From the IMG/VR virus record IMGVR_UViG_3300015177_000008, positions 47,519-111,518 of that record: a stretch of DNA of 64,000 nucleotides; one strand, given 5' to 3'. Origin of the DNA: a virus (lineage: Duplodnaviria; Heunggongvirae; Uroviricota; Caudoviricetes). Below the pieces are notes generated by a model. The model saw only the letters and a program-made list of their open reading frames with translations, was not told the origin of the DNA and made no database searches. Positions 1-64,000 of the stretch are shown one piece after another; positions within the stretch are counted from its first letter, which is position 1; every line of letters starts with the position of its first letter. The translations under genes were made by a program, and so were the position numbers.

Positions 1-1537
1 CAGGTTTAAACGTCAGTTCAGTTTTGATCTGATCTTTCATTCCCGTGATTGGCTGTCCCTCGGCGTCTCGCAGAGACAGAACCAGCGGCTTTTGCGCACT
101 CCCGTTAGCAAGCATTTGGATACGGCTCTGGCCATCAAGCGTTAACGTAGTACGATCGGCGCTCATACCTGCTCCGGTAATGACCACCGCAGTCTGCACA
201 CGTTTCGAGGCATTGCCTTTGTTATCGTATGCAACCGCAGAGATCGCGTAATAATTGTCTTTGCCTGCACGATAAGCCGGGAGCGTTACTTGCCACTGGT
301 TACCCTGACCGGTAATTTTACCGCCTGCGGCCAGCAAAGACGGTGCTTCCCATTGCACATTTTTCAGGCCGTGAGTTGCTTTGCTGACCACGAGGCCAAG
401 AGACACCGTCTGCCCGCCCTTACCTTCAATACGGTCTGGCAAGGCAATACGGATCACCTCAGCTTTGCGATACTCAAGAACTATATTGTTATTACGTTCA
501 ACCAGATCATATCGGCTGCCTGCCAGTACCCGACGCTCGCGAATGCTGTCTGTATCGAGTTGTTTCTCCAGAGGCTCGCCAATCCGGTAGTTAACTTCCA
601 GGCCAAAGCGAGTGTCATTCTGACCGCTCTTGCCCTGTTTGTGCTCTGCACTCAGTGTCAGAAGAGGCACTGGCGTGTAATTCACTTCAGCGGTAATCGC
701 ATGTGGATCTTTCTGGCGTTTATCTTTACCAAACAGCCCAACTTCATCGCCATAATACTGTTCATACATCAGGCTTGCGCCAAGCTGCGGCCAGGCAGGT
801 AAATAACCCTCAGCACGAATATCCCAGCCATTCGCCGGGCGTTCCTGATAATCCTCAACATCCGGTGATTTTTTCCAGCCAGAAGCCCGGATATAACCAT
901 TGGCGCTCAGCTTAAGATAATCACGCCAGTATTCCGTACCAATACCAATGCGGGTATGACTACGAGATAAATCATGGTCAATAAAGGTATTCACCCCCGC
1001 CATCCAGTCATTACCTGAAAAATGACGCCAGCCAAAACCAATATTTGACTGAGTGCGATCGTCAGTGCGATGTATTGCCCCCTGAGTGAACAGCATATTT
1101 GTCGGCGTGTCATATATCGGATAAAGCATTTCCAGCGAAGAATCCTTCAGCGAGAAATCTTTATCGGCATTCAGTTTGACGCGCGCGGTGCCATATTTCC
1201 CGAGCCACTCCTGGATTTCCTGGGTGGCCTTAGCCGTAGCCATTCCGGTAACAAAGTTGCGAGTCGTATCGCTATCCGGCTGACTGCTTAAAAATTTACC
1301 GGCATTCGCGGCAACCGACGCGATATTTTTTTCTGTATTATTGTCAGTAGCAACCGCAGTATTTTCCGTACTTAGACGTGGCAAAGCCGCATTATGCGCT
1401 TGAGCTGTCATTGACGGTGTAAAAGTGACAGCTAATGGGAAAAGAACCTGAACAGAGATGTTTGCCCATGCCACACATCTAGCCAAGGCGGAATAGCGGA
1501 AACGTTGTTGTTTATAGGTTTTATTTAAACGTAACAT
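1..1537 (-). CDS. Intimin/invasin-family inverse autotransporter, N-terminal part; gene runs off the window start (partial)
   Basis: Minus-strand ORF from ATG at 1537 open to position 1 (not in track because no stop in window). Translation MLRLNKTYKQQRF... contains intimin/invasin beta-barrel-type motifs (YGTARVKLNADKDF, GIGTEYWRDYLKLSANGYIRASGW, GSRYDLVERNNNIVLEYRK). Confidence 0.7.
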   Translation of the reverse strand, partial: MLRLNKTYKQQRFRYSALARCVAWANISVQVLFPLAVTFTPSMTAQAHNAALPRLSTENTAVATDNNTEKNIASVAANAGKFLSSQPDSDTTRNFVTGMATAKATQEIQEWLGKYGTARVKLNADKDFSLKDSSLEMLYPIYDTPTNMLFTQGAIHRTDDRTQSNIGFGWRHFSGNDWMAGVNTFIDHDLSRSHTRIGIGTEYWRDYLKLSANGYIRASGWKKSPDVEDYQERPANGWDIRAEGYLPAWPQLGASLMYEQYYGDEVGLFGKDKRQKDPHAITAEVNYTPVPLLTLSAEHKQGKSGQNDTRFGLEVNYRIGEPLEKQLDTDSIRERRVLAGSRYDLVERNNNIVLEYRKAEVIRIALPDRIEGKGGQTVSLGLVVSKATHGLKNVQWEAPSLLAAGGKITGQGNQWQVTLPAYRAGKDNYYAISAVAYDNKGNASKRVQTAVVITGAGMSADRTTLTLDGQSRIQMLANGSAQKPLVLSLRDAEGQPITGMKDQIKTELTFKP

Positions 1538-2078
1538 TGACATAATTTCTTAATGAACGAGTTAACGAACATTTGCAACTGCGAGTAAAAGCATTTGCTT
1601 CCAGAAATATTTAGATTGGAGTGTCTATGCCCCCAACAGGGCCGCGAATGCTATCACAAACGAAAAAGTGCAACAACACATGAATTAACTGAGATTTAAT
1701 GATTGTTAGGCATCTATAACCAAAATGTTGCAACAACTTAAAATCAATGTTACTTGATAATGTATCCCAAATAACAGGAGGAGCTATTTCAGTACATGAG
1801 AGGATGATTATTCTAACAACATGGGAAGTAAAACATTTTTATTATTACATGATCCATAAATTAGAAATAAATGACCTAAGTCGTGAATAAAGCCTTTTAA
1901 GAAATAAAGTCAGCTCTATATCCAAAAAATAACTTTGAGATAATGAACACTATATCACATACCACATCAATTAATAACAACCTTCTACTTATATAACTTA
2001 GAAGTTGGTAGTTATTTATATAAATGCATTATAGTTTGCAAGTGTTTTTAAATGTTCATTTAACGATACTCATGATTT

Positions 2079-2567
2079 CTAATCAAAATTATTCAGTGCT
2101 TTTTTATTTATCATCTCGAACATTTTTAGTTCATCGTCAGATAATCCCTCCCAAACTTTCTTCATGATTATATTTTGCACACGTATCATTCTTTGTATAA
2201 ATAAAACTCCATCTGATGTTAAACATAAATTTTTACCTCGGCGATCGAGTTCATTATCAACACGTTTGATAAGGTTTTGCTTTTCTAAGATATCTGTAAT
2301 TCGCGTTATATTTGTTTTAGAAACCTGCAACAGGTTACTAATTTCAGATGGGGATAAACAATGACCATCAGTAAAATATAATAATGATAATGCCATAAAC
2401 ATGGTATTGTTTATTTTATGCTTCTCTAGCGCATCTGATATGACGTCCTGCATTTTATTGCTAATCCGGATACATAATTGCATTAGCAAATGCTCCTGAA
2501 CAGGATAATCTGTCTCTTTATTTTTTTGATAATCAAGTATTTTTTCTAGAAAAAGCACGTTTTTCAT
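2079..2567 (-). CDS. MarR-family transcriptional regulator
   Basis: 162 aa ORF with ATG at 2567; winged-helix MarR-like pattern (SPSEISNLLQVSKTNITRITDILEKQNLIKR...DRRGK); AT-rich gene flanked by AT-rich intergenic DNA. Confidence 0.55.
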   Translation of the reverse strand: MKNVLFLEKILDYQKNKETDYPVQEHLLMQLCIRISNKMQDVISDALEKHKINNTMFMALSLLYFTDGHCLSPSEISNLLQVSKTNITRITDILEKQNLIKRVDNELDRRGKNLCLTSDGVLFIQRMIRVQNIIMKKVWEGLSDDELKMFEMINKKALNNFD

Positions 2568-2741
2568 TGTTGTATCCGGTATTGAATAATCATCTCATAA
2601 AAACCATGTAGCCTGTGTGTGATATCTATGTCCCAATGAAACTGGTAAAATAAAGTATAGCAGTTCAAGATTCCTTGCGCCACCTGAATTTTCTACAGAT
2701 AATGCAAAACACATAGCAGTAAAACCTTTCGTTTATAAATT

Positions 2742-3041
2742 TTATTTTTTCCTATAAACATATAGTTCTCCATGCGCTTTCTTTCTGTCTCGGTGTATTC
2801 CCATTTCTTTTTCTATTCGTATCGTAGCTTTACGTAACTCTTTTGATGTGCTAACATCTTTGGCTGCAATGTTTTTTGGCACCGCCTGCTTCATGCAGCG
2901 GCGTATTTGTTCTCTAACATATATTCGTTGGTCTACCTGTCCTTCCTGTCGATAATCCATCAGTACTTCCTGCCAGCGAACAGCAGCCCTGCGCCATAGT
3001 CCTCTTTGCTCAAGATCTTCGGCCTTCTTGTCTCTAACCAT
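2742..3041 (-). CDS. PerC-like small transcriptional activator (putative)
   Basis: ATG at 3041 preceded by GGAGG; 99 aa basic protein with GLWRRAAVRW motif reminiscent of the PerC family. Track ORF 2742..3056 begins at an upstream TTG. Confidence 0.4.
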   Translation of the reverse strand: MVRDKKAEDLEQRGLWRRAAVRWQEVLMDYRQEGQVDQRIYVREQIRRCMKQAVPKNIAAKDVSTSKELRKATIRIEKEMGIHRDRKKAHGELYVYRKK

Positions 3042-3418
3042 TTCCCCTCCAAACAAACGTATGCTACAGATTAACTACCTAAAAATTGAGTTTAACACTA
3101 ACTCATGTAATTAATACTAATGCAAGAAAATATTCACTAATATTTTTATCTTTTAGTTATAAACTAAATTTACATGTGGCTGTTTTGCAAAATGTAGACT
3201 TCCTATATTTTTTATGAAATGATTAGGAAAATAAATTTATTTTATAGCCTTAACACTATGGTCAATACATTTCTTAACACCCAATGCCATCACGAATGAA
3301 CTAAGGAAAAGCGGAATGGCCTTTGACGTTAAAATGCTCTAACTGGAGGTTGTTCATGTGTTTTTCTCTTATCGTTTAGTTACTACATTCTTACACAAAC
3401 CAAGTAAGTGTTTACCTA

Positions 3419-5105
3419 TCATTTAACGCGTTTGAAAACGTATACGCTGACTGTGATCCCTGTGTCTTCAAACTCGTTGGTAAACGACTTCCCTCTGGCA
3501 TAAACGTAATTATCCATCGTCATCCAGTCCAGTATTGGCGCAGTGCCCGGCAATACTGCTACAAGACGCCCGCCGACTTTCAGATGCCCCAGCGCAGCCA
3601 GCGTGTGCTCTCTATGACGACCAAGCGAGTACGGCGGGTTCATAACGATTTTGTCGAACTGATAACCTGCGTTGTCCTCAGACCACTTTATGAAGTCGCA
3701 GCAAATCGTGTTCGTATACCCTTTTCCACGCAGGATATCAGCAAAGAGAGGTGCGATTTCTATGCAGGTAACATCTTCCAGATCGGCGTTAATATAGGCC
3801 AGAAGATCCCCACGTCCGGCTTGAGGCTCCAACAGCTTCTCACCAGGCTTCAATTCAGTGGCTCTTGCAACGTACTCAGCAATCAAGCGTGGGGTAGGGT
3901 AGAACTGGTGTGATTTTGTATCCGGTATTAAACCGGTAGCCACAATCGTATTTAGCGTATGGCCGATGTCATACGGGAACTGCCAGTGCTTTTTCTCCTG
4001 CACGCCGCCAATGAAGCTCAGTGTGCGCTCAAGCTCTTCCACCTGCGACTTCTGGAGAGCTGAATCAGAGAAGTACCATACTCCTTTGTCTTTGCTCAAT
4101 CGCCCGTCACGAAGCGCAGTGCGAACCGGGACGGAGATCGTCTTCTGGATTAGCCCGAACTGCTTTGGTGCCCGTGTTTTTTGGCGCTCTGCGGCATGGC
4201 GCGGGGATTGCTGCAGGCATACTGTAAGCCAGCACCTCATTCAACTTCCAGGCCACGTCAGGATGTATTTCAAAGTGAACGTTGCCGTTCTTGAACATCT
4301 TCACGCGCATCAGATTTCCATCGACGTTCATCCAGTCACCGGTCTGGCAGTCGTTTGCCCGATACGCAGCTGATAGCACCTCAGCAGTGCGGTTGATGGT
4401 AATAAATTCTTTGTGCGCGAAGAAATGAAGCAAAACACGCAGATCGTCGATATAGTCCTCTTTGCGATAGTTCACACTAACGCTGTCCCGCCAGAAATCA
4501 GAAATGCAGTCAGCGATTATCAGACGCTCGCTGAAACCGTTCGTCTTATTTGTCTTGTGCGCAGGACTCAGCGCCTTAAACAAGCCATACACGCGCTCGG
4601 AGAGATATTTGTGCCTGTCATTCAGCAAATTAAGCATCGTTGGTATGACCGTTTCTGCTTTGAACTCCGGTACACCAACGAACTCTTTAACCTTCATCTG
4701 ATAGCCGGTTCTGTCAGTTTTGATGACTTCCTGCTTGCCCTCGATAAATTGCTCACGCCACTCGTCGCGACGGGAAGCTGGCATGATCAGCAAAACGTTA
4801 GTCATATCCGTGACCTTCCTCCAGTACTCGGCCCAAATATTCTGTTTCACCCATTCCAGATCGACTTTATCCAACCAACCTCGATTTAAACGCGAGCGAT
4901 CTTCATCTGGTCGATGGTTTAGTCTCAGCAGGCGATTAATCATGTTGTGGCGTTCGTCGCCATAAACGAAGTCGTGTACCTGATACATGAAGTCGATCTC
5001 TTTCTCGCACTCGGCCACGATTTCGTGGATGACATTCATTTCCTGACGATAGTCGATAGCCGTGTTTGAGCTGGCATCGTCGATGATGGAAAGGGCTGTA
5101 TTCAT
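3419..5105 (-). pseudogene. SAM-dependent methyltransferase-like gene (NPPY motif, DUF4942-like), disrupted by a frameshift
   Basis: Two overlapping minus-strand ORFs in different frames (4107..5105 and 3419..4240). The downstream frame carries EPQAGRGDLL and IVMNPPYS motifs; the tail of the first and head of the second look like out-of-frame sequence. Confidence 0.5.
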
Positions 5106-5209
5106 AATTGCACCATTAAGAAAAGATTTGTTTAATAGTGCAATTATTTCAAAAAATGAAAAGGTACTAAATAGAAATTAACAGGCAATCCTTTAAATAA
5201 AGGTATTTG

Positions 5210-5824
5210 CTAATCATACTTTGAGGTATTTATAACCAGGATTTTGTTTGTATAAATCTTCTTAATATCCCATGTGACGTTACCGGAATACCATTGACCG
5301 TTATATACTTGGTTTCCAGTTGCACCGGTCATAGTTACATAGACAGGTCTGTCGTAATCGGTTCGTCTAAAGTTATAAACCCCAACCATAGCAGGCATTA
5401 CCGCACACGGATACCCCATATCTATTGTAAATTGAGGGTCAGAAATAGTGATAAGTTTCGCATCAAGGGGCATCATCTCACCGTGATACACCATTGCGCC
5501 TGCGCTGTTATACATGGCAATGCCATAGCCAGAATGTGGTAACACCATATCAGAAAAAGCATAAACTGTTATTGTTCCGGGGCTACCATTTACCTGATGC
5601 AATCTGAGAGCATTGTATCCGTTACTATGTTCATGAATAAACATCATGTTCGCCTTATTACTGCTTTTTATGAAGAAAAAGCATGATTTGTTTGATGGGA
5701 TTGATGTTTTAAAAACAGAACCTTTAGATGCAGACATTGTCCCTTTATTAATCAGATTTTGCGGAGTAAATTCAGGACTCATCCACAAACTTCCATCTGA
5801 TTGAGTAATTGACATCCCGAACAT
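5210..5824 (-). CDS. Hypothetical protein, AT-rich, Asn/Tyr/Gly-rich
   Basis: ATG at 5824 lies 2 nt after the stop of the upstream ORF; track ORF 5210..5881 starts at an upstream TTG. No recognisable motif. Confidence 0.4.
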   Translation of the reverse strand: MFGMSITQSDGSLWMSPEFTPQNLINKGTMSASKGSVFKTSIPSNKSCFFFIKSSNKANMMFIHEHSNGYNALRLHQVNGSPGTITVYAFSDMVLPHSGYGIAMYNSAGAMVYHGEMMPLDAKLITISDPQFTIDMGYPCAVMPAMVGVYNFRRTDYDRPVYVTMTGATGNQVYNGQWYSGNVTWDIKKIYTNKILVINTSKYD

Positions 5825-5826
5825 AA

Positions 5827-6108
5827 TTATCCCCAGTATGTGTATATGTAAGAACCAAGCCCCGTATATAAATTTGACCAACTAACCGTATTTCCATTAA
5901 TAGTAACATTTGGAACAGGTAAATTGATGTAGTTGTCGTTGTTAAGAGGCATTAATGACCACACGGCATGTAGTGATTTACCCGGTGGCGGATTAGAGTA
6001 CGTCTTAGAGCCTGATGATGCCGTAAACCGATCAAGAAAAAAAATAGGTGTAAGGAAGCCAGTAACGTTAATTCCTTTATTGTTGTAAATCCCTGTACCG
6101 TATGCCAT
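5827..6108 (-). CDS. Hypothetical protein, AT-rich, Asn/Gly/Thr-rich
   Basis: 93 aa ORF with ATG at 6108; directly followed by the 5210..5824 gene. Confidence 0.4.
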   Translation of the reverse strand: MAYGTGIYNNKGINVTGFLTPIFFLDRFTASSGSKTYSNPPPGKSLHAVWSLMPLNNDNYINLPVPNVTINGNTVSWSNLYTGLGSYIYTYWG

Positions 6109-6162
6109 TTTTCATCCTTGTTTTTATCAACATAATATGGCCGATCATGCGGCCATATCAGA

Positions 6163-6732
6163 TCAATTAGAGCTTTGAAAGGCTTTGTGTGGCTGTGTTG
6201 CGAGGTTATGTCGATGGCTTAACTCACGCATCATGTCTTCAAGGCGACTCTTTGTGTCGTCGAGCTGGTCGGCCATTGCTCCCAAAAGCTGACGAACGGC
6301 CATTGGATCGTCACTGTTTAGTGACGGCATTTTATAACCCGCCTTAGAAGACATCAGATTGAATGCAGACATCAACATTGTTAGAGAAAACTTAAGTCCG
6401 GCAATTTCACGATCTTTGCTGGCAATAATCGTCTCACTTTTGTTACCGTCATGAGTTCCTTGAGTCTCGCTCACCATATCCAAAGTCGCTTGCAACTTAT
6501 CAGCTCTCTCTTTTTCAGCAAGGTAATGAACGCCGAAATGATGTGCTAAAGCTACAACCTGAGTTGGTTCTTCAAAGGTGGAATTAAAATTAAGTACTGT
6601 AAACAGTCTCTCAAATATGGAAACGTCTTCTGTTCCCCGAACAATGCCTAACATTTTGACAAGTTCATTAGCATCCATTTCTTCGAATAGGGCGTTTTGT
6701 TCATCAGCTATTGCTTTGCATTTCTCGCACAT
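6163..6732 (-). CDS. Hypothetical protein (first gene with backbone-type 5' signals)
   Basis: 189 aa ORF; start in the conserved context AAGGAAAACACATG and preceded by a class-1 palindrome. Confidence 0.5.
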   Translation of the reverse strand: MCEKCKAIADEQNALFEEMDANELVKMLGIVRGTEDVSIFERLFTVLNFNSTFEEPTQVVALAHHFGVHYLAEKERADKLQATLDMVSETQGTHDGNKSETIIASKDREIAGLKFSLTMLMSAFNLMSSKAGYKMPSLNSDDPMAVRQLLGAMADQLDDTKSRLEDMMRELSHRHNLATQPHKAFQSSN

Positions 6733-6750
6733 GTGTTTTCCTTAATGCTT

Positions 6751-6764
6751 AAACAAGTTGTTTT
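6751..6764. promoter_or_regulatory. Class-1 palindrome AAACAA-N-TTGTTT (putative operator)
   Basis: aaacaagttgtttt, about 20 nt upstream of the 6163..6732 start on the minus strand. Confidence 0.45.
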
Positions 6765-6871
6765 CTTATGTGCTTTATTGTGATGTGGCATATAAGGGGA
6801 GCAAGCTAAACGTAAAGGTGCAAACTCTCTATTTTGGTCAACGAAACACAAGGGCCATTTGGCCCTTGTCA

Positions 6872-7030
6872 TTAACACGTTGCTTTACGGACTAGCGGAT
6901 AGGCGAAGTAGATCGCCAAACCAATGAGGACGCCATCAGAAATGACAGACATCATCTTTCCCGTGAAATCAACCAACACCGCCATCACCAGAAGAGCAAT
7001 GACGGTCACAAGCCGGAATCTCTCAAGCAT
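6872..7030 (-). CDS. Small membrane protein (52 aa)
   Basis: ATG overlaps the stop of the upstream gene (TAATG); hydrophobic MLERFRLVTVIALLVMAVLV...; below the track size cut-off. Confidence 0.3.
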   Translation of the reverse strand: MLERFRLVTVIALLVMAVLVDFTGKMMSVISDGVLIGLAIYFAYPLVRKATC

Positions 7031-7455
7031 TAGAGATAAGCATCCAGTGACAACTGAAGCGCCTGGGCGATCTTTTTCAGCGCCTGCTCTTCTTGTTCAC
7101 CAATGCCGTCCTGGTCGGCAATATCAAGGCACAGACACAGAACATCGACCGCCTCTGGAGTGCCCGCAATATCAGCCAGCTCACGCATAGCCTGTGCATT
7201 AGCGGAACGAGGGGACGCTTCGTAACGAGCACGGATATTGGCGCTCATTTGGGCAATTTCACCAGCAAACGGAGAAAACGCAGGCAGAGCTGCAATTGTT
7301 TTCTCAAGAATGGCAATTTCTTTTGCGTCACATGTGCCGTCGGCATAGGAGATCATGTACGCGCCCCACACGGTGGCCTCAACCGCATCACGGTTCTCCA
7401 TTTTTTTGACTTCAATAACAGCTTTACGAGTTTTCTTTTTGAAGAAACCTAACAT
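7030..7455 (-). CDS. Hypothetical protein
   Basis: 141 aa ORF; start context GGAAAACACATG; class-1 palindrome upstream. Confidence 0.5.
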   Translation of the reverse strand: MLGFFKKKTRKAVIEVKKMENRDAVEATVWGAYMISYADGTCDAKEIAILEKTIAALPAFSPFAGEIAQMSANIRARYEASPRSANAQAMRELADIAGTPEAVDVLCLCLDIADQDGIGEQEEQALKKIAQALQLSLDAYL

Positions 7456-7478
7456 GTGTTTTCCTTTTATTATTTGTC

Positions 7479-7493
7479 AAAACAAGTTGTTTT
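7479..7493. promoter_or_regulatory. Class-1 palindrome (putative operator)
   Basis: aaaacaagttgtttt upstream of the 7030..7455 start. Confidence 0.45.
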
Positions 7494-7548
7494 CTAGTTT
7501 CATATATTGCTTGCGCAAAGATGGTCAATGCATATGCACTAACAACCG

Positions 7549-7737
7549 TCAGAAATAACCAAGTACCGAACCGACTGGAAAAATAAAAATCCCAACTACA
7601 CGAGCCAAGGTCATGCCAGCCTGAAACTGGAGATCGCCAGAGCAAACAAGTTTTATAATGTTCGATACCCAACCGGCGGCCATGAGGGCCAGAATTGCCA
7701 GCCAAATTTTTCCAAAGTGATTTGAAAACCAGTTCAT
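7549..7737 (-). CDS. Small membrane protein (62 aa)
   Basis: Hydrophobic ORF; start overlaps the stop of 7734..7985 by 4 nt. Confidence 0.4.
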   Translation of the reverse strand: MNWFSNHFGKIWLAILALMAAGWVSNIIKLVCSGDLQFQAGMTLARVVGIFIFPVGSVLGYF

Positions 7738-7985
7738 ACAACCGCCTTAGTCACAGCATGATCCTGAGTAACTGGATGAACTTGAGGTATCGCATCCACC
7801 GCCATCCCATCCAGAGTGACAGGACGCTCCACTGGAGTGGTGGTAATTGTCGTCGACGAAGGTGTGGTGATGGATGAATCCGGCATCAAAAGGCTCTGAC
7901 CGGCTGGAACGGCTACCGTCGCCAGTGAAACTATAATGAGAACGTAGGCCATTGGTTTCAGCCTCTTTCTTTGAAAATTTTCCAT
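7734..7985 (-). CDS. Small secreted/membrane protein with Thr/Pro-rich tail (putative)
   Basis: N-terminal hydrophobic segment MAYVLIIVSLATVAVPAG; 4-nt overlap coupling to the next gene; lies entirely inside 7747..8241 in another frame. Confidence 0.35.
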   Translation of the reverse strand: MENFQRKRLKPMAYVLIIVSLATVAVPAGQSLLMPDSSITTPSSTTITTTPVERPVTLDGMAVDAIPQVHPVTQDHAVTKAVV

Positions 7986-8241
7986 CCGAACGGTCCTTGT
8001 TGTTTTTCTCCTTCACTAAAGGCCGTGCATTTTTCGCTTCACATGAAGAACTGGAGGTTACAATCGCCCCCACGTTCGCAACAACTGACGCTTGCTTATC
8101 TAAACGTGCCTTCAGCACCAGAACGGTAGTTTCCAATTCATCAAGACGTGACAGAAGGCGACCGCTAAATAATTCGGCCAAAATTTGACGTAAAGAACGA
8201 GGGCGTTTAGTTGCAGGAGTTAAAAAAAATTGACGTGCCAT
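7747..8241 (-). CDS. Hypothetical protein (C-terminal half possibly out of frame)
   Basis: N-terminal 85 aa look protein-like (coiled-coil); C-terminal part is low-complexity and overlaps 7734..7985. Confidence 0.35.
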   Translation of the reverse strand: MARQFFLTPATKRPRSLRQILAELFSGRLLSRLDELETTVLVLKARLDKQASVVANVGAIVTSSSSCEAKNARPLVKEKNNKDRSDGKFSKKEAETNGLRSHYSFTGDGSRSSRSEPFDAGFIHHHTFVDDNYHHSSGASCHSGWDGGGCDTSSSSSYSGSCCD

Positions 8242-8370
8242 GTGGACTCCATCCAGTGTCAGAAAGAGTTGCGGCTGGCGATTGCCAGCCGCCTTTCTCG
8301 TTCCATCCTGGAACTGTGTCTTACCGACACATTGTCATCCTGACGCCGATAAGATACATGATTTAACATA

Positions 8371-8390
8371 ATAGGTAAACACTTACTTAC
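8371..8390. promoter_or_regulatory. Class-2 AT-rich palindrome (ATARGTA...TACYTAT family)
   Basis: ataggtaaacacttacttac, overlapping the rnhA stop codon. Confidence 0.3.
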
Positions 8391-8980
8391 TGATTATTGT
8401 AAACAAAACCAATATCTTTCTTGTGAGGCGTATCTGCTGCGGAAAAAGCTGCGATCTTCGCCAGTCGATCACAGATTTCATTTTCACGATGCCCGGCGTG
8501 GCCTTTAACCCACTTCCAGCGAACATTATGTCGACTGGCAGCCTCATCCAGACGCTTCCACAGATCAACATTCTTTACTGGTTTTTTATCAGAAGTCATC
8601 CATCCATTACGTTTCCACCATTTCATCCACTGTGTCATGCCGTTTTTCAGATACTGGCTATCAGAGTGCAAAATAACGTTGCATGGATATTTCAAACGCT
8701 CCAGCCCGATAAGTGCCCCCATCATCTCCATGCGGTTATTGGTGGTGCTATGAAAACCATCTGAGAACTCGCGTTCCTCTCCACGATACTGGAGAACGAT
8801 ACCGTAACCGCCTGGGCCACCCGGATTTTTAAGGCAAGAGCCATCACTGAAGATTTTCACGGTTTTAAGCTGGGGATTGAACTCTACGACAGGCGTTGTG
8901 GGATTGGTGCGGGGAGAATTTTTGTTTTTGGCTTTTTTGCGAGTTTTTTCTTGCGATCGGGCTGGTGTCTTCGTCGTCAT
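8387..8980 (-). CDS. rnhA: Ribonuclease H
   Basis: ATG at 8980 with AGGAG upstream; RNase HI motifs ([32 protein letters not shown]). Track ORF extends upstream to 9034. Confidence 0.8.
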
Positions 8981-9039
8981 ATAAACTCCTGAATCAAGCG
9001 CCGCGCCGATTTTTTTCCTCGCGCGTGCGCACACGCGTG

Positions 9040-9560
9040 CGTGTTAATAATTATTAAAATAAACAAATTACTTCCCAGAACAGGTTTTTATAAACCTGAA
9101 CTGAACGAACGAAGTGAGTGAAGTTCACCTCGAACGAAGTGAGAGGTTGTCTTTTCAGGTAATACTCTCCCAGGGAGGTGAGTATAAAAATCCCTCACCA
9201 ACCTGGTCGTTTCATAACCTGAAAAGTTATGGCCTAAGTCTACTGCCAGCTTAGACTTGGGAAGTTATGGATGACAGCACCCCAGAACCGAGATCTTCCC
9301 ACACTTTATGAAGGGGAGTACTGGATTCAACCTCTCGAAACACCCCAGACTCGACAATCATAAAGTGACCCTTGTCTCCGCTCACTTTGGTTCCCCCTTC
9401 CCCGACACCTAAACGGCACCGGTTCTACGCTGGTAGTGAGCTTTTTTAAACCTGACGCCAGTGACGCTTACCCCCACCCATCAGGTCGAGTCTCCAGTCT
9501 ACGACTGGAAACTATCAGATCTTAGCACTTACAATTCATTTTATGAATAGTTTGTACTTA
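9040..9560. other. About 520-bp non-coding region with dense nested hairpins and short direct repeats (candidate structured RNA or origin-like region)
   Basis: No ORF of 60 aa or more; paired segments cttttcaggt/acctgaaaag, ggtgag/ctcacc, aagtcta/tagactt, ccagtc/gactgg; direct repeats gaacgaagtgag x2 and caccccaga x2; GC near 50 percent. Confidence 0.3.
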
Positions 9561-9564
9561 TCTA

Positions 9565-9795
9565 TCATTTCGATTGATTATTTTCTCGACCATGTAGTTG
9601 AACATTCAAGGCAAACACCTCGTTGATCAACTCACCTAAAAGCTGTTCAACAAGTTCGCGATGCTCCCCAAGATGCAAGCACTTAATTGCCCATTCGTAC
9701 AAGTTGAAAGCCTGCTCGCGGTCTTTCATCATTTCACGAGCCTTAGCCAGAAAATCGCTCTCTACGAGCGCAACAACATTGGTCGGGTATGGCAT
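9565..9795 (-). CDS. Hypothetical protein (76 aa)
   Basis: ORF in minus-strand gene array. Confidence 0.4.
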   Translation of the reverse strand: MPYPTNVVALVESDFLAKAREMMKDREQAFNLYEWAIKCLHLGEHRELVEQLLGELINEVFALNVQLHGRENNQSK

Positions 9796-9903
9796 GTTAG
9801 TTTTCCTTAAAGTGGTTCATAAAATCGATTTTAAAGCGTCTGGGAAGGGGTTCTAGTGGATTCTGTAGTGATGTTCAGGTCTGGAGTCTCTGATACAAAA
9901 CAG

Positions 9904-9958
9904 CCTGTTTCCGTATATTAATAATTAATATGTAGTTATTTATATATACAGAAGCAGG
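9904..9958. repeat. 55-bp element with 16-bp terminal inverted repeats (copy 1 of 2)
   Basis: cctgtttccgtatat ... tatatacagaagcagg around an AT-rich core; second copy at 57862..57916. Confidence 0.5.
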
Positions 9959-10488
9959 CTAATTACAGACGCCAGAACAAACTAAGCAGCCTTCTTTGAT
10001 GGTCTTTTTTTTTCTGACCACATTCGCAGGATCATACCCTCCCAGACTTTTCATGACGTCCAAAGGGATCTTGCTTATAGAGTGCCCAGCGTCCTGACAG
10101 AATCCTCGAAAAACAACGAGCATACTGCCACCGGGGTTGATGTTTACTTCTACCTGACCCAGATTGACGTCAGGCTCGACAAACGCTACGCGGCCACCAG
10201 ACAGAATAATCGTCTCATTCGCACACTCTGTTGCACGCTCATACCACTTTGTATCTAGGGATTGAGGAAGGCAATTGTACCTGGCTGTCCCCATTCAGAT
10301 TTCAAAGCATCACGCTCAACGCCTATGAAATTAGGCAGCTTTGCATTGTCCTTGTTGCAGGCAACGTCAACATCAAATGTCACTCCAAGATAACGTTGAA
10401 TGGCAGAAAACAGCCAGTCAGGTGTTCTCCAGAGGTCACGAAGAGAGTTGTCGCGCTTTCGCTGTTTGATTTTTTCGGCTGCAATCAT
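9959..10488 (-). pseudogene. Phage-type DNA N6-adenine methyltransferase (Dam family), disrupted
   Basis: Two ORFs in different frames: 10255..10488 ends ...GTIAFLNP-stop where NPPY/F is expected; 9959..10294 carries the downstream LPxxLDTKWY block. Apparent internal deletion plus frameshift. Confidence 0.5.
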
Positions 10489-10499
10489 CTTCTCTCTCG

Positions 10500-10519
10500 A
10501 TAGGTAAGTAAATACCTAT
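10500..10519. promoter_or_regulatory. Class-2 AT-rich palindrome
   Basis: ataggtaagtaaatacctat, just upstream of the Dam-like ORF start. Confidence 0.35.
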
Positions 10520-10551
10520 TTTTGCATTTGATTTTATGTCTGGCAATCAAA

Positions 10552-10598
10552 TAAAACGCGCCAGAAATGCAAACGAGAAGCTCTCTGGCGCGTTTTTG
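10552..10598. terminator. Bidirectional rho-independent terminator
   Basis: A-run, cgcgccaga ... tctggcgcg stem, then TTTTT; sits downstream of 10672..11481. Confidence 0.55.
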
Positions 10599-10671
10599 TG
10601 GTGCTGGGTATGTAATTGGCTTACCCAGCACTATAAAGCTCTCTATGGGCTTTATTTTCAGTAGGGGAACG

Positions 10672-11481
10672 TCATCCAATAGTGTACTCCGCGACAAACT
10701 TCTTAACGATCGGTGATTCTTCGTTCAATGTTAGATTTCCACCGTCTCTAACGGCAATTCCTGTCGCTGGAAATACAGCCATCATTTGCCCAGCCTGAGT
10801 TGACGCAGTGTTAAGCGGATACGGTTTTTCTGGATTGCTCATTAAAGCAATCTTAATACTATTACTTGTAGCCTTCTTTTCTGTGAGAAGGTGTCTCATG
10901 GAAATTACCGTGTAAACACTAATATCTGGACCTCCGCTAAACCAATTAAGAAGGTTTAATATCTTATCCTTTGCTTTGACAGGCGCGTTCTCATAAGCAT
11001 CTAAAAAAATATCTTTATCTAAACCCGCTTTATTGAAAAACGCATCATCTTTATCACTTAGAGTAAAACGAGGACCTCTTGCAGTACGCGCTTTTTTATT
11101 TGTGTTGCTATCATTTGACTGTTGAACTTTTAATTCATCATTAATCTCAACACACCCTTCAACCTCGATGATCCCCAACTGTTCTGGTTCGTTTTCGGCA
11201 GCTTCACCACTTTCAGCGTTAATTACGTTTATAGGCTCATGCGCTAACTCCAACTCATTTAAAGCTGAGCTGAAATCACCTGCTTTTTCTTCATTGAACA
11301 GTTCTTCGGCAACATCATCAGAACTCATGGCTACGCCAGCATCGAGGCCTAGAAGCAGATCGTCAATATCATCAGTATTTTCGACCTGTGCAGCTTTTTT
11401 TACCGGTTCATCAAGTGATTGCAACATAGCTGTCAGTTCGTCCAGATCATCATTTGTCATTACATTTTCAACCGAACTCAT
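10672..11481 (-). CDS. Hypothetical acidic protein
   Basis: 269 aa ORF rich in Asp/Glu. Confidence 0.5.
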   Translation of the reverse strand: MSSVENVMTNDDLDELTAMLQSLDEPVKKAAQVENTDDIDDLLLGLDAGVAMSSDDVAEELFNEEKAGDFSSALNELELAHEPINVINAESGEAAENEPEQLGIIEVEGCVEINDELKVQQSNDSNTNKKARTARGPRFTLSDKDDAFFNKAGLDKDIFLDAYENAPVKAKDKILNLLNWFSGGPDISVYTVISMRHLLTEKKATSNSIKIALMSNPEKPYPLNTASTQAGQMMAVFPATGIAVRDGGNLTLNEESPIVKKFVAEYTIG

Positions 11482-11639
11482 GTAAGTCTCCTTCTGTTTG
11501 GTTACATTTGCGTTTCGATGGCTACATTTTGACTAAACCTATCAGGCGGAAAAGTATTAAATACAGGCAGGAAATGATTGAAAGGCGACTGTTCTTTAAA
11601 AGAAAGCCTACTTTAAACTTTTTAAAGTAGGCTTTTGTT

Positions 11640-12188
11640 TTACACAATTTCAGAGGGTAATTTAAAAAATCCGTACTTATTACGTGCCTTAAAGAAGCAT
11701 TGCATCATTAAGTTTGTGTCATATAAGGCACTATGTGCTTTGGCATGATCGTATATAAAGCCAAGAGAGAAGGCCAACTCTTCAAGGCGGGGACGTTTAC
11801 CGTCTTCTGTGGCCCACAGGGAAAATAGAGTGTCAATCAATGGGATGTCTGGAAGCGAAAAACCGTAACTTTTCAGCTCATGCCTAATAAACGGAATATC
11901 GAACGCTTCGCCGTTGTGGGCTATCCAAATATCGGAAGAAGAGAGATACGAAGCGACAGATGAAGCGTGATCGGCTAGTAACGGCTCGGCGGCTAAATCT
12001 TCAAGACTGATGCCGTGTACCGCTTGCGCTTTCGGATCGATACTGCGACGCGGGTTGAACCGCATTACAAAACTATCAACCATTGTCTGTGTCTCAATTT
12101 CGTACTTCACCATTGCGATTTCAATGATTTTATGGCCTGAGAGGAAATCAAGACCTGTTGATTCGATGTCCACCCCTGTAGCAATCAC
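11640..12188 (-). CDS. DnaQ-like 3'-5' exonuclease (DEDDh)
   Basis: Exo motifs VDIESTGL, HNGEAFDIPF, HSALYDTNL. Confidence 0.7.
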   Translation of the reverse strand: MIATGVDIESTGLDFLSGHKIIEIAMVKYEIETQTMVDSFVMRFNPRRSIDPKAQAVHGISLEDLAAEPLLADHASSVASYLSSSDIWIAHNGEAFDIPFIRHELKSYGFSLPDIPLIDTLFSLWATEDGKRPRLEELAFSLGFIYDHAKAHSALYDTNLMMQCFFKARNKYGFFKLPSEIV

Positions 12189-12979
12189 TTTTTATCTCCT
12201 TTTACTGGTCGTTTGGACGGTGTGAAGATGGCAGCTTCAACATCCCACCCCCTCAAAATTCGCTGCGAGATAATGGTCGCAGTCAAGCCAACCTCTCTAG
12301 CCCATTCGGTAATTCGCTGAGTTCTGCCGCGACACTCGATCAGACGCTTACTATCTCGGTTGGCATACGTGTCGACGCTGGCGTTAAGCGCGCGATCTAA
12401 TGGCCACCCTTTCTTGATTCGATAGTGAAGAGTTGATGTCTGAATCCCGGCTCTTTTAGCCCATTGTGAGAGAGTCAGCTTTTCCCCCTTATGCTCCAAA
12501 ATTAAGTTTGAACGCGTGTTATTGGCCTGTTCTTCAAAAGTCGCCCATCTGCAATTTTCAGGTTCGTAGTCACCATTCACATCTTTGCGATCAAGAGACA
12601 TCCCCTCTGGTCGCTCTCCCATGTCAGCATAAAAGTTTTCAAATATTTGCCACCGCTCGCAGACTTTGATACCTCGGCCGCCATACCACTTATAGGCGTG
12701 ATGGGTTGGTTTTTCACATCGTTCCCGCATACCCAGCCATATACGATAAATTGGCGTTTTACTCATACCATGAGGCTTTACGCTACGGCGATGTGCGTTG
12801 TAGACACAGCCACACGATATTGTCGCCCCGTGATTTAGCTTCCCGTAACTAACCAGACAGGTGTTGCCGCAATCGCAGATGCAATCCCAAAGTCGCCCTT
12901 GTTTGTTTGAAATACCGGAATATTTAAGTGCAACCAACTTTCCAAAACGTTTACCTGTTATATCTACCGGTTGTCCCAT
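12185..12979 (-). CDS. HNH homing endonuclease
   Basis: Cys-rich N-terminus, HNH-type motif (VNGDYEPENCRWAT), two C-terminal helix-turn-helix-like repeats (TLSQWAKRAGIQTSTLHYRIKKGW / ITEWAREVGLTATIISQRILRGW). Confidence 0.65.
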   Translation of the reverse strand: MGQPVDITGKRFGKLVALKYSGISNKQGRLWDCICDCGNTCLVSYGKLNHGATISCGCVYNAHRRSVKPHGMSKTPIYRIWLGMRERCEKPTHHAYKWYGGRGIKVCERWQIFENFYADMGERPEGMSLDRKDVNGDYEPENCRWATFEEQANNTRSNLILEHKGEKLTLSQWAKRAGIQTSTLHYRIKKGWPLDRALNASVDTYANRDSKRLIECRGRTQRITEWAREVGLTATIISQRILRGWDVEAAIFTPSKRPVKGDKK

Positions 12980-12988
12980 TACTACTCC

Positions 12989-13408
12989 TTACAACTTCTT
13001 AGCGCCCTTGAGTAGTGCACTACGTACAAATTGAGCCGCTTTTTTCAAAGTTTCTTCACTGGTTTCACAGACAATCGGATCTTTCCACTTACCTGACGCA
13101 GTATTGAGAATATTGATTTGGTTGCTATCCAGACAAACAGAGATATAAAGCACCGTGCCACCAGCCAGCATCAAATGCATAGGAAACAGAGGCTTTTTAC
13201 TGTCTTCACTGAACTGAGACATGGCGATGTTAATGGCTTCACCCACTTGTGTACCAACAAGCCCCTGCGCAGTTTCGAATATGGCACGAATAGCCAGACG
13301 AGCCTCTCGATCGCTCATAAGCGACCGGGAATGTTCGTCCGCTACACGAATCAAAGCCTCTGTTGTTTTCCGATCCAGTTCATCTTCAAGCAACATTTCA
13401 CTAAACAT
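12989..13408 (-). CDS. Hypothetical protein
   Basis: 139 aa ORF. Confidence 0.45.
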   Translation of the reverse strand: MFSEMLLEDELDRKTTEALIRVADEHSRSLMSDREARLAIRAIFETAQGLVGTQVGEAINIAMSQFSEDSKKPLFPMHLMLAGGTVLYISVCLDSNQINILNTASGKWKDPIVCETSEETLKKAAQFVRSALLKGAKKL

Positions 13409-13469
13409 TTTTTATCCTTAACCCATTTTGAGAGTTTTATTGTCGCAATGTCGAAGAGGCGAACAATTT

Positions 13470-14114
13470 CTAATGAACGGTCACTCGGCCACAGAACCGG
13501 TTTTCTATCTTTTCTACAGCGTTATCTAGCATTCTCATCACTGATCTGGCTCTTGCTTCAACCGTGCGATATCGGTTGGAAACGACGAAGGTTTGCAGAT
13601 CCCCCCTTTGCGGATGCAGGTGAATTTTTGTCAGTTCCCCGCACATCAACGCATCAATACGAGCGACATACAGACGGTCTAATGATGCTCGTTGTGATCG
13701 CAAGTAATCTCGCTCTGAGAGAGCGACTCCCGGGCGTAGGCCAGCAATGGCGTTAAAGTTTGAAATAGCAGTTTTGTGGCAAAACTTTTCGATATCGAGG
13801 GCTAACTCAATACATCGATCTTCATTGGTATGGCCGACCAAATCCAACGTGTAGGCCATAACATCAGCAGGTGTGCGATCGATAACAAAGCCTTCAACAC
13901 CACGCGTAAGTAGCTCTATATGCTTTGCTATTTCCATTTGAATCTGAAGCCGCTCATATAGAGACATAGACTCACCTACTCGAACACCGAGTCGGCTCAT
14001 CAAACTTCCGACACCAGCATCCACGTAAGGGATTCCGTAATGTTTGTCGATATATTTTGCCAGGGTTGTTTTCCCACTGCCCTGAGCACCAGTGATCCCA
14101 ATCCGGTAATCCAT
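13470..14114 (-). CDS. P-loop NTPase, possible nucleotide kinase
   Basis: Walker A GITGAQGSGKTT near the N-terminus; position next to folA/thyA fits a nucleotide-metabolism role. Confidence 0.45.
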   Translation of the reverse strand: MDYRIGITGAQGSGKTTLAKYIDKHYGIPYVDAGVGSLMSRLGVRVGESMSLYERLQIQMEIAKHIELLTRGVEGFVIDRTPADVMAYTLDLVGHTNEDRCIELALDIEKFCHKTAISNFNAIAGLRPGVALSERDYLRSQRASLDRLYVARIDALMCGELTKIHLHPQRGDLQTFVVSNRYRTVEARARSVMRMLDNAVEKIENRFCGRVTVH

Positions 14115-14590
14115 TACGACCTTCTGTATACGATCTGCGAAAAGCCAGGCTCTTCCTCGCTGGCTCGTTGGGTATAAGCTGTTTCAACAGGCACAAAGCC
14201 TAAATTACGCATCATGCTTGCCGGGAAGAATGCATCGGCGTTTGGCACATCAACGCCGATGTGGGAGAGCCAAATCTCTTCAACATGCGGCATGAATAGC
14301 GAGTAAATTTGTTCCCCGCCAATCACCCACACAGGCTCTGGTAATCGCAACACATCATCCACACCAGCAGGGTAGAATCCATTTGGTACAAAGCCATGAG
14401 AGCGCGTCAAAACGAGGTTATGACGCTCTGGAAGAGGGCGTTTGAGACTTTCCATCGTTTTACGCCCCATAACGACAGTGGCGTTTTTGGTGAGTCTCTT
14501 AAATAGCTTCAGATCGGTAGAACAACGCCAGGGCAGTTCGTTCGCTATGCCGATCTCATAGTTACGGCCAACAGCAGCTATCATCTTCAT
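14114..14590 (-). CDS. folA: Dihydrofolate reductase
   Basis: DHFR pattern MIAAVGRNYEIG...LPW...VVMGRKT...LPER.N.VLTR; stop/start overlap with neighbours. Confidence 0.85.
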   Translation of the reverse strand: MKMIAAVGRNYEIGIANELPWRCSTDLKLFKRLTKNATVVMGRKTMESLKRPLPERHNLVLTRSHGFVPNGFYPAGVDDVLRLPEPVWVIGGEQIYSLFMPHVEEIWLSHIGVDVPNADAFFPASMMRNLGFVPVETAYTQRASEEEPGFSQIVYRRS

Positions 14591-15000
14591 TTGCTCACCT
14601 CATAGATGACCGGTCTATGATGAGAGTCAGCTAAGGCGGCACGGAGTCGAGGATCGTGCACCAGCGCAGCGATAAGCAGATCGCCTTTATGCTCCGCTAA
14701 TGTGCGCTTAATATGCTTCTCATAACTGGTGCCATTCGGTACGAGATGAAGCCAGTCATAATCAACGCCAAAATCTTTCAGCCATCGTTTAGTTGGCGCT
14801 TCAAGAGTTTCAGAGCGGCTACTGATAAGCACCACTTCAGCCCCTGAGCGAGCAAAACCACGCAACATACGGCTGGTGGGGAAAATGAGTTCATCACCGG
14901 CAATGAGCTGGCCTGCATCCGCGTCAGATACTGATTTACGATGGCTGGCATTTGCCAGCACACCTTCAATTTCGCATAAGACATACATACCTCTTGCCAT
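14587..15000 (-). CDS. Hypothetical protein
   Basis: ATG at 15000, 1 nt after the thyA stop; track ORF extends to 15048. Confidence 0.4.
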   Translation of the reverse strand: MARGMYVLCEIEGVLANASHRKSVSDADAGQLIAGDELIFPTSRMLRGFARSGAEVVLISSRSETLEAPTKRWLKDFGVDYDWLHLVPNGTSYEKHIKRTLAEHKGDLLIAALVHDPRLRAALADSHHRPVIYEVSK

Positions 15001-15001
15001 A

Positions 15002-16132
15002 TCACACCGCCACTGGAACCTTGATCCACGGTAGAGGGTCATAGCCAAGAATTAAAACCTCGTCCCATTTGAAATCATCCAACTCTGACCATTCATGAGG
15101 GAAAATAACGACCGGATCTGAATGCTCTGGAGCCTGTCGTTTCATTAGCTCACACACACCTTCCATGTGGTTGTTGTACAAATGCACGTCAAAGCCAAAA
15201 TGCACAAATGCACCGGCCATGTGACCCGTAATCTTCGCGAGAAAATGAGTGAGAATGCCATAGCCAGCAATATTGAATGGCATACCAACAAAAGTGTCTA
15301 CGCTACGCTGTACGAGGCAGGAGTTGAGGATGCGTTTGGGGATTCCAAGTTCATCCAGTTCAGCTTCAGTAACACTGCCGTCCATCTCCAGATCGTATAG
15401 CATCTTGGTGTAGATAGACTCGTAACCGAGGCGACTGTGTTGAAGACCAATGTCAGTTGCCATCGTTAAACGGGTTTCAAAATCCAGCTCACGACTCCAC
15501 AAAGAGAAGACAAAGTGGCAAGGTGGCAGTTTCATATCCTCAAGCTCGCCTACGTTCCATGCGTTAAGCATGATGCGACGATCGGTAGGGTTCGTGCGCA
15601 GTGTATCGACAATACGCTGTAGCTGATCGATTTCACGGGACAGCACTACGCGATCTTCACTGATACCCAGGTATCCCTCGACTTTGTACCCGCGTTCACG
15701 GAAAGTAGCGATCTTGCTCAGATATTCACTATGGCTCACGATGCGGGTATCTTCCCATCGACGCCACTGCTTACCGGAAACCGGCCCCAAATCGCCATTC
15801 TCATCGGCCCATGCATCCCAAATCTTAACGCCGTTATCCTTGAGAAATTGGATGTTGCCCGTGCCTTTCAGATACCACTCAAGTTCGACAAGCAGTGGCT
15901 TAAGATTTACCGCCTTTCCAGAAATAAGCGGCACAGTCCCACCAGTAAGCATGTAGTAAGAGGGAACGTAGCAGGTGCTTAAAGTACCAGTGCCTGTGCG
16001 ATCATCAGCCTGCACGCCGCTTTTAAGCACCGTCTCAATAACTTTTGCATACGATGCGTTTGTTACCTGACCGTTCGTATGCTCACGATTCAAAAGGAGT
16101 GACACAAAAACCTCACAAAGATAAGTAATCAC
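15002..16132 (-). CDS. thyA: Thymidylate synthase (with two insertions relative to ThyA as I recall it)
   Basis: DRTGTGT, WADENGDLGPV, RRIMLNAWNVGEL, LPPCH, PFNIAGYG motifs; true start uncertain because the annotated ATG lies inside a class-2 palindrome. Confidence 0.85.
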   Translation of the reverse strand: MITYLCEVFVSLLLNREHTNGQVTNASYAKVIETVLKSGVQADDRTGTGTLSTCYVPSYYMLTGGTVPLISGKAVNLKPLLVELEWYLKGTGNIQFLKDNGVKIWDAWADENGDLGPVSGKQWRRWEDTRIVSHSEYLSKIATFRERGYKVEGYLGISEDRVVLSREIDQLQRIVDTLRTNPTDRRIMLNAWNVGELEDMKLPPCHFVFSLWSRELDFETRLTMATDIGLQHSRLGYESIYTKMLYDLEMDGSVTEAELDELGIPKRILNSCLVQRSVDTFVGMPFNIAGYGILTHFLAKITGHMAGAFVHFGFDVHLYNNHMEGVCELMKRQAPEHSDPVVIFPHEWSELDDFKWDEVLILGYDPLPWIKVPVAV

Positions 16133-16138
16133 TTATTC
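16120..16138. promoter_or_regulatory. Class-2 AT-rich palindrome
   Basis: gataagtaatcacttattc, overlapping the thyA 5' end. Confidence 0.35.
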
Positions 16139-16275
16139 ATTAAGTGAGTTTACATTTATTGAGGGAACAAGGCCAGATAGATAAAAAATGGTGGCCTATG
16201 GCCACCAAAAACGAATAGTTGCTTCAGGAATTTAACGCGCCAACACAATATACATAGATAGATAACTACCTACAA

Positions 16276-17145
16276 TTATTTTTTGATCATTCCGTACATT
16301 GCTGAGGCTTTAGCTTGCTCAACAAAGGAGGATAAATCGACATCACTATAGGTTGGAGACTTCAGAATCTTTCCATCGGAAATTCGAAAACCGATCATCT
16401 TATCGGTACCATCAGCATGGCGAAATCCCAGGTCTGAAGAGTCGTATTTGCAGTTGGCCACAGCCTGGCGACGTTCCTCGACATCAGCAGGCCATAATTT
16501 TGTCATGTTAGACCGATGAATTTCGCCAACCAGCTCGACTACATTGATGCCGAGGAAATCAGCCAGTCGATAGGTCATCATGCACGCCACATAGATTTTG
16601 TTCATGACACGGCGCAGTTCCTGAATCAGCTCAGAATCCTTAACAGTCTTGTTCTCAAGTTTATCTGCCAGCTCTTCGAGCATACATGACGCCTCACGAG
16701 CTTCCTGAAATGGCATTGCCATATCATCGAAAACAGTGTTACCGGGCACAAAAATTGTCTGAATAAAGCGATCAATGCTCTGTTCCTGCGTGTAATAGGT
16801 CATGCCGGTAGAAATACCACCTTTGATGGCGACCATCGTACCAACACCAACGTATAAAAAGTCGGCCATTGCATCCAGCAGTTGCTCAATATCCCCATTC
16901 ATTGCGGCTGGAATACCTTCCACTACAGCTTCTTCATGAATCAGGCTTGCACGGAGACGAAGCAGCTCTGGTGTCGGCATAACGCGTCTCGGATGCTGGA
17001 AGAGTTCATGAAACTGATCGACCATCTTGTAAATACTTTCAGTAGCTACACCATGACCTTCATGCAACTCATATGGTTCTGGCTTAAATCCAATGAGTCG
17101 CTCGGTGGCAAGTTTCAGGTGGTCAGTCAGTTTGGTAAAGTTCAT
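16276..17145 (-). CDS. Hypothetical protein, possibly tandem MazG-like nucleotide pyrophosphohydrolase
   Basis: Two helical segments with EE...E...D-type acidic patterns; weak assignment. Confidence 0.3.
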   Translation of the reverse strand: MNFTKLTDHLKLATERLIGFKPEPYELHEGHGVATESIYKMVDQFHELFQHPRRVMPTPELLRLRASLIHEEAVVEGIPAAMNGDIEQLLDAMADFLYVGVGTMVAIKGGISTGMTYYTQEQSIDRFIQTIFVPGNTVFDDMAMPFQEAREASCMLEELADKLENKTVKDSELIQELRRVMNKIYVACMMTYRLADFLGINVVELVGEIHRSNMTKLWPADVEERRQAVANCKYDSSDLGFRHADGTDKMIGFRISDGKILKSPTYSDVDLSSFVEQAKASAMYGMIKK

Positions 17146-17222
17146 GCTAGTTTTGTTCCTTCTTAATTCTTGTGATCCATTGTGGCCCAGCGTTGCCAGG
17201 CCACATAATGCTTTGTATCGGT

Positions 17223-18365
17223 TTACAGGTCTGCAAACTGGCTTAGAGAAGCCTTATCCACGGTAGAATCGATCTGACCTACCAGATATGTGCTTTGCTC
17301 TGCCTCTTGTGGTGCAATTTGCAGTGTGTCGGTTAACAACCACTTGTTCATCCAGACCAGCGGATCTGTGGTAACTTCTGGAAATAAAGCCTTCAGGCCA
17401 AGACGATTCATAGCCAGATTGGTTCGGTATTTTACATAGGTCTTCAGAATATCCGCGTTTAAACCAATCATCGAACCGTCTTTGAAGAGATAGTCTGCCC
17501 AGTTCATTTCTTGTTCGGCGACTGATTTCATGGTGTCGTAAATGACGCTTTCTTCATCAGCAGCAATCTCTTTCCACAATAAACCTTCGCGACCGGTACG
17601 CATGAAGCGGATCATGCGTTCAGTTCCTTCGCAATGCAGAGCTTCATCACGAGCAATAAAGCGCATAATTTTGGTGTTACCCTCAAGCAACTTCCGTTCG
17701 CCAAAGGCAAACGTACATGCAAAACTTACATAGAAACGGATCGCCTCAAGCGCATTAATGGACACCAACGTGCGGAAAAGCTGACGGTGCAAAGGGTATG
17801 GCTCCCAGCCATATTCATTTACGTACAGACGTTCAAACTCTTTCTCACCTAACGACTGGCGCTCGCAGGTCATCCCATAAAGCCTGTCATATTCAGCAGA
17901 GATACTGATCGCTCGGTTGATGATTTCTTCATCCGTAACAATACCGTCAAAAACAATGCTCGGATCGTCCACCATGCCACGAATAATGTGGGTGTAGCTG
18001 CGGCTATGGATAGTCTCAGAGAAAGACCATGTTTCAACCCACGTTTCCAGTTCAGGAATAGAGATAAGCGGCAGCAGCGTTGCATTTGGGCTACGTCCCT
18101 GAACTGAGTCGAGTAACGTTTGATAACGGAGATTGCTCAGAAAAATGTGACGTTCGTGGTCCCGCAGCTTCGTGTTGAAGTCGATACGATCGCTCGAAAT
18201 ATCAACTTCTTCCGGCCGCCAGAAGAAAGACAATTGACGTTCAATCAACTTTTCAAAATCACGGTATTTTTGCTGATCGTAACGTGCCACGTTGACAGAT
18301 TGTCCGAGGAACATAGGCTCTTTGGTTGCATCATTAGCACCCAAACGGAACGTTGAATATGACAT
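17223..18365 (-). CDS. nrdB: Ribonucleotide reductase class Ia beta subunit
   Basis: ATG at 18365 in context GGAAAAACACATG; [34 protein letters not shown]... closely resembles E. coli NrdB as I recall it, including the iron-ligand regions. Confidence 0.9.
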
Positions 18366-18395
18366 GTGTTTTTCCTTTTGCTTTTTGATGTGTTT

Positions 18396-18407
18396 AAACA
18401 AGTTGTT
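18396..18407. promoter_or_regulatory. Class-1 palindrome (putative operator)
   Basis: aaacaagttgtt about 30 nt upstream of the nrdB start, followed by a second short palindrome ttgtttaaacaa. Confidence 0.45.
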
Positions 18408-18469
18408 ATCTTATTTGTTTAAACAAGGCTTACAAATCAAAGAGAAGGTGGGATACACCCCACCATATG

Positions 18470-20785
18470 TCAGATTTTGCAGGCTCCGTCGCACTCATCT
18501 TCTGGCTCGACGGCTACAGCTTGCGTCATTGGATTCTGCGGTTCGTCGTCATCACGCTTTCCTGCCCCATCTCTGGTGTTGTGGTAGTAAAGCGTTTTAA
18601 CTCCCATCTTGTAGGCGAGAAGCAAATCTGACAGTAGCGTCATCATTGGGACTTTATCGCCTTCAAAGCGAGAAGGGTCATAGTTGGTATTGGCTGAAAT
18701 AGCCTGGTCAAAGAACTTCTGGATGATCGCCACCTTTGTCAGATAGCCGCGGTTGTCCGGCATATCCCACAGGTATTCATACTGTTCCTTCAGTTTTTCA
18801 AACTCAGGCACGACCATCTTAACGATGCCGTCCTTAGAAGATTTCACCGACACCGGGCCACGAGGCGGTTCGATGCCGTTGGTGGAATTAGTGATCTGGC
18901 TGGAAGTCTCGCATGGCATTTGTGCCGTCAGTGTGGAGTTGCGAAGACCGTATTTTGCAATACGTTCACGCAGTTCTTCCCACGGCATCTTTAACTCAAA
19001 GTTGGTTTCGCCACTTTCGTCTAATGAAGAACGATAATGGTCGATCGGCAACTGACCAATTGCGTACTTGGTCTGCTCAAACCAGTCACACTCACCTTTT
19101 GCTTCAGCAAGTCGGCAGCTGGCATCAAGAAGGTAATACTGGATAGCTTCGAACGTTTCATGCACCAGTTTATTGCCAGCGGTATCAGAATAACGAACGC
19201 CATTCTTTGCCAGGTAATAAGCAAAGTTGGTTACACCGATTCCCAGGCTACGGCGAGCTTTGGCTGGCACTTCGGCTGCCTCCATCGGATAGTCTTGATA
19301 ATCCAGTAACGAATCCAGTGCAGCAACGGCATAGAACGCCACCTCTTTAAGAGACTCCAGTGAACGGATGGCTCCGAGGTTAAAAGCGGATAAAGTGCAA
19401 AGCGCGATCTCACCGTTCGGGTCGTCGGTAAATGCCAGTGGACGAGTGGGTAGAGTGATCTCCATGCACAGGTTTGACTGGCGAACAGGTGCAAGAGCAG
19501 GAATGAAAGCGCCATGCTCGTTAATATGATCGACGTTCGCAATATAAATTCGGCCCGTGGACGCTCGTTCCTGCATCAGAGATGAGAACAGCTCAATGGC
19601 AGGTACTGACTTCTTGCGAATTGAATCATCGGCTTCGTATTTATGGTACAGCTTTTCAAACAGATCCTGGTCTGTGAAGAAGGCTTCGTACATATCAGGC
19701 ACATCACGCGGGCTGAACAGAGTGATGTTCTCGCTTCTGACGAGTCGACGGTACATTAGACGGTTACTCATGACGCCGTAATCAAGATGGCGAACGCGGT
19801 TTTCATCAATACCACGGTTATTTTTCACCACCAGCAGACTTTCAACTTCAAGATGCCAGATCGGGTAAAACGCTGTTGCTGCGCCACCACGAACACCACC
19901 TTGCGAACAAGATTTAACAGCCGTCTGGAAATGCTTCAGGAATGGAATAACTCCGGTATGGGTGGCTTCACCATTGCGGATCTCGCTGCCCAGCGCACGG
20001 ATACGGCCAAAACCAATACCAATTCCAGCACGACGTGAAACGTAGTCGATAATTGCGGCTGAAGCTGCACTAATCCCTTTCAGACTATCGCCAGACTCAA
20101 TCAGCACACAACTGGAGAACTGACGGGTTGGAGTACGGACGCCGGCCATGATTGGTGTGGGCAGAGACAGTTTGAACGTACTTGTAACGTCATAGAAACC
20201 TTTGACCATCTCCATACGTGTTTTGCCAGCGCAGTCGTCTTCCCAATTCTGGAACAGACACATGCCTACCAGCATATAGATATGTTGCGGCCCCTCATGA
20301 ATCTCACCAGTAACGCGGTTTTGAACGAGGTATTTGCTTTGCAATTGCACCGTAGCTGCATAGCCAAAAAGATCGTCACGTTTAGGCTTAATGTAATTGC
20401 CGAGTTCTTCGATCTCTTCAAATGAATAATGTGTCAGCAAATCCTTGTCATAAACGCCCTTGTTAACGTTCTTGACAATGTGTTGGTAGAAGTTCGGATA
20501 GTCGTAACGACCGAAGGCATCTTTGCGGATTTTAAAAATGTTCAGGCGGGCAGCCACCTGTGAGTAATTTGGTGCTTCTGGTGAGATCAAATCAGCGGCA
20601 GATTTAACCAAAGCCTCATGCAACTGGCTGGTGGTAATCCCATCAAAAATGCTGGCCGCAGCTCCCATTGCTACAGCGGATGCGCTTACGCCACGAATGT
20701 CTTCTACGCCATACATTACGACGCGGTTGTATTTATCTTCGGATAACGGCTCTGTTTGGCCGTTACGTTTTACGATGCTTATCAT
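18470..20785 (-). CDS. nrdA: Ribonucleotide reductase class Ia alpha subunit
   Basis: 771 aa; catalytic-site regions (SNLCMEI, C-terminal YxxxxxY-like tail) typical of NrdA. Confidence 0.9.
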   Translation of the reverse strand: MISIVKRNGQTEPLSEDKYNRVVMYGVEDIRGVSASAVAMGAAASIFDGITTSQLHEALVKSAADLISPEAPNYSQVAARLNIFKIRKDAFGRYDYPNFYQHIVKNVNKGVYDKDLLTHYSFEEIEELGNYIKPKRDDLFGYAATVQLQSKYLVQNRVTGEIHEGPQHIYMLVGMCLFQNWEDDCAGKTRMEMVKGFYDVTSTFKLSLPTPIMAGVRTPTRQFSSCVLIESGDSLKGISAASAAIIDYVSRRAGIGIGFGRIRALGSEIRNGEATHTGVIPFLKHFQTAVKSCSQGGVRGGAATAFYPIWHLEVESLLVVKNNRGIDENRVRHLDYGVMSNRLMYRRLVRSENITLFSPRDVPDMYEAFFTDQDLFEKLYHKYEADDSIRKKSVPAIELFSSLMQERASTGRIYIANVDHINEHGAFIPALAPVRQSNLCMEITLPTRPLAFTDDPNGEIALCTLSAFNLGAIRSLESLKEVAFYAVAALDSLLDYQDYPMEAAEVPAKARRSLGIGVTNFAYYLAKNGVRYSDTAGNKLVHETFEAIQYYLLDASCRLAEAKGECDWFEQTKYAIGQLPIDHYRSSLDESGETNFELKMPWEELRERIAKYGLRNSTLTAQMPCETSSQITNSTNGIEPPRGPVSVKSSKDGIVKMVVPEFEKLKEQYEYLWDMPDNRGYLTKVAIIQKFFDQAISANTNYDPSRFEGDKVPMMTLLSDLLLAYKMGVKTLYYHNTRDGAGKRDDDEPQNPMTQAVAVEPEDECDGACKI

Positions 20786-20833
20786 GTATCACCAAATAAA
20801 GAGGGCCACTATATTTAGTGGCCCATATTAATA

Positions 20834-20851
20834 GATAAGCACTTACCTATC
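20834..20851. promoter_or_regulatory. Class-2 AT-rich palindrome
   Basis: gataagcacttacctatc upstream of nrdA. Confidence 0.35.
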
Positions 20852-20858
20852 AATGAGA

Positions 20859-21428
20859 TCAAATGAGAGACTTGAGAACATCGCGCACCTGGCGAAACTG
20901 ATCTGTTTGCATACCGGTATGGATGGCAGCCACCGCATCAGCCAAATGTTCGTTTTTGTTCACGAGAACATCCTGTCCAGATTGCTTACGACGCAGCCAC
21001 GGTGCTTTAGGGTGTTTTTTCGTAGCCCACTGGATAATCTCTTCTTTCGATGTTGTAAGTTTATTGCCGATAAAATGTTTAATTTCGTTTGGAGTAACCT
21101 GGATCAATGGCTTATCTACGCACGCAAGTACACCGATGCAAATACCGTAAGACGTCTGCGAACGAGAGTTTTGGCTCCCAACCGGTAGCTCACAAAAAAC
21201 CATATTTGCCTTATCAATGATTGGCTTCGCAACACGCCATATTTCACTGGCACGGCGCAGATCGTCACTGTTCACACGAACGGTCTTTTTGTTACTCCCC
21301 GCTTTAGTCTCAACAAGAGTAAGGCCGTGAATCTCAAGTTCGTCCGTTTCAAGGTCTAAAGTGCCCACAGCAAGCCCAAAGTTGCTCATTGAGGGATCAA
21401 CACCAACTACGCTGATTTTTTTACTCAT
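20859..21428 (-). CDS. RuvC-like Holliday junction resolvase (putative)
   Basis: N-terminal VVGVDPSMSNFGLAV and C-terminal EHLADAVAAIHTG resemble RuvC-fold catalytic motifs. Confidence 0.55.
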   Translation of the reverse strand: MSKKISVVGVDPSMSNFGLAVGTLDLETDELEIHGLTLVETKAGSNKKTVRVNSDDLRRASEIWRVAKPIIDKANMVFCELPVGSQNSRSQTSYGICIGVLACVDKPLIQVTPNEIKHFIGNKLTTSKEEIIQWATKKHPKAPWLRRKQSGQDVLVNKNEHLADAVAAIHTGMQTDQFRQVRDVLKSLI

Positions 21429-21437
21429 ATAGTCTCC

Positions 21438-22181
21438 TTACCATGTTCCCCATATAGGGTTTTCCAATAATCTCGCCTCCAACGAATTGGTTACTATTGC
21501 CGTTTGCAACGTTGGTTGGGGATAGTTTGCAAAGTCTGAATACTCATTTTCCTGCGTGACACGTTTATCTACGGCATGTTTAACGCCACTTGCTATGAAA
21601 TGACGCATGATGCCCAACAGCCTCCGACTGTCTGCACTATCGTTTGCTAAAACATGAGGGAGCTGAAGTTCGATTTCCACCATTTCCCCATACTTACCAA
21701 CAAACTGTAGTTTGTCCGCACTGTACTTTTTATCCCTCCTTTGGATAAGGAAACCAGTAAAAGCATCACCTGGCGATGCCAAACTATCCACCCGCTTATT
21801 GGCAAGTCGAATAAGGTTCGTGAAAGCCATACAGTGATGCGCACCCATTCCCCCAAAGAACCCTTCGCTATTAATGTTAAGATCTTCAGTTTCATGGGAT
21901 GCAATAAACCCAGGCCCGACGTTGGGAAGATACCCCCCCTCAACAAAAGGATTAATCAGGATCGGCGCAATACATCCAGGTGGTAGTGATTTCAAACTTT
22001 GCATCAATGGTGTCTCGGATATTAGACCAAGCAACGCGGCGAATTGTACTCCGTCAATATTGTTGCTGCCCCACAGAATACGTGGAGCCGCACCATTGGA
22101 AGTATGCCCATTGATCAGTTTTATCGACTGCATCACTGCAAATACCTGCAAAAACTGCGAGCGGCTTAATTTAAACGACAT
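21438..22181 (-). CDS. Hypothetical protein
   Basis: 247 aa ORF; stop/start overlap with sbcC. Confidence 0.45.
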   Translation of the reverse strand: MSFKLSRSQFLQVFAVMQSIKLINGHTSNGAAPRILWGSNNIDGVQFAALLGLISETPLMQSLKSLPPGCIAPILINPFVEGGYLPNVGPGFIASHETEDLNINSEGFFGGMGAHHCMAFTNLIRLANKRVDSLASPGDAFTGFLIQRRDKKYSADKLQFVGKYGEMVEIELQLPHVLANDSADSRRLLGIMRHFIASGVKHAVDKRVTQENEYSDFANYPQPTLQTAIVTNSLEARLLENPIWGTW

Positions 22182-24087
22182 AGCTGCGCCCCTCTTTAAC
22201 TTCCAGCGTAATAGTTTCCCGGAACCATGACTTCATCTCTTTATGGGAGATAATCAGCACAGTACCTCGCTCGCGAGCTTTGGACTCCAGAATACCCATG
22301 AGGCGTTCAAGACCGGCTGTATCGAGTGCATCGTCAATTTCGTCGCCGATAAACAAATCGATGTTTTTACTCGCCCGGTTACTAACCAGATCCTGCAATG
22401 CCAAAGAACACGCAATGCGAACCTTCCGCTTCTCACCACCAGAGAGGGTTTGGAACGACTTACTTGAACCTTTCTTCTGCACACTAATGTTGAATTTGTC
22501 GCGATACTCACCTTTTTTAGTGACATCCATCGTCGACCACTCAGCAGTAATGTTCCCGTCAGACAACGTATTGAGATATTCGGCTGTGCGTGTATTCAGG
22601 AAAGGCGTAACAGACGTCAAAATATGAGAACGCACCCCGGCAGGAGAGTAGACCTGACGAGCTTTTTCCAATAGCAACGTTTGTTCCTGAATAGCCTTCA
22701 ACTCATCTTTTAAGGACTTGAAGGTAGACTTACTGGATACCAGGTTATCTTCGTGTCTGGCGATAAGAGCAATAAACGGATTAATCTCTTTTGATATACG
22801 ATCGACCTCAGTGCGAGCACGAGTCACAAGAGACTCAATAGCAACAACCTCCTTCTCACGATGACGCAAAGATGAGAGTTGTTTCGTAAGCTCTTCAATC
22901 CGGGCAATGATAGCAGTTACATCAGGTGTCGTTTTAACAAGGGCAGACTCAATGCTTAACGCTTTCTCAAGATTCGTTTTGTGTTTAGCCATTGCCTCTG
23001 CAAGTGTCTTCGCCTGACCAATTTCCTGACGTGCTTGTTCAATGAAATTCTCCTTCACCGTTGATAGATCTTCTTCGCAGTAGGCTTTGCCACAAGTAGG
23101 GCATGGTGATCCCACTTTAGTACCAACCTCTTCTGCTTTGGTCTTAAAATTACGCGCGCGGTTCATTGCATCAGCCTGACTATTTTCTGTAGCTTTGATG
23201 CTTGCCCGAATATCAGTTATCGCACCACGAACTTTGAGCAACTTGGCGTCATGTTCTTCTTTTGAGGCTAACTTTTTGCGCTCCCTTTCGATTGCCTTCT
23301 CGGTATCACGTATCTGTTCGGGAAGAGTGCGGATCTCAAGTTCAACTTCCGTTAACTCAACTTCGGCACTGGCCAGCCCAGCCTGGGCATCGTCATAACG
23401 TTTAGAACGCTCTTGCTCCCATGATTCAGAGGAGGCTTTCGCTGACTCAATTTCTGACTGTGTTGCCTCAATGGTCGAGATTGTCGACTCCAATTTGGTT
23501 TTAACCACATCCATACGTGCGGCAGCTGCATTAGCTCGCTCACGAGCAATAGCGTAGGCGCGTGTCAGTCTGTCAACGCCAGCGGCTTCTTCTACGATGG
23601 TTTTGAGGTTTTTGTCGGACATTCCAGGTAAATCTGGCATAGCTTCTTGGCTCGCATAGATGGAAGCCATGAAAACCTCTTTAGATGCACCGATCAGACG
23701 CTCGACGAACTCCTGCGTCAGCGCATCTTTGCCTTTCGTCATATCGCCATCTTCACCACGAACGATAAGACGATTTTTGAACTCTTTGTGTTTACGGTGA
23801 CGAATGATTGCGTATCTCTTGCCTTCATCCTCGATGGTTACTGCAACACGACAGTTCTTTTCATGGTCGGTAGACAACACATCGTCACCCTTCACACCAT
23901 GAGCTGTTTCGCCATAAAGACACCACATCAGGCTATTCATTAGAGTTGACTTTCCAGAGCCATTACTTGATGCGGAACTATCATCACTATTAACACCCTG
24001 AATGAGCACTAAACCACGCTGATCTAACTCGACCTCCGCGCTGGCGATAGCCATAAAATTCTCAACCTGGAGCTTTAAAAACTTCAT
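22171..24087 (-). CDS. sbcC: SbcC/Rad50-like ATPase
   Basis: Walker A SNGSGKST, long coiled-coil with zinc-hook CPTCG, signature LSGGEKRK and Walker B LFIGDEID; GAGGTG before the ATG. Confidence 0.8.
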   Translation of the reverse strand: MKFLKLQVENFMAIASAEVELDQRGLVLIQGVNSDDSSASSNGSGKSTLMNSLMWCLYGETAHGVKGDDVLSTDHEKNCRVAVTIEDEGKRYAIIRHRKHKEFKNRLIVRGEDGDMTKGKDALTQEFVERLIGASKEVFMASIYASQEAMPDLPGMSDKNLKTIVEEAAGVDRLTRAYAIARERANAAAARMDVVKTKLESTISTIEATQSEIESAKASSESWEQERSKRYDDAQAGLASAEVELTEVELEIRTLPEQIRDTEKAIERERKKLASKEEHDAKLLKVRGAITDIRASIKATENSQADAMNRARNFKTKAEEVGTKVGSPCPTCGKAYCEEDLSTVKENFIEQARQEIGQAKTLAEAMAKHKTNLEKALSIESALVKTTPDVTAIIARIEELTKQLSSLRHREKEVVAIESLVTRARTEVDRISKEINPFIALIARHEDNLVSSKSTFKSLKDELKAIQEQTLLLEKARQVYSPAGVRSHILTSVTPFLNTRTAEYLNTLSDGNITAEWSTMDVTKKGEYRDKFNISVQKKGSSKSFQTLSGGEKRKVRIACSLALQDLVSNRASKNIDLFIGDEIDDALDTAGLERLMGILESKARERGTVLIISHKEMKSWFRETITLEVKEGRSYVV

Positions 24088-24316
24088 ATAACACCTCTGA
24101 TACCGTGTGTTAGCTTTTGGCCTTCTTTCAATCTGAACTCCGTATGCGCCGGGAAGGATCTGCGCCTCAATACGCCTTTTCTTGTTAACCTTCCAAGATA
24201 AAACGCTACGGGATTTCCTTGTGGGGGGTAGGGCTTGTGAAACATCACCGTCTGGCCTCGTTCAAGTCTTTTCATCGTGATGGCAAAGTCTCGAAAGCTC
24301 CCATAACGACTTTGCT

Positions 24317-25402
24317 TCACACAGCCTCCGAACTCTCCGCTTCGGTGAGGATTTCCTGACACAAAATATCCAATTTGCTCAGATCAAATCCGCCGTCAGT
24401 ATCGTGGACAATCTTGCAATAAGCAGATACCGACTCTCCCAGGCTATCGATTTTGCTGGTTTCAGTTGTGCTGGCTGTCCCTTCCATCATTGATGACTTA
24501 CGGATGAAGTTGCACACGACACCTTTTGCACCCATTGTTTTGAGGATGTTCTGGTACTTAATGCCTTCTTCATCGTTCTCAATTACGGCGCGGAAACGCA
24601 CGTAGTTGCCGCGAATTTGGTCATCAGCAACATCATCTTCCAGGTTAATGAATTTAGGCGCACTGGTTTCGTAGTGACTGAAACTGCCGTCCGGGTTTAC
24701 GATCATGTAGCCAGCCAGAGATCCAACATCTCCCCAATTTTGATGAGTCAGTGCACCGACACTGATAACTCCAGGAATGACCTCTTTGTGGTTGTGGTAA
24801 TGCCCACTAAGCACGAGACGAAAGCCGATATCCTTTAACTCCTGCGCATCGATACCGACGTCAGGCATTGTTGGAATGGCTTTGTTAATGGATGTATGGA
24901 TAACAACGTCATGGTTATCACCTTCTACGCTCTTACGTAATGCTTTCAGATCGCTGATAAGCTCCGCATGATTGTTACGCCAGCTAATCAGGTGGACAGT
25001 CACATCACCAATTTTTATTGAGTGTGGGCGCTTGCCACATACGATTACCACGCCGATAGAACTCAGCGATGCTGCTGCGTTGGCGCTATATACTGAATCG
25101 TTGGTTTCAAGATCGTGATTACCGGCCAGCATTACTACTGTCAGATCAAGCTCGTTGATAATCCACTTGTACGTTTCAGTTACGTAATGCAAAACAGAAG
25201 GGGACACAGTTCCTCGGACGTGAAATGTATCACCGGCAACCAACATGTACTTACAACCGGCCTTCTTCATGGCGATGGCTGCTTCTTTCGTTGCTTCCAA
25301 CTGTATTTCAAGTCTGGAGTTAAGCCCCTCAGCGTTCGTCGTGGAGAACGCATCCCATTTGTGGTAGTGGCAGTCAGAAATGACGCCGTATGGCAAAGTC
25401 AT
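24317..25402 (-). CDS. sbcD: SbcD/Mre11-like nuclease
   Basis: Calcineurin-like phosphoesterase motifs DCHYH, AGDTFH, GNHD. Confidence 0.8.
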   Translation of the reverse strand: MTLPYGVISDCHYHKWDAFSTTNAEGLNSRLEIQLEATKEAAIAMKKAGCKYMLVAGDTFHVRGTVSPSVLHYVTETYKWIINELDLTVVMLAGNHDLETNDSVYSANAAASLSSIGVVIVCGKRPHSIKIGDVTVHLISWRNNHAELISDLKALRKSVEGDNHDVVIHTSINKAIPTMPDVGIDAQELKDIGFRLVLSGHYHNHKEVIPGVISVGALTHQNWGDVGSLAGYMIVNPDGSFSHYETSAPKFINLEDDVADDQIRGNYVRFRAVIENDEEGIKYQNILKTMGAKGVVCNFIRKSSMMEGTASTTETSKIDSLGESVSAYCKIVHDTDGGFDLSKLDILCQEILTEAESSEAV

Positions 25403-25514
25403 GTATTTTTCCTTTGTGGTTATTTTGATACAAATTCTAAGAGCAATGAGGAGGTAAACAACTATGCATAACGGTATGTTAGGAATGAAACGAGTGCCTT
25501 AATATACAAAATTT

Positions 25515-25534
25515 ATAAGTAAGTATATACCTAT
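25515..25534. promoter_or_regulatory. Class-2 AT-rich palindrome
   Basis: ataagtaagtatatacctat upstream of sbcD. Confidence 0.35.
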
Positions 25535-25656
25535 TTATTTTGGCGTGAAGTTGCTTGTCTATATGGCTAAAAATAAGACAACGTCACTGTAGAACGAAAT
25601 GAGAGCGATTTTGAGGAGGCGTAGATTCTATCTACGCCAATATGCGATCTGGAGGG

Positions 25657-26301
25657 TTACAGCGCGTCAGTGGTCTTTTTACGCGCTGCGTTTATGCTTA
25701 TGACGCCAGCTTTTGGACGTGGGTCAACAAGGTTAAGTTCTTCTTCACTGTGGTATTCGAGGTCGAACTCACGTTTTACATGTCTGATGTAGATTGCGGT
25801 GAGCAGGCTATCTTTGGTCAGAAAGTGTCCGTAGGATTTGCGGATCACTTCTTCTACCTTCTCGATTTTCTCACCACCCATACAGAGATGATTAAACCGG
25901 CTGTGTTTCCGCAACATTTCGTCTACTGGGCCTGAGTAAACCTTGTCTACTTTCCCAAAACGGATGATTTTTCCTGTGTCTGCGGATACGAGGCAAATCA
26001 GCTTGTCTGGTGATAAACGATCTCGCCACGTCACACCTGAACGGAGTGTGTTGAAGTAGGGGGCATCCAATCCGATGATCGGTTTACGAAATGCGAGTAA
26101 TGGAACGTACCTGATGCAACTGTTTAAATGAAAATTCACACCAGCCTTATCAAGTTTAATTCTGGTTTCGTAGATCGGGCACTTCGCCGCTATACCGCAG
26201 ATGTCACAAAGCAACTTCTGCTTATTCAGGTTGGAATTTGATTCGATAGTGTAGGAGCCGTCTTCAAGACGACGAACCCAGCGCGTGCGTTTTAGATCCA
26301 T
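25657..26301 (-). CDS. Hypothetical protein
   Basis: 214 aa ORF. Confidence 0.45.
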   Translation of the reverse strand: MDLKRTRWVRRLEDGSYTIESNSNLNKQKLLCDICGIAAKCPIYETRIKLDKAGVNFHLNSCIRYVPLLAFRKPIIGLDAPYFNTLRSGVTWRDRLSPDKLICLVSADTGKIIRFGKVDKVYSGPVDEMLRKHSRFNHLCMGGEKIEKVEEVIRKSYGHFLTKDSLLTAIYIRHVKREFDLEYHSEEELNLVDPRPKAGVISINAARKKTTDAL

Positions 26302-26384
26302 ATGTCATTTTTCTGTGATTGTTAGCCGAGGCAACGATAACCCACCAGGTGCGCCGAAGGTAGTAAATGCCTGTTTTAATTATT

Positions 26385-26460
26385 CACATATCCACAGGAT
26401 AGATCCTAATAAAGAGATCCATAGATAGATCCTTGTATAGATCAAATAAGATCCCCGATC
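26385..26460. promoter_or_regulatory. Origin-like segment: DnaA-box-like site plus dense GATC cluster
   Basis: atatccaca (8/9 match to TTATCCACA) followed by six GATC sites within about 60 bp, immediately upstream of the iterons and repA. Confidence 0.45.
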
Positions 26461-26496
26461 GCTGTAAGCCGCGCCACGACTGGTCTGAAGCCATGT

Positions 26497-26605
26497 TCAT
26501 GTATGCTGTCAGCGGTAATTGATAGTCTGTCAGCGGTTCACCGTATGCTGCCAACTGTTTTTGGTATTCTGTCAGCGGCAAATCAAGTATGCTGTCAGCG
26601 GTTGA
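26497..26605. repeat. Iterons, upstream set (about 5 copies of TATGCTGTCAGCGGT and variants)
   Basis: Direct repeats tatgctgtcagcggt, gtctgtcagcggt, tattctgtcagcggc with irregular spacing. Confidence 0.7.
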
Positions 26606-26622
26606 ATGACAAAGGTGTCCAC

Positions 26623-27717
26623 ATGTCCACAAAAAATAAAAAAGGTAAAAATAACAAAGAAGTAGAAGATAATCTCGACAACTTTGAAGAAGGTTCCCTT
26701 GAATTGTACACAGGGGAACTTGTCCCTAATAGCAACAATACAGTCCAACCAATTGCGTTGATGCGGCTGGGATTGTTCGTGCCCACGCTCAAGGGGACAA
26801 AATACAGCAAGCGTAACAAGCCAAATGAGATCGATGCTTCAAAGGAGCTTGTTCAGCTCGAAGTAGCCCGTTCTGAAGGCTATTCCGATATCAAGATAAC
26901 CGGTCCTCGTCTCGACATGGATCATGATTTCAAAACGTGGGTGGGCGTTGTGCGTTCGCTGGCAGAATACGGCGAACCTAACGGTCGTGTCGAGTTAAGC
27001 ATCACGAAATTTGCGAAGTTTTGTGGCTATCCATCGTCACAGATCCGCAAAACACTCCGCGACCGGCTTACAAACAGTCTTTTGAAGATCATGCGTACAA
27101 CTCTGTCTTTCCAGAGAACATATGAAGAAAAGAACGTCGACGGCTCTAACAAGATCTCGCTTCTGATGGTGCACCTCATCAATAGCGTGGACTACAACGA
27201 GCAGAAAGATACGGTGGTGTTCTATGCAGAACCGAAGCTGGCCGAACTATATCGCTTTGACCATAAGGTTCTTTTGCAGTTAAAGGTTATCAATAAGCTA
27301 CCACGCAAAGAAACAGCACAGGCTCTGTACACCTTCATCGAAAGTCTTCCAACCAAGCCTGCGCCGGTGTCGCTTGCTCGATTGCGTGCGCGACTCAATT
27401 TGAGTAGCAGGAATGTCAGCTCGCAGAATCAGACTATACGCAACGGCTTAAAAGCTCTCCAAGATTTGGGCTATCTCGAATACAGCGAGATTAAGCGAGG
27501 GCGGTCGATCTATATCCAGATTCACAGCCGTAATCCAAAACTTAAAGTCGCACCGCCAAAACCTGAAGACATCGAACCCAAAAAAACAGATGAGAAAGCC
27601 GGGGAAATTGATGCTAAACAGAACATTATCAACAAGATAACTGAGCTTTCGCAGAATTTGACGCCTGAAAATATCAAGATGATTGAGATCCTTTCCAATA
27701 GTCTCAAACTGCTTTGA
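26623..27717 (+). CDS. repA: Iteron-type plasmid replication initiator (RepFIB-like)
   Basis: ATG at 26623 after AAGGTG; motifs TVQPIALMRLGLFVPTLK, ITGPRLDMDHDFKTWVG, LYTFIESLP, SLARLRARLNL match RepFIB-type RepA as I recall it; flanked by iterons. Track ORF starts upstream inside the iterons. Confidence 0.8.
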   Translation: MSTKNKKGKNNKEVEDNLDNFEEGSLELYTGELVPNSNNTVQPIALMRLGLFVPTLKGTKYSKRNKPNEIDASKELVQLEVARSEGYSDIKITGPRLDMDHDFKTWVGVVRSLAEYGEPNGRVELSITKFAKFCGYPSSQIRKTLRDRLTNSLLKIMRTTLSFQRTYEEKNVDGSNKISLLMVHLINSVDYNEQKDTVVFYAEPKLAELYRFDHKVLLQLKVINKLPRKETAQALYTFIESLPTKPAPVSLARLRARLNLSSRNVSSQNQTIRNGLKALQDLGYLEYSEIKRGRSIYIQIHSRNPKLKVAPPKPEDIEPKKTDEKAGEIDAKQNIINKITELSQNLTPENIKMIEILSNSLKLL

Positions 27718-27718
27718 T

Positions 27719-28250
27719 ATGCTGTCAGCGGTGAAATGTATGCTATCAGCGGCTATTTTTCTGAAAAGTATGCTGTGAACGGTTAAAGATATGCTACCAG
27801 CGGTATAGTGAGATGAACGTATGCTGTGAGCGGTAAATCATCTATCACCACTCAATGCTCTGTCATACCTCCCCAGTGGTTACTAACCTCGAAGAGTGCA
27901 TTCCATATAGGTTTGCGCTCACTAACATTCTATTGCTATTGCGCTGATTGCTTGTAGTGAAAGGCATTTATTGCCTGCTGCTCCCTGATAGAACGTATGC
28001 TGTCAGCGGTGTTTTATTGAGGAATTTTTGTTTGGATATGCTATCAGCGGTAATTAATGGTATATGTCAGACCTTCGTATGCTGCCAGCGGTAATTTTGT
28101 TCTGGTTATACCCATACCGGTACACATTATTCATGCAATGTCTTAAGTATGCTGTCAGCGGTAAAAAATCGAGTAAAGTATGCTGTGAGCGGTGAGATAG
28201 ACTCTCGATATGCTATCAGCGGTAGTTGATTGTGTATGCTGTCAGCGGTG
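27719..28250. repeat. Iterons, downstream set (at least 11 copies)
   Basis: tatgctgtcagcggt and variants (tatgctatcagcgg, tatgctgtgagcggt, tatgctgccagcggt) spaced about 20-35 bp apart, with a 160-bp gap. Confidence 0.75.
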
Positions 28251-28296
28251 ACGACTATGAAATATGACTGCGGAACGTGCCGCAGTCAGTTTGCAT

Positions 28297-28509
28297 TTAG
28301 TGTATTTTCTTTAACAGACCCCAAAGTGTTCCGGCTTTTGTAGTCAGTTTTCCTGTTTCTGGATCGTACATACGCCATTCACGCCGCTGGTGGACGATAT
28401 ACCCATCTTCACGTTCCAGACGCTCAAGAATGCCAGGTTGCTTGAAACCCTTAGCACGCCAGTAGCCGCTTGTTTTCTCGATTTCCAGACCTGCCAGTGT
28501 TAATGCCAT
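28297..28509 (-). CDS. Hypothetical protein (70 aa)
   Basis: ORF; start overlaps the upstream stop. Confidence 0.4.
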   Translation of the reverse strand: MALTLAGLEIEKTSGYWRAKGFKQPGILERLEREDGYIVHQRREWRMYDPETGKLTTKAGTLWGLLKKIH

Positions 28510-28844
28510 TATTCAACCTCCTTGCAGTCATCGAAAAGGTAGCTTTGCTGAGAAGCGTGAACGCCATAGAAGCCCTTGTATTTGTTGTATACGAAGTGGT
28601 CTTCTCCGACGCCGGTTAATTTGCCATTACGGTTTGTGAGATATGGGGATGACAACACTCGATCGTCACGCACAACATAGAACTGGTCGCCGCTGTCTAC
28701 GACCATCGCTCCATATGGTGCTTTTATGACGTCGGTAAGAGCGCCATTCTTAACGTCGGCTACAGACATTTCACACTGATAAACAGTGGTGTCGGCCACA
28801 ACGATCGAAGAAAGGAACAACAGCGCGAATGGGATGGCCTTCAT
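28509..28844 (-). CDS. Hypothetical secreted protein
   Basis: N-terminal signal-peptide-like MKAIPFALLFLSSIVVA. Confidence 0.45.
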   Translation of the reverse strand: MKAIPFALLFLSSIVVADTTVYQCEMSVADVKNGALTDVIKAPYGAMVVDSGDQFYVVRDDRVLSSPYLTNRNGKLTGVGEDHFVYNKYKGFYGVHASQQSYLFDDCKEVE

Positions 28845-29020
28845 GCTGCCACCTCTTTGATTACATCAAATGCTGAATTAAATACGAGCACGATAGCCAA
28901 AGCGTTTATGACTACGTCGTTCACCGGGGAAAAGACTTTACGAATGACACCGGTGAAAATGCAGTCGATGACAAAAGCTATTGAAACGATGAGTAACAAG
29001 TATTCAATAAAAATCTTCAT
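28841..29020 (-). CDS. Small membrane protein (59 aa)
   Basis: ATGA overlap with the downstream gene; two hydrophobic segments; below track cut-off. Confidence 0.3.
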   Translation of the reverse strand: MKIFIEYLLLIVSIAFVIDCIFTGVIRKVFSPVNDVVINALAIVLVFNSAFDVIKEVAA

Positions 29021-29059
29021 GATAGGTAGATACTAACTTATATAAATTTTACTGTAAAC

Positions 29060-29335
29060 TCACTCAAAAGTGCTGATGCTTAAAATACGCTCAAGATGTG
29101 CGGCATCTTCATCACTGATTTGTTGAGTCTCTTCTACGTACCAACAGTTGCCGTTATGCCAACAAACACCATCATCATCAACCATCACTGAATCAGCGTC
29201 ATGACCTGTATATTCAACGAGAATACGCTGGATCAGCGCGTCAGTTTCTTCGTCGTTAAGGCCATCGGCTTTGACCATAAAAACCGGAAACACGTCATAG
29301 ACAGTGCTGGTAACGATTCGAACTAAAACTCTCAT
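29060..29335 (-). CDS. Hypothetical protein
   Basis: 91 aa; start context GGAAAAACACATG. Confidence 0.4.
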   Translation of the reverse strand: MRVLVRIVTSTVYDVFPVFMVKADGLNDEETDALIQRILVEYTGHDADSVMVDDDGVCWHNGNCWYVEETQQISDEDAAHLERILSISTFE

Positions 29336-29390
29336 GTGTTTTTCCTTTTGTGGTTAGTGTTTACTTATTTTGTTAGTTATGAATAGGCGA

Positions 29391-29816
29391 TCAATCTTCT
29401 TGTTTAGGGAAAAACTGTTCAATAACTCTGTCAACGGCTGTGTCTATATGGAGTAGATGCCACACAACCATATCTTTGCTTCCCATGCCTTGTGTGAATA
29501 TCACGTCATACTTACGCCATGCGCAGTGGAACCAATATGCTGAGTCATCAATTGGTAAATCCTCTCCCGCCTCTTTGAAGTATTTCAGCAGCATTGCCTG
29601 CTCTGCCGTTGGCGTTGGGCCTATTTCCTGAGCGTACATACGGATGAATCGCTGCCAGTCTGTCTCGTCGGGAGTTGGATCTGGTGGATTCATTTCGGCG
29701 ATAGCTTTTCGCAGCTGATGCGCCCAATCAGGTTCAGGAAAGCCTTTTGCTACTTCATCATCAATAACATCCAGAGCCACGTTTGCGGCATCGTAGAGTT
29801 TCTTAATAGCTGTCAT
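29391..29816 (-). CDS. Hypothetical protein
   Basis: 141 aa; class-1 palindrome and a terminator upstream. Confidence 0.45.
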   Translation of the reverse strand: MTAIKKLYDAANVALDVIDDEVAKGFPEPDWAHQLRKAIAEMNPPDPTPDETDWQRFIRMYAQEIGPTPTAEQAMLLKYFKEAGEDLPIDDSAYWFHCAWRKYDVIFTQGMGSKDMVVWHLLHIDTAVDRVIEQFFPKQED

Positions 29817-29832
29817 GTTTTCTTAACCCTTT

Positions 29833-29846
29833 AAACAAGTTGTTTT
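29833..29846. promoter_or_regulatory. Class-1 palindrome (putative operator)
   Basis: aaacaagttgtttt between the terminator and the 29391..29816 start. Confidence 0.45.
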
Positions 29847-29864
29847 CTTAATAGGATAATTGCG

Positions 29865-29890
29865 ATAAAAAAGGCGTCCAACTGGACGCC
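29865..29890 (-). terminator. Rho-independent terminator
   Basis: Minus-strand GGCGTCCAGTTGGACGCC followed by TTTTTTAT, downstream of the SPFH gene. Confidence 0.6.
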
Positions 29891-29907
29891 TGAACTTTTA
29901 AGGGGAG

Positions 29908-30738
29908 TTATTTCACTGTAATGAAAGGAGTGTTAGCCCCTTGAGTCATGTACTGCGGTAACTGGCCATTCCATTTATTGATGGCTTCCAGCTCCATAAC
30001 GTTCGGGTTTTGACGCAGAGCTTCACCGCGCAGACGAATGGCGTCTGCTTCTGCTTGCGCACGAGCACGGATAGCATCAGCTTCACCATTAGCCTGTTCA
30101 CGCAGCATATTCGCCTCAGCTTTACGTTGTTCAACTTCCTGCTGACGTTGCAGAGTACGCTGGTTAGCCGTTACTTTGGCGTTAATAGATTCAATGACGG
30201 TTTTTGGGTAATCAGGCTTTCCAACCCATGACAAGCTCAGTACCTCAATACCAACCGGAGACATCTCTTTCTGAATATCTTTCAGTGCGTTGTCCAGCAA
30301 TTGTGCCTTACCACCGTCGATAAATGAGTCAGTGGTCATACGGCTGGCCAAACGGTTTAGAGAGTCGGCAATTTTCTGACGCAGATCTGATTCGGTGATA
30401 TCGTCTACGCCTTTGCGATAGGTCTGGAACACCGTCGTTACCTTGTCACGATTAACCAGATACGCAACGCCAATTTTGTGACCAATAGCAGTACCGTCAC
30501 TCATCTGGAATGTGAACGGCTCGTCGTAGGTCTTCATTTGTTTGAAGGTCGGGAATACGTAAAGTTCGGTGTTAAGACCTGTCCATTGGCGACCAACGCC
30601 AACCACTTCACCAATCCCTTTGTCTTCACCTAATTTGTTTACTTTGATGCCAACGTATCCAGACTCCACGCGATCGCAGCCAGTAAGACCCATTGTGCAA
30701 ATAGCCGCCAGAGCAACTGCAAGTAAACCTTTCTTCAT
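29908..30738 (-). CDS. SPFH/band-7 (stomatin-prohibitin-like) lipoprotein
   Basis: Lipobox LTGC after a signal peptide; SPFH-like core and Ala/Glu/Arg-rich coiled-coil C-terminus. Confidence 0.6.
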   Translation of the reverse strand: MKKGLLAVALAAICTMGLTGCDRVESGYVGIKVNKLGEDKGIGEVVGVGRQWTGLNTELYVFPTFKQMKTYDEPFTFQMSDGTAIGHKIGVAYLVNRDKVTTVFQTYRKGVDDITESDLRQKIADSLNRLASRMTTDSFIDGGKAQLLDNALKDIQKEMSPVGIEVLSLSWVGKPDYPKTVIESINAKVTANQRTLQRQQEVEQRKAEANMLREQANGEADAIRARAQAEADAIRLRGEALRQNPNVMELEAINKWNGQLPQYMTQGANTPFITVK

Positions 30739-30741
30739 TAC

Positions 30742-30942
30742 TTATTTCCCCTTTGCTTTGATTAATGAGTTGATAAACTTACGACCAGCAATAAGACCGA
30801 TTACAGGAGCACCAAAACCAACGATAACTCCAAACATGACGGCTAAATCACTCTTGGTAGAAATCAGCGACGGAACCAGTAATCCGTAGATGAGAGCCAC
30901 TGAAAGGCCTGTGGCTACTGCCAATAGATAGATTTTGATCAT
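30742..30942 (-). CDS. Small two-TM membrane protein
   Basis: 66 aa hydrophobic ORF immediately upstream of the SPFH gene in the same operon. Confidence 0.4.
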   Translation of the reverse strand: MIKIYLLAVATGLSVALIYGLLVPSLISTKSDLAVMFGVIVGFGAPVIGLIAGRKFINSLIKAKGK

Positions 30943-30973
30943 GTGTTTTCCTATGTGGTTGTTATGTGAAAAT

Positions 30974-30990
30974 GATAAGTAAGTACTTAT
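30974..30990. promoter_or_regulatory. Class-2 AT-rich palindrome
   Basis: gataagtaagtacttat upstream of the 30742..30942 start. Confidence 0.35.
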
Positions 30991-31034
30991 ATATTTTCAA
31001 GAAATAAAAAAGGCGTCCTGTGGACGCCTTGTGT

Positions 31035-33374
31035 TTACTCTTCTACTGACTCGGTGGGATTGTCTTTTGATCTCCGGTCGTCGATTGCCTGTAAAGCCGC
31101 AATGATTTCAGCTAGTGGCTTCTCCCGATACATCTCGACGATCTGTGATTTGGTGTATTTCTTGTCACCAATTTCTACTCGACCGCTGGCGTTCTTTGGC
31201 AGGTATCCTTCTTCCAGCATGTACTCGACGAGCGACTCGATAACGTCGAGGCCACGAGTAGGATCGAAGTAGAATTTCCAGGTGCATTTGCCATACGGTG
31301 GTGCAACTTTGTTTTTGATGCACTCTGCGCCTACGTCCTGACCGATCTTCTCTTTCCCATCCTTCATCACCGATGCACCGAGACGGATGCGCACAGAAGC
31401 GTAAAACTTCGGTGAATCGCCGCCTGGAGACGTAGTAGGGTCGCCAAACATTACACCGATTTTTGTGCGAACCTGATTCAAGAAGATGATGCAGGCGTTG
31501 TATTTGCGTGCCCACAAAGCCAGAGTGGGGAAGTTCGCACTCGTCGCACGAGCCAGCGCCGTATTGTCGTTCATGTTTAGCTGATCTTTGTCTTTGGCAG
31601 TGCCTTCAGCCATCTTTTCGAACTTCTCGGCTTTGGAGTTCGGAACCATAGACGCAAGTGAGTCAGCCACGATACAGATAGGTGCTGATTCAGGAATAAG
31701 CTCTTCATCACGTACCAATTTAAGAATTGTGCCGATCAACTCTACAGAGTCTTCGAAGGTATCAGGCTGCTTGTATACCCACTGACCGTCATCCTCATCT
31801 GCATTCAAACCATTGGCTACAGCCAGGCCAACGTCAAAACTGTTTTCATGATCGAGGAATACCGCCAGACCATCTTGTTTTTGAGCGGAGATCATCGCTG
31901 CTGTTGCAAGGAATGTGTTGTGGCTGATAATCCCGTTAGACCAGAAAGAGTGTGTTTCCGGCATCGCTACGTCGAACGTTGGTGCTTCACCTTCCTCAAT
32001 AGCCACGACTTCGTCGTAGAACAAGTTAGAGCCAATTACCGCTGCCAGTTGTGCAAACAGATGCTCGTTAAAACGATTCTTTCTGCCAATGAAGGAGACA
32101 TAGATTTCTCGCAGTTTGTCTATTCCGACACGATCGCCGCGGCCAATAACGTGGTCTACCAGAGCGTAGTCTTCACGGGTGGTCTTGGTGAGCGACTCGT
32201 AGAGTGATTTCACTAAGCCGCTGATGTGCGGAACATAGCCTGAGTAAGTGCGGTCAAAACCAATGTCCCGTTTGGTTGCCACTGATAAACGTGCCGGAGA
32301 TTCGAAACCAATCGTTGACAGAAAAAGGTCGTAATTAGAGCCACTGAATGACAGCCGGTAATATGTATTTTCATAACCCGCGACGTGTTTTTCAGAGATA
32401 GTTGACGTAATCCCCAGATTCAGGAGCATGAGGCGAATTTGCTGTAGCAGCAGCCCACTCGCGCTCACAACCTCAATGCAGCGACCATCATTGACGTGGC
32501 ATTCCAGCTCAAAGTAGCCGCGAAGGAATGCAATTTGAGCCTCGCTATTGGCGCGACGCACACTCAACGGAACCTGCTTGCCAGCAGCTTTCTCATACTC
32601 CAGACCATATTCTTTAAAAAGCAGCGAACGCACCTCTTTGCTAAACAGCACATGGTCTTCCGAGCCGTTATGTTTTCTCGTAACTGGCATCTTGTCTGAT
32701 ACCAGCGAAATGAGGCGGTAGTACTCATCCTTGATGAAAGGATCTGTGTTAGAAAAATTCACTGAATTTTCAGAGGCCACGTATCCGTCAGCAATTAAAT
32801 AGCCCATCAGTTTTGCGATATTGGCATCCAGGTGCTGATCGCCGAATTGATGTGTGCCAACCATTGAAGGAATCGTGTCGCCTACACTGATTTTTTCAGC
32901 ATGTCGCCAGACGACATTACCTAAGTCGTCAACCACACGGATTGGGTGACGGAACGTAGCCTCGATATAACCGCCTGATGCCAGCTTAATACGCTTGAAT
33001 TTGCGACGGTTGTTCCATGTCAGGTGTGAGGTCTTCTCTATCACGCCATTTTCATTGATGAGTCCAACGTTATGCTCTACATCGCGAGTAGTGCATGTCG
33101 CTTTGTACCCTTCAATCTCAAACAACTCTTTCACTGTTACCATTCCACGCTCCGTCAGCAGCATGGTGTCTGCGGTAACACATTTCCCCGCACTTGGAGG
33201 ACCGAATACTTCGACGATACGACCACATGGGAAGCCGCCATCGTAACGACCAGAAATAGCTTTGTTTAACGGTGGAAAGCCTGTATCAATCCAATGAGTT
33301 ACTTTCTGAATTTCGTCGTTGCTACCGATTTTCTTTTTCAGAGCAAGTGCCAGTGCGGATTTTCCTTTTGCCAT
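31035..33374 (-). CDS. recA: RecA-family recombinase interrupted by an intein
   Basis: Exteins GRIVEVFGPPSAGK...TFLATAAM and FLNQVRTKIGVMFGDPTTSPGGDSPKFYASVRIRLGA resemble RecA; a 422-aa insertion splits the Walker A motif. Confidence 0.8.
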   Translation of the reverse strand: MAKGKSALALALKKKIGSNDEIQKVTHWIDTGFPPLNKAISGRYDGGFPCGRIVEVFGPPSAGKCVTADTMLLTERGMVTVKELFEIEGYKATCTTRDVEHNVGLINENGVIEKTSHLTWNNRRKFKRIKLASGGYIEATFRHPIRVVDDLGNVVWRHAEKISVGDTIPSMVGTHQFGDQHLDANIAKLMGYLIADGYVASENSVNFSNTDPFIKDEYYRLISLVSDKMPVTRKHNGSEDHVLFSKEVRSLLFKEYGLEYEKAAGKQVPLSVRRANSEAQIAFLRGYFELECHVNDGRCIEVVSASGLLLQQIRLMLLNLGITSTISEKHVAGYENTYYRLSFSGSNYDLFLSTIGFESPARLSVATKRDIGFDRTYSGYVPHISGLVKSLYESLTKTTREDYALVDHVIGRGDRVGIDKLREIYVSFIGRKNRFNEHLFAQLAAVIGSNLFYDEVVAIEEGEAPTFDVAMPETHSFWSNGIISHNTFLATAAMISAQKQDGLAVFLDHENSFDVGLAVANGLNADEDDGQWVYKQPDTFEDSVELIGTILKLVRDEELIPESAPICIVADSLASMVPNSKAEKFEKMAEGTAKDKDQLNMNDNTALARATSANFPTLALWARKYNACIIFLNQVRTKIGVMFGDPTTSPGGDSPKFYASVRIRLGASVMKDGKEKIGQDVGAECIKNKVAPPYGKCTWKFYFDPTRGLDVIESLVEYMLEEGYLPKNASGRVEIGDKKYTKSQIVEMYREKPLAEIIAALQAIDDRRSKDNPTESVEE
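31917..33182 (-). mobile_element. Intein with LAGLIDADG homing-endonuclease domain inside recA
   Basis: Starts with Cys directly after GPPSAGK, ends ...SHN followed by Thr; LAGLIDADG-type blocks LMGYLIADGYV and LRGYFELECHV. Confidence 0.7.
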
Positions 33375-33376
33375 GA

Positions 33377-33649
33377 TCAGGCTCCTTTTGTTTCGTTGAT
33401 TCGTTTTAAAGCGGCGGATTCATCGAATACAATCGCATCGTGGTTAAGGAGTCTGGATACACGAGCGAGGATTTTTACGACTTGCTCGCTGACTAATCCA
33501 AACTCGCGATCTGTCGCTTTCATTCCGACAGCGCCCAGAATTGACGGCAGTGCGATGACAGCGTACTCACCGTGATAAAAGACAATCTCTTTTGCCAGTT
33601 GGGCAGGGGTGGTTGTAGCGCCATTGATAATCGATTTAAGCATTAGCAA
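33377..33649 (-). CDS. Hypothetical protein
   Basis: 90 aa ORF; overlaps neighbours by a few nt. Confidence 0.4.
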   Translation of the reverse strand: MLMLKSIINGATTTPAQLAKEIVFYHGEYAVIALPSILGAVGMKATDREFGLVSEQVVKILARVSRLLNHDAIVFDESAALKRINETKGA

Positions 33650-34638
33650 TACCTTTCGAATGGAAGAACAAACACTTCAAGGTCTTCAAGGAACGAACGG
33701 AAATTCAGCTCGTAGCACAGTTGCTCGAATGCTTTCACGTCACGATTGCCTTTGATTGTTTCGATTTCGGTAGGCGGAAACTTCGTCTCAATCAGGTTCA
33801 TTAGCGTGATGTTTCTCTTGAACGCTTCGAGCATTCGACAGCCTGTTTTCTCGTTGAAGGCATTCTTCGCTAGTTTGTTGAAGGCGGTCTTATGACGCCC
33901 TTTATTAACCACGATTGAGCCGTCGTTGATGCCGCGTACCATCGTTGCGACACTTCCCCATTCATGCAGCAGCTCTTTCGCACCGCCAGCACCAATGCCA
34001 CCAACACCGCTAATGTTGTCCGAGTTATCGCCTTGTAATGCTTTTGCTTCCAAAAATGCGCGAGGCGTGGCGAATCCTGTCAGCTCCGCAAATTGCTCAA
34101 AATTAACCTGCTTGTTTTTGGCGTCTTCACGCAGGCTTACCCAGCTTACGTTTTCACGAACTAACTGAAGCCAGTCGCTATCGCCTGTTAACAGATAGAT
34201 GTGTTCAACGGTTGGCTGCGGTGCCATGCGGGATACCAGCAGCCCGGCCAGATCATCCGCTTCTGCATCTTTTGCAATGAGTTGGGTAACTCCAAGCGCG
34301 GTCATCATTTTGAGGATGTATGGCTTCTGGATAGCAAAGCCTTCCTTCATCTTTTTCATATCAGGATCGCCGTCGCGATTTGCTTTGTAGTCCGGGTAAA
34401 AGTCGCGACGCTTGTCACTAAATCCATCCCAAAGAATCATAGGTCGGGCATGGAGGATGGAGGCATAACGACGGACGTTCTTAACAAAGCCGAAAGCAGC
34501 CTGTACTTCCATTTCGCCGTTGTGCAATTTGTCAGATTGTTGATGGTAATAACCCAGGCTATTGCCATCTACGAAGAGATAATTCACCGGTACATTCCTT
34601 CCAAAAAGTAAGGCGTCCGTAGACGCCTTACTGGTCAC
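33643..34638 (-). CDS. 5'-3' exonuclease / flap endonuclease
   Basis: FEN-type motifs VDGNSL, EADDLAG, GDSDWLQL and a helix-hairpin-helix-like GVGGIGAGGA. Confidence 0.8.
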   Translation of the reverse strand: MTSKASTDALLFGRNVPVNYLFVDGNSLGYYHQQSDKLHNGEMEVQAAFGFVKNVRRYASILHARPMILWDGFSDKRRDFYPDYKANRDGDPDMKKMKEGFAIQKPYILKMMTALGVTQLIAKDAEADDLAGLLVSRMAPQPTVEHIYLLTGDSDWLQLVRENVSWVSLREDAKNKQVNFEQFAELTGFATPRAFLEAKALQGDNSDNISGVGGIGAGGAKELLHEWGSVATMVRGINDGSIVVNKGRHKTAFNKLAKNAFNEKTGCRMLEAFKRNITLMNLIETKFPPTEIETIKGNRDVKAFEQLCYELNFRSFLEDLEVFVLPFERYC

Positions 34639-34647
34639 GTAATGGGA

Positions 34648-35676
34648 TTACAGAGAGTCCAGCTCTCTCAGTAGGTCATCCAGACCTTCATCTTCCGTCG
34701 CAGATGCGGTTGCTACAGATGTCGCTGCGACTGCTTCAGACTCTTTGACTGATACGGCAACGGCAGCGGAACTTGCCTCTGGTTTAAATTCAGTTTCAAC
34801 GGCACGGAGGATTTCTTCATCAACCAGACTGGTTGGTTCAGAAGCCGGTGTGTGCGCGGTTGCTACAGCCGTCGCTCCTTCTGTATGACCAGTGACAGAG
34901 CCAAATCCAGGTAGTGCCGCAGCCGATGTTTTCGCGGTTGAGGAAATTGCTGGTGCAGATGCTGCGGCAGTTGGTGCAGCGATGCCAATCAGACGACCCA
35001 TAGTGCGAACTGTCGACAGAAGACGAGTTTCATCAGCCTGATTTGCGTATGCGATCAGATCATGCTGGGTGTTCCAGAATTTATCTTCGATATCGCCTTT
35101 GTAGACTTTACGCTTAGGCGAGACGTCATATTTGGTATCGCGACCAGAGCCAGTACGTTTAATCAGGAATGCGTAGCCTTCCTCTTTGCTCAGTGGATTG
35201 CCGATATCATCAGCGATGTCTTCGGTGATTGCTTTGCAGATATCATCGAATACAGTAGACGGCAGCTCGATTAACTGGCATTTCTCAGCATCTGCGAAAT
35301 CCTCACGAGCAGAAAGAATGCCGTTGACCAGGTAGCGAGGAGTGGCACGCATTTGACCGATGCGTTCTTCCATTGCTTTGTTACCCTTGTGACGAGCGCG
35401 ACCTTCCATAACCATTTCGCATAGCTGACAAGCGCGACCGTGAGTATGTTGCTCACAAATATAAGCGTTGGTTGCTTCTTTACCTTCCTCGTTCTGATAC
35501 TTAACGTAGTGCATACCGAAAGTCTGGAAGAACTTACCGTTTGGGTCGTCTTTATTCGGGAAGATGCGGATATAGTTGACGCCGTCTTTTAAGCGAGTCA
35601 GATCAACGTTGTTGCCACGTTTGGCGGCAATGTCTTCACGAGTTTTGTTAAGCAAATCAAGTAATGTCTTAGACAT
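34648..35676 (-). CDS. Single-stranded DNA-binding protein-like (putative)
   Basis: Cys/His cluster (CEQHTHGRACQLCE), Ala/Ser/Thr-rich linker and acidic C-terminal tail DEGLDDLLRELDSL. Confidence 0.4.
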   Translation of the reverse strand: MSKTLLDLLNKTREDIAAKRGNNVDLTRLKDGVNYIRIFPNKDDPNGKFFQTFGMHYVKYQNEEGKEATNAYICEQHTHGRACQLCEMVMEGRARHKGNKAMEERIGQMRATPRYLVNGILSAREDFADAEKCQLIELPSTVFDDICKAITEDIADDIGNPLSKEEGYAFLIKRTGSGRDTKYDVSPKRKVYKGDIEDKFWNTQHDLIAYANQADETRLLSTVRTMGRLIGIAAPTAAASAPAISSTAKTSAAALPGFGSVTGHTEGATAVATAHTPASEPTSLVDEEILRAVETEFKPEASSAAVAVSVKESEAVAATSVATASATEDEGLDDLLRELDSL

Positions 35677-35759
35677 GTGTTTCTCCTTGTTGTGATTTGG
35701 CCGATGGCGCTATGCGCGTTGGGCTTTCGTTCATTCGTGGCTCTTTCGAGCTGTTAAAT

Positions 35760-35788
35760 GATAGATCAGTACTTACTTATTATCTATC
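35760..35788. promoter_or_regulatory. Class-2 AT-rich palindrome
   Basis: gatagatcagtacttacttattatctatc upstream of the SSB-like gene. Confidence 0.35.
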
Positions 35789-35793
35789 AAAAA

Positions 35794-36225
35794 TCAACGG
35801 GGAGTAATAAAGCGTTCAGAGCCTAATCGCTCTAATTCAACGATGGCCATCTTTGACGCCTGAACGATCATGTCTCGGCGATGCGAAAAGGCGGCGACAG
35901 CATGTTTGTATATGTCTGCGATGTGCCGTGCTTCATCCAACTTCTGCCGTTTAGACAGATACTGTGGGTTTGTTTTAACCTTAGCGTCCAGTACAGACTC
36001 GTTGAACTTAATGCCGTTCATACTCAAGTTCTTACGCTCTGTGTCGTATAGCTTTGCTTCAACAGCTTCAAGGTTAAGTTTTGCCTCTGCGACATCTCGA
36101 TCTGCCTGCGCTAGTTTTGACCCATACTCCATTAAAAGCCGTGGCTGTTTACGCCATACTTCCTCAAGGTTGTCGCGGTCGAACTCCAGATCGGCCATGA
36201 TTTTAGAAAAAATATCAGTGTTCAC
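35794..36225 (-). CDS. Hypothetical protein
   Basis: 143 aa ORF. Confidence 0.4.
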   Translation of the reverse strand: MNTDIFSKIMADLEFDRDNLEEVWRKQPRLLMEYGSKLAQADRDVAEAKLNLEAVEAKLYDTERKNLSMNGIKFNESVLDAKVKTNPQYLSKRQKLDEARHIADIYKHAVAAFSHRRDMIVQASKMAIVELERLGSERFITPR

Positions 36226-36433
36226 TCTAATAGGTTCCTACTTATAAAATCTGTATCAATTATATCAAACAGAGAACGGGTTTATGGCGTCATGTCAACT
36301 TTGTTCAGGGGAAAATATTGAGATCACCGAAGATAATTAGTTGTCTTATTTTGGTAAGCTGTGCTGACCATCTTTAGGTCACATACATGAGATGGATGGG
36401 GGTGTGGCATGAACGGATGAAATTCAGTCGCCG

Positions 36434-36462
36434 TTGACAGATGTCAACACTGTGAATAGAAT
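36434..36462 (+). promoter_or_regulatory. Sigma70-like promoter with palindrome over the -35
   Basis: TTGACA - 17 nt - TAGAAT; the -35 sits inside the palindrome ttgacagatgtcaa; GGAGG and ATG follow at 36480. Confidence 0.5.
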
Positions 36463-36479
36463 ACTATTATCGGAGGCGA

Positions 36480-36704
36480 ATGAAGCAACATCCGAATAAG
36501 CATATTCAAGCAGCCATTGACTATGCATTAAGTAAAGGCTGGATCTGGGTAGCAGCTGGTGGTGCTGCACATTGTTTTTGCAGACTGCGATGCGGTAATC
36601 CAGAAGGTGAACACAAAACTCACCAAATGAGCGTATGGTCGACTCCGGGTAATCCCGAAAACCATGCCAAACAGATCAAACGAATGGTTGATCGTTGTAA
36701 ATGA
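36480..36704 (+). CDS. Small basic protein, possible HicA-like toxin
   Basis: 74 aa; KGW...AH...HKTH pattern loosely like HicA; first gene of a two-gene plus-strand insert. Confidence 0.3.
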   Translation: MKQHPNKHIQAAIDYALSKGWIWVAAGGAAHCFCRLRCGNPEGEHKTHQMSVWSTPGNPENHAKQIKRMVDRCK

Positions 36705-36764
36705 TTTCAAGGCGGCATTAGCCGCCTTTTGCAGAAACTGTCCAACTATCTTCAAAGGAAAACT

Positions 36765-37328
36765 ATGGCGCTTTATAACTTCACTCTGACGCTCTCAGGC
36801 GTATCGTATGAGACGGAAGGACTGGAAGACGCGCTGTACCAAAACGGCTGTGACGATGCGCTAATTTGCGCATATGGAAACTCCGTCTATGTAGAATTTG
36901 ACCGCGAAGCACAATCACTTGATGCAGCTATCGCATCTGCGGTCGACAATATTGAATCAGCCGGTATCGGTGCAATTGTTGAATCCGTCGACTCGGCTCT
37001 TGTGGGCTTAAGCGATATCGCGGAACTGACAGACCTGTCTCGCCAGGCAGTGGCGTTGCTCAAAGACGGTAAGCGCGGAAGCGGCGACTTCCCTTGCCCT
37101 GTACAACGCATAAAAGGCCAGTCTCCTCTCTGGGATTGGGCTGATGTGGCTGAATGGCTCATGAATAACGGACGACTTAAAGAGGGCGATCAAATTGTCC
37201 AAAATGCCCGAACTTTGAGTAAATGGAATCTGGCGCTTCGAAACAGCGTCTCGAAAGATTTCAACGAAATAGAGCAAATTGCGGAGAAACTGATTAAACG
37301 CCGCAAAGATATTGCGAAATGCGCATAA
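36765..37328 (+). CDS. HTH-containing protein, possible HicB-like antitoxin
   Basis: ATG at 36765 after AAGGAAAA; helix-turn-helix LSDIAELTDLSRQAVALLKDGKRG; terminator-like hairpin atgcccgccaattggcgggcat follows. Confidence 0.35.
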   Translation: MALYNFTLTLSGVSYETEGLEDALYQNGCDDALICAYGNSVYVEFDREAQSLDAAIASAVDNIESAGIGAIVESVDSALVGLSDIAELTDLSRQAVALLKDGKRGSGDFPCPVQRIKGQSPLWDWADVAEWLMNNGRLKEGDQIVQNARTLSKWNLALRNSVSKDFNEIEQIAEKLIKRRKDIAKCA

Positions 37329-37657
37329 TGATGCCCGCCAATTGGCGGGCATCTGTTCTCTGTAAAGGTGTCTGGCATCGTCTGGTTCGTTAACGTTTAC
37401 TAAACCAATGGTGACAAAAATTAGTTATCTTTGAAAAATAAAGGTTGCATGAAAAGAAGGGGTATGCGTTAATAGCATCGTTGGTTTGCAAGACAGACCT
37501 TATGTAAGCAGTTTTAGTAAAGCAGTCTCAGTTCAGTGTTATCTTCTGATTTCCCTTCTTCGTGAGTCTCCTCCTTAAGTGCCTAAGTAAGTCCCAATCT
37601 ATACAGATCAAATTCTCGCCGCACTATGTGGCTCACAAAATTAAGAAGGTAATATCT

Positions 37658-37873
37658 ATGTCTAATAAAATGACTGGTTTAGTAAAATGGTTTAACTCTG
37701 ATAAAGGCTTTGGCTTTATTTCTCCTGCTGATGGCAGTAAAGATGTTTTTGTACATTTTTCGGCAATTCAGAGTAATAATTTCCGCACTTTGGAAGAAGG
37801 CCAGCAGGTCGAATTCTCTATCGAGAATGGGGCTAAAGGCCCAGCAGCAGCAAATGTCGTTGCTCTAAGCTGA
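37658..37873 (+). CDS. Cold-shock protein, CspA family
   Basis: [38 protein letters not shown]... (RNP1/RNP2 motifs); long 5' leader of about 160 nt; track ORF starts upstream. Confidence 0.85.
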
Positions 37874-38151
37874 TTCAACGCTGATGATCCTCATTTCTAC
37901 AATAACGAAGACGGTGTAAGCCTGAGTGGATAGATTTGTAGGATTGTACAAGTTGAATAAATTAGCATGGTAAGGCCATGCTAATTAAATCGACACAACG
38001 GCCAGTTTATTCCATAAAAGTGAATTGCCCATTGTGGCGAAATGCGGGGTTGCCGCATGAATAGTCAAAGGCAGAAGCTAACTGCCGGCATGGCAAAACA
38101 AAGTGCGTAAGAGGAGTGACTTCCTCAACAAGCGCCATAATTCTTTATAAA

Positions 38152-38178
38152 CCCGCCAACAGGCGGGTTTTCTTTATT
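38152..38178 (+). terminator. Rho-independent terminator
   Basis: cccgcc aaca ggcggg followed by ttttctttatt; abuts the dnaE stop on the other strand. Confidence 0.5.
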
Positions 38179-41100
38179 ACTTATTTATTGTCTCCGCGAT
38201 ATCAGCCAGAATGGCCTCCAGTCGCTCTCCTTCTTCCGGTCGGAAGTACAGGATATTCGGGTTAAATCCGTAGAAGACGGTTGCATCAAGCTCTGGGAAG
38301 TACTCCTTACGACCAATCAGATCTGATGGTTTACTCTTATTGTTAAATAGTGCGGTTGAACGACTACCACACGTCAAAATGTAGGTTGGTCGTACAAGAT
38401 TAATTTCTTCCCGCATAAAGTCTGTGAACTGGCCTATCTCGTCTTTGGTATAGTCTTTCTCTTTGTCCTTAACCTTCTTACAAACACCCGTGACATAAAG
38501 ATCGCCCATGCGCAGATCTCCAACTGTCAGTAGTTTTGCCTTAAAGTCGTCGTATCCGTTCTCCATGAAGTAGCCGGTACGAGCGTCATTGCCGTTCGCA
38601 TTGTCCAGAATGATCATGATTTTGGGTTTAATACCAATAGTCGGGCGTATCAACTCCTCACCCAAGCCCATTTCAGCCGCCATACGTGTCATGAGTACGT
38701 TGATTTCGGCAGAACGCTTAGGATTCATTTCGAACGGACGTGATGCTTTAACAGCGTCAATGATGAGATTGCCCATCAGCTCAGCCTGGTCGCGCAGTCG
38801 TTCAGGATCAGTTGCTGGCAGACTGCCTGGCTCAATTGACGCAAAAGCCCCTACTTTATGAAGCGACTCGCGTACACGACTGTTACATGCACGCTTCTCG
38901 ACCGCTTCATCGAATTGTGCCACTGACTCGAATTTGCCACCAACTTTCTCACGCGCACGCATAATTGCCTGACAACCATTTTCAGAACAGCCTTTCACAG
39001 CAGAGAATGGCGCATACAGTGCCTGACTGCCGTCTTCGAGTGTGCGGATCTCAATTCGGTTAGATGACACATTAACGTCTGGTGGCAATACGCGAATGCC
39101 ATAGGTCAGCGCATCCTTCACCAGCCCCTGATGCTTATCCTCGCCCAGAATGGTGAGCGCAGCTGCGAAGAACTCAGCAGGGTAGTGCGTCTTTAGCCAC
39201 ATAGACTGATAACTGATTAAAGAATAAGCAACGGAGTGTGATTTATTGAACTGATAGGCTCCGTTTTTCTCAAATGCGGTCCAGATCTCCTTCGCTTTCA
39301 TCTCTGATAGCCCTGGATGTGACGCTGTAACGCGTACTGCGTTTATAGGTAGTTTTGCGCCGTGCTCAAGTGCCTCTTCGACAGTTTTCAGAGTTCCGTC
39401 TTCGCATTTAAAATGTTCCGCACGGTGAATGCGCTGTGTAGTGCCATCTTCCAGCTCAACGTCTATCCAGCCAGCTTGAGCCTGAACGATGAACTTCTCG
39501 CCCATGCTCTTCATTTTTTCCATGTTCTTCTTACCGATTGCGGAACGCACAGCGTCAGCTTCAGCCATTGTGAAGCCGGCAAGCAATCGAGTCGCGTTCA
39601 TCGTCTGTTCCTGATAGAGAATCACGCCATTTGTTTCCGCGGTAAGTTTATCAAGAACGGGGTGTAATGATTCCGGCGTCATAAAGCCTTTGGCGACAGA
39701 AACATAGTCATCCAACATGCCTGATTGAATTGGCCCCGGCCGGAAGAGCGCAGTTGTAGCGACGACCGTTTTAAAGCTCATTGGCTCAATTCCACCACCT
39801 AAATCTTTAAGCAGCTTGCGCATTGGGCCTGATTCAAGCTGGAAAACACCTTGAGTGTACCCAGCAGCAAAACCATCCAGCACCTTGCGATCTTCAAGAG
39901 AAATGGCATCAAGATTGATATCTTCACCTGTGTTCTCTTTTATGTAGCGTTTTGCACTATCGAGCAAATCGAGAGTTGCCAGGCCAAGCACGTCCAGCTT
40001 AATTAGGCCCATAGCCTCGCAGTAACGCTTGTCAAATGCGATACAACGCGCGTCACCACGGCGCTCAACCGGTGTACGTTCTGTCAGAGGAACACCTGCT
40101 ACGATCATCCCTGCCGCATGTCTACCAAAGCCACGCATAAGGCTTTGTAACTTGCAGGCTGCATTGAATGCATCAGGATATTTTGTTGCGTATTTGTCGA
40201 GACTTGCCAGTTGTTCGCGCAGTTCTTCCAATGGAAGGCTATCATCCTCAGCGTTCTTCAGTTCTTTTGATACCGCCATATCTGCGGACTCCACACCATA
40301 AATACGAGCGGTGTCACGTAGTGCAGAGGCTGCGCCCAGGTAGGTGAAGTTCGGAATGCCTGCAACGTAATCTTCGCCGTAGCGTTCATTCAGATACTCG
40401 ATCACCTCATGGCGACGTGCCTGGCTGAAGTCCAAATCCGCATCTGGCAAGTCGAGACGCTCAGGGTTGATGAAACGCTCAAACAGAAGACCGTGACGGA
40501 TTGGGTCGACGTTGGTTATGCCTATGCACCACGCCACCAGAGAACCGGCAGAGGAACCACGACCAGGCCCAACGGGAATGCCAGTTTCACGACTATGATT
40601 CATCAGATCGCGCACCATCAGGAAGTAACCACAGAATCCCAGGCGAGTCAGCGTGTCCATTTCGTACTTTAGCCGCTCAACATAAACCCTGTTCTCAGAA
40701 GCAGGTGGTGTGTATCCAAACTCTTTTGTGGTAAGACGTTTACGCAGCCCTGCAACAGCCAGTTTCATAAGCGTTGCAGGCTCGTCGTCTGCCATCTTTG
40801 GCAGTGCTGGCGGCAATTCATGCCAGCGCCATGTGCAGGCATCGATAATGGTATCCTGCGTTGTTGAGGCCATTGCAGCTGTTACCGGCACATCCATGCG
40901 AACGGAGAAGGCTTTAAGCGCCTCAAGGAGATGGCGGCGACCATTGACGGCGTTATCTCGCTGGTGGGGGATACGCAGACGATGCGGCTGGTCGATTTTG
41001 ATGTTGTTCGTAACCATGTGCGCAATGTCTTTAATGTCTGCATCGTCGATCGATTCGTAATAAGCGGGATAGAACGCCACTGGCTCTATTTTCAATGCGC

Positions 41101-41695
41101 TGGCGACTTTCATCGCCCGGACGTTAATCTGGTCGTAGAATGGGGTAGGGTGCGGATAAACCACACTATAGAAGTTGTCTTTTCCACCCGCTGTAATCAG
41201 TGTGCTTATGATTTTTGCAAAATCGTTGCGTTGGAACACGCTACCGATGTCGGAAGTAAGCAGGATGATGTTGCCTTTGGCATATGTAGAAACCAACTGT
41301 TCGAGCGAGAGACGCGGTACAAAGTAGAACTGTTCTCGTGTGTTGGCCGCCGTCATTAGTTCGCAGATGTCGCGATATCCTTGCTCATTTTTAATTAGAG
41401 CGGTAAACGAGTAGTTACGTCCCCGCTCTAATGATTCCATACATCTCATAGATTCTTTAGCAAGTTTAGCCCGGTGCTCGTATGTGGGATCATCAACAAT
41501 GTTTAGTTTCACACCACAAATAACCGCCATGTCGTCACCAGCGGCACGTTGTAGTGGAATAACGCTCGCAATATTCATGCTATCTGCTGAAATTACAGCG
41601 GTGTAGCCAGCTTCTCTGGCAATCTTCACCGCGTTTTCTGCTTTTAGAGCCGACTCCCCAAGTGAGAAGTCAGTTCGAACCATCAGTGCCTTCAT
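38177..41695 (-). CDS. dnaE: DNA polymerase III alpha subunit (DnaE family)
   Basis: 1172 aa; N-terminal PHP-like region and polymerase-core motif GRGSSAGSLVAWCIGIT; start context GGTAAAAACACATG. Confidence 0.85.
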   Translation of the reverse strand: MKALMVRTDFSLGESALKAENAVKIAREAGYTAVISADSMNIASVIPLQRAAGDDMAVICGVKLNIVDDPTYEHRAKLAKESMRCMESLERGRNYSFTALIKNEQGYRDICELMTAANTREQFYFVPRLSLEQLVSTYAKGNIILLTSDIGSVFQRNDFAKIISTLITAGGKDNFYSVVYPHPTPFYDQINVRAMKVASALKIEPVAFYPAYYESIDDADIKDIAHMVTNNIKIDQPHRLRIPHQRDNAVNGRRHLLEALKAFSVRMDVPVTAAMASTTQDTIIDACTWRWHELPPALPKMADDEPATLMKLAVAGLRKRLTTKEFGYTPPASENRVYVERLKYEMDTLTRLGFCGYFLMVRDLMNHSRETGIPVGPGRGSSAGSLVAWCIGITNVDPIRHGLLFERFINPERLDLPDADLDFSQARRHEVIEYLNERYGEDYVAGIPNFTYLGAASALRDTARIYGVESADMAVSKELKNAEDDSLPLEELREQLASLDKYATKYPDAFNAACKLQSLMRGFGRHAAGMIVAGVPLTERTPVERRGDARCIAFDKRYCEAMGLIKLDVLGLATLDLLDSAKRYIKENTGEDINLDAISLEDRKVLDGFAAGYTQGVFQLESGPMRKLLKDLGGGIEPMSFKTVVATTALFRPGPIQSGMLDDYVSVAKGFMTPESLHPVLDKLTAETNGVILYQEQTMNATRLLAGFTMAEADAVRSAIGKKNMEKMKSMGEKFIVQAQAGWIDVELEDGTTQRIHRAEHFKCEDGTLKTVEEALEHGAKLPINAVRVTASHPGLSEMKAKEIWTAFEKNGAYQFNKSHSVAYSLISYQSMWLKTHYPAEFFAAALTILGEDKHQGLVKDALTYGIRVLPPDVNVSSNRIEIRTLEDGSQALYAPFSAVKGCSENGCQAIMRAREKVGGKFESVAQFDEAVEKRACNSRVRESLHKVGAFASIEPGSLPATDPERLRDQAELMGNLIIDAVKASRPFEMNPKRSAEINVLMTRMAAEMGLGEELIRPTIGIKPKIMIILDNANGNDARTGYFMENGYDDFKAKLLTVGDLRMGDLYVTGVCKKVKDKEKDYTKDEIGQFTDFMREEINLVRPTYILTCGSRSTALFNNKSKPSDLIGRKEYFPELDATVFYGFNPNILYFRPEEGERLEAILADIAETINK

Positions 41696-41873
41696 GTGTT
41701 TTTACCTTTCTGGTTTTTTTGATTTTGTCATTGGGGAAGCCTACGAACTTCCCATGCATCGAAATCGCAACTTCTTTTGCTGATTGGTGACAATCGGGCT
41801 TGTCTGGACACACCAGACAAGCCTTACCAGTTTCAGAAGCAGCGATAAGAGAGCCGAAACATCCTTTACGCAC
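41670..41873 (-). CDS. Small Cys-rich protein (possible zinc ribbon)
   Basis: 67 aa with C-x-x-CPDKPDC; overlaps the dnaE start by 26 nt. Confidence 0.3.
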   Translation of the reverse strand: MRKGCFGSLIAASETGKACLVCPDKPDCHQSAKEVAISMHGKFVGFPNDKIKKTRKVKTHEGTDGSN

Positions 41874-41875
41874 GA

Positions 41876-43111
41876 TTAACCAAATATTTTTTGAACAACT
41901 TCACGAGCCGCTTGTGCAGAAGCTGAAGGGAGTTTGTTAATGAAAGAACGCTCAATACCTGTCACAAAGTCGCCTCGCATCATTCCAATCTTGGCCGACA
42001 ACAAAAGTTCACGAGGGCCAATTGGCTGACTAATAAGGTGTTCTTCGTATCCATCGCGAACGATACCGGCAAACTTAACCATCTTTTCAGCGTATTCATC
42101 CACGATGCCTGCATTTATCAACATGTTGATCTCTGCGTCTTTGCTCATGTATTTCACATTCGAAACGATGCCAAAACGCGAAAAGTTCGCGGCGTTCTGG
42201 ATGTTTGTACCCTGGTACAAGCCGGTTTCATCACCAGATCCGTTCGTGTTGCCAGTGCCAATGAAAGCAAACCGTTCATGCGGAGTAATGCGACGCCATT
42301 CTGGAGTCGCCTCTTTGATGACCAACGCCTCACCTTCCAGCACTGGCTGATACACGCCAAGAATTTGTGGAAACGCAAAGTCGTATTCATCCGCGAGGTA
42401 AACCCAGCCATGCTTCATTGCGAGCGCAAGCAAGCCAGGCTCGAAATACGTAGAGCCATCACGCGCCAGAATTTGCCCCGTAACATGTGCCTCTTCCATT
42501 GATGCTGTATGTTGGGCACGGATCAACGGACGATTGAGCAAAGCACATAGCTGTGTAGGCAATGACGATTTGCCTGTTCCTGCATGACCCCACAAATAGC
42601 CAGGTATGCCAAGTTCAAGCATCATGAAAATATCTTTGATCAGTTCGAAGTCGCCATATACGTAGCCCTTCTTCACTTCTGGAACGAACTCTGGATACGG
42701 CGTATTGACGTTGACGCTAACCATGAGCGGCGTCCCACGTTTTGTTCCGAGTTCTTCCACCGTTACGTTTAGCAGTTCGTGAGCTGCGACCAGATCTGTC
42801 TTGTACTCAACTGTGCCTGTGTAACCAGGGCTACTGGTCAAGCCAGAAGATTTGGCCATTTCGCTTTTTTGCTCGGCACGTTTAGCTTGAATTGCATCAA
42901 GTGCCTTTTTCGATAGCGTTGGCTCATCTGGAAACTGCGTTGTGTACATTTTCAGTACGGTGTCAGGATCGGCATCTTTTACTGACTCAGGAATGCCCTC
43001 GCAATTACCATTGGCTACATGGGACTTAAAATAGTGAAATGATTTGCCGCACCACTTGCAAACAAGGTAATCAGAATGATTTTTTTCATTTTGCAGTGCA
43101 GTAGTCGTCAT
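41876..43111 (-). CDS. CobS-like AAA+ ATPase (MoxR family)
   Basis: Walker A GHAGTGKSS and Walker B LADEYDFA; paired with a VWA-domain protein. Confidence 0.65.
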   Translation of the reverse strand: MTTTALQNEKNHSDYLVCKWCGKSFHYFKSHVANGNCEGIPESVKDADPDTVLKMYTTQFPDEPTLSKKALDAIQAKRAEQKSEMAKSSGLTSSPGYTGTVEYKTDLVAAHELLNVTVEELGTKRGTPLMVSVNVNTPYPEFVPEVKKGYVYGDFELIKDIFMMLELGIPGYLWGHAGTGKSSLPTQLCALLNRPLIRAQHTASMEEAHVTGQILARDGSTYFEPGLLALAMKHGWVYLADEYDFAFPQILGVYQPVLEGEALVIKEATPEWRRITPHERFAFIGTGNTNGSGDETGLYQGTNIQNAANFSRFGIVSNVKYMSKDAEINMLINAGIVDEYAEKMVKFAGIVRDGYEEHLISQPIGPRELLLSAKIGMMRGDFVTGIERSFINKLPSASAQAAREVVQKIFG

Positions 43112-43172
43112 GCGTTTTTCCTTTGTTCTCTAATGAGCGTTCAACTTCTTATATAAATATACCATTAACTAT

Positions 43173-43190
43173 CGTAAGTGCTTACTTATC
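43173..43190. promoter_or_regulatory. Class-2 AT-rich palindrome
   Basis: cgtaagtgcttacttatc upstream of the CobS-like gene. Confidence 0.35.
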
Positions 43191-43206
43191 ATTAAGGCTG
43201 TTTTAT

Positions 43207-45315
43207 TCACTTCAAAATGATACGAGATAGTTCAGTAACTACAGATGAACCAAGACTATCAACGCTCGTTACCAGGGCATGATTTGAGTAAAATCTCTCC
43301 GGTGCGTCAGTCATGATGCCAATTGCCATCAAATCAATGTCAGTCTGCGTTTCAATTTGCTTCGCAACCGAACGCAAATGAGCGTCAAAACCTCTCCCAA
43401 CAGCCCACGGCGCGCCATCGCTCAGAACAAGCATGATCTTCCTGTCCTCCAAGCGACCGGAAAATAACGATGCAAGGCTGGCTATGCTTTCACCATCCAC
43501 GTTATTAAGAAGTGGGAATGTGTAGCCTACGCACCCCATACGTGAGCGAACTTCGCGAGAATTTGCTTTTTCATTCCAATTTTTGATGATAGGTAGCATT
43601 AAAGATTCAAAGCGAGAGAACTCATATTTGATAGCCTTAAGTTCTCCTGCTGCCATATGACTGCCAAATGTAGTGAAGCCGGTGATAATGTTGGGAACAT
43701 TTATTCGATCAAGTGCATCGGCGATGGTATATGCACTTGCAAGAGCTAGTTTTATCGTTTCGCCACTCATTGAACCCGATAAATCAATCACTTGTTGAAC
43801 ACAGGCGTTAACGGCTTTAGATTCTTCTTTTTTACGAAACACGCGATCATCATTCATTGTTAATCTGTAGATACTTGAACCATGAATGCGCCCCCGACGC
43901 TGGCCAGGTATAAACTGAACTCTGTTTCTGCTTGCTATTGCACGTTCCAGGTCTTTTGCCAGCGTCGACGAAACACCTGACGAAAGGTGCTTTTCAATAT
44001 ATTTGTCGAAGAGTTGGTTGCCTTCAGGAACGATGCGATAACGGCTGATTGGATATCCACCTAAATCAATATCGGAGAATGTTTTAATAAGCCGTTTGAT
44101 ATGGGCTTCTGCCTGATCAATCGAGCCGATGAAGTCGTATGAGCGATTGTATGGCCTGTATTCGCTTTTCGAGCTTTCTGTTAACTCGCTTTTAATCGTT
44201 TCGGATAGCGCATCTTCTGTCATGCCTCCGACTTCATCTTCCATGCTATCCAACTCCTCTAAAGCCTCTTCCAGACTCATTTTTGACGGAGTTGGAATGT
44301 CTGAAGAGCCGTCTTCTGTCGATTTTCTTTTTTCGTGGTCAGTGGTAAATGATTCTGACGCCGCGTTATCAGAAGCACCAGAATCTGATACCTCTTTATC
44401 ATTTTCTGTATCATCGAATATTGTTTCTGATGATTCAGAATTATCTGAATCATCACTGTCGTTATTATCATGTTTGTGCTTACTGTGTGATTCTGATTTG
44501 ATAGATTTGTGATTATCTAACGCTGGGGGTGTCTCATGATCTTCGTTGTCTTCATTGTTTTCTCCAGAGGCATCCGTCTGGTCAGCGTCTGAAGGATCGG
44601 AAGTTTTTCCCGGAGCTGACTCCTTACCTTTGCTTTCACTTTCAGTGTCTTTGAGGATCTTAGCTATGGTCGCAGCCACCTTTACACAATCCTCGGTGCA
44701 AGACATGTTACGCACGGCCACATCGATACCATGTTCTTTTAATAATGAAATTGGTTTCTCAATGACAGGCCAATATTCATCCATGAAATCTACGAACGGT
44801 GCTTGGCCATCCCAGGCTCTTACAACCGGACAGAGAAAGAAGTTTAGAAAAAGCGCGCGCTGATCTTTACCACAATAAGCAATAGCCTCTGAAGCCTTTG
44901 GTTTAAAGACTTTTTCGATTATAAGGCGCTGAGTTGCCATCAGATTACGTCTTGTTCCGTTAAAGACCTGACCCATTTTTCGCTCGATGAACACGTCTTC
45001 TAAGGCATTCCATAGCGACCAGGAAGGAACGCGTCCTTTTTCTCTCATTTTGTTGGACACACGAATATCGGTAAACAAAATGTGAGCAACCTCATGATCG
45101 AGAAATCCGCGCACAGCATTCATCAATGCCGGTGTTGCGTTATCCGGGATTGATGGGATGTTTACGAGAATTGGCTCTCCATCATCGTTATAGCGTACAT
45201 AAGCGTCGTCCCCTCGTTCTGCAACAGGGATGTTTTTACCTGAAAGGAGAGCGACTACTCGTTTTACACTGTCACGGAAGTCCTGAACCTCTTTGATGGA
45301 ATGTTTTTTAGACAT
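43207..45315 (-). CDS. CobT-like protein with von Willebrand A domain
   Basis: MIDAS-type DLSGSM; long acidic Ser/Asp/Glu-rich low-complexity insert; degenerate class-1-like site upstream. Confidence 0.6.
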   Translation of the reverse strand: MSKKHSIKEVQDFRDSVKRVVALLSGKNIPVAERGDDAYVRYNDDGEPILVNIPSIPDNATPALMNAVRGFLDHEVAHILFTDIRVSNKMREKGRVPSWSLWNALEDVFIERKMGQVFNGTRRNLMATQRLIIEKVFKPKASEAIAYCGKDQRALFLNFFLCPVVRAWDGQAPFVDFMDEYWPVIEKPISLLKEHGIDVAVRNMSCTEDCVKVAATIAKILKDTESESKGKESAPGKTSDPSDADQTDASGENNEDNEDHETPPALDNHKSIKSESHSKHKHDNNDSDDSDNSESSETIFDDTENDKEVSDSGASDNAASESFTTDHEKRKSTEDGSSDIPTPSKMSLEEALEELDSMEDEVGGMTEDALSETIKSELTESSKSEYRPYNRSYDFIGSIDQAEAHIKRLIKTFSDIDLGGYPISRYRIVPEGNQLFDKYIEKHLSSGVSSTLAKDLERAIASRNRVQFIPGQRRGRIHGSSIYRLTMNDDRVFRKKEESKAVNACVQQVIDLSGSMSGETIKLALASAYTIADALDRINVPNIITGFTTFGSHMAAGELKAIKYEFSRFESLMLPIIKNWNEKANSREVRSRMGCVGYTFPLLNNVDGESIASLASLFSGRLEDRKIMLVLSDGAPWAVGRGFDAHLRSVAKQIETQTDIDLMAIGIMTDAPERFYSNHALVTSVDSLGSSVVTELSRIILK

Positions 45316-45413
45316 GGCTAATCCTTTGTTATGAAAACAAATTATTTACTAGTGTGTTTAATGTAGCACTGCGCGAACAGGGAACTAAGCCATTCGCGCA
45401 GGGAGAAGAGGGG

Positions 45414-45626
45414 TTAACAGATTCTGACGGCTAAAGACCCGGAGCCGGTATTGAGAAGCGTGAAGCGTTTGTTGTTAAGTTCGAATATAAAGCCAGTTGT
45501 GTCATTCACACCAACCTGAATCTGCTCATTCGGTAGATCGGTGAGGATGTCAGCCACATACTCATCAGCTAATTTCTGTACGTGTCCGATCTCAAGAGCG
45601 ATTAGACTGGAAATAGTGGTTTTCAT
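45414..45626 (-). CDS. Hypothetical protein (70 aa)
   Basis: ORF. Confidence 0.35.
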   Translation of the reverse strand: MKTTISSLIALEIGHVQKLADEYVADILTDLPNEQIQVGVNDTTGFIFELNNKRFTLLNTGSGSLAVRIC

Positions 45627-45804
45627 TCAATCAATCCATTCTAACTTATACTATGGTAAGGAATACTACTAAAATTTGTATCAATACTGAATACATCTAT
45701 ATCAGATGCAAGTTAATTTTCTTACCTATTTTGGGCTGGTTTTTCTCCATGCATGGACCTTTGCTCGGTCTTACAAGTGCCTGCCGAAAAAAAATGATAA
45801 TAGC

Positions 45805-45832
45805 TTTACAACCCTAACCTTTGATGTAATAT
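45805..45832 (+). promoter_or_regulatory. Sigma70-like promoter of the HTH regulator gene
   Basis: TTTACA - 16 nt - TAATAT, immediately followed by the class-2-type palindrome ggtaagcacttacc. Confidence 0.45.
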
Positions 45833-45833
45833 C

Positions 45834-45847
45834 GGTAAGCACTTACC
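45834..45847. promoter_or_regulatory. Class-2-type palindrome at the regulator's transcription start region
   Basis: ggtaagcacttacc directly downstream of the -10 (autoregulatory position). Confidence 0.4.
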
Positions 45848-45878
45848 AGAGAGAATTAAACGCGCAAAGGTTGTAACA

Positions 45879-46265
45879 ATGTCTGACAACAAGATTGAAT
45901 TTATAGAAAGTCGCTATGCTGCTTTTATCGCAGGGCTGATTGAATCCTCACCTATGAGTCAGGCCCAAATAGCCAGACTTATTGGTTATAAAAATGCCAA
46001 CAACCTTTCTTTAATTAAAAGTGGCAAAATTCCTTTGCCTATCGATAAGGTTCGTCCGCTGGCGCTGGCACTGGGTATTGAGCCAAGTCGTCTTATGATG
46101 ATGGTGCTGGAAGAACGCCAACCCGAACTTGCAGCATTTTTATACAAAGAAGGCACTGCTCCTCTTAACGAGGACGAAAAACAGGTTCTTGCTGCATATA
46201 ACGAGCGATTCGGTAAAGAGAAAGGCGCATCACAAAAGGTTGTTGAGGCCATAAAGTCTCTATGA
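45879..46265 (+). CDS. XRE-family helix-turn-helix transcriptional regulator (candidate repressor)
   Basis: HTH MSQAQIARLIGYKNANNLSLIKSG; plus-strand gene convergent with the recombinase. Confidence 0.65.
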   Translation: MSDNKIEFIESRYAAFIAGLIESSPMSQAQIARLIGYKNANNLSLIKSGKIPLPIDKVRPLALALGIEPSRLMMMVLEERQPELAAFLYKEGTAPLNEDEKQVLAAYNERFGKEKGASQKVVEAIKSL

Positions 46266-47363
46266 AAAATTTACACGAATAAGCTCTGTTGATAGACGAT
46301 CTCCCTTAAATTTGTGGTCAATTTCGTCTAAATCCGGTTGCTCTACGATTGATGCGATGTACGTCGAGAAACTTTCTAAGGCGTCTCGCATCTCGTCCAT
46401 ATAATCGTGCCGGTCGTAGACCCGATCTATCCCCTCAAGACTGTGGTTCATGATTTTGCGTGATACCTCCTGGCTTATGCCTAATGCTGGGAAGTAACTA
46501 CGCGCAGTACGGCGCAAATCTCGGGGTGTAAATGGCTCAAGCTCCATCAGTTCTGGTCGTTCCAGAATACGACGTAATGCCTGGGCTATTGCCACTTTAG
46601 ACATAGGAAGGTCTTTCCCGATTTTTTTATTCGAAGGCACGAGCCACTGGCTGTCTTTACCGTATTCGAACAACTCTTCAATGCATGTGCGCATTAATGT
46701 GCTTAAAGGCAGAGAATGCTCACGGGCAGATTTGTTCCTCTTGCCTTGATTCCAAACCCCACGCTTAAGATTGAACTCACTTTTTTTAGCCCGCAGTACT
46801 TCGTCAGGTCGTCTTGCGGATACAAGACATAGCCTGGCCGCCCATTTTGTACCAGCGCACACATTGAAGTAGTCCCATATATTCCAGAACACCCATACCT
46901 CTGCGTCAGTCAGCTTCCGCTCGCGGGGCGTGGGCTTTGCGCCACCGGCAACTTTGTTAAGTGACATATCGTTTAACGGTGACACGTCTATCATCCCCTG
47001 GAAGGCGCACCAGCTAAGGAACTGCTTCATTAGAGAGAAAACGCGGCGGCCCATAACAATTTTGCCATCCAGTATTAGTGGGTTGACCAGTTGGTTCACC
47101 ATGAACCTATTAATGTCACTTACTTTTACATCGGCAATGTGCGGCAAAACATGTATCAAAATACAATGAACAGCGATCTCTGGCCGACGTCTGGTTATCA
47201 GCAGAGATAAGCGAGTGAATAACATGAATGCGTCCGAGAATCTCAAGTCATTGCTGACCTGGGAGATCATAACGGCCTGCATTTGAGATGCTCTTTCGAG
47301 ATACTCTATCGCCTCTTTTGAGGTGTTCTCCGCAGCGCGTGCTCTGTCAAAGCTATTTTTCAT
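46260..47363 (-). CDS. Tyrosine recombinase/integrase
   Basis: C-terminal catalytic region PFTPRDLRRTARSYF...NHSLEGIDRVYDRHDY (R, H-x-x-R and Y signature). Confidence 0.7.
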   Translation of the reverse strand: MKNSFDRARAAENTSKEAIEYLERASQMQAVMISQVSNDLRFSDAFMLFTRLSLLITRRRPEIAVHCILIHVLPHIADVKVSDINRFMVNQLVNPLILDGKIVMGRRVFSLMKQFLSWCAFQGMIDVSPLNDMSLNKVAGGAKPTPRERKLTDAEVWVFWNIWDYFNVCAGTKWAARLCLVSARRPDEVLRAKKSEFNLKRGVWNQGKRNKSAREHSLPLSTLMRTCIEELFEYGKDSQWLVPSNKKIGKDLPMSKVAIAQALRRILERPELMELEPFTPRDLRRTARSYFPALGISQEVSRKIMNHSLEGIDRVYDRHDYMDEMRDALESFSTYIASIVEQPDLDEIDHKFKGDRLSTELIRVNFS

Positions 47364-47573
47364 ATGACAATCACCGAGTTACGCCGATGCACTGTATAAG
47401 TAAACAGTATATTAGGCATAGATTCTTATAGGATCAAGAGTAAAAGTAACTCATTTTCAGCAATGATTCCATACATAGTAGGTATGGAATCATTTTGACG
47501 TTGTTTTTTGAATTTTAAGGGAAATGGGAGTGAGTTTGGTGGGAATAAAAACGGCTCCTGTGAGCCGTTAAAA

Positions 47574-47819
47574 TCAGAGGGTGCTGACGTATGCAGCCAG
47601 TTCTGTGTATCCGCCAATCGGCTGGCCTTCGATCAGCACCTGGGGGATAGTCTCTACCGGTTTACCAACAATTTCACTTAGTTTTTCCTTGTCGATACCG
47701 GCAGTGGTGATGTCGATGTACTCATAATCACCGTAGCCATGTCCCTTTAGTTGCTTCGCTAGCTCGACCGCACGTTTGCAGTATGAGCAGTTATCTCGTC
47801 CGTAGATAGTGATCGTCAT
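47574..47819 (-). CDS. Glutaredoxin (NrdC/NrdH-like)
   Basis: ATG at 47819 after GAGGT; active site CSYC in MTITIYGRDNCSYCKRA. Track ORF extends upstream. Confidence 0.75.
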   Translation of the reverse strand: MTITIYGRDNCSYCKRAVELAKQLKGHGYGDYEYIDITTAGIDKEKLSEIVGKPVETIPQVLIEGQPIGGYTELAAYVSTL

Positions 47820-47861
47820 TGTTACCTCATAGAATTGATATGCAACTTTACTCACAAAGAA

Positions 47862-47883
47862 GATAGGTATGTGCATACTTATC
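47862..47883. promoter_or_regulatory. Class-2 AT-rich palindrome
   Basis: gataggtatgtgcatacttatc between the glutaredoxin gene and the plus-strand membrane protein gene. Confidence 0.35.
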
Positions 47884-47993
47884 TTTGCAGTCTGCATTAT
47901 AAAGCTATTAAAGCCTCGATCAATCTATTAATTAAGGCATTGTTTGGTTAACATTACCCTAATATTTTATAGTTAGTAGAGTGAAATACATAC

Positions 47994-49256
47994 ATGCCTT
48001 TTTTAATTTTCATTATTATACTACTGCTCACCGTGATTTTTTGGGATTGGGTTGTTTTAAATGGTCAAATTGTTGGAACATTGGCTACAGCATTTGCTTT
48101 TATAGCAACAGCATGGAATGCCTACGAAGCGAGAAAAAGTGCAAAAGCAGCTTTTTCAGCCCTTCAATTAACAACAGAATCATTGTTCGAAATGCGAAAG
48201 AGTGCATTTAAACAATGGTTTGATTCCTTATTAAATCAACATGATGAGCTATGTCTTCTTGCAAAACAAATTATCGATAAACGCAAAATTAATTTAAACA
48301 GCGATGAGTTACATAGACTATATTACCCATTGGTAAAACAGCATGAGGTAATACAGTATGTGAAGCATATTATTAATATTTTTGAGTATGTGGATAGTTC
48401 ATTTTATATTGATGGGGAATGTCTAAAGGAAAAAAGAGCGTATGTGTCACAATTAATTTTCAAAATCCCACCTCAGATGAAGTTGATTATTGCTATCTTT
48501 GGATTAAAGATCGATTATTGTGAACATATTAATTCGGGAAAACTGTGTTGTTTATTAAATAAATATGATTTTTTCAATGATGAAATATTTTTTGATGATG
48601 CTTATTCAGATATGCCTTATCTGGATGCATTCATAAACCTTAGATTCAACAAAATATTCAAATCTCGAATGATAAATTATTTTGATAATATCATTAAAAG
48701 TTATTATGTTCCATCGGACGTTAAAAGGGACTGGATGTTTCGAGACCCAAAGCTCGTACCGTCGGTTCTTATGAATTATAAAACTCCTTGTTCTCCTATA
48801 ATTAATGATTACTTTGAGAAGTTGCCTTTACATGTAAGAGACTACTTTGAGAAAGTACTTAAAACTGCGCATGATAGAGTTACTAATTTTGATGCTTACA
48901 TCCCACGCCTTATTGGTTGTTCAATCGTACAACGTTACGAAGATGTACCTTCCGAAAAAAACAGGTTAAATGACAGGAACGATGTAATAGCTATGGCTGA
49001 AGATTACATCGAGAAAAGGAGATCTAATCAACTAGATTACAGACTTGAAAATATATACTTTAAGAGTGACAAAGATATAATCCCAGGCCACAATTTGATT
49101 GTGGCATTTGATGACTATGAATATAAATTAGCACTAATTAAGATAAATGAAAATAAAGATAACGGCAGTCTTTTACATCGAATTTACATTGAATCTTGTG
49201 ACATGGTTAAAGAATATAAGCGCGAAATATTAAAACTGGGCGACTATGTAAAGTAA
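47994..49256 (+). CDS. AT-rich membrane-anchored protein of unknown function
   Basis: 420 aa; two N-terminal TM helices then an Ile/Lys/Asn/Tyr/Phe/Asp-rich domain; GC clearly lower than the backbone; followed by a strong terminator. Confidence 0.5.
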   Translation: MPFLIFIIILLLTVIFWDWVVLNGQIVGTLATAFAFIATAWNAYEARKSAKAAFSALQLTTESLFEMRKSAFKQWFDSLLNQHDELCLLAKQIIDKRKINLNSDELHRLYYPLVKQHEVIQYVKHIINIFEYVDSSFYIDGECLKEKRAYVSQLIFKIPPQMKLIIAIFGLKIDYCEHINSGKLCCLLNKYDFFNDEIFFDDAYSDMPYLDAFINLRFNKIFKSRMINYFDNIIKSYYVPSDVKRDWMFRDPKLVPSVLMNYKTPCSPIINDYFEKLPLHVRDYFEKVLKTAHDRVTNFDAYIPRLIGCSIVQRYEDVPSEKNRLNDRNDVIAMAEDYIEKRRSNQLDYRLENIYFKSDKDIIPGHNLIVAFDDYEYKLALIKINENKDNGSLLHRIYIESCDMVKEYKREILKLGDYVK

Positions 49257-49271
49257 ATTGCACTGTTCAAC

Positions 49272-49302
49272 AAAAAAGGGGCCGAAGCCCCTTTGAATTT
49301 TG
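49272..49302. terminator. Bidirectional rho-independent terminator
   Basis: AAAAAA ggggc cgaa gcccc TTTGAATTTT. Confidence 0.7.
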
Positions 49303-49368
49303 CGCTGAAAAAAGTGTTGCTAGGATGTTAGCAAGCTATGGTTAAGAACGTCTGCCGTAATTGTCTAT

Positions 49369-49446
49369 CACAGCGTTGAGCGGTCTGGTTTATGTTAGCG
49401 GAGTCTTAATCGAGTTGATTAAAAGGCCAAACCGCTCAACGCTGTG
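49369..49446. repeat. Long hairpin A (16-bp perfect stem, 46-nt loop), 2 nt after tRNA-Ser
   Basis: cacagcgttgagcggt ... accgctcaacgctgtg. Confidence 0.55.
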
Positions 49447-49448
49447 TC

Positions 49449-49535
49449 TGGCGGAGAGTAATGGAATCGAACCATCATCGCTTGCGCAATGGGACGGTTT
49501 TCAAGACCGCTTGAGCACCATGCTCCCTACTCTCC
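49449..49535 (-). tRNA. tRNA-Ser (anticodon UGA), type II
   Basis: Manual fold: acceptor GGAGAGT/ACTCTCC, anticodon loop CTTGAAA, long variable arm, T-loop TTCGATT, discriminator G, encoded CCA. Confidence 0.7.
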
Positions 49536-49679
49536 GGCCGTTGTGGTGGCCGGTACTGAATCTCCGGCATACGGTGCAGCCAATTAGGACTACGGACGAT
49601 CACCGCTCGCGAAAGGGAAGATTTGCGGCCGCATTTCCCTAACATCCAAGAAAGCTATCGCATCAGTCTGCGAATCCAC

Positions 49680-49759
49680 CACAACGGTAAGATCACTACC
49701 TTTCGACCAGTCATTGTGCACATGAACGACGATTAACCGTAATGATCTTATCGTTGTGT
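49680..49759. repeat. Long hairpin B (16-bp stem, 1 mismatch)
   Basis: cacaacggtaagatca ... tgatcttatcgttgtg. Confidence 0.5.
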
Positions 49760-49809
49760 TGTGAAGCCAGATGCTTATCTTCTGGTTGCTTCAAAGAGCT
49801 GCACTTCCT

Positions 49810-49897
49810 CACAACGGTAAGAGCACTGGTCTGACTCTATCGATTTACGGGCTTGTGGGTCAGTATCGCCGATTCGCCCAATGCTCTTACCTGTTGT
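49810..49897. repeat. Long hairpin C (16-bp stem, 1-nt bulge), 2 nt after tRNA-Thr
   Basis: cacaacggtaagagca ... tgctcttacctgttgtg. Confidence 0.5.
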
Positions 49898-49899
49898 GT

Positions 49900-49975
49900 T
49901 GGTGCCGGTTAACGGGATCGAACCGCTGACATCCTGCTTACAAGGCAGGCGCTCTACCAACTGAGCTAAACCGGC
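49900..49975 (-). tRNA. tRNA-Thr (anticodon UGU)
   Basis: Manual fold: acceptor GCCGGTT/AACCGGC, D-arm GCTC..GAGC, anticodon stem CCTGC/GCAGG with loop CTTGTAA, T-loop TTCGATC, encoded CCA. Confidence 0.8.
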
Positions 49976-49977
49976 AT

Positions 49978-50052
49978 TGGCGATGGTGGGTGGATTCGAA
50001 CCACCGACCAGTTGGTTAACAGCCAACTGCTCTACCGCTGAGCTACACCATC
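49978..50052 (-). tRNA. tRNA-Asn (anticodon GUU)
   Basis: Manual fold: acceptor GATGGTG/CACCATC, anticodon stem GTTGG/CCAAC with loop CTGTTAA, T-arm GGTGG TTCGAAT CCACC, encoded CCA. Confidence 0.8.
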
Positions 50053-50319
50053 AATTCAGCACTGACAGTATTTATTACTCAACAGTGCCAATCGCGGCGG
50101 TGTTAGTTTCTGCCAGGAAACGCACCGCTACTTGCACTTTTCGTTAGTGCCAGACGCTTTCGACTTCGCTCAATAGTAGAAGGCAAAATCTTTAAGTAGA
50201 TGATGTTTCTGAGGACAGCACCTACTTTGTAATTTATACAATGTGATGTATGGAATCATTTGTTGTGAAAACAGGCACCAATGGCAACAGTGGTTAAACC
50301 TACACAACAATCCTGTCTT

Positions 50320-50441
50320 CACAACGTTGAGGCCACTACTCCGATTGAATGTTTGCCCAACATGTTACATATCAACGCTCGCCGGTATCTCTGTGAATAG
50401 AACCTTAGAATTGATAAAAATGTAATGGCCTCAACGTTGTG
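50320..50441. repeat. Long hairpin D (15-bp perfect stem, 92-nt loop)
   Basis: cacaacgttgaggcc ... ggcctcaacgttgtg. Confidence 0.5.
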
Positions 50442-50800
50442 TGCTGGCTAACCATACCAGCCGGGCTACGTCGCCGCTTTTTAACCCAGTATAAACGACA
50501 TAATTGAACAAAATGACGTAACAGGATGGGCGGTCAGTGGCTAAGAATCCGGGAGTCATATGGAGTTGAAAATATACCAACCGCCCATTCTGTTACTTCA
50601 TCGGAGGGAACATTCATGTTCCCTCCTGCGTTCTGCAATCACACTCGCTCAGTGTGTCCCATTTCGGTAACGAGGCTGGAAACTGACCTCGCTGGTGTTT
50701 GGCTTATTAGGCTACTGCCAGATAGACTTCTTCGTTTGCACTTGTATTTAAGTTCAAACAGTCGCGTCTCAACGAAAACAAAGTCATCTTATACACAAAA

Positions 50801-50822
50801 GATAAGTAAGTAAATACTTATC
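50801..50822. promoter_or_regulatory. Class-2 AT-rich palindrome (perfect 8-bp arms)
   Basis: gataagtaagtaaatacttatc. Confidence 0.4.
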
Positions 50823-50831
50823 AATATGTTT

Positions 50832-51122
50832 TTATTCGGTTGTGACTTTTTTGATCAAGGCCACGCTGCGACTAGGTGTTCTTGTAATGGTGGCAGTGAA
50901 TCGTTTCGCTTGGATAGTAATGGTTTCGTTCTCCTTAAGTTGCCCGTAGCGAGTTTCCACCAGGGTGCCAAGACGCCACAGACCATCATCGATACGTTTA
51001 TGACTAGCAAATTTAATCAGCAACAGTTTTACGACTAACTGACCTACGTAAAAGGCGAATGCGACTCCGGCCGCTAAGAAATAGGTGGCCAACCACCATT
51101 CCCAAGAAGTTAAATTGCTCAT
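50832..51122 (-). CDS. Hypothetical membrane protein
   Basis: 96 aa with N-terminal hydrophobic segment. Confidence 0.4.
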   Translation of the reverse strand: MSNLTSWEWWLATYFLAAGVAFAFYVGQLVVKLLLIKFASHKRIDDGLWRLGTLVETRYGQLKENETITIQAKRFTATITRTPSRSVALIKKVTTE

Positions 51123-51271
51123 TTTTTCACCTTTGTTTCATGAACTACCCGATACACACGCTTTCCGATGCACAGTGTTTTGGTTTTAAGTTCCTGCTTA
51201 ATTAAATCACGACAGATGCCGAAGCCGATAAGGAAGCCACCCATAAAAGCTAATGAGATGTATGGAATCAT
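51119..51271 (-). CDS. Small membrane protein (50 aa)
   Basis: MIPYISLAFMGGFLIGFGIC...; ATGA overlaps at both ends; GGAG before the ATG. Confidence 0.3.
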   Translation of the reverse strand: MIPYISLAFMGGFLIGFGICRDLIKQELKTKTLCIGKRVYRVVHETKVKK

Positions 51272-51483
51272 TTTAACGCTCCTGATTCTACTAATTGCTG
51301 TAGCAATACTTTCCCTTTATCAGTTAACTGGTAGTTGGCCGAACACCACGTTTCAGAAACGTTTGCAACCAACCCTAAACGCTCTAACTTAGCTCGCGTT
51401 TTAGGCTTCCAGTACTCAGGGAACTCCGGCCACTTACTGATTTCATGAAGCGTTTCCTTCTCCCGTTTACTTAATACGATCAT
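51268..51483 (-). CDS. Hypothetical protein (71 aa)
   Basis: ORF in overlap-coupled chain. Confidence 0.4.
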   Translation of the reverse strand: MIVLSKREKETLHEISKWPEFPEYWKPKTRAKLERLGLVANVSETWCSANYQLTDKGKVLLQQLVESGALK

Positions 51484-51646
51484 CCTTAATCTCCTTCAGG
51501 GTGTTGGTTATTTCTACAATGCGATAAATACGACCGCGTCTTTCTATAACACCGCTTTTAATGTAGTCATTGATGCAACTGGACATCACCACAATACCTA
51601 TGAAAAAACCAACTGCTAAAAATGCAATCATCCAGCCGAGCATCAT
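51467..51646 (-). CDS. Small membrane protein (59 aa)
   Basis: MMLGWMIAFLAVGFFIGIVVM...; overlaps both neighbours. Confidence 0.3.
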   Translation of the reverse strand: MMLGWMIAFLAVGFFIGIVVMSSCINDYIKSGVIERRGRIYRIVEITNTLKEIKDDRIK

Positions 51647-52965
51647 TCTTTATCTCCGATTCGATCTTCTGTATCGCGTAAGCAACGCGGCCATTTCAGT
51701 CGTGGGTGGCGTAAGCTGCCGTCCGGTGTTTTCTCGTGACAATGAACCTCGACAATACGACCACGGTACTTCTCTTTGTTGTTCCAGATCTCATCCAGAT
51801 ATTTATGCTTAATGCCGCTCGCACGAACGATGACGCCGTTTTCAAGACGAATAACAATTTTTCCAAGTGTGTTGGCAAAACCAGAGTCCGGGTCGCCCGG
51901 CTCAAAGTCGATAATTTCACCATCTTCGGAATCTTCGTCTTTTAACTTCCACCAGCTGCGGGTACGTTTAAACTCGTAAACAGAGTTCGGATCTTTGCCC
52001 ATCTCCCCTTCTTCGTTATCGTCCAGGCGTTTCATGAAGCGTTCGATGAAGTCTTCGTGGCTATGGATGATATAGAACGGATGCAGGTGAATGTCTTGTG
52101 TGTAGCCTTCACTGCGATCGTTTTTGAACAACGCCACCAGCATAGCCAGGCGCTCTTTCAGCTTCATACCTGTCTTTGCATACTCTTTGGATTTAGCCTG
52201 TGCTCGCCATTCCGGTAGGAAGAAGTCGAAAACATGATAAATAGCGCCAATTGCCTGCACGTTCTTTTTGCGCAATGCAGATACGGACTGGTTAAATGAA
52301 CCGGCAGTTCCTTCACCATCGAAGAAGATGTGTTTGTGGCCTGAAAGTTTGCCTAATTCGAGCATTGCTGGCTTTAGGTGATCGAGAGACGTGATTGGAT
52401 TACCAGTACGAGAAAGGAAGTTAACCTCTTCCTCGTCAACAATAACCTCGCAAATTACTCGCAAACCATCGAGCTTAAGACTGCCAATCATCGGCCATTT
52501 TGCTTTAGGATTTGGCTTGAAGGGGTATTTGTCGCCTTTTTCTTTATACGGTGACGCCAGCTGCACCTCGAATTTCGGAATGGGATTTTCAAAAACCTTG
52601 TTGCATAGGCTAATCCCAACACCTGCTTTCGGGTCTTTTAAGAGGAAACGACGGAACACGTCCTGCCCATCGGCGCACATTGACGCCACGATAGACTCAA
52701 CAGCTGCTATTGCTGCGTTCCCCGTTAGCTCGCGAGAGGCCAGCTTATTCAGTACATCAATGGCTTTTTCGTCACTTGGGATGGACTCACTAAGCGGCTC
52801 TGCCACTTTGTATTTCTTTACCCCAAAACGGATGAAAGGGTTGAGCATCAATGAAACCATGCTTTGCTCGAAGTCATCCATGTTGGCCAATGCCTCTTTT
52901 TTTGCATTGGTTCCCATAGCTTTCATTTCGTCCAGCTTATGCTTAAGTGCGATCAACTTTTTCAT
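51643..52965 (-). CDS. ATP-dependent DNA ligase
   Basis: Adenylation motif I KLDGLR and downstream nucleotidyltransferase motifs. Confidence 0.8.
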   Translation of the reverse strand: MKKLIALKHKLDEMKAMGTNAKKEALANMDDFEQSMVSLMLNPFIRFGVKKYKVAEPLSESIPSDEKAIDVLNKLASRELTGNAAIAAVESIVASMCADGQDVFRRFLLKDPKAGVGISLCNKVFENPIPKFEVQLASPYKEKGDKYPFKPNPKAKWPMIGSLKLDGLRVICEVIVDEEEVNFLSRTGNPITSLDHLKPAMLELGKLSGHKHIFFDGEGTAGSFNQSVSALRKKNVQAIGAIYHVFDFFLPEWRAQAKSKEYAKTGMKLKERLAMLVALFKNDRSEGYTQDIHLHPFYIIHSHEDFIERFMKRLDDNEEGEMGKDPNSVYEFKRTRSWWKLKDEDSEDGEIIDFEPGDPDSGFANTLGKIVIRLENGVIVRASGIKHKYLDEIWNNKEKYRGRIVEVHCHEKTPDGSLRHPRLKWPRCLRDTEDRIGDKE

Positions 52966-53444
52966 TGTTGTTTTACCTCCATATGTTGATCGATTTGCTC
53001 ATGTGTTTCTTTTGTTGTTTCTTCAAGCAACGCCGCATACACGTCAGTGATCGCTGTTTGTGATGTGGTGCTCTTCTTAACCATGCTATTAATCGTTACA
53101 CTGTCACGTTTTCGTTTTAAAGTTCTGGCTTGTTTATTCCGTTCTTCAACCTCCTTAATGAGCGCGGTCATATCTTCGAAATACAGAGATTCTCCTTTAC
53201 GAATCTCTTCAACCATCATTTTTAACGCCTTGCATTTGCCTGCTTTGATAGCGGTTGCGCACGACTGGAATGAAGTTCGAGGAAGACGGTTTTCTTTGAA
53301 GGCAAGAATGGTGTGCTGGCAAACGGAGTAGCTGCAATATGCCGACTCACCGTTTATCTTTACTTCCTCACAACGAAGTGAATAACCATTATTTCCTGAA
53401 ATAGAGGGGATTTTTGACAAATCAGCTTTCACAACTACCGCCAT
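52962..53444 (-). CDS. Hypothetical protein (Cys-rich N-terminal region)
   Basis: 160 aa ORF. Confidence 0.4.
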   Translation of the reverse strand: MAVVVKADLSKIPSISGNNGYSLRCEEVKINGESAYCSYSVCQHTILAFKENRLPRTSFQSCATAIKAGKCKALKMMVEEIRKGESLYFEDMTALIKEVEERNKQARTLKRKRDSVTINSMVKKSTTSQTAITDVYAALLEETTKETHEQIDQHMEVKQQ

Positions 53445-53454
53445 AAATAATCTT

Positions 53455-53467
53455 GTACTTACCTATC
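53455..53467. promoter_or_regulatory. Class-2 AT-rich palindrome (partial)
   Basis: gtacttacctatc. Confidence 0.25.
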
Positions 53468-53499
53468 GTTATTTGCGTAAAAAACGACGCGCGGAGAGA

Positions 53500-54282
53500 T
53501 TACCAACTTCCCCAGCTAATCATCTTGCGCTGATTGCTTTCTAAGCGATAGGGGACAAGAAGCTCTGTGACATGATTGATGGCGTATGATTTAGCCTCTT
53601 GCTCTATCATCGGTAATTCGTTAGCAATCCTGACCATCTTCCCAGCAAATTCCGCCATTACGCCATCACATGCCTTCCCAGCATCAATAACGATATGCAC
53701 CAGATCCAACTGGCTTTTGCACATGTCGCAAAGAGACGCATACTCACTCTCTCTGATTACATTTACGGCATCATTAGCCCCTTTATTAAGCAAGACTTCC
53801 AACAGGTTTGTCGGGGTAACGAAATCGGCTTTAAGTGACAATGTTCTCTCACCTTTTATCGACCGTAAGTACTCTTCGTAGTTTTGCTTGTCTTCCAGCA
53901 AAACTAAGCTATGCATAGTTAGAAGTGATTCTTGAATAGCCTCTTCAATAATACTGTCATTTGACGCACAAAAAACGGTATTTGTGTAGATCACTTTGCC
54001 ATCCATCCATGCCCCAACCTGCACTTTAAGACTGATCGGGTTTTCTTTGCTAATAAAAACAACTAATGCAGAACGCCGTGCACAAGAAGGTTCACCCCAT
54101 ACGTGTAACTCAACTTTCAGATAAGGTAGCCCTGGTAGCGGGATCTCAACCAAACGAGTGGCGATATGATCCATTGCTGTTTTTACGGCTTTTTCAATGA
54201 TGTCTAGCCGATTGCTCTCGCTGATTTCTAAACCAGTTTTATCAATGATGTCGCAGGCTAATTTCTGAATTTCGTCTTTCAT
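53500..54282 (-). CDS. Hypothetical protein
   Basis: 260 aa ORF. Confidence 0.45.
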   Translation of the reverse strand: MKDEIQKLACDIIDKTGLEISESNRLDIIEKAVKTAMDHIATRLVEIPLPGLPYLKVELHVWGEPSCARRSALVVFISKENPISLKVQVGAWMDGKVIYTNTVFCASNDSIIEEAIQESLLTMHSLVLLEDKQNYEEYLRSIKGERTLSLKADFVTPTNLLEVLLNKGANDAVNVIRESEYASLCDMCKSQLDLVHIVIDAGKACDGVMAEFAGKMVRIANELPMIEQEAKSYAINHVTELLVPYRLESNQRKMISWGSW

Positions 54283-54323
54283 ACCAACTCCTAGCTAACA
54301 GATGAAAGTATTCTTACAGAAAG

Positions 54324-54343
54324 ATAAGTAGTCATCTACTTAT
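54324..54343. promoter_or_regulatory. Class-2 AT-rich palindrome
   Basis: ataagtagtcatctacttat (8-bp arms). Confidence 0.35.
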
Positions 54344-54357
54344 TTTATCGGCGTTTG

Positions 54358-55539
54358 TTACGATAGAGCCTTAATGCCTAAAACCTTGCTTTGCAACTCC
54401 AACTGTTTGGTATACGGTTTTGCCCGATAATAGGCTTTGATAATTTGTTCTGGCGTTGCATCGCCGGGGTCGAGTCCTTCCTCGCCCAAACACGCTACTT
54501 TGACATTAAGACCAATACTGGTCAGTCGCCTGGCTGCGGCCATAGTGTTTCGTATAGCTTGCTTTTCACTATCCCACATCATGATCACATTACGTAATCC
54601 ACGCGCCTTGAGCGTCAGGAACGCGCCTAACTGATCTTCTGCATCCTGAGTGGTGTTACCAGATAGATGCATCCCGAACGTTCCTATCGGCTCCACGTAA
54701 TGACGTAATGTTTCTTCATCAAAAATAGCTCGTTTAACCCCCATAACATCGAACGCCCCCTCACAGACAACTACAGTCTGTTTGCCGACCGCATTATGGC
54801 CGTTGTAGAGAAATTTACCTGAAGCTGGAAGCTGCATAGGAAAGAGGTAGCGGCGTTCTGCTGTACCGGTAATGTCTCGTCCCTGAAATGTCTTCATTAC
54901 CCCATCCAGATCGTAAACCGGTATCAGTATTCGCATATCGAATATCTGCCCTTTGACCTGGTCTGTGTACGGATCGACGTATGCGTGCTTGCCTTCGACG
55001 CAGTAACGCAGATCAAAGTATTTGGCCAGATCCGGGGAGATATGGCGCTCCACCAGATAATCAGGAAGACGACCGTCAATGGGGAGTTCGTAATGTCGAG
55101 GGAGAGCTACTGGCCCTTCGAGTTCAACCTTGCTGGCCAGCACGACCTCTTCCTTCTTCGGCGCCCATCCTTGTGAGATCAGCGCGTTCTGCACATATTC
55201 CTCGAACTGTCGTCGTGATTTACCGCTGTAGTGCTTGAGGAAGACCAGCTTATTGAACTGAATCTCTTCGGGATGATCACCAGCAAAGCATTTGCCGACG
55301 CCACTGGTCAGATTGAAATATACCTTCCAGTTGGAGCTGCCACATACCGGACACTCCTTGATATTCACTTCACGACCGCGAGCACTCACGCCTCCACGTC
55401 GATAAACGATACCTTCAGTGTCCAACCATTGTTCAAAATCTAATTCGGTAATTAGCTCTTTCAGCTCGCTCACGATAATTCCACTTTTAATAGGCAATAT
55501 TGTGACCAACCTAAATGTTGATATAATATAAAGGTTCAT
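54358..55539 (-). CDS. DnaG-like DNA primase
   Basis: ATG at 55539 in context GAAAAACACATG; zinc-binding CPVCGSS...C..GDH and TOPRIM VVVCEGAFDVMG. Track ORF extends upstream into a hairpin. Confidence 0.75.
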   Translation of the reverse strand: MNLYIISTFRLVTILPIKSGIIVSELKELITELDFEQWLDTEGIVYRRGGVSARGREVNIKECPVCGSSNWKVYFNLTSGVGKCFAGDHPEEIQFNKLVFLKHYSGKSRRQFEEYVQNALISQGWAPKKEEVVLASKVELEGPVALPRHYELPIDGRLPDYLVERHISPDLAKYFDLRYCVEGKHAYVDPYTDQVKGQIFDMRILIPVYDLDGVMKTFQGRDITGTAERRYLFPMQLPASGKFLYNGHNAVGKQTVVVCEGAFDVMGVKRAIFDEETLRHYVEPIGTFGMHLSGNTTQDAEDQLGAFLTLKARGLRNVIMMWDSEKQAIRNTMAAARRLTSIGLNVKVACLGEEGLDPGDATPEQIIKAYYRAKPYTKQLELQSKVLGIKALS

Positions 55540-55591
55540 GTGTTTTTCTTTTGTGGTTTGGCAAAAGAAAAGTTGTTTCACCAATGAATCA

Positions 55592-55622
55592 AGCGTGGAG
55601 GTGTTCTCCACGCTTATTTTTT
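55592..55622 (+). terminator. Terminator-like hairpin oriented for the plus strand
   Basis: agcgtggag gtgtt ctccacgct then TATTTTTT; lies between the helicase stop and the primase start. Confidence 0.35.
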
Positions 55623-56961
55623 AGGTAACGTCTAAGATTCGCTCAATGAAGCGCATTTGTTCGAGGTTTTGTTTAACGCGAATGCTGATCCCTCCCTGCT
55701 GGTTACGAGAACCAGCAAAGTAGAGACGAGCCTCTCCTTTCGCTTCTTCTTCTTCGGTTTTGTTGATCGTTATTACCAGGTCAGCAATACGTACTTTTTC
55801 GATGTTGTCGGCGGCGTGCATCATTGTGGCAACTTCTGACGCGCCACCTTCACGGTTTGTCTGCGATGCCGTGATCCCAGCAACGTTATGCTTGTCATAA
55901 AGAGCACGTAAATCGGTGTAGATACTACGAATGTTAGCGCGATCATCACGAAGGTCATAACTGGCACGCATCAAATCTGCGTAGTCGACAACAACCATAT
56001 CAGGCACCATGCCATTGGCTTTCATGCTGTTAAGCATACGGTCCAGATCTGCCGGTGACATACTTCCTGACGGACGCTCAACCACCCACAAACTACCAAT
56101 CCCCTTCGTGGCTCCCAACTCTGCCAACTTACGATGAACCTCATCGCGCCGTTCCACCAGCTTGGACATTTCCGTCTCCGACAATCTTGCATCAAAACGG
56201 TCGGATAAAATGGTGGTGTGAACCTCCAGCGAGAGATACAGAACATTGTAGCCAGCAAGCGTAGCGTTTATGGAAAACTCACCCATTGCGGTCGATTTAC
56301 CGGATTTAGCGAACCCCATGAAGAGCACCATTTCACGCTTCGCCCAGCCTTTTTGGTACAGCAACCTATCGAGCAGAGGGAGTCCAGTTGTAATGCTGTT
56401 TGGCACATACTCCTCTGAAGCCTCATATTCACGCGCTTTCAATCGCTCACTTGCGGAGGTGTAGTAGTCATAGATTCCGGTCGCTTCGTTCGATCCAATC
56501 TGCTGAACCTTGGCCATTATTGACATCGCCCCCTGAAAGTCGCCTTTCTCTTTCAGTTCAGCAGCCTTAATCAGAGCATCATCAAACGCTACGCTTTTTG
56601 CGAAGGTTGATACCTGGTCAATCATGTACGAGGTATCGGACAATTTTTCTGCAAGGATGCGCTTAAACGCAGCAACAACATCGGCGAATAGTTCCTCACG
56701 GATAGTCTTATCGCGTTTCGCACGCTTAAGCATATCCAGAATCGCAGATGAAGAGGGCGCGCTCTTGTACATACGGTAATAGCCCGAAACCATATTAACC
56801 AATATGGCATTGGCCGCATTGGCAAATTGACTAGGCACAACAAGATCTCCCGCACGAGTAAGAAACTCGTGATCACGACAAAAATAGGCCGTCAATCTGT
56901 TCTGAAAATCTTCATCAAACTCTTCGGACAGCCCGCGTCCTGTATGGCAAAGTTCGGTCAT
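55621..56961 (-). CDS. DnaB-family replicative helicase
   Basis: Walker A GFAKSGKST and RecA-like C-terminal domain; start context GGAAAGCACATG; class-1 palindrome upstream. Confidence 0.85.
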   Translation of the reverse strand: MTELCHTGRGLSEEFDEDFQNRLTAYFCRDHEFLTRAGDLVVPSQFANAANAILVNMVSGYYRMYKSAPSSSAILDMLKRAKRDKTIREELFADVVAAFKRILAEKLSDTSYMIDQVSTFAKSVAFDDALIKAAELKEKGDFQGAMSIMAKVQQIGSNEATGIYDYYTSASERLKAREYEASEEYVPNSITTGLPLLDRLLYQKGWAKREMVLFMGFAKSGKSTAMGEFSINATLAGYNVLYLSLEVHTTILSDRFDARLSETEMSKLVERRDEVHRKLAELGATKGIGSLWVVERPSGSMSPADLDRMLNSMKANGMVPDMVVVDYADLMRASYDLRDDRANIRSIYTDLRALYDKHNVAGITASQTNREGGASEVATMMHAADNIEKVRIADLVITINKTEEEEAKGEARLYFAGSRNQQGGISIRVKQNLEQMRFIERILDVT

Positions 56962-56980
56962 GTGCTTTCCTTTATTTTTT

Positions 56981-56994
56981 AAACAAATTGTTTT
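56981..56994. promoter_or_regulatory. Class-1 palindrome (putative operator)
   Basis: aaacaaattgtttt about 20 nt upstream of the helicase start. Confidence 0.45.
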
Positions 56995-57004
56995 CTAGTG
57001 TTAG

Positions 57005-57745
57005 TTAATTAGATAGGGAATCAATAAACCGCCGTGCTTCTTCCAGTTCTTCTGGAAAGTGGGCGGAAATAAGGCGCTCTGGAACGATTTCCATTAGCCA
57101 GGTAGCGGAGAAAATTGCGCGTATGCGCTTGCTGCGGGGGATGGCGCGTAAACGCTCCAGAATCCACTCAAAATAGCTTTCCTGAATCGGGTTGAACTGC
57201 ATGTCTCCCATATGCTTAAAGCTAACCAGAGAGTCATCCAGACGGGTTGTTGCGCGTCTGGCTAATTTCTCTTCAAATATCTCAATCAGTTCTGGCTGCC
57301 ACAAATGCTGTGGGCGAGGCAGCTTGTCCCACAAACGTCGTGCAGCTGCGGAAAGCACGGTGGAGATAAAGTAGTCGTATGAGCAGCAATAGCGATCCGC
57401 AAACTGGCGTGCTTTCCATAGCGACGTTTTATTGGCAGTCGACAACTCCTGATAAGGCAGGCGTTTTAACCCGGTGGTGAACGGAGCTGTTTCAAAGTGT
57501 TCGCGACCGTGCGTCAGCATGATATTTGAGTACTGACGTTTGTATGCCTCCGTAAAAAGGCAGGTGGCCATGAGAGGATGCATGTCGCGGTAATCAAACC
57601 ACTTCGTCTCGAAGAGTTCAGCCTCGTCTTTACAGCGCGACAAACCAATGTTTTCAGCGACCCACTTGTCCATAACAGCGGTATTCCACTCTGTCATGAA
57701 GTCGTACTGGTCGTTGTCGATGGTATCGAAAAAGATTTGGCTCAT
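57005..57745 (-). CDS. Hypothetical protein
   Basis: ATG at 57745; track ORF starts at an upstream GTG. Confidence 0.45.
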   Translation of the reverse strand: MSQIFFDTIDNDQYDFMTEWNTAVMDKWVAENIGLSRCKDEAELFETKWFDYRDMHPLMATCLFTEAYKRQYSNIMLTHGREHFETAPFTTGLKRLPYQELSTANKTSLWKARQFADRYCCSYDYFISTVLSAAARRLWDKLPRPQHLWQPELIEIFEEKLARRATTRLDDSLVSFKHMGDMQFNPIQESYFEWILERLRAIPRSKRIRAIFSATWLMEIVPERLISAHFPEELEEARRFIDSLSN

Positions 57746-57756
57746 GTGGCTCACCT

Positions 57757-57778
57757 GGTAGGTAGTTACTTACTTATC
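57757..57778. promoter_or_regulatory. Class-2 AT-rich palindrome
   Basis: ggtaggtagttacttacttatc. Confidence 0.3.
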
Positions 57779-57861
57779 ACAATGAGCGGATGATAGCGAC
57801 TGGTGGCAGTTTTTGGAAGTGGAAACGGAAGGGAGTTGTTCTGGTGGTGTCTTTTAAAAGA

Positions 57862-57916
57862 CCTGCTTCCGTATATATTTAATAAGTTACTTATTATTTA
57901 TATATACAGAAGCAGG
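57862..57916. repeat. 55-bp element with 16-bp terminal inverted repeats (copy 2 of 2)
   Basis: cctgcttccgtatata ... tatatacagaagcagg; core contains ataagttacttat. Confidence 0.5.
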
Positions 57917-58027
57917 CATAACTTGTCGTCTTAGACGCCCAGAAGCTCTACACTTTGAGCCTGTTAAATTGATTAAAAACTTATGTGTAAAATAGAACGC
58001 ATTAGTCAGTAGCTAAGAGATGCAATA

Positions 58028-58795
58028 ATGGACGATTTATCGGTATACGCGAGATCATTGGATAAGGCTAAATACTATGTTTATTGTCTCTATGATACAG
58101 AAGACAAGATGAAAAGACCGTTTTACATAGGAAAAGGCAAATCGACTCGTTGTCTCGATCACATCAAGTATCCCGATGACTCTCCCAAATCCATGCGGAT
58201 CAAAGAACTTTTGGCTAATAAAAAATTAGGCATAGATATTCTTCGTCATGGTATGGATGAAACCACAGCCAAACTTGTTGAGGCGACATGCATCGACCTT
58301 ATGGGGGTCGGAGAGCTTACGAATAAGGTACGAGGAAGTGGTTCCATGATGGGCAGAATATCACTGGACGCCTACCATCACTTAGTGCTGCAAGAGGAAA
58401 CTGAAATTGCTCCTGAGCACGCCGGTCTTGCCTTCCTGCTAAACAGCACCTACAAGTCAGGAATGTCCGCTCTGGCATTATATGAAGCTACGCGTGGCGT
58501 ATGGGCAAAGGTTCCAAGAGACGAGAATCTCAAATATGCCTACGCTACATATGGTGGGCTGATAATGGAAGTTTATCAGATTGAATGCTGGGTCAAAGCC
58601 GGTTCTCAGCAGTACTTTACAAGGGATATAGCTCTTGGCCCCGACACAAAACGTTATGAATTTGTTGGCAGAATAGCCGATGAGCATATTAGAAAACTGT
58701 ATGTAGGCAAATTAATCAAGAAGCCACCAAGCTACGGTAGCCCTTTTGTGAAGGTTGGGGTGGTTAGGACTGAACATAGTGTTAGTGCGGCATAA
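58028..58795 (+). CDS. GIY-YIG endonuclease (free-standing, homing-endonuclease-like)
   Basis: GIY-YIG-like N-terminus YYVYCLYD...PFYIGKGKSTRCLDH; isolated plus-strand gene with its own terminator. Confidence 0.55.
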   Translation: MDDLSVYARSLDKAKYYVYCLYDTEDKMKRPFYIGKGKSTRCLDHIKYPDDSPKSMRIKELLANKKLGIDILRHGMDETTAKLVEATCIDLMGVGELTNKVRGSGSMMGRISLDAYHHLVLQEETEIAPEHAGLAFLLNSTYKSGMSALALYEATRGVWAKVPRDENLKYAYATYGGLIMEVYQIECWVKAGSQQYFTRDIALGPDTKRYEFVGRIADEHIRKLYVGKLIKKPPSYGSPFVKVGVVRTEHSVSAA

Positions 58796-58811
58796 AGCTG
58801 ACACTGTAGTT

Positions 58812-58849
58812 ATGCATTGGCGCAATATACGCGCCAATGCATGATTTTT
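58812..58849. terminator. Bidirectional rho-independent terminator
   Basis: atgcattggcgc aatata gcgccaatgcat then gaTTTTTaa, between convergent genes. Confidence 0.6.
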
Positions 58850-59207
58850 AACCTTTCTTCATCAACTCTCGTTTGATTTCATCGGTACGCATCGTGACAT
58901 CGGCAGCGGTGATCGCCTCATTCAATTTCACGATGTCCTCGATTTCCTGCGGTGACTTCTCTGCCAGATGGAAAATGGCTGCTCGAATCACGTCAGAACG
59001 AGTGAACTTCTCGAAGCGAGGGATGAACTTCATCATCTCCAGCAGTTCGAAGTATTCGTCCTCCAGTGACATTGTGCGGCTTTTAATTTTCTCTTTGCCA
59101 CGAGTCGGGCGTCCCTGTGGTCTGACTGGTTGGCGCAAAGGAGTTGTGTTCTTAGCCGGTGCATCAGGCTCTTTGCGCTTTGCTAGGTCACCCATTTTCA
59201 TGGACAT
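58848..59207 (-). CDS. Small partition protein, ParG-like (putative)
   Basis: 119 aa basic protein immediately downstream of parA; RHH assignment not checked against sequence. Confidence 0.45.
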   Translation of the reverse strand: MSMKMGDLAKRKEPDAPAKNTTPLRQPVRPQGRPTRGKEKIKSRTMSLEDEYFELLEMMKFIPRFEKFTRSDVIRAAIFHLAEKSPQEIEDIVKLNEAITAADVTMRTDEIKRELMKKG

Positions 59208-59875
59208 TATTCTTCTTCCTCCAGACTCAACAGATAATCTACAAATTCTTCAAACTCGGCTTCCGCCTTTTTGTCGCGCTCGCTACCGGTCATTTCAAAG
59301 ATAGAACGACCAGACTCTTCCGCATCATCATAGACGTTGCGGTTATATAGATTGACTGGCGCAGACTCGATTCCAAACGTCTCAACAATCTCTTTAGCCG
59401 CCAGAATGCGAGACACTTGTGATGGCAAAGCCGGGCACTGGTTCATGACCGCGCGGACCTTCACTTTATCGTTTACATTGCGAACATTGTCGATAATAGG
59501 ATCGATGTCACGTAAAGATTTCAAATCACGACGCTTAGGACGCAGCGGGATAATGATAACGTCAGCCATCAGCATCGCTTGTCGCTGAATTTCGGAGTCG
59601 AAGCCACCAGCATCTACCACTACAAACTCAGCTCTACCCTGAAGCGATTTTAGGTGCTTAATGATGTCATCCTGAACGTATGCAAAAGGAATCAGCTCAA
59701 GGTCTTCGTTCTGTCGACGGTCTTCACACCAGCTCGTTGTCGTGCGCTGAATATCTATATCGGTAATATAAACCTTCTTCTTCTTATTGACTTTCAGGCA
59801 AACGGCAATTTGCTGGGCAACGGTGGATTTGCCAGGCCCGCCCTTTGTGCCGCCAACCACAAAGATCTTGGTCAT
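59207..59875 (-). CDS. parA: ParA-family partition ATPase (small, type Ib-like)
   Basis: Deviant Walker A GGTKGGPGKST; class-1 palindrome in its upstream region. Confidence 0.8.
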   Translation of the reverse strand: MTKIFVVGGTKGGPGKSTVAQQIAVCLKVNKKKKVYITDIDIQRTTTSWCEDRRQNEDLELIPFAYVQDDIIKHLKSLQGRAEFVVVDAGGFDSEIQRQAMLMADVIIIPLRPKRRDLKSLRDIDPIIDNVRNVNDKVKVRAVMNQCPALPSQVSRILAAKEIVETFGIESAPVNLYNRNVYDDAEESGRSIFEMTGSERDKKAEAEFEEFVDYLLSLEEEE

Positions 59876-59910
59876 TGGAGAGTTCCCTTTGCGTATATAA
59901 TTATCGTCTG

Positions 59911-59924
59911 AAACAACTTGTTTT
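59911..59924. promoter_or_regulatory. Class-1 palindrome (putative operator) upstream of parA
   Basis: aaacaacttgtttt preceded by TATAAG. Confidence 0.45.
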
Positions 59925-60021
59925 CTTATATGTGATATAGCCTAAATGCCTACGGCTACGGTGTAAAGGTTAAATGGTAGGTTGTGGTTAACAATTGGCA
60001 ATCATTGCTTGTATTTGCCTG

Positions 60022-60073
60022 TTGAAAAAAGTAACAATGACCTCTATATTACAAGTACGGTGATATGCCGTAC
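60022..60073 (+). promoter_or_regulatory. Sigma70-like promoter plus palindromic operator of the toxin-antitoxin operon
   Basis: TTGAAA - 17 nt - TATATT followed by palindrome gtacgg tgatat gccgtac. Confidence 0.5.
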
Positions 60074-60193
60074 ACAATTTGATAATGCACACGTAATGGG
60101 CTATAGCCTTTTAAAGTAATTTTTGAGTCGAAAACTCAGTTTGAACAGAGGAGATTGATGGCCTTCCTACATCACGGCCATCAGGAGGAATAC

Positions 60194-60463
60194 ATGTCAG
60201 CACTAAAAAAGCAGCGCATCGATTTGAGATTAACCGATGACGATAAAAGCATCATCGAGGAAGCTGCCGCAATGTCTAACCAGAGCATTACTCAGTTTAT
60301 GGTTAGCAGTGCATCTGAACGTGCCGTGAAAGTTATAGAGCAACACCGTAGACTAGTTCTGAATGAAGAATCCTGGAATCTGGTTATGGACGCTATAAGC
60401 AATCCTCCGGCACCGAACGATAAGCTGAAACGAGCTGCTAATCGTCTGAAAAGCATGGAGTAG
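60194..60463 (+). CDS. DUF1778-type antitoxin (TacA-like)
   Basis: ATG at 60194 after AGGAGG; 89 aa MSALKKQRIDLRLTDDDKSIIEEAA...; directly upstream of a GNAT gene. Track ORF starts upstream. Confidence 0.65.
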   Translation: MSALKKQRIDLRLTDDDKSIIEEAAAMSNQSITQFMVSSASERAVKVIEQHRRLVLNEESWNLVMDAISNPPAPNDKLKRAANRLKSME

Positions 60464-60470
60464 TTTACTC

Positions 60471-60992
60471 GTGAGCAATACGACGATAGAGATTTTCTCT
60501 GGAGAGAAAGATTATGATCTAAACGGTTTTGATTGCGGCGAAGAGTCACTAAACGCCTTTTTAGCCAACCACTTAAAAAGGCAGCATGAGGGAAAAATTC
60601 TTCGTGCTTATGTGCTTTGCACTCAAGAAGAAAGGCCAAAAGTGTTAGGGTATTACACTTTGTCAGGTAGTTGTTTTGAAAAGGAGTCCTTACCTTCACG
60701 AAGCAAACAAAAGAAGGTTCCTTATCGGAATGTTCCAAGTGTTACTTTGGGTAGGCTGGCTTTGGACAAGTCCCTTCAAGGTCAAGGATTTGGCTCAATG
60801 CTTGTAACACATGCAATGCGCGTTGTGTACAATGCATCTCTTGCTGTAGGCATTCATGGACTTTTCGTTGAGGCGTTAAATGACAAAGCCAAGGCGTTTT
60901 ATAAAAGTTTAGGCTTTATCCAGCTGGTTGGTAACAACGAGCGTTCTTTGTTCTATCCTACAAAATCTATCGAAAAATTGTTCGAAGAATAA
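60471..60992 (+). CDS. GNAT-family acetyltransferase toxin (TacT-like)
   Basis: 173 aa with GNAT core (QGQGFGSMLVTHAM...); GTG start 8 nt after the antitoxin stop; hairpin gttcccctca tt tgaggggaac follows. Confidence 0.7.
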   Translation: MSNTTIEIFSGEKDYDLNGFDCGEESLNAFLANHLKRQHEGKILRAYVLCTQEERPKVLGYYTLSGSCFEKESLPSRSKQKKVPYRNVPSVTLGRLALDKSLQGQGFGSMLVTHAMRVVYNASLAVGIHGLFVEALNDKAKAFYKSLGFIQLVGNNERSLFYPTKSIEKLFEE

Positions 60993-61160
60993 TGTGTTCC
61001 CCTCATTTGAGGGGAACTTCGACATCACCAACCACAAACCCTCTCTCCCATCGTATTGTGAAAAAGGATTTGGCGTTCGGTTTCTTCAGTCATTACATCA
61101 TTATTGCTGATATAGATAGGCTCAGCTCCATCGCAGAACAATACGCTGGCGGTTTGTGGT

Positions 61161-61412
61161 TTAATGACGCACCCACTTATCATACAACTCACGATGAACG
61201 GCAGAAGCATCTTTCTGACGTATTTTATTGCTCGTCTCATTCACCACTTCCACTGTGCTTTGAAGTCGTTTTCTGTCTTCCTGTTTTGCCTTCTCTTCCA
61301 TTGCTCGTCGCGCCGCATTTCCGCCCATCGTGTAAGCGCCGACCAGAACGAAAAGAACGGCAGCCAGCGTAATCAAAGCAACTTTTAGCTTTGTCATCAG
61401 GCTGCCTAGCAT
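61161..61412 (-). CDS. Membrane protein with N-terminal TM helix and charged coiled region
   Basis: 83 aa; architecture like an i-spanin or Rz-type protein but short. Confidence 0.35.
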   Translation of the reverse strand: MLGSLMTKLKVALITLAAVLFVLVGAYTMGGNAARRAMEEKAKQEDRKRLQSTVEVVNETSNKIRQKDASAVHRELYDKWVRH

Positions 61413-61413
61413 A

Positions 61414-62106
61414 TTAGACCATCCCTTTCTGGTGTTTTCTTACCTGCGACCAGGCAATGAATCCTGCCACAACAATAGTGGCAATACCGAAGATGATGCG
61501 TACTGTATCCCCGCTAGAGATATGACCTTGTGCCTTATCCATAGCAGCGGAAACCTGCGGCATAACATCGGCAAGCTGCGCCAGACCAATACCTGCTGTA
61601 ACAGTTGCGCCAGCGGTTTCTTTAGTTACAGGAACAGCCTTCACGGTTTTCACCGGCTTAACGACGCCAGCTCGACGCAGACCTTCCTCAATAACTTCTG
61701 CCGTATACCAGGTGTTCAGCGTTTTTAGCGGGCCTCGGCCATTCTCGTGGCGAATGATTGCCTCAACCAAAGGTCGAAGGATGTCGTAATCATGCAGATC
61801 GATGATCATGTCTGCGGTTACACCAACGGCTTTAGACACCTCATTAATGTAGGCGTCAGTATTGTTTTCATTCGGCGGTGCCCAGCGTTCAATAACTTCA
61901 CGAATGGTATCGATACTTGAGCCGTCTTTTGCGCGACGTTTATCGTGGTAGGTAATTAGAGTCACCGCCAGCGCACGAATCCCCCAAACAGGGTCTTTAA
62001 ACGTGCAAAAGCGCGGTTCGTCTGGATTCGCAACCAGACCTTGCCACGGTGATCCTTTATCCAGATTACCGGGGTTATTATTACGAATGCCTCTCGGAGT
62101 CTTCAT
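61414..62106 (-). CDS. Hypothetical protein with C-terminal TM helix
   Basis: ATG at 62106 after AGGAGAT; N-terminal motif GIRNNNPGNL; C-terminal hydrophobic anchor. Confidence 0.4.
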   Translation of the reverse strand: MKTPRGIRNNNPGNLDKGSPWQGLVANPDEPRFCTFKDPVWGIRALAVTLITYHDKRRAKDGSSIDTIREVIERWAPPNENNTDAYINEVSKAVGVTADMIIDLHDYDILRPLVEAIIRHENGRGPLKTLNTWYTAEVIEEGLRRAGVVKPVKTVKAVPVTKETAGATVTAGIGLAQLADVMPQVSAAMDKAQGHISSGDTVRIIFGIATIVVAGFIAWSQVRKHQKGMV

Positions 62107-62119
62107 CCTTGATCTCCTG

Positions 62120-62455
62120 TTATTGCAGTCCACTTTTTACGCCATACGCGGCTAACCCCAAAAGCAGTGCGGTAATAATGAACGACGTTATTTTAGAAAC
62201 AATGCCGCCAAAGAACCCACTTGAGATGGAGTCCAACCGGTTAAGGAGTTTGTCCAGATTGGAGTGTTGAATACTATGTTGCGCCGGGGTCATATCACCA
62301 AAGTAGGTTTTCAGCTGATCGTTGACCTCCTGGCCAATTTCTTCACGTAGCTCTTTACCTAATTTGCCGACAACCTCCCGAGCAACGATCGCGGCAATGC
62401 GCTCAACTTGCTCTGTTGTTACGCCCGCCATCTCGTTCGACATATTTTCCTCCAT
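62120..62455 (-). CDS. Hypothetical protein with C-terminal TM helix
   Basis: 111 aa ORF. Confidence 0.35.
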   Translation of the reverse strand: MEENMSNEMAGVTTEQVERIAAIVAREVVGKLGKELREEIGQEVNDQLKTYFGDMTPAQHSIQHSNLDKLLNRLDSISSGFFGGIVSKITSFIITALLLGLAAYGVKSGLQ

Positions 62456-62505
62456 GAAAAGTCAAATCGGGATGGCGGATTTATATCACATTTTATCTTT
62501 TTTGT

Positions 62506-62526
62506 ATAGGTATGCACTTACCTATC
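62506..62526. promoter_or_regulatory. Class-2 AT-rich palindrome
   Basis: ataggtatgcacttacctatc. Confidence 0.35.
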
Positions 62527-62624
62527 TGTAAATAAACTTAAACACCAACAATAAATTACCTCAGAACATCTCTCTTTATATTTATTGCCTTCTTTGCGTA
62601 AGCTATATCTCAGTTAATCTTATA

Positions 62625-62909
62625 TTAAATAAAAATATATAATAATGTGCACGCTAAAAGTGGAATCGCAAAATCCATCAGGCTTGCCACATCCCAAGCG
62701 CGCGGATCAAAACCGCCCCACCACGGCATATTCATTCGCTTGCCATGCCCAAACATTTCAATCCAGCGATATTCTGCCTGGGTGTGTTCACGCGCAATGA
62801 AGAACGTACAACCAGCTATCGCCCCGTAAGCCCAGTTTCCGGTAAAAAGACCAACCAGTACCTGCGCAGCCACAGCACAAAGTGCATGAAGGAAAGGTGT
62901 TATATCCAT
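62625..62909 (-). CDS. Hypothetical membrane protein
   Basis: 94 aa with two hydrophobic segments. Confidence 0.35.
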   Translation of the reverse strand: MDITPFLHALCAVAAQVLVGLFTGNWAYGAIAGCTFFIAREHTQAEYRWIEMFGHGKRMNMPWWGGFDPRAWDVASLMDFAIPLLACTLLYIFI

Positions 62910-62919
62910 TACGCCTCCT

Positions 62920-63624
62920 TTATCCGATATCGCTTCGGGAAACGGATAACAACTTTAATTCTGACTCAAGTTCATCAACTCTTTCAGTCAGCTTCTGGAT
63001 ATGGTGAATCAGTGGAACAACCAGACGTTCGTACATTACACCTTCGGCAACAAGGCCATTGCTGGAAATGGTTTCCGGTGCATCATCTTCGTTGGCTGGT
63101 CGCCAGTGAACAAACTGAGGGGCAATTTCTCCAACTTCCTCGGCAATCAATCCATAGAATCCCCAGTCACGCCTGTCATTTTCGCATTGCGACCTGTACC
63201 ACACAGGGCGCATCCTGAAAATGAGATCGGCGTGCTCTGAATCTATCGTCTCTACTGAATGTTTATAGCGGATAGACGATGTTGACCGCAGCACAGACGA
63301 AATTGCAGGGTCAGGATTAAGATAAAGATTTGCCGCCGCTGTAGTTGTGCCCAATCCCCATAAATAAAACGCTTCACGACCTGTCAGTGGATAAAAATCT
63401 CCGCCATAACGACCGCTTTCCAGATCGTTCACTTCCACTTTGTTTTTCAGCTTATTATCCACTTCTGTTTTTGTGTATCTGGTACTGATATCCTGCTTTG
63501 CACTGTCCATATCAGTCTGAAGCGTTGATACTTTTCCGCTAATTGATGAAATATCTTCCTTAGCTTTACTGACATCCCCCTTTAGCTTGGTGATATCTCC
63601 TGGAATTACTGTCGATGTAGCCAT
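62920..63624 (-). CDS. Tail-fibre-like protein with C-terminal intramolecular-chaperone (peptidase S74-like) domain
   Basis: N-terminal coiled-coil repeats (DISSISGKVSTLQTDMDSAKQDIS) and C-terminal WGFYGLIAEEVGEIAPQFV block; short for a complete fibre. Confidence 0.45.
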   Translation of the reverse strand: MATSTVIPGDITKLKGDVSKAKEDISSISGKVSTLQTDMDSAKQDISTRYTKTEVDNKLKNKVEVNDLESGRYGGDFYPLTGREAFYLWGLGTTTAAANLYLNPDPAISSVLRSTSSIRYKHSVETIDSEHADLIFRMRPVWYRSQCENDRRDWGFYGLIAEEVGEIAPQFVHWRPANEDDAPETISSNGLVAEGVMYERLVVPLIHHIQKLTERVDELESELKLLSVSRSDIG

Positions 63625-63633
63625 TTCTCTACC

Positions 63634-63915
63634 TCACATCCAGCCACGAAGTTGATGCTCAACAACAACCGCGTATTTATCGAATATTGACGATTTTTTT
63701 GCATCATTAATGATGCGCACGTTTACAAAATATCCGTCTTCCTTAACACATACCGGCTCGCCATCTTCAGTAAGTTCTCCGGTTTCTTTGTACACGTTAC
63801 CTATCACATCAATGAGAACATTGTTCTGCATCGACTCGTCATCATAATAGCTAATACTCTCCATAAAGGCCGAAAAGTCGGCCCTGTCGGCAAATTTGAG
63901 TGTTAAATCTTTCAT
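63634..63915 (-). CDS. Hypothetical protein
   Basis: 93 aa ORF. Confidence 0.4.
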   Translation of the reverse strand: MKDLTLKFADRADFSAFMESISYYDDESMQNNVLIDVIGNVYKETGELTEDGEPVCVKEDGYFVNVRIINDAKKSSIFDKYAVVVEHQLRGWM

Positions 63916-64000
63916 TAGATTGACTCCCCCACCTGAGCATCAGTCAATGCCTTGTGCCATATTCTGAAATTCCTGACATGACCAAATAAATGACGTAACC

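What the first reader, a model, noticed from the sequence alone, without database searches (positions are those of the whole stretch)
6730..56975. Near-invariant translation-initiation context CCACAAAGGAAAAACACATG shared by many backbone genes
At least seven genes start in the exact string GGAAAA(A)CACATG (6163..6732, 7030..7455, nrdB, 29060..29335, 30742..30942, dnaE, primase). Four more carry one- or two-base variants (sbcD, SSB-like, CobS-like, helicase), often preceded by CCACAAA. This is far more conserved than a generic Shine-Dalgarno site and could be the target of a translational repressor or a preferred ribosome-loading module. It also helps fix true start codons.
Basis: seen in the sequence. 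Interest (0 to 1): 0.5.

Follow-up and report, generated by a model that had tools for sequence, protein, structure and literature searches.

The report
Start-associated motif of SSU5-like phage-plasmids
About a dozen early (replication, recombination, nucleotide-metabolism) genes of this E. coli/Shigella SSU5-like phage-plasmid start in one conserved ribosome-loading sequence, AAGGA, an A-run, then CAC right before ATG; it is kept by selection beyond the Shine-Dalgarno site, and it is not yet known whether a regulator reads it.

Summary
Five genes, not seven, start in exact GGAAAA(A)CACATG. Six more intact genes (dnaE, primase, sbcD, SSB, cobS, helicase) and one truncated gene carry one-base variants. 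All lie on the minus strand.

CAC occupies -3..-1 at 12 of 57 annotated starts, against 1.3% expected. It is absent from translationally coupled genes, from late structural genes of the closest relative Cyrano, and from a syntenic Acinetobacter phage-plasmid.

In 240 related loci the flanks of motif genes diverge to about 50% identity between variants, while -7..-1 stays 80-95% identical. Control genes conserve only the Shine-Dalgarno (SD) bases. The GG-to-ATG distance varies from 5 to 11 nt, yet CAC stays next to ATG.

So this is a composite, lineage-specific start-associated sequence, not just an SD. My best explanation is a structure-free, C/A-rich, "ACA-motif" translational enhancer for independently initiated early cistrons. 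However, published E. coli data say C in the spacer and non-U at -1 are unfavourable, so a trans-acting reader remains a serious rival. I found no RegA or CsrA homologue and no antisense RNA.

The closest analogue is the unexplained SAS/ESAS system of Cluster K mycobacteriophages. Interest is moderate.

The parts
6730..6749 (-). Motif instance, exact: TTAAGGAAAACAC ATG. Start of a 189-aa protein of unknown function (phrog_5508).
7453..7472 (-). Motif instance, exact: AAAAGGAAAACAC ATG. Start of a TciA/TerB-like protein (141 aa).
18363..18382 (-). Motif instance, exact: AAAAGGAAAAACAC ATG. Start of nrdB.
29333..29352 (-). Motif instance, exact: CCACAAAAGGAAAAACAC ATG. Start of a 91-aa protein (phrog_2209).
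30940..30959 (-). Motif instance, exact: CCACATAGGAAAACAC ATG. Start of a 66-aa membrane protein. It lies 29 nt downstream of the -10 of a sigma70-like promoter, TTGAAA-N17-TATCAT (about 30972-31000), whose spacer holds the palindrome ATAAGTAcTTACTTAT.
41693..41712 (-). Motif variant: AGAAAGGTAAAAACAC ATG. Start of dnaE. CAC is kept in 14 of 14 sequence variants in relatives.
55537..55556 (-). Motif variant without GG: CCACAAAAGAAAAACAC ATG. Probable true start of primase, giving a 393-aa product, 22 codons upstream of the GTG annotated in Cyrano.
25400..25419 (-). Motif variant: CCACAAAGGAAAAATAC ATG. Start of sbcD. Most relatives have ...ACAC.
35674..35693 (-). Motif variant: CACAACAAGGAGAAACAC ATG. 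Start of the gp32-like SSB gene.
43109..43128 (-). Motif variant: GAACAAAGGAAAAACGC ATG. Start of the cobS-like AAA ATPase gene. Most relatives have ...ACAC.
56959..56978 (-). Motif variant: AATAAAGGAAAGCAC ATG. Start of the replicative helicase gene. CAC is kept in 20 of 20 variants.
3355..3374 (-). Motif variant: GATAAGAGAAAAACAC ATG. Heads an 18-codon remnant of an Ead-like gene. Homology to Cyrano ends about 55 nt into the ORF.
6749..6765 (-). Upstream palindrome 'pal1', GAAAACAACTTGTTTAA, which ends 16 nt before ATG 6732. This is an accompanying element, not part of the translation-initiation region (TIR) itself.
7478..7494 (-). pal1: GAAAACAACTTGTTTTG, upstream of ATG 7455.
18394..18410 (-). 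pal1: GATAACAACTTGTTTAA, upstream of the nrdB ATG 18365.
56979..56995 (-). pal1: GAAAACAATTTGTTTAA, upstream of the helicase ATG 56961.

Best explanation
The motif is a cis-acting element of the mRNA. It is a composite translation-initiation region (TIR) used by early-region genes that must recruit ribosomes on their own, because each follows an intergenic gap of 43 to 254 nt containing a promoter, terminator or hairpin.

It has three separable parts:
1. A C/A-rich tract, often ..AAC(C)ACAA.., just upstream of the SD.
2. An AAGGA Shine-Dalgarno that pairs with the extreme 3' end of 16S rRNA.
3. An A-run followed by CAC, anchored to the AUG rather than to the SD.

The region is about 57% A, 20% C, 12% G and 11% U, so it cannot fold on itself. 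It carries 2 to 5 ACA trinucleotides, one of which overlaps the A of AUG. I infer that it works like the C/A-rich 'ACA-motif' translational enhancers shown experimentally in Salmonella and E. coli (yifK, dppA, gltI): it keeps the start site single-stranded and stimulates 30S binding. At primase it can partly stand in for an SD.

Shown here: the motif exists, it is statistically non-random, it is strand- and start-specific, it is confined to the non-structural early region, it is confined to the enterobacterial SSU5 lineage, positions outside the SD are under purifying selection, and its predicted opening energy is low.

Inferred, not shown: that it enhances translation, and that no dedicated factor reads it.
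For: Position and specificity:
- All instances end in a start codon on the coding strand. The motif 13-mer (up to 1 mismatch) and AAACACATG never match the other strand; two AACACATG 8-mers there lie away from the annotated starts.
- All follow gaps of 43 to 254 nt. 0 of 17 translationally coupled genes have CAC, against 11 of 39 post-gap genes.

Conservation in 240 related loci:
- Identity between unique variants is 0.80-0.95 at -7..-1 in 11 motif genes. It is 0.50-0.56 in 17 control genes, which peak only at the SD. Flanks are about 0.5 in both sets.
- CAC is kept in 20/20 helicase, 14/14 dnaE, 19/19 membrane-protein and 17/17 hyp59 variants.
- The GG-to-ATG spacer ranges from 5 to 11 nt while CAC stays next to ATG.

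Physical properties:
- Median opening energy of -18..+10 is 5.0 kcal/mol, against 7.0 for other post-gap genes and 9.1 for coupled genes (P = 0.001 and 0.0002).
- ACA occurs 2.6 times per 26 nt against 0.42 expected (P = 2e-6), and U is depleted.

Generic function of the sequence:
- The exact 15-mer AAGGAAAAACACATG opens an ORF of at least 60 codons in 83 of 101 hits in unrelated viral contigs, so it is a broadly usable TIR.
- The primase instance has no GG, yet it opens a peptide conserved across clades.

Literature:
- ACA motifs near the SD enhance translation, with up to 90-100-fold loss when mutated. Position relative to SD and AUG is flexible, and ACAA repeats can drive SD-independent initiation (PMC3879156).
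- Oligo-A at -6..-3 favours expression in E. coli (PMC7264876).
Against: - Generic efficiency rules do not predict the most conserved bases. In E. coli reporter libraries cytidines in the spacer are unfavourable (PMC7264876). U at -1 is the best base because it pairs with A37 of tRNA-fMet (PMC10018350). Here -1 is C in 92% and -3 is C in 86% of family-weighted variants.
- Late structural genes of the same genome, which need high expression, use the same AAGGA but with U-rich spacers, and never CAC.
- A syntenic Acinetobacter phage-plasmid (0 of 32 starts) and two distant relatives (0 of 33) lack the motif.
- Membership differs between clades. In some relatives ruvC has it and cobT mostly does, and a 358-codon ORF in the exonuclease position does too (homology not checked); none of these has it in the window. 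That pattern also fits a regulon.
- The low opening energy is partly circular, because A/C-rich sequence is unstructured by composition.
- The published ACA enhancers lie upstream of the SD. An ACA overlapping the AUG has not been tested.
Confidence: 0.5

Rival explanations
1. The motif is the operator of a post-transcriptional regulon. A trans-acting factor recognises (A)nCAC-AUG, with or without the upstream ACAAAGGA, and represses or activates translation of a set of early genes together. The factor could be a phage-encoded RNA-binding protein analogous to T4 RegA, or a host factor such as CsrA (SELEX consensus RUACARGGAUGU, which resembles ACA(A)AGGA), Hfq (the AGG-AAA-AAC ARN repeats), or the G/U-rich R1 region of the small RNA GcvB, which targets C/A-rich enhancers.
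For: - The conserved C at -1 and -3 runs against published E. coli efficiency rules. This suggests sequence-specific reading.
- The motif is class-specific: early genes only, 0 of 16 late genes.
- It is lineage-specific.
- Which orthologues carry it changes between clades, as expected for regulon turnover.
- Predicted net hybridisation to GcvB R1 is stronger for motif TIRs: median -10.6 against -5.7 kcal/mol, P = 7e-4, with the membrane-protein, SSB, 29335 and nrdB sites among the top five.
- ACAAGGA or ACAAAGGA recurs.
- The closest phage analogue, SAS of Cluster K mycobacteriophages, is suspected to be a binding site for an unknown factor (PMC3203893).
Against: - None of the 20 unannotated window proteins scanned matches RegA (PF01818) or CsrA (PF02599) in Pfam at E <= 0.01. 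PHROGs gives only 'unknown function' or membrane proteins.
- No sequence complementary to the motif exists in the window or in Cyrano other than the antisense of the sites themselves.
- The contiguous GcvB seed is only 7 nt, no longer than for other genes.
- The sites are single and unstructured, whereas high-affinity CsrA sites are usually paired GGA motifs in hairpin loops (my own knowledge).
- Nothing downstream of the AUG is conserved.
- The gene set is functionally incoherent: nrdB but not nrdA, sbcD but not sbcC.
Confidence: 0.3
2. The motif is passive. It is a shared-ancestry or recombination 'linker' at gene boundaries, copied along with promoter/TIR cassettes during modular exchange. 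It persists by hitch-hiking or concerted evolution rather than by selection on translation.
For: - The genes involved are unrelated, and several also share upstream cassettes: pal1 at 6749, 7478, 18394 and 56979, and AACCACAAA at four sites.
- The genome is mosaic. For example, homology to Cyrano ends 55 nt after the motif at 3357, and the membrane protein at 30942 is only 73% identical while its neighbours are about 99%.
- The phage-plasmid encodes a large recombination apparatus.
Against: - Neutral sequence would decay like its flanks. Instead -7..-1 stays 80-95% identical while -13..-40 falls to about 50%, across clades whose upstream regions can no longer be aligned.
- CAC is retained through indels in the A-run and through complete replacement of the SD-proximal sequence, for example GGATAACAAACAC against GGAAAGCAC at helicase.
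- 13 to 20 nt of identity is shorter than the homology RecA-type recombination normally needs (my own knowledge).
- I did not test whether mosaic breakpoints map preferentially at the motif.
Confidence: 0.1
3. The motif is only an SD plus base composition and second-codon bias.
For: - The genome-wide SD flavour is AAGGA preceded by A/C, and late genes use it too.
- A-rich spacers are common in E. coli and its phages.
Against: - CAC at -3..-1 occurs at 21% of annotated starts against 1.3% expected from composition (P = 1e-11).
- With annotation-free start calling it is 17% in the window against 2.6% at SD-preceded ORF starts in 99 unrelated viral contigs (Fisher P = 5e-5).
- In motif genes the spacer is more conserved than the SD.
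- No codon is conserved downstream of the ATG.
Confidence: 0.05
4. The ACA that overlaps the start codon (A-C-A-UG) is a MazF-type cleavage site. Toxin cleavage would convert these mRNAs into leaderless transcripts, or would destroy them.
For: - The most conserved bases are A(-2) and C(-1), which with the A of AUG form ACA.
- ACA is the MazF recognition site; PMC3879156 appears to note this, but the passage retrieved was cut off, so this rests on my own knowledge.
- The element carries several toxin-antitoxin modules, including the mRNA interferase HicA.
Against: - There is no direct evidence.
- ACA is neither depleted nor enriched genome-wide: 0.0176 per position, equal to the compositional expectation.
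- The leaderless-mRNA model for MazF is itself disputed (my own knowledge).
- It does not explain the A-run or the C at -3.
Confidence: 0.03

Closest known systems
[quoted passage not shown] 2011, PMC3203893; Adephagia study 2024, PMC11373665)
   Same: - A short asymmetric motif sits immediately upstream of the start codons of roughly 10 to 19 unrelated genes per genome.
- It occurs in one orientation only, and mostly with ATG.
- It is confined to the non-structural, early half of the genome.
- It contains the SD plus conserved positions that cannot pair with 16S rRNA.
- It is conserved across subclusters, with gene membership that varies.
- About half the sites have an inverted repeat or promoter element just upstream. 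Here these are pal1 AAACAAnTTGTTT, and sigma70-like promoters carrying the palindrome ATAAGTAnnTACTTAT.
   Different: - The sequence is unrelated: GGGATAGGAGCCC there, AAGGAAAA(A)CAC here.
- The hosts are unrelated: Actinobacteria against Enterobacteriaceae.
- SAS lies 3 to 9 bp from the start codon. Here the conserved CAC abuts the ATG and the SD-to-ATG distance floats.
- The function of SAS is still unknown, so the resemblance is one of pattern, not of established mechanism.
C/A-rich 'ACA motif' translational enhancers of enterobacterial mRNAs (gltI, dppA, oppA, yifK), which are targets of the small RNA GcvB (Yang, Figueroa-Bossi and Bossi 2014, PMC3879156, which cites Sharma et al. 2007)
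   Same: - Same host family.
- ACA trinucleotides are clustered around the SD in an unstructured C/A-rich leader.
- Position relative to the SD is flexible.
- ACAA repeats are reported to support SD-independent initiation, which fits the primase site that has no GG.
   Different: - The characterised enhancers lie upstream of the SD and have no fixed register with the AUG.
- They occur in host amino-acid transport genes, not in a phage gene set.
- Enhancer activity and GcvB control are not tested here. The seed complementarity to GcvB R1 is only 7 to 10 nt.
Translational operators of bacteriophage T4 RegA (my own knowledge)
   Same: Many early mRNAs, several for replication and recombination proteins, share an A-rich sequence overlapping the AUG that one protein could read. 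This element also has T4-like UvsY, gp32-like SSB, UvsW and Pnk genes.
   Different: - No RegA homologue was detected in the window.
- T4 RegA sites are AU-rich and poorly conserved, and they extend past the AUG.
- Here the motif is A/C-rich, well conserved, and ends at the AUG.
CsrA/RsmA binding sites (SELEX consensus RUACARGGAUGU; cited in PMC3879156 and from my own knowledge)
   Same: ACA followed by GGA overlaps the SD. ACAAGGA or ACAAAGGA is present at SSB, cobS, sbcD, cobT and 29335.
   Different: - There is a single site per leader.
- The site is not presented in a hairpin loop.
- The conserved (A)nCAC-AUG part is not in the CsrA consensus.

Membership tests
Cluster K mycobacteriophage SAS | Matches the 13-bp consensus GGGATAGGAGCCC with up to 2 deviations | tested here: not met
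   The motif here is AAGGAAAA(A)CAC, with no sequence resemblance. It is therefore not a member, only an analogue.
Cluster K mycobacteriophage SAS | Immediately upstream of start codons, in one orientation, mostly with ATG | tested here: met
   All 12 instances end in ATG on the coding strand. The motif 13-mer (up to 1 mismatch) and AAACACATG never match the other strand.
Cluster K mycobacteriophage SAS | Restricted to the non-structural part of the genome | tested here: met
   In the complete Cyrano genome, ACACATG at annotated or likely gene starts occurs only between 33 and 86 kb (one further copy heads a 9-codon ORF inside a gene). CAC is found at 0 of 16 late-gene starts.
Cluster K mycobacteriophage SAS | Conserved positions beyond those able to pair with 16S rRNA | tested here: met
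   Positions -7..-1 are 0.80-0.95 identical between variants, against 0.50-0.56 in control genes.
Cluster K mycobacteriophage SAS | A subset is accompanied by an upstream inverted repeat or promoter (ESAS) | tested here: met
   pal1 lies 16 to 35 nt upstream of 7 starts, 4 of which carry the motif. The membrane-protein gene has a sigma70-like promoter with a palindrome in its spacer.
ACA-motif / C/A-rich translational enhancer | ACA trinucleotides clustered in an unstructured leader next to the SD | tested here: met
   2.6 ACA per 26 nt against 0.42 expected. Opening energy is low.
ACA-motif / C/A-rich translational enhancer | Mutating ACA lowers translation | not testable with these tools
   Needs reporter fusions or toeprinting.
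ACA-motif / C/A-rich translational enhancer | Base-pairing with the G/U-rich R1 region of GcvB | tested here: inconclusive
   Cofold net energy is more favourable for motif TIRs (P = 7e-4), but the contiguous seed is only 7 to 10 nt and no positive controls were run.
T4 RegA-type translational regulon | A RegA-family protein (Pfam PF01818) encoded by the element | tested here: not met
   Among 20 unannotated window proteins, Pfam matched only two, to DUF7238 and TerB. Proteins encoded outside the window were not scanned.
T4 RegA-type translational regulon | A shared operator overlapping the AUG of several early mRNAs | tested here: met
   12 sites. This shows the pattern only; repression was not tested.
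CsrA binding site | GGA in a hairpin loop, usually two or more sites per target | tested here: not met
   There is a single GGA per leader and the leaders are predicted to be unstructured. Among the 20 unannotated window proteins scanned, none matched the CsrA family PF02599.
Plain Shine-Dalgarno RBS | Conservation limited to bases complementary to the 16S 3' end | tested here: not met
   In motif genes the spacer is more conserved than the SD, and the primase site has no GG at all.

The most novel reading that the evidence does not exclude
The (A)nCAC-AUG module is the operator of a post-transcriptional regulon specific to this lineage. An unidentified phage-encoded or enterobacterial factor would read it to switch a set of early replication and recombination genes on or off during the plasmid-to-lytic transition. 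That would make it the E. coli counterpart of the still-unexplained SAS/ESAS system of mycobacteriophages.
Probability: 0.25. Interest if true: 0.75.

Novelty: new variant of a known kind. Interest (0 to 1): 0.5.

Why it matters
SSU5-like phage-plasmids are very common in Klebsiella, Escherichia, Enterobacter, Yersinia (pMT1-like) and Salmonella. About 800 PLSDB plasmids encode a DnaE at least 80% identical to this one. Their gene regulation is almost unstudied.

A conserved start-codon context that runs against the published E. coli rules (C at -1 and -3) points to one of two things. Either there is an unrecognised determinant of initiation, such as ACA overlapping the AUG, or there is an unknown regulator of phage early genes.

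The host is E. coli, so the question can be answered with simple reporter fusions. The answer could also shed light on the mycobacteriophage SAS motifs, unexplained since 2011.

In practice the motif improves start-codon annotation. The primase here starts 22 codons upstream of the start annotated in Cyrano.

Tried and rejected
- RNA.duplexfold of each TIR against GcvB gave long artefactual interior loops and no separation of gene classes. I replaced it with cofold net energies and a longest-seed count.
It therefore cannot give a database-wide enrichment. I used it only to show that the 15-mer serves as a TIR in unrelated phages, and as a background sample of gene starts.
- I searched the window and Cyrano for a phage-encoded antisense or small RNA complementary to the motif, allowing G-U pairs. 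Only the antisense of the sites themselves turned up.
- Pfam and PHROGs scans of 20 plus 20 unannotated proteins found no RegA, CsrA or other RNA-binding regulator.
- pal1 as an RNA hairpin: rejected by inspection. The stem is 4 to 6 mostly A-U pairs with a 1 to 5 nt loop. A DNA-level operator is more likely.
- pal1 as a promoter for the gene just downstream: rejected, because pal1-to-ATG distances are only 11 to 40 nt.
- Complementarity of the spacer to the 16S 3' tail: none by inspection.
- Simple sigma70 hexamer searches upstream of motif genes gave convincing promoters only at the membrane-protein gene (30942), SSB and nrdB. The distance from the -10 to the ATG is 29 to about 100 nt, so the motif is positioned relative to the AUG, not to the transcription start.
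- Literature searches for a description of this motif in SSU5-like or Cyrano elements found none.

Full report
**Context**

The window is part of an SSU5-like phage-plasmid.
- Its dnaE is 93-96% identical in DNA to Escherichia phages Cyrano, PhiR41_1 and CMS-2020a, and 84% to Salmonella phage SSU5.
- The N-terminal 400 residues of DnaE are 100% identical to a 109-kb Shigella sonnei plasmid.
- The window's minus strand is collinear with the plus strand of Cyrano (OV696614.1). I used Cyrano's curated annotation, mapped by tblastn, to place 56 minus-strand gene starts.
- The region holds lysis genes, partition and toxin-antitoxin genes, and a long leftward block of replication, recombination and nucleotide-metabolism genes.

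**Checking the observation**

Exact GGAAAA(A)CACATG occurs five times, at ATG 6732, 7455, 18365 (nrdB), 29335 and 30942.

The remaining sites are one-base variants:
- dnaE (41695): GGTAAAAACACATG.
- 'Primase': AAGAAAAACACATG, at ATG 55539.

CCACA(A/T)A precedes four of the twelve sites.

The pattern is far from chance:
- The 13-mer with up to one mismatch gives 8 hits against 0.21 expected, all on one strand.
- AAACACATG occurs 10 times on the coding strand against 0.54 expected, and never on the other strand.
- CAC fills -3..-1 at 12 of 57 annotated starts against 1.3% expected (binomial P = 1e-11).
- With an annotation-free rule (first ATG with an SD-like tetramer at -16..-5 opening at least 80 codons), CAC is found at 9 of 53 starts in the window. 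It is found at 16 of 609 in 99 unrelated viral contigs (Fisher P = 5e-5).

**Which genes carry it**

- Every motif gene follows an intergenic gap of 43 to 254 nt. None of the 17 translationally coupled genes (gap under 30 nt) has CAC; they use GGAG or GAGG.
- In the complete Cyrano genome, ACACATG at annotated or likely gene starts is confined to 33-86 kb, the early non-structural region; one further copy there heads a 9-codon ORF inside a gene.
- The late structural genes use the same SD flavour, A(A/C)AAGGA, but with U-rich spacers such as AAAGGAATTTTTATG and ACAAGGATTTTTTGAACATG. CAC occurs at 0 of 16 of their starts, and at 0 of 19 in the right arm.
- No motif gene is among the genes the LF82 study reports as expressed in the lysogen (PMC9928086).
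- The set is not functionally clean. nrdB, sbcD, helicase, primase, dnaE, SSB and cobS have the motif. nrdA, sbcC, recA, the exonuclease gene, ligase and uvsY do not.

**Evolutionary test**

I collected 240 related loci from IMG/VR using DnaE, NrdB and helicase as probes. I then extracted the upstream region of each orthologue.

- Upstream regions of different clades often cannot be aligned, yet the end of the leader is retained. Examples are nrdB TTCAAAGGGAAACAC / AAAAAGGAAAAACAC / TAACAAAGGAAAACAC, helicase AAAGGAAAGCAC / AAAGGATAACAAACAC, and hyp59 ACAAGGAGAAGACAC / ATAAGGGTATAAACAC.
- Across 11 motif genes, the probability that two distinct variants share a base is 0.80-0.95 at -7..-1 and 0.68-0.73 at the SD. 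Further upstream it mostly lies near 0.5-0.6.
- In 17 control genes that also follow gaps, only the SD rises (0.66-0.75), and -6..-1 stays at 0.50-0.56.
- Family-weighted base frequencies are A 0.96, 0.90 and 0.82 at -6, -5 and -4; C 0.86 at -3; A 0.92 at -2; C 0.92 at -1.
- The distance from GG to ATG ranges from 5 to 11 nt while CAC remains adjacent to the ATG. All primase variants lack GG altogether.

So the module has two independently constrained parts: an SD of floating position, and (A)nCAC anchored to the start codon.

**Lineage specificity**

- The motif is present at 18-22% of SD-preceded starts in most sampled enterobacterial clades and at 7% in one.
- Membership shifts between clades. 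In the clades about 79% identical in DnaE or NrdB, ruvC carries the motif and most cobT variants do, and a 358-codon ORF in the exonuclease position does too (homology not checked). None of these has it in the window.
- It is absent from two more distant relatives (NrdB 63-65% identical): 0 of 33 starts.
- It is absent from an Acinetobacter baumannii phage-plasmid with similar gene content and order (ligase ... CobT-like/AAA ATPase - dnaE ... exonuclease - recombinase ... SbcD/SbcC-like): 0 of 32 annotated starts.

The motif therefore arose or is maintained within the enterobacterial SSU5 lineage. It is not tied to the genes themselves.

**Start-codon assignment**

The motif ATG at 55539 lies 66 nt upstream of, and in frame with, the GTG annotated as the primase start in Cyrano.
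- In two clades it opens a conserved peptide, MSLY(V/G)I...RL..ILP.K, fused in frame to primase (66 or 69 nt upstream).
- In a third clade the same peptide is a separate 22-codon ORF that ends at TGAcaATG, just before the primase ATG.

This is good evidence that the motif ATG is translated, and that the window's primase starts at 55539 (393 aa).

**Physical properties**

- The 25 nt before the ATG of motif genes average 14.2 A, 4.9 C, 3.1 G and 2.8 T.
- They contain 2.6 ACA against 0.42 expected (P = 2e-6).
- The energy needed to open -18..+10 within a -60..+40 context is lower for motif genes: median 5.0 kcal/mol, against 7.0 for other post-gap genes and 9.1 for coupled genes (P = 0.001 and 0.0002).
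- The exact 15-mer AAGGAAAAACACATG opens an ORF of at least 60 codons in 83 of 101 occurrences in unrelated viral contigs, so it is a generally usable initiation site.

**Mechanism**

The best-supported reading is a cis-acting, structure-free, C/A-rich initiation module of the 'ACA-motif enhancer' type.
- In Salmonella, mutating ACA triplets next to the SD of yifK and dppA lowers expression by up to 90% and more than 100-fold respectively.
- The effect does not depend on exact position.
- ACAA repeats are reported to support SD-independent initiation (PMC3879156).
- Oligo-A at -6..-3 also favours expression (PMC7264876).

There is an important caveat.
- The same literature finds cytidines in the spacer unfavourable.
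- U is the best base at -1, through pairing with A37 of the initiator tRNA (PMC10018350).
- The near-invariant C at -1 and -3 is therefore not what simple selection for efficiency predicts.

Two explanations remain. Either ACA overlapping the AUG (A-C-A-UG) is itself an enhancer element, or something reads the sequence specifically.

The motif's restriction to early genes and to one lineage, together with the turnover of its gene set, fits a regulon equally well. I therefore keep a trans-acting regulator as a serious rival, at about 0.3.

**Search for a reader**

- None of the 20 unannotated window proteins matches RegA or CsrA in Pfam. Pfam matched only DUF7238 and TerB.
- PHROGs assigns none of them a known regulatory function.
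- No sequence complementary to the motif is encoded in the window or in Cyrano, apart from the antisense strand of the sites themselves.
- For the host small RNA GcvB (sequence taken from MG1655), the G/U-rich R1 region is predicted to hybridise more favourably to motif TIRs: median -10.6 against -5.7 kcal/mol, P = 7e-4. The contiguous seed is only 7 to 10 nt, and the result follows almost automatically from C/A richness.
- ACA(A)AGGA resembles the CsrA SELEX consensus, but the sites are single and unstructured.

None of this identifies a reader, and none of it excludes one.

**Comparison with known systems**

The closest described phenomenon is the start-associated sequences of Cluster K mycobacteriophages. 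There, a 13-bp asymmetric motif containing the SD plus non-pairing conserved bases sits 3-9 bp before the start codons of 13-19 unrelated genes.
- It occurs in one orientation only.
- It is confined to the non-structural arm.
- About half the sites have an upstream inverted repeat (ESAS), now interpreted as a promoter with an operator-like repeat.
- Its function is still unknown (PMC3203893, PMC11373665, PMC12699233).

The element here reproduces each of those features with an unrelated sequence.
- It includes upstream palindromes. pal1 (AAACAAnTTGTTT) occurs at 7 sites in the window, each 16 to 35 nt before a start, and 4 of them precede motif genes.
- The membrane-protein gene has a sigma70-like promoter, TTGAAA-N17-TATCAT, with the palindrome ATAAGTAcTTACTTAT in its spacer.

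It fails the sequence definition of SAS, so it is an analogue and not a member. I found no description of this motif in the literature on SSU5, Cyrano or phage-plasmids.

**Verdict**

- This is a real, statistically robust and evolutionarily constrained start-associated sequence of the enterobacterial SSU5 phage-plasmid lineage.
Its core intuition, 'more than an SD', is correct.
- 'Ribosome-loading module' is the better supported of its two interpretations. 'Repressor target' remains open.
- Novelty: a new variant of a known kind (SAS-like motif, ACA-type enhancer).
- Interest is moderate. The motif contradicts the generic E. coli context rules, and it can be tested directly in E. coli.

Noticed in passing
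window 6749-6765, 7478-7494, 18394-18410, 29831-29847, 45333-45349, 56979-56995, 59909-59925 (minus-strand orientation): Palindrome 'pal1', (T)AAGAAAACAAnTTGTTT(A/T)A. There are 14 pattern hits over both strands (up to 3 mismatches) against 1.6 expected; they collapse to 7 sites plus one probable chance hit. Each site lies 16 to 35 nt upstream of a gene start: hyp87, tciA, nrdB, hyp58, cobT, helicase and parA. Cyrano has 9 perfect copies, including one before terS. It is probably a DNA operator for a dimeric regulator, and it is too weak to form an RNA hairpin.
   Followed up: partly
window, about 20 sites, e.g. 30975-30990, 16121-16136, 35765-35780, 43174-43189, 50806-50821, 20835-20850: Second palindrome family, ATAAGTAnnTACTTAT / GATAGGTAAGT..CTTATC: 27 hits against 2.35 expected. 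At the gene starting at 30942 and at nrdA it lies in or overlaps the spacer of a sigma70-like promoter. In Cyrano it also precedes late genes. This resembles the scattered operators of a P1-type master repressor.
   Followed up: partly
window 55473-55539 (-): The primase gene has a conserved 22-codon N-terminal extension, MNLYIISTFRLVTILPIKSGII. In one clade of relatives it is a separate upstream ORF ending TGAcaATG just before the primase ATG. The Cyrano annotation starts at the downstream GTG.
   Followed up: yes
window 37480-37898 (+): Rfam cspA thermoregulator (185.7 bits), followed by a 70-aa CspA-family cold-shock protein ([20 protein letters not shown]...). This is a plus-strand accessory gene between hicAB and dnaE, and Cyrano's annotation lists no gene in the corresponding interval.
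   Followed up: partly
window 27716-28254: Eleven iterons, (C/G/A/T)(G/A)TATGCTGTCAGCGGT, in two clusters just downstream of the plus-strand repA-like ORF (26503-27717). That ORF is only 52% identical to Cyrano RepA, so the replicon has been swapped.
   Followed up: partly
window 35694-35740 (-), upstream of SSB: The SSB leader contains a small hairpin, GCGC-AUA-GCGC. In a divergent clade it reads GUGC-AAC-GCAC, which is a compensatory C-G to U-A change. It is followed by an unstructured CA-rich tract up to the AUG. The layout recalls T4 gene 32 autoregulation.
   Followed up: no
window 41730-41760 (-), upstream of dnaE: A conserved hairpin, GGGAAGUUCGUAGGCUUCCC, with no U-run lies about 35 nt before the dnaE SD. 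It is retained in all relatives, with changes in or next to the loop.
   Followed up: no
window 3301-3357 (-): The Ead-like gene is truncated to 18 codons. Identity to Cyrano ends abruptly about 55 nt after the ATG, which marks a mosaic or deletion breakpoint.
   Followed up: partly
window 52973-53002 (-): AAAAGAAACACATG inside the 3' end of the gene before ligase opens a 9-codon ORF (MSKSINIWR). Its stop overlaps the ligase SD (GGAGGTAA). It may be a coupling device or chance.
   Followed up: no
window 36198-36225 (-) and relatives: uvsY probably starts at GTG 36225, not ATG 36198. In many relatives an ATG follows the palindrome/-10-like element by only 3 to 4 nt with no SD, which suggests a leaderless or very short-leader mRNA.
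   Followed up: no
window 29816 (-): The DUF7238 gene starts at ATG 29816 (AAGAAAAC ATG). The Cyrano record annotates a non-canonical ATT start 9 nt downstream.
   Followed up: partly
window 61144 (-): At the position of the Rz1 GTG start the window reads GTA, as do 5 of 22 variants in relatives. The spanin start may lie elsewhere, or the gene may be impaired.
   Followed up: no
window 49449-50052 (-): Three tRNA genes: Ser-tga, Thr-tgt and Asn-gtt.
   Followed up: no
L365 (Acinetobacter baumannii plasmid NZ_CP027122.1, 3525-34724): A ~114-kb Acinetobacter plasmid shares much of the replication/recombination gene order (ligase ... CobT-like/AAA ATPase - dnaE ... exonuclease - recombinase ... 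SbcD/SbcC-like) at about 30% DnaE identity. It has none of the CAC-ATG contexts.
   Followed up: partly

What the first reader, a model, noticed from the sequence alone, without database searches (positions are those of the whole stretch)
6751..59924. Dispersed class-1 palindrome AAACAA-N-TTGTTT upstream of at least six operons, including parA, nrdB and the helicase gene
A 7-1-7 inverted repeat occurs at 6751, 7479, 18396, 29833, 56981 and 59911, with a degenerate copy near 45337 before the CobT-like gene. Each copy is 15-35 nt upstream of a minus-strand start codon and directly follows a -10-like TAAGA/TAGAA, so it overlaps the likely transcription start. The arrangement looks like the operator set of a single global repressor, comparable to multi-operator control in other extrachromosomal prophages; the factor is not identified.
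Basis: seen in the sequence. Interest (0 to 1): 0.75.

Follow-up and report, generated by a model that had tools for sequence, protein, structure and literature searches.

The report
Shared operator motif of SSU5-like phage-plasmids
A 16-base, nearly palindromic DNA word sits just upstream of seven gene blocks in this E. coli phage-plasmid and at about 20 promoters genome-wide in its relatives, so it is most likely the docking site of one still-unidentified master regulator of the virus's replication and lytic genes.

Summary
AAACAANTTGTTT occurs 5 times exactly (0 expected) plus two one-mismatch copies. All seven lie in ORF-free DNA, 16-35 nt before minus-strand start codons.

The window is an SSU5-like phage-plasmid of E. 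coli (pLF82/Cyrano type). The unit is an asymmetric 16-mer, AGAAAACAAnTTGTTT.

Complete genomes carry 17-21 copies. Copies persist at orthologous promoters while flanks diverge, even in a Klebsiella lineage whose helicase is only 69% identical. Multi-copy contigs in IMG/VR are all SSU5-like. Moellerella and Acinetobacter relatives lack the regulon.

Copies lie downstream of the inferred -10, or flipped at about -38, and some pairs are 51 bp apart. No stable RNA hairpin forms. Downstream genes are silent in published lysogen RNA-seq, except the parA operon.

Best reading: operators of one global dsDNA-binding repressor. The proposed HTH (45879-46265) is not supported: its control region holds a different palindrome, and SSU5 lacks it.

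My leading, unproven candidate is the small protein encoded after parA (58848-59207), which I read as ParG/omega-like.

I found no description of this motif in the searchable literature. It is a new member of a known kind.

The parts
6751..6766 (-). class-1 site, AGAAAACAACTTGTTT, 18 nt before the ATG of a hypothetical gene (6163-6732, CYRAN_87-like)
   Evidence: Orthologous sites in SSU5 (AAACTACTTGTTT) and Klebsiella p2 (AAACAACTTGTTA), with -10-like CACAAT/CATAAT upstream.
7480..7495 (-). class-1 site, AGAAAACAACTTGTTT, 24 nt before the ATG of the TerB/TciA-like gene (7030-7455)
   Evidence: Klebsiella p2 has AAACAAATTGTTT before its TerB gene, in diverged flanks.
18396..18411 (-). class-1 site with one mismatch, AGATAACAACTTGTTT, between nrdA and nrdB, 30 nt before the nrdB ATG (18365)
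   Evidence: The same variant (TAACAATTTGTTT) occurs in SSU5. Absent from Klebsiella p2.
29833..29848 (-). class-1 site, AGAAAACAACTTGTTT, after a terminator-like hairpin (caggcgtccagttggacgcctttttt), 16 nt before the ATG of a DUF7238 gene (29391-29816)
   Evidence: Klebsiella p2 has hairpin plus AAACAACTTGTTT at the same place; SSU5 has AAACAAATTGGTT.
45335..45350 (-). degenerate class-1 site, AGTAAATAATTTGTTT, 19 nt before the CobT-like ATG (45315)
   Evidence: The SSU5 orthologue is perfect (AGAAAACAAATTGTTT). Klebsiella p2 has another palindrome there.
56981..56996 (-). class-1 site, AGAAAACAATTTGTTT, 19 nt before the DnaB-like helicase ATG (56961)
   Evidence: In 79 IMG/VR loci (37 distinct sequences) the -35-like TTGATC/TTGATT is kept throughout, and the 16-mer is kept in all but the two most divergent sequences, while the DNA between them diverges. 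Perfect in Klebsiella p2 and in the L219 lineage.
59911..59926 (-). class-1 site, AGAAAACAAGTTGTTT, 35 nt before the parA ATG (59875)
   Evidence: A class-1(-like) site sits at the parA promoter in every lineage that has this parA-CBP module.
59207..59875 (-). parA: 222-aa MipZ/ParA/CbiA P-loop ATPase with no DNA-binding domain (type Ib-like)
   Evidence: Pfam. Annotated ParA in Cyrano. Its operon is the only motif-bearing operon that is on in the lysogen.
58848..59207 (-). 119-aa protein encoded right after parA. I read it as a ribbon-helix-helix centromere-binding protein. It is the leading but unproven candidate for the factor.
   Evidence: Alignment A1: invariant MGDLAKR, SRTMSxEDE and FTRSDVIRAAI at 48% overall identity. 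The family is small and always next to parA. The fold is not confirmed.

Best explanation
The seven copies are the in-window part of a regulon of about 17-21 operators for one sequence-specific, dimeric dsDNA-binding regulator of the enterobacterial SSU5-like phage-plasmids. The site is the asymmetric 16-mer AGAAAACAAnTTGTTT. At most promoters it lies between the inferred -10 and the ribosome-binding site, centred roughly between -1 and +16. A bound protein there would block RNA polymerase binding or escape. At some promoters a second, flipped copy lies 51 bp upstream (centre about -38) and covers the -35 region, which would allow cooperative binding on both sides of the core promoter. In the plasmid-prophage state the factor keeps the replication, nucleotide-metabolism, early small-ORF and terminase promoters shut. 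Shown here: the motif, its enrichment, its asymmetry and two orientations, its conservation and family specificity, and the silence of the downstream genes in a lysogen. Inferred: promoter and transcription-start positions, repression rather than activation, and the factor. My leading candidate (about 0.4) is the 119-aa protein encoded after parA (58848-59207). On that reading it autoregulates parA, as ParG or omega do, and has been recruited as a global repressor, with the dispersed sites possibly also serving as centromeres.
For: Enrichment: 5 exact copies against 0 expected. All 7 lie in ORF-free DNA in one orientation relative to the gene.

Whole genomes: 17 sites in E. coli plasmid NZ_CP117002.1, 20 in the first 100 kb of SSU5, and 21 (16 exact) in Klebsiella p2, whose helicase is only 69% identical.

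Footprints: the motif stays while flanks diverge at the helicase, parA, TerB, CYRAN_87-like and DUF7238 genes.

Family specificity: every multi-hit contig in IMG/VR is SSU5-like, and 45 other loci are single hits.

dsDNA recognition: 47 of 58 sites carry the xGA flank on exactly one side, and the 16-mer occurs in both orientations. Variants are single, uncompensated changes. RNA folds are weak, with dG -0.7 to -2.7 kcal/mol and z-scores from -1.5 to +0.4.

Geometry: the distance to the -10-like hexamer varies from 1-2 nt (helicase) to 10 nt (TGnGATAAT cassettes). Pairs recur at 51 bp and 25 bp.

Expression in the Cyrano lysogen (background 9.8): helicase 21, cobT 7.8, CYRAN_58 5.7, nrdB 12.9, CYRAN_85 7.0, CYRAN_87 7.1, CYRAN_101 7.5. 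The parA operon reads 50/89/55 (PMC9928086 S1 Table).

For the parA-partner protein: it is expressed in the lysogen (89). Its putative DNA-contact segment SRTxSxE is invariant across the family. Its range (797 plasmids, Enterobacterales only) matches the motif's host range. No other conserved symmetric element lies around parA. A class-1(-like) site accompanies the parA-CBP module in all five lineages examined. That includes Moellerella, which has no dispersed regulon, and an unrelated 43-kb contig.
Against: No binding or transcription-start data exist. The strict sigma-70 scan finds no consensus promoter immediately upstream of the window sites, so promoter placement rests on comparative alignment. 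Silence in the lysogen also fits an activator that is absent in lysogeny, because most phage genes are at background anyway.

Against the parA-partner protein: the ribbon-helix-helix fold is my reading of a sequence signature only. Pfam, PDB sequence search and hhalign against ParG and omega found nothing. The AF2 monomer is poor (pLDDT 63) and Foldseek was uninformative. It is present in Moellerella, where the dispersed sites are absent. In the Acinetobacter relative the global palindrome and the parA repeats differ. Eight other proteins fit the presence/absence pattern of the regulon better: homologues of CYRAN_37, 38, 59, 62, 101, 106, 111 and the FljA-like CYRAN_114.
Confidence: 0.62

Rival explanations
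1. The motif is a positive element: the binding site of a phage-encoded activator made after induction. It would act from about -38, like a class II activator, on extended -10 promoters that lack a -35. The copies downstream of the -10 would then be secondary or feedback sites.
For: Flipped upstream copies are centred near -38, next to TGnGATAAT and with poor -35 hexamers. In Klebsiella p2 several promoters keep only that upstream copy intact. Downstream genes are off in the lysogen, as expected if the activator is absent. Two small winged-helix-like proteins that are silent in the lysogen exist: the CYRAN_37 homologue at 51268-51483 and CYRAN_123 just before terS.
Against: All seven window copies, and most copies elsewhere, lie between the -10-like hexamer and the ribosome-binding site, where activators do not normally work. 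The distance to the -10 varies by about 9 nt. Extended -10 promoters and the TTGATC-N16-TAGTAT helicase promoter should fire without help, yet they read at background. The parA operon carries a perfect copy and is on in the lysogen.
Confidence: 0.13
2. The motif acts in the mRNA. AGAAAACAAnUUGUUU at the 5' end of the leaders would be bound by the family's FljA-like, Sm/Hfq-like protein (CYRAN_114 homologue, outside the window). That protein would block translation and destabilise the transcripts, as FljA does on the fliC leader.
For: CYRAN_114 matches Pfam PF03614 (repressor of phase-1 flagellin) at E 1e-80, with a weak Hfq/LSM hit. [quoted passage not shown] The gene is present in E. coli, SSU5 and Klebsiella p2 and absent from the two lineages without the regulon. 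It is modestly expressed in lysogens. Most copies lie in the inferred 5' leader.
Against: The 16-mer occurs flipped upstream of promoters, where in RNA it would read as a different sequence (AAACAAnUUGUUUUCU). Yet those copies are the best conserved ones in Klebsiella p2. At the helicase promoter the inferred start falls inside the motif. No stable hairpin forms and no compensatory changes are seen. The E. coli fliC leader contains nothing like the motif. The protein is only 36% identical between lineages that share an unchanged motif. No copy lies upstream of its own gene.
Confidence: 0.08
3. The sites are bound by a host (Enterobacteriaceae) DNA-binding protein that the phage-plasmid exploits, not by a plasmid-encoded factor.
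For: The motif is unchanged in plasmids of Escherichia, Salmonella and Klebsiella, whereas the Acinetobacter relative uses a different palindrome. No plasmid-encoded binder has been identified.
Against: Multi-copy occurrence is confined to SSU5-like contigs among viral contigs. The Moellerella relative, also in Enterobacterales, lacks the regulon. I know of no E. coli regulator with this site; that rests on my own knowledge and was not tested genome-wide.
Confidence: 0.07
4. The copies are mainly inherited parts of duplicated, mobile promoter cassettes (terminator / promoter / leader), spread by recombination like the PeSL cassettes of T4-type phages, without a dedicated binding factor.
For: Outside the window the copies sit in near-identical modules: hairpin, flipped copy, TGnGATAAT, 10 nt, AGAAAACAA, ribosome-binding site, small ORF. 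In Klebsiella p2 the right half is often lost exactly at the palindrome centre.
Against: At the helicase, parA and TerB promoters the surrounding promoter sequence is not cassette-like, and only the 16-mer is shared. Conservation of a 13-bp palindrome with 16 exact copies in a lineage at about 69% protein identity needs selection on the palindrome itself. This reading is compatible with the main one and explains spread, not function.
Confidence: 0.05

Closest known systems
Phage P1 C1 repressor and its dispersed operators (plasmid prophage)
   Same: One regulator with many operators scattered over a plasmid-prophage genome, controlling unrelated lytic and replication operons.
   Different: P1 operators are a 17-bp asymmetric sequence (ATTGCTCTAATAAATTT, from my own knowledge). 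It has no match in the window even at 3 mismatches. No C1 homologue was found among the regulators examined. The site here is a 6-1-6 palindrome with a one-sided AGA extension.
KorB (OB, 13-bp palindrome TTTAGCSGCTAAA) and KorA (OA) of IncP plasmid RK2
   Same: A 13-bp palindrome present about a dozen times at or near promoters of a plasmid. It is bound by a partition protein that doubles as a global repressor (my own knowledge of the RK2 literature).
   Different: The sequence differs. KorB is a ParB-family HTH protein. The ParB_N proteins of this family (CYRAN_119/120) lie outside the window, are silent in the lysogen (5 and 9.5) and are conserved in lineages that lack the motif.
Omega (pSM19035) and ParG (TP228): ribbon-helix-helix centromere-binding proteins of type Ib partition systems
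   Same: A small ParA without a DNA-binding domain is followed by a small protein with a flexible basic N-terminus. There is a repeat at the parA promoter. ParG is described as a ribbon-helix-helix factor acting with ParF on parH (PMC3130281 abstract). Omega regulates several operons through 7-bp repeats in direct or inverted pairs (my own knowledge).
   Different: No detectable sequence or profile similarity to ParG or omega and no Pfam hit. There is one palindrome, not an array, at parA. About 20 sites are spread over 100 kb, which would be a far larger regulon than either protein is known to control.
Phage-plasmid N15: four separate IR centromere sites bound by SopB
   Same: A plasmid prophage whose centromere consists of separate palindromic sites (IR1-4, GTGCGACCnnGGTCGCAC) rather than one array. 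They had to be joined artificially to mimic sopC (PMC7205306).
   Different: N15 uses a type Ia SopA/SopB system and only four sites. A regulatory role for those sites is not documented in what I read.

Membership tests
Operator set of a single global repressor of a plasmid or plasmid-prophage (P1 C1 / RK2 Kor type) | Many dispersed copies of one conserved sequence, far above chance | tested here: met
   5 exact copies against 0 expected in the window. 17, 20 and 21 sites in three genomes.
Operator set of a single global repressor of a plasmid or plasmid-prophage (P1 C1 / RK2 Kor type) | Copies overlap promoters or transcription starts | tested here: inconclusive
   Comparative alignments place -10-like hexamers 1-10 nt upstream and a conserved TTGATC -35 at the helicase gene. 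The strict consensus scan finds nothing convincing at the window sites. No 5'-end data exist.
Operator set of a single global repressor of a plasmid or plasmid-prophage (P1 C1 / RK2 Kor type) | Genes behind the sites are repressed in the prophage state | tested here: met
   Published lysogen RNA-seq: 5.7-21 against a background of 9.8 for the motif-linked genes, and 50-89 for the parA operon. This is weak as a test because most phage genes are at background.
Operator set of a single global repressor of a plasmid or plasmid-prophage (P1 C1 / RK2 Kor type) | An identified cognate DNA-binding protein | not testable with these tools
   Candidates were ranked only by conservation, expression and context.
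P1 C1 operators specifically | 17-bp consensus ATTGCTCTAATAAATTT | tested here: not met
   0 matches at up to 3 mismatches.
Type Ib partition cassette with a ribbon-helix-helix centromere-binding protein (ParF/ParG, delta/omega type) | Small Walker-type ParA without an N-terminal DNA-binding domain | tested here: met
   222 aa; MipZ/AAA_31/CbiA/ParA hits cover the protein and there is no HTH domain.
Type Ib partition cassette with a ribbon-helix-helix centromere-binding protein (ParF/ParG, delta/omega type) | Small partner gene immediately downstream, always co-inherited with parA | tested here: met
   58848-59207 overlaps the parA stop codon. Both genes are present in every relative that covers the region.
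Type Ib partition cassette with a ribbon-helix-helix centromere-binding protein (ParF/ParG, delta/omega type) | Ribbon-helix-helix fold of the partner | tested here: inconclusive
   The signature SRTMSLEDEYFELL...FTRSDVIRAAI and AF2 helices 48-60 and 70-84 fit. However there is no Pfam, PDB or hhalign support, pLDDT is 63, and the strand is not modelled in a monomer.
Type Ib partition cassette with a ribbon-helix-helix centromere-binding protein (ParF/ParG, delta/omega type) | Repeats at the parA promoter that serve as operator and centromere | tested here: inconclusive
   One class-1 palindrome is the only conserved symmetric element there. It recurs in class-1(-like) form in five lineages. 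There is no array, and binding is untested.
Structured RNA element, terminator hairpin or known Rfam family | Stable, conserved secondary structure with compensatory changes | tested here: not met
   dG -0.7 to -2.7 kcal/mol and z-scores from -1.5 to +0.4. Variants are uncompensated. No Rfam hit lies at the sites.
FljA-type 5'-leader target | Resemblance to the known FljA target (the fliC leader) | tested here: not met
   The E. coli K-12 fliC leader holds no class-1-like sequence. The Salmonella leader was not available.

The most novel reading that the evidence does not exclude
The plasmid-partition adaptor, the small protein encoded after parA, is also the master repressor of the phage's lytic and replication genes. 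The roughly 20 dispersed operators would double as a distributed centromere. Plasmid segregation and the lysis-lysogeny decision of SSU5-like phage-plasmids would then be run by one protein.
Probability: 0.33. Interest if true: 0.75.

Novelty: new member of a known kind. Interest (0 to 1): 0.55.

Why it matters
SSU5-like phage-plasmids include pHCM2 of S. Typhi and pLF82/Cyrano of adherent-invasive E. coli, and they make up hundreds of the roughly 110-kb plasmids of clinical Klebsiella, Enterobacter and E. coli. About 800-900 records in PLSDB match.

How they hold their lytic genes silent is not described in the literature I could search. A defined 16-bp operator present at about 20 promoters gives a direct experimental handle:
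- It can be used as bait to identify the regulator.
- It can be used to predict the regulon in any relative.
- It can be used to build reporters for induction.

Related lineages in Acinetobacter carry a different palindrome in the same role. This suggests a conserved design with exchangeable specificity.

Tried and rejected
- HTH at 45879-46265 as the factor: rejected. Its control region holds a different local palindrome, SSU5 lacks it, and it varies among relatives.
- RepA as the factor: rejected. It is only 51% identical between two E. coli relatives that have identical motifs.
- ParB_N proteins CYRAN_119/120: unlikely. They are silent in the lysogen and are conserved where the motif is absent.
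- The small protein after the UvsW-like helicase (CYRAN_117): its putative DNA-facing residues differ among lineages that share the motif.
- The 31-bp palindrome after the parA-partner gene (58812-58842) as a centromere: it is E. coli-specific and not conserved.
- RNA hairpin: rejected.
- Rfam: nothing at the sites.
- Fold confirmation of the parA-partner protein led nowhere: Pfam, PHROGs (unknown function), PDB sequence search, hhalign against ParG and omega, AF2 monomer and Foldseek.
- Profile search of 1.8 billion representatives found only 18 relatives, so no characterised homologue is available.
- Literature searches for the motif, and for SSU5 or pHCM2 regulation, found nothing. The primary FljA papers are not held.
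- The strict sigma-70 scan did not help to place promoters.

Full report
**Observation.** AAACAANTTGTTT occurs exactly at 6751, 7480, 29833, 56981 and 59911. No match occurred in 100 dinucleotide-preserving shuffles. One-mismatch copies lie at 18396 and 45335. Read on the minus strand, every copy is preceded by AGA (AGT at 45335). Each ends 16-35 nt before a minus-strand ATG. All seven lie in ORF-free DNA, which is 21% of the window (P about 2e-5). The 9-mer AGAAAACAA occurs 8 times against 1.1 expected. The repeat is 6-1-6, not 7-1-7. The 'TAAGA' is part of the motif, not a -10.

**Source.** The window is an SSU5-like phage-plasmid of E. coli. It is 99.6% identical to plasmid NZ_CP117002.1, 97.7% to phage Cyrano (pLF82) and about 80% to Salmonella phage SSU5. 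The genes behind the sites are:
- a hypothetical gene (6163-6732)
- TerB/TciA-like (7030-7455)
- nrdB
- a DUF7238 gene (29391-29816)
- the CobT-like gene
- the DnaB-like helicase
- parA

**Extent.** The window holds only part of the set.

| Genome | Sites (<=1 mismatch) | Source |
|---|---|---|
| E. coli plasmid NZ_CP117002.1 (complete) | 17 | |
| SSU5 (first 100 kb) | 20 | |
| Klebsiella plasmid NZ_CP065827.1 | 21, of which 16 exact | |

The Klebsiella plasmid's helicase is only 69% identical at the protein level. Outside the window the copies cluster before small early ORFs and before the terminase small-subunit gene.

Orthologous comparisons show the motif as an island in diverged flanks at the helicase, parA, TerB, CYRAN_87-like and DUF7238 promoters. 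Among 79 IMG/VR loci (37 distinct helicase-upstream sequences), TTGATC/TTGATT is kept throughout. The 16-mer is kept in all but the two most divergent sequences, while the DNA between them varies. Another lineage with a divergent parA partner also keeps the sites.

Every contig with several matches was SSU5-like, and 45 other loci were single hits.

The regulon is absent from a Moellerella relative and an Acinetobacter relative. The Acinetobacter plasmid instead has 18 copies of CAGTCAGTACTGACTG. Most of these lie in the promoter spacer just before TATACT. The design is therefore shared while the word differs.

**Anatomy and position.** Of 58 sites in three genomes, 47 carry xGA on exactly one side, against a 6-7% background. 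The unit is thus an asymmetric 16-mer that occurs in both orientations.
- In the commoner orientation it lies between a -10-like hexamer and the ribosome-binding site. The hexamer is 1-2 nt away at the helicase promoter (TAGTAT, TACGAT, CATAAT). It is 10 nt away in a recurrent cassette (TGnGATAAT-N10-AGAAAACAA).
- In the flipped orientation it lies about 19 nt upstream of the -10, often right after a terminator-like hairpin.
- Four promoters have both copies, 51 bp apart. Three places have pairs 25 bp apart.

The variable distance to the -10 argues for an operator rather than a core promoter element. These placements are inferred. The tool's strict sigma-70 scan finds nothing convincing at the window sites, and no 5'-end data exist.

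**DNA or RNA.** The evidence favours dsDNA recognition:
- The flipped copies would read differently in RNA, yet they are the best conserved copies in the Klebsiella lineage.
- Variants are single, uncompensated changes.
- The seven leaders fold weakly and no better than shuffles.
- Rfam has nothing at the sites.

**Expression.** In the published RNA-seq of the Cyrano lysogen (PMC9928086, S1 Table; background 9.8) the motif-linked genes are at or near background. The helicase reads 21, cobT 7.8, CYRAN_58 5.7, nrdB 12.9, CYRAN_85 7.0, CYRAN_87 7.1 and CYRAN_101 7.5. The parA operon reads 50/89/55. This fits repression, with partial expression of one autoregulated operon. It does not exclude an activator that is absent in lysogens.

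**Who binds.**

However, its control region carries GGTAAGTGCTTACC and GGTAAG half-sites and no class-1 copy. This matches a second class of dispersed palindromes, ATAAGTA-N-TACTTAT. SSU5 lacks the gene, and it varies among relatives that keep class 1. It is more likely the class-2 factor.

*The protein after parA (58848-59207).* This is my leading candidate, for the following reasons:
- It has an invariant MGDLAKR tip, a basic disordered arm, and invariant SRTMSxEDE and FTRSDVIRAAI segments at 48% overall identity.
- I read this as a ParG/omega-like ribbon-helix-helix protein, but no tool confirmed the fold.
- It is expressed in the lysogen.
- It belongs to the only motif-bearing operon that is on.
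- It is confined to Enterobacterales relatives.
- It always travels with a class-1(-like) site at the parA promoter, even in Moellerella and on an unrelated 43-kb contig.
- No other conserved symmetric element lies around parA.

*Points against it.* It is present in Moellerella, where the regulon is absent. Eight other proteins match the regulon's presence/absence pattern better, including a 71-aa winged-helix-like protein (51268-51483) and an FljA-like protein (PF03614, E 1e-80). FljA is a 5'-leader mRNA repressor, which makes an RNA-level rival worth stating. But the E. coli fliC leader has no such motif, and the flipped copies argue against it.

**Comparison with known systems.** The arrangement works like the multi-operator regulons of P1 (C1), RK2 (KorA/KorB) and pSM19035 (omega). 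If the partition protein is the factor, it also resembles the separated centromere sites of N15. It is not a member of the P1 set: the C1 operator is absent. Membership of the ParG/omega family is unproven.

**Novelty.** No paper in the searchable library holds the motif or describes regulation in this family. I rate it a new member of a known kind. Interest is moderate, and higher if the partition protein proves to be the master regulator.

Noticed in passing
window 16121-16136, 30975-30990, 45834-45847, 50802-50821, 54324-54343, 57882-57894: A second class of dispersed palindromes, ATAAGTA-(N2-6)-TACTTAT, usually followed by CTTT and lying in intergenic DNA before genes. The variant GGTAAGTGCTTACC sits in the control region of the HTH gene. 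SSU5 and Klebsiella p2 have many copies (TAGGTAAGnnCTTACCTA, AAGTAAn4TTACTT). This may be the HTH protein's operator set.
   Followed up: partly
window 6733-6746, 7456-7469, 18366-18380, 56962-56975 (minus strand): Near-identical translation-initiation regions, AAGGAAA(A/G)CACATG, recur before unrelated genes and are kept in SSU5 and Klebsiella p2. This is more uniform than a Shine-Dalgarno sequence alone requires.
   Followed up: no
locus set L089+L092+L093 (Acinetobacter baumannii plasmid NZ_CP035046.1): A distant relative has 18 copies of another palindrome, CAGTCAGTACTGACTG. Most lie in the promoter spacer directly before TATACT. Half-sites lie upstream of its HTH gene, whose recognition helix differs from the enteric one.
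   Followed up: partly
outside the window: Cyrano CYRAN_114 (OV696614 100780-101301), SSU5_121, Klebsiella p2 52030-52566: The family encodes a full-length homologue of FljA, the repressor of phase-1 flagellin (PF03614, E 1e-80), with weak Hfq/LSM similarity. It is present even in plasmids of Klebsiella pneumoniae, which as far as I know is non-flagellated. Its target is unknown.
   Followed up: partly
window 37480-37898: A complete cspA thermoregulator RNA element (Rfam RF01766, 186 bits) and a cold-shock protein gene are carried by the phage-plasmid.
   Followed up: no
window 31035-33374: The RecA/UvsX-like recombinase ORF is 779 aa and is annotated as a LAGLIDADG homing endonuclease or Hint-domain protein. 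The SSU5 recombinase gene is 1077 bp, about 358 aa. This looks like an intein insertion.
   Followed up: no
window 58812-58842: A perfect 12-bp-arm palindrome, ATGCATTGGCGC-N7-GCGCCAATGCAT, lies right after the stop codon of the parA-partner gene. It is present in the E. coli lineage only.
   Followed up: yes
window 1-3100: An accessory block with the end of an inverse-autotransporter (intimin-like) gene, a MarR-family regulator (2079-2567) and a PerC-family activator (2742-3056). Cyrano has different genes at the corresponding place.
   Followed up: no
Moellerella plasmid NZ_CP093251.1 (L214-L216): This relative lacks class-1 sites but has about 8 copies of another repeat, (A)ATACTATGGGAGCTAGGC. 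Its role is unknown.
   Followed up: no
Cyrano lysogen RNA-seq (PMC9928086 S1 Table): In macrophages CYRAN_46, the gene divergent from the HTH gene (window 45414-45626), rises from log2 4.3 to 10.8. CYRAN_60-62 rise to 8.3-9.0, while CYRAN_58-59, directly behind the class-1 site at 29833, stay low. An internal promoter therefore escapes class-1 control.
   Followed up: no

What the first reader, a model, noticed from the sequence alone, without database searches (positions are those of the whole stretch)
8371..62526. Second palindrome family (GATAAGTA...TACTTATC / GGTAAG..CTTACC) at about 15 intergenic sites, including the promoter of the HTH regulator
AT-rich inverted repeats built on TAAGTA/TACTTA or GGTAAG/CTTACC half-sites sit upstream of thyA, nrdA, sbcD, the SPFH operon, the SSB-like gene, the CobS-like gene and others. 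One copy (45834..45847) lies directly after the -10 of the promoter of the XRE-family HTH gene, the position expected for autoregulation. The family is distinct from class 1 and may define a second regulon or a temporal promoter class.
Basis: seen in the sequence. Interest (0 to 1): 0.7.

Follow-up and report, generated by a model that had tools for sequence, protein, structure and literature searches.

The report
Repressor operator sites across a phage-plasmid
A 20-base palindrome sits inside the promoters of about fifteen lytic-gene operons of this SSU5-like phage-plasmid and at the promoter of its own small XRE-family HTH regulator, so it is most likely the operator set through which one prophage repressor keeps the whole virus silent.

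Summary
Intergenic DNA holds 11 copies with 4 or fewer mismatches, against 0.08 expected. The window is an SSU5/pHCM2-like phage-plasmid, 97-98% identical to Escherichia phage Cyrano.

The sites are conserved blocks at orthologous positions in Cyrano, SSU5 and a Klebsiella relative. A related motif sits at matching gene junctions in an Acinetobacter relative. They overlap predicted sigma-70 promoters at unphased positions, with the palindrome centre from about -43 to +17. That spread suits a repressor rather than an activator.

The copy at 45834..45847 follows the -10 of the HTH promoter. This arrangement is kept in E. coli, Salmonella pHCM2, Yersinia pestis pFra, Cronobacter and Klebsiella. 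The HTH has an XRE fold, occurs only on contigs of about 100-116 kb, and is expressed in the Cyrano lysogen. In a Klebsiella oxytoca lineage with a 35%-identical HTH, the dispersed motif changes to ATATGTA-N6-TACATAT at the same gene positions.

The best reading is a dispersed multi-operator repressor regulon that works like P1 C1 but is not homologous to it. Binding by the HTH is inferred, not shown. RNA hairpins and host SlmA sites are disfavoured. I found no published description.

The parts
45879..46265 (+). XRE-family HTH gene (128 aa), the candidate prophage repressor
   Evidence: PHROG phrog_8 'transcriptional regulator' at E 6.6e-12. Pfam HTH_19 scores 18.9 bits, below its 30.2-bit cut-off. 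AF2 model pLDDT 77; the N-terminal ~75 aa superpose on XRE HTH dimers. 98% identical to CYRAN_45, which is expressed about 10x above background in the LF82 lysogen.
45805..45832 (+). Predicted sigma-70 promoter of the HTH gene (TTTACA-16-TAATAT)
   Evidence: Tool scan. Conserved in pHCM2, pFra, Cronobacter and Klebsiella plasmids.
45831..45850 (.). Class-2 site at the HTH promoter (perfect inner 14 bp at 45834..45847); centre at about +2 from the predicted start
62506..62525 (.). Class-2 site ATAGGTATGCACTTACCTAT upstream of holin (62120..62455, - strand)
   Evidence: 1 mismatch. Conserved block in SSU5 and Klebsiella, followed by the conserved TGTGATATAAA.
57758..57777 (.). Class-2 site abutting the RBS of the 57005..57754 gene
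54324..54343 (.). Class-2 site (ATAAGTAGTCATCTACTTAT) upstream of 53500..54282, followed by TGTAAGAAT
   Evidence: Predicted extended -10 puts the centre at -30.5. Orthologous sites in SSU5 and Klebsiella were found by direct scanning; the automated three-genome alignment for this region mis-projected and shows nothing.
50802..50821 (.). Class-2 site plus TATAAGAT, about 750 nt upstream of the tRNA Asn/Thr/Ser cluster (49449..50052, - strand)
47863..47882 (.). Class-2 site just downstream of the TTGATC-16-TATAAT promoter (47923..47896, - strand) of the glutaredoxin gene
   Evidence: the centre is about +17.
43170..43189 (.). Class-2 site upstream of CobS-like gene (41876..43111, - strand)
   Evidence: Sites at the matching position upstream of the CobS homologue in Acinetobacter and K. 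oxytoca relatives.
35761..35780 (.). Class-2 site filling the spacer of TAGATA-17-TATCAT, upstream of the gp32-like SSB gene (34648..35676, - strand)
30975..30994 (.). Class-2 site filling the spacer of TTGAAA-17-TATCAT, after a terminator and upstream of the membrane protein/SPFH operon (30942..29908, - strand)
29022..29041 (.). Class-2 site upstream of the small-ORF/Cra-like operon (to 28297, - strand)
25515..25534 (.). Class-2 site upstream of SbcD-like gene (24317..25402, - strand)
   Evidence: Sites at the matching position upstream of the SbcD homologue in Acinetobacter and K. oxytoca relatives.
20803..20853 (-). nrdA control module: TTGATA-17-TAATAT promoter with class-2 site 20831..20850 in the spacer, followed at once by a terminator-like hairpin (GGGCCAC..GTGGCCC plus a T run)
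10500..10519 (.). Class-2 site 12 nt upstream of the dam-like gene start (10488, - strand)
8371..8390 (.). Class-2 site upstream of 7747..8241 (- strand)
3400..3419 (.).
16121..16140 (.). Weak class-2 site (5 mismatches) just upstream of the thyX start
9546..9565 (.). Weak class-2 site 43.5 bp upstream of a TGnTAAGAT promoter that heads a ~500-nt non-coding stretch
   Evidence: The orthologous region (CYRAN_81) is expressed in the lysogen.
45414..45626 (-). 70-aa ORF divergent from the HTH gene (the 'cro position'), first gene of the leftward cobT-cobS-dnaE operon. Class-2 half-sites lie at about 45651..45660 and 45721..45729 in the spacer between the two genes.
   Evidence: The orthologue CYRAN_46 shows the largest rise among the forward-strand lytic genes in the macrophage RNA-seq.

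Best explanation
The class-2 palindromes are operators for a dimeric helix-turn-helix repressor encoded by the phage-plasmid, most likely the 128-aa XRE-family protein at 45879..46265.

In the plasmid-prophage state the repressor would occupy about 15 sites in this window, and about 25 in a whole genome. These sites lie inside or directly next to the sigma-70 promoters of the lytic operons: nucleotide metabolism, recombination, replication, tRNAs and lysis, and in complete relatives also the head and tail genes. Bound there, it would shut RNA polymerase out.

One further site, centred at about +2 of its own promoter, would give negative autoregulation. The logic is that of P1 C1, with one repressor and many dispersed operators, but the protein and the operator sequence are different.

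Shown: the motif is real; it is conserved at orthologous places; it overlaps predicted promoters at unphased positions; the HTH promoter architecture is conserved; the HTH has an XRE fold; the orthologue is expressed in a lysogen.

Inferred: that this protein is the binder, that binding represses, and that the predicted promoters are real.
For: 1. Motif statistics.
2. Dyad symmetry, with the most conserved positions (T2, A3, G5, T6, A7) about 11 bp from their mirror positions. This is what an HTH dimer needs.
3. No sense-strand bias of G.U over A.C pairs (36 vs 31), and 45 other pair-breaking changes. Selection therefore acts on DNA sequence, not on an RNA stem.
4. In three-genome alignments of most sites (window, SSU5 and/or Klebsiella pJN2-26) the palindrome is a conserved block within diverged intergenic DNA.
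5. Placement against predicted promoters. The palindrome centre is at -19.5 (sites 30975, 35761, 29022), -22.5 (nrdA), -9.5 (sbcD), +2.5 (dam), about +2 (HTH), +17.5 (glutaredoxin, a 10/12 promoter), about -30 (3400, 43170, 54324) and -43.5 (9546). These are repressor-type, unphased positions, and two lie downstream of the start.
6. The HTH promoter plus site is conserved in E. coli, pHCM2, Y. pestis pFra, Cronobacter and Klebsiella. Family-like sites also precede HTH homologues of 35-44% identity.
7. The recognition region GYKNxNNLSLIKSGK is nearly invariant while the rest of the protein diverges.
8. HTH homologues are found only on contigs of about 100-116 kb and in 961 plasmid records, in the records inspected always next to the integrase.
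9. CYRAN_45, 98% identical, reads 96 against a background of 9.8 in the LF82 lysogen. The authors list it as the putative master repressor (PMC9928086).
10. Lineage co-variation. In a K. oxytoca phage-plasmid whose HTH is 35% identical, the E. coli-type motif is nearly absent (1 hit). A variant, ATATGTA-N6-TACATAT, is present 16 times against 0.93 expected, at the same gene junctions: thyA, nrdA, sbcD, cobS and cobT.
11. An Acinetobacter relative (HTH 29-38% identical, depending on the alignment) has TAGTAAGnnCTTACTA 11 times against 1.27 expected, upstream of its sbcD, cobS, cobT, primase and lysis homologues.
Against: - No binding data exist.
- Phage SSU5 keeps about 23 good sites but has no homologue of this HTH. 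The force of this is weak, because SSU5 is only 93-96% identical to HTH-bearing plasmids at the deletion point, so the loss may be recent.
- The motif core is conserved across HTH proteins as little as 29-38% identical, which is unusual for phage immunity specificities.
- Some late-region sites in relatives fill tight gene junctions that leave little room for a promoter.
- Public RNA-seq shows no significant excess induction of genes behind the sites (p = 0.10), and no significant link between operator quality and induction (rho 0.17).
- All promoters are consensus predictions only.
- Co-variation cannot exclude another lineage-specific protein.
Confidence: 0.55

Rival explanations
1. The sites are DNA operators, but a different phage-plasmid protein binds them. 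Candidates are a lytic-cycle activator, a Cro-like lytic repressor sharing the operators, or the unassigned 70-aa ORF at 45414..45626. The HTH promoter would then be only one of that protein's targets.
For: - SSU5 lacks the HTH yet keeps sites that are as good as or better than Cyrano's.
- Several promoters have no recognisable -35 and rely on a TGn extended -10, with the palindrome centred near -30 or -43. That resembles activator-dependent promoters.
- The motif core is conserved over very wide protein divergence.
- Phage switches commonly have two proteins sharing one operator set (established knowledge of lambda CI and Cro).
Against: - The site positions are not in helical phase, and two lie downstream of the start (+2, +17), where activators do not work.
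- No sharp preferred distance to a -10 element was found.
- The sigma factor encoded by Acinetobacter and more distant relatives has no homologue here.
- No other conserved regulator has been shown to be expressed in the lysogen at a comparable level, apart from weak expression of CYRAN_114.
Confidence: 0.25
2. The sites are binding sites for the host nucleoid-occlusion protein SlmA. Its 12-bp target GTGAGTACTCAC tolerates A at position 3 and any pyrimidine at position 6, so the family core GTAAGT|ACTTAC is a legal SlmA site. SlmA binding would tie the plasmid to control of cell division, or SlmA would act as a co-repressor.
For: - Tonthat et al. 2011 (PMC3020112) report that G1, T2, A4 and G5 are critical, that position 3 can be any purine (Kd ~60 nM with A), and that position 6 can be any pyrimidine.
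- GTRAGYRCTYAC matches exactly at 43174 and 45835, and with 1 mismatch at 6 more places. The total of 8 compares with 1.57 expected.
- The unscored central position is T in 85% and C in 14% of sites.
Against: - Only 2 of about 15 window sites satisfy the SlmA rules.
- Conservation is strongest in the outer ATA and at T6/A7. It is weaker at the SlmA-critical A8 and G9.
- E. coli SlmA sites are reported not to lie in promoters.
- The K. oxytoca lineage keeps the family at the same places with a variable centre that breaks the SlmA core.
Confidence: 0.05
3. The palindromes act in RNA as hairpins, serving as processing sites, stabilisers, terminators or translational operators between genes.
For: All sites are intergenic and transcribed in the sense direction. 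Several abut ribosome-binding sites (10500, 57758) or fill tight junctions between late genes in relatives.
Against: - No strand asymmetry of G.U against A.C pairs, and many pair-breaking changes without compensation.
- The sequence is conserved, not just the ability to pair.
- The stems are A+T-rich, have a 2-nt centre and are not followed by a U run.
- No Rfam family matches.
Confidence: 0.04
4. The palindromes are selfish or neutral intergenic repeats, REP- or MITE-like, with no regulatory role.
For: They are dispersed, short, palindromic and confined to intergenic DNA.
Against: They sit at orthologous positions in SSU5 and Klebsiella relatives, and related motifs sit at matching gene junctions in Acinetobacter and K. 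oxytoca relatives. They have a fixed relation to promoter elements, and there are no target-site duplications or variable copy insertions.
Confidence: 0.02

Closest known systems
Bacteriophage P1 C1 repressor with its dispersed operators (own knowledge; the P1 genome paper was not available)
   Same: A plasmid prophage is held silent by one repressor acting at many operators scattered over a ~100-kb genome, each tied to a separate operon, including one at the repressor's own gene. A large operator set would also explain why the specificity is frozen across relatives.
   Different: No sequence similarity: a tblastn search of the HTH found only SSU5-like records and no P1-family record. P1 operators are an asymmetric 17-mer (ATTGCTCTAATAAATTT, from memory). 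Here the site is a 20-bp palindrome, and the protein is a small XRE HTH.
Lambdoid CI/Cro and 434/P22 c2 type XRE repressors with palindromic operators
   Same: XRE HTH fold (Foldseek hits include 434 repressor, P22 c2, lambda repressor and a Salmonella phage repressor). Dyad operators overlap promoters. The repressor gene faces a divergent lytic operon and has a site at its own promoter.
   Different: Those systems use clustered operators (OL, OR) at two promoters plus antitermination cascades. Here single operators are spread over more than 15 promoters. The protein has no S24 self-cleavage domain. The fold matches are weak (E 0.02-0.2), and Pfam scores are below the cut-off.
SlmA-binding sequence (SBS) of E. 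coli
   Same: The core consensus GTAAGT|ACTTAC satisfies the published SBS rule GTRAGYRCTYAC.
   Different: Most copies violate the rule. Conservation extends over 20 bp, with the emphasis on the outer arms. The sites lie in promoters, and a sister lineage has lost the core.
P1 Lpa-dependent late promoters (-10 plus an inverted repeat centred near -22; own knowledge)
   Same: Several sites (nrdA, and in relatives after the capsid and tail genes) have a palindrome centred about -20 to -23 directly before a -10 hexamer.
   Different: Other copies are at -30, -43, +2 and +17. No Lpa homologue was looked for. The palindrome sequence is unrelated as far as I recall.

Membership tests
Operator set of a dimeric XRE/CI-type phage repressor | Dyad-symmetric sites with half-sites about one helical turn apart | tested here: met
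   20-bp palindrome with a fixed 2-bp centre. The most conserved positions 2-7 mirror positions 14-19.
Operator set of a dimeric XRE/CI-type phage repressor | Sites overlap core promoter elements or the transcription start | tested here: inconclusive
   Met for 11 of 16 sites against consensus-predicted promoters, but no transcription starts are mapped.
Operator set of a dimeric XRE/CI-type phage repressor | A site at the regulator's own promoter (autoregulation) | tested here: met
   45834..45847 follows the -10 directly. This is conserved in five lineages.
Operator set of a dimeric XRE/CI-type phage repressor | The regulator has an XRE-type HTH DNA-binding domain | tested here: met
   phrog_8 at E 6.6e-12. 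The AF2 model superposes on C.BclI, C.AhdI, ClgR, HigA, 434 and P22 c2 with target-normalised TM 0.7-0.8. Pfam HTH_19 is below its cut-off, and there is no PDB hit by sequence.
Operator set of a dimeric XRE/CI-type phage repressor | The regulator is expressed in the lysogen | tested here: met
   Taken from the literature for the 98%-identical CYRAN_45: 96 normalised reads against a background of 9.8 (PMC9928086).
Operator set of a dimeric XRE/CI-type phage repressor | The protein binds the sites specifically and represses | not testable with these tools
   Needs EMSA or footprinting, ChIP-seq and reporter assays.
P1 C1-type immunity | Many dispersed operators controlling separate operons of a plasmid prophage | tested here: met
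   About 15 in the window and 17-25 per complete genome.
P1 C1-type immunity | Repressor homologous to C1, and the asymmetric 17-bp operator | tested here: not met
   tblastn of the HTH against 50,697 phage records found only 9 SSU5-like records and none of the P1 family. The operator here is palindromic.
SlmA-binding sites | 12-bp GTRAGYRCTYAC with G1, T2, A4 and G5 kept | tested here: not met
   2 exact sites out of about 15. A8 and G9 are less conserved than the outer arm. The core is lost in the K. oxytoca lineage.
SlmA-binding sites | Bound by SlmA in vivo | not testable with these tools
   Needs SlmA ChIP in a lysogen.
LexA (SOS) boxes | CTGT-N8-ACAG | tested here: not met
   Class-2 sites lack it. 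The only good match is a separate site at 47390..47409.
Intrinsic terminators / structured RNA elements | G+C-rich stem plus U run, or covariation that preserves pairing | tested here: not met
   A+T-rich stems, no U run, and no G.U/A.C strand bias. No Rfam match.

The most novel reading that the evidence does not exclude
One small XRE repressor with a nearly frozen 20-bp operator code polices roughly 25 promoters in every member of the SSU5 super-community of phage-plasmids. That includes S. Typhi pHCM2, Y. pestis pMT1/pFra, the Klebsiella elements and even Acinetobacter relatives. Lineages would create new immunity groups by shifting the code by as little as one base pair per half-site (R to T at position 4 in the K. 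oxytoca lineage). Under this reading most enterobacterial SSU5-like elements would be homoimmune, and a single protein-DNA pair would be a handle to switch this whole family on or off.
Probability: 0.35. Interest if true: 0.65.

Novelty: new member of a known kind. Interest (0 to 1): 0.5.

Why it matters
SSU5-like phage-plasmids are common in clinical Enterobacterales (961 plasmid records carry this HTH). They include pHCM2 of S. Typhi and pMT1/pFra of Y. pestis. The reviews I could read describe no lysis-lysogeny circuit for them, and no held paper prints the motif.

A defined operator, a candidate repressor and a map of about 25 controlled promoters make the switch directly testable. The map also gives a rational way to annotate the promoters of this family. 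It suggests which elements should exclude each other. It would also provide a second, independent example of the 'one repressor, many scattered operators' design known from P1.

Tried and rejected
- **RNA hairpin reading.** Rejected: G.U vs A.C counts are 36 vs 31 and there are many uncompensated mismatches. Rfam gives no family.
- **Fixed-geometry promoter box or phage sigma factor.** The -10 offsets are spread, not peaked. The Acinetobacter sigma factor has no homologue in the window, Cyrano or SSU5.
- **'SSU5 lacks the HTH, so the HTH cannot be the binder.'** Weakened: SSU5 is only 93-96% identical to HTH-bearing plasmids at the deletion junction, so the loss may be recent.
- **Host SlmA.** The core fits the published rule, but most copies do not. 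The conservation pattern and the K. oxytoca variant argue against it.
- **Public RNA-seq of the Cyrano lysogen** (PMC9928086, supplementary file 2). A few striking step-ups occur right after palindromes (CYRAN_56, 60-62, 12-13). Overall the first genes after sites are not significantly more induced (Mann-Whitney p = 0.10), and operator quality does not predict induction (rho 0.17, p = 0.5).
- **LexA box as a member of the family.** Rejected.
- **Iterative weight-matrix refinement.** It drifted into A+T-rich noise, so I used fixed-consensus counts instead.
- **Tool failures.** Two attempts at the big protein search failed before a third worked. The P1 genome paper was not available. The PDB sequence search found nothing.

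Full report
**What the window is.** A 6-kb probe is 97-98% identical over about 70% of its length to Escherichia phage CMS-2020a and to phage Cyrano, the SSU5-like phage-plasmid pLF82 of E. coli LF82. Most genes are on the - strand. Cyrano's annotation names them: SbcCD, NrdAB, ThyX, DHFR, a RecA-like protein, a gp32-like SSB, DnaE, CobS/CobT-like proteins, ligase, primase, helicase, the lysis genes, and the plasmid functions RepA with iterons, ParA and toxin-antitoxin pairs.

- GGTAAGCACTTACC is at 45834..45847, right after a TTTACA-16-TAATAT promoter (45805..45832) and 32 nt before the ATG of the 128-aa ORF 45879..46265.
- The 14-mer with up to 2 mismatches occurs 8 times against 1.32 expected. 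TAAGTA..TACTTA occurs 4 times against 0.01.
- In 11.8 kb of intergenic DNA there are 11 copies with 4 or fewer mismatches, against 0.08 in shuffles of that same DNA. The consensus came from these data, so the test is not fully independent, but the excess is enormous.
- About 15 good sites and about 5 weak ones are listed under 'parts'. Hits in true coding sequence have 5 mismatches and look like chance.

**The selection is on DNA sequence, not on an RNA stem.**
- Pooling sites from three genomes gives these frequencies: A1 76%, T2 96%, A3 93%, G4 56%/A4 40%, G5 85%, T6 100%, A7 91%, A8 84%, G9 76%. The unscored centre is T in 85% and C in 14%.
- Departures from symmetry break base pairing as often as they keep it. 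G.U-compatible changes are no more frequent on the sense strand (36) than on the antisense strand (31).
- No Rfam family matches.

**Comparative genomics.**
- Complete genomes of SSU5 (about 77-81% identical) and Cyrano carry 20 and 17 copies with 4 or fewer mismatches, at orthologous junctions.
- In those genomes the motif also lies between terminase and portal, after the capsid gene, before tail genes and before holin.
- In alignments of most sites (window with SSU5 and/or Klebsiella pJN2-26) the palindrome stands out as a conserved block in diverged spacers. It is often followed at a variable distance by a second conserved block that looks like a -10 element: TGTAAGAAT, TATAAGAT or TGTGATATAAA. 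Site 47863 had no orthologue, and the alignment for 54324 mis-projected.
- An Acinetobacter baumannii phage-plasmid has TAGTAAGnnCTTACTA 11 times against 1.27 expected in 40 kb. The copies lie upstream of the sbcD, cobS, cobT, primase and lysis homologues.
- A K. oxytoca phage-plasmid almost lacks the E. coli-type motif (1 hit in 50 kb). It has ATATGTA-N6-TACATAT 16 times against 0.93 expected, upstream of thyA, nrdA, sbcD, cobS, cobT and others.

**Relation to promoters.**
- The tool scan calls the HTH promoter. It also calls a 10/12 promoter for the glutaredoxin gene (TTGATC-16-TATAAT, 47923..47896, - strand), with palindrome 47863..47882 just downstream of it.
- Applying the same criteria around every site puts the palindrome in four kinds of place. 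It fills the 17-bp spacer of TTGAAA/TATCAT (SPFH operon), TAGATA/TATCAT (SSB), TTTATA/TATCAT (29022) and TTGATA/TAATAT (nrdA). It lies over the -10 or the start (sbcD -9.5, dam +2.5, HTH about +2). It lies downstream of the start (glutaredoxin +17.5). Or it replaces the -35 of TGn extended -10 promoters (3400, 43170 and 54324 at about -30; 9546 at -43.5).
- These positions all fall within the RNA polymerase footprint and are not in helical phase. There is no sharp preferred distance to a -10 element. This is the pattern of a repressor's operators, not of an activator box or a special sigma promoter.
- At nrdA the promoter is followed at once by a terminator-like hairpin. The predicted start falls inside the hairpin's 5' arm. 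Transcripts arriving from upstream would therefore terminate, while new ones would not. This last point is inference.

**The HTH protein.**
- It matches PHROG phrog_8 'transcriptional regulator' (E 6.6e-12). It matches Pfam HTH_19 only below the cut-off, and nothing in the PDB by sequence.
- An AlphaFold2 model built from 21 homologues (pLDDT 77) has an N-terminal five-helix XRE domain and three further helices. Foldseek's best matches are XRE dimers that bind palindromes: C.BclI, C.AhdI, ClgR, SaPI Stl, HigA, 434 repressor and P22 c2. The E-values are weak (0.02-0.2) but target-normalised TM is 0.7-0.8.
- Homologues occur only on contigs of about 100-116 kb and in 961 plasmid records. In the records inspected they sit next to the integrase.
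- The promoter TTTACA..TGTAATATC, followed by (G/A)(G/A)TAAG(C/T)ACTTACC, is conserved in E. coli, Salmonella pHCM2, Y. pestis pFra, Cronobacter and Klebsiella, while the surrounding DNA diverges. Family-like sites also precede homologues of 35-44% identity.
- The recognition region GYKNxNNLSLIKSGK is nearly invariant.
- In the LF82 lysogen, CYRAN_45 (98% identical) reads 96 against a background of 9.8 and is listed as the putative master repressor. Cyrano is induced by ciprofloxacin (PMC9928086).

**Mechanism proposed.** One repressor dimer per operator blocks RNA polymerase at each lytic promoter in the plasmid-prophage state, and the site at +2 of its own promoter limits its own synthesis. 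The protein has no self-cleavage domain, so induction must be indirect.

A lead noticed in passing bears on this. A LexA-like box (47390..47409) sits upstream of the integrase gene, which converges on the HTH gene. The integrase and the 70-aa ORF beyond the HTH gene both rise in macrophages, by +4.7 and +6.4 log2, peaking in the same condition. I did not test this lead further.

**Weak points.**
- No binding data exist, and all promoters are predicted.
- SSU5 has the sites but not the HTH. SSU5 is only 93-96% identical to HTH-bearing plasmids at the junction, so a recent loss is plausible.
- The RNA-seq shows no significant class behaviour of genes behind the sites.
- Co-variation with lineage cannot single out the HTH among all lineage-specific proteins. 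A second protein sharing the operators, Cro-like or an activator, remains possible.

**A resemblance worth recording.** The core GTAAGT|ACTTAC obeys the published rule for SlmA-binding sites, in which G, T, A and G at positions 1, 2, 4 and 5 are critical, position 3 is any purine and position 6 any pyrimidine (PMC3020112). Two window sites fit exactly, including the one at the HTH promoter.

Most copies break the rule, however. Conservation is strongest outside the SlmA core. E. coli SlmA sites avoid promoters. The K. oxytoca lineage keeps the family without the core. I treat the resemblance as probably coincidental.

**Comparison with what is known, and novelty.** In function this is closest to P1 C1 with its scattered operators, and in protein type to lambdoid/434-type XRE repressors. 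It is a member of neither family by sequence.

The phage-plasmid papers I read (the LF82/Cyrano paper and a 2024 review) describe no regulatory circuit for SSU5-like elements. No held paper prints the core 12-mers. I therefore file it as a new member of a known kind, with moderate interest.

Noticed in passing
window 47390..47409 (with integrase 46260..47363 on the - strand and HTH 45879..46265 on the + strand): A LexA-box-like CACTGTATAAGTAAACAGTA (1 mismatch to TACTGT-N8-ACAGTA) lies about 25 nt upstream of the integrase start. The integrase gene converges on and overlaps the 3' end of the HTH gene. In published RNA-seq the Cyrano integrase and the 70-aa ORF beyond the HTH gene both rise in macrophages (+4.7 and +6.4 log2), peaking in the same condition. 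SOS-driven read-through antisense to the repressor gene and into the lytic operon could be the induction route.
   Followed up: partly
window 6749, 7478, 18394, 29831, 45333, 56979, 59909 (17-mers): The class-1 family GAAAACAAnTTGTTTAA occurs 9 times with up to 3 mismatches, against 1.4 expected. Copies are nearly all in gene sense and lie a few bases before ribosome-binding sites. It is distinct from class 2, and its function was not examined.
   Followed up: partly
window 27718..28296, next to the rep gene 26503..27717: About 12-13 iterons of TATGCTGTCAGCGGT in three clusters lie downstream of the RepA-like gene. This is the plasmid replication origin.
   Followed up: no
window 9035..9622: A 588-nt stretch has no convincing ORF, is G+C-rich and has many self-complementary runs. 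Its Cyrano counterpart (annotated CYRAN_81) reads 117 against a background of 9.8 in the lysogen. No Rfam family matches. A weak class-2 site sits 43.5 bp before a TGnTAAGAT promoter at its head.
   Followed up: partly
window 20803..20853 (nrdA); also Cyrano 5443 and 15529, SSU5 5471 and 15589: A recurrent composite module: palindrome, then a -10 hexamer directly after it, then a terminator-like hairpin with a T run. The predicted start falls inside the hairpin's 5' arm. The module could therefore stop incoming transcripts while letting its own pass.
   Followed up: partly
window 37480..37898: Full-length match to the Rfam cspA thermoregulator (186 bits against a gathering score of 78), covering a cold-shock protein gene (37562..37873) carried by the phage-plasmid.
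   Followed up: no
window 9959..10488: The dam-like methyltransferase appears split into two ORFs (10255..10488 matches only positions 5-67 of the 169-position Pfam Dam model). In Cyrano it is one 594-nt gene. This may be a frameshift or a pseudogene.
   Followed up: no
L010 15101..15766 (Acinetobacter plasmid); also the annotations of Rhizobium phages (RHEph10, RHph_Y2_11 and RHph_Y2_17_1): Distant relatives encode a sigma-70-family sigma factor next to cobS. The enterobacterial group has only a 67-aa zinc-ribbon-like ORF there (41670..41873), and no homologue of the sigma factor.
   Followed up: partly
SSU5 43661, Klebsiella L009 31932, window 44501..44520 (weak): A class-2 site is conserved inside the cobT-like coding sequence, about 850-900 nt from its start. 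It may mark an internal promoter or a roadblock.
   Followed up: no
L018 (K. oxytoca plasmid CP056499.1) 3222, 7920, 12523, 22069, 27658, 29701, 34986 and others: A sister lineage uses the variant palindrome ATATGTA-N6-TACATAT at the same gene junctions. This could define a different immunity group.
   Followed up: partly
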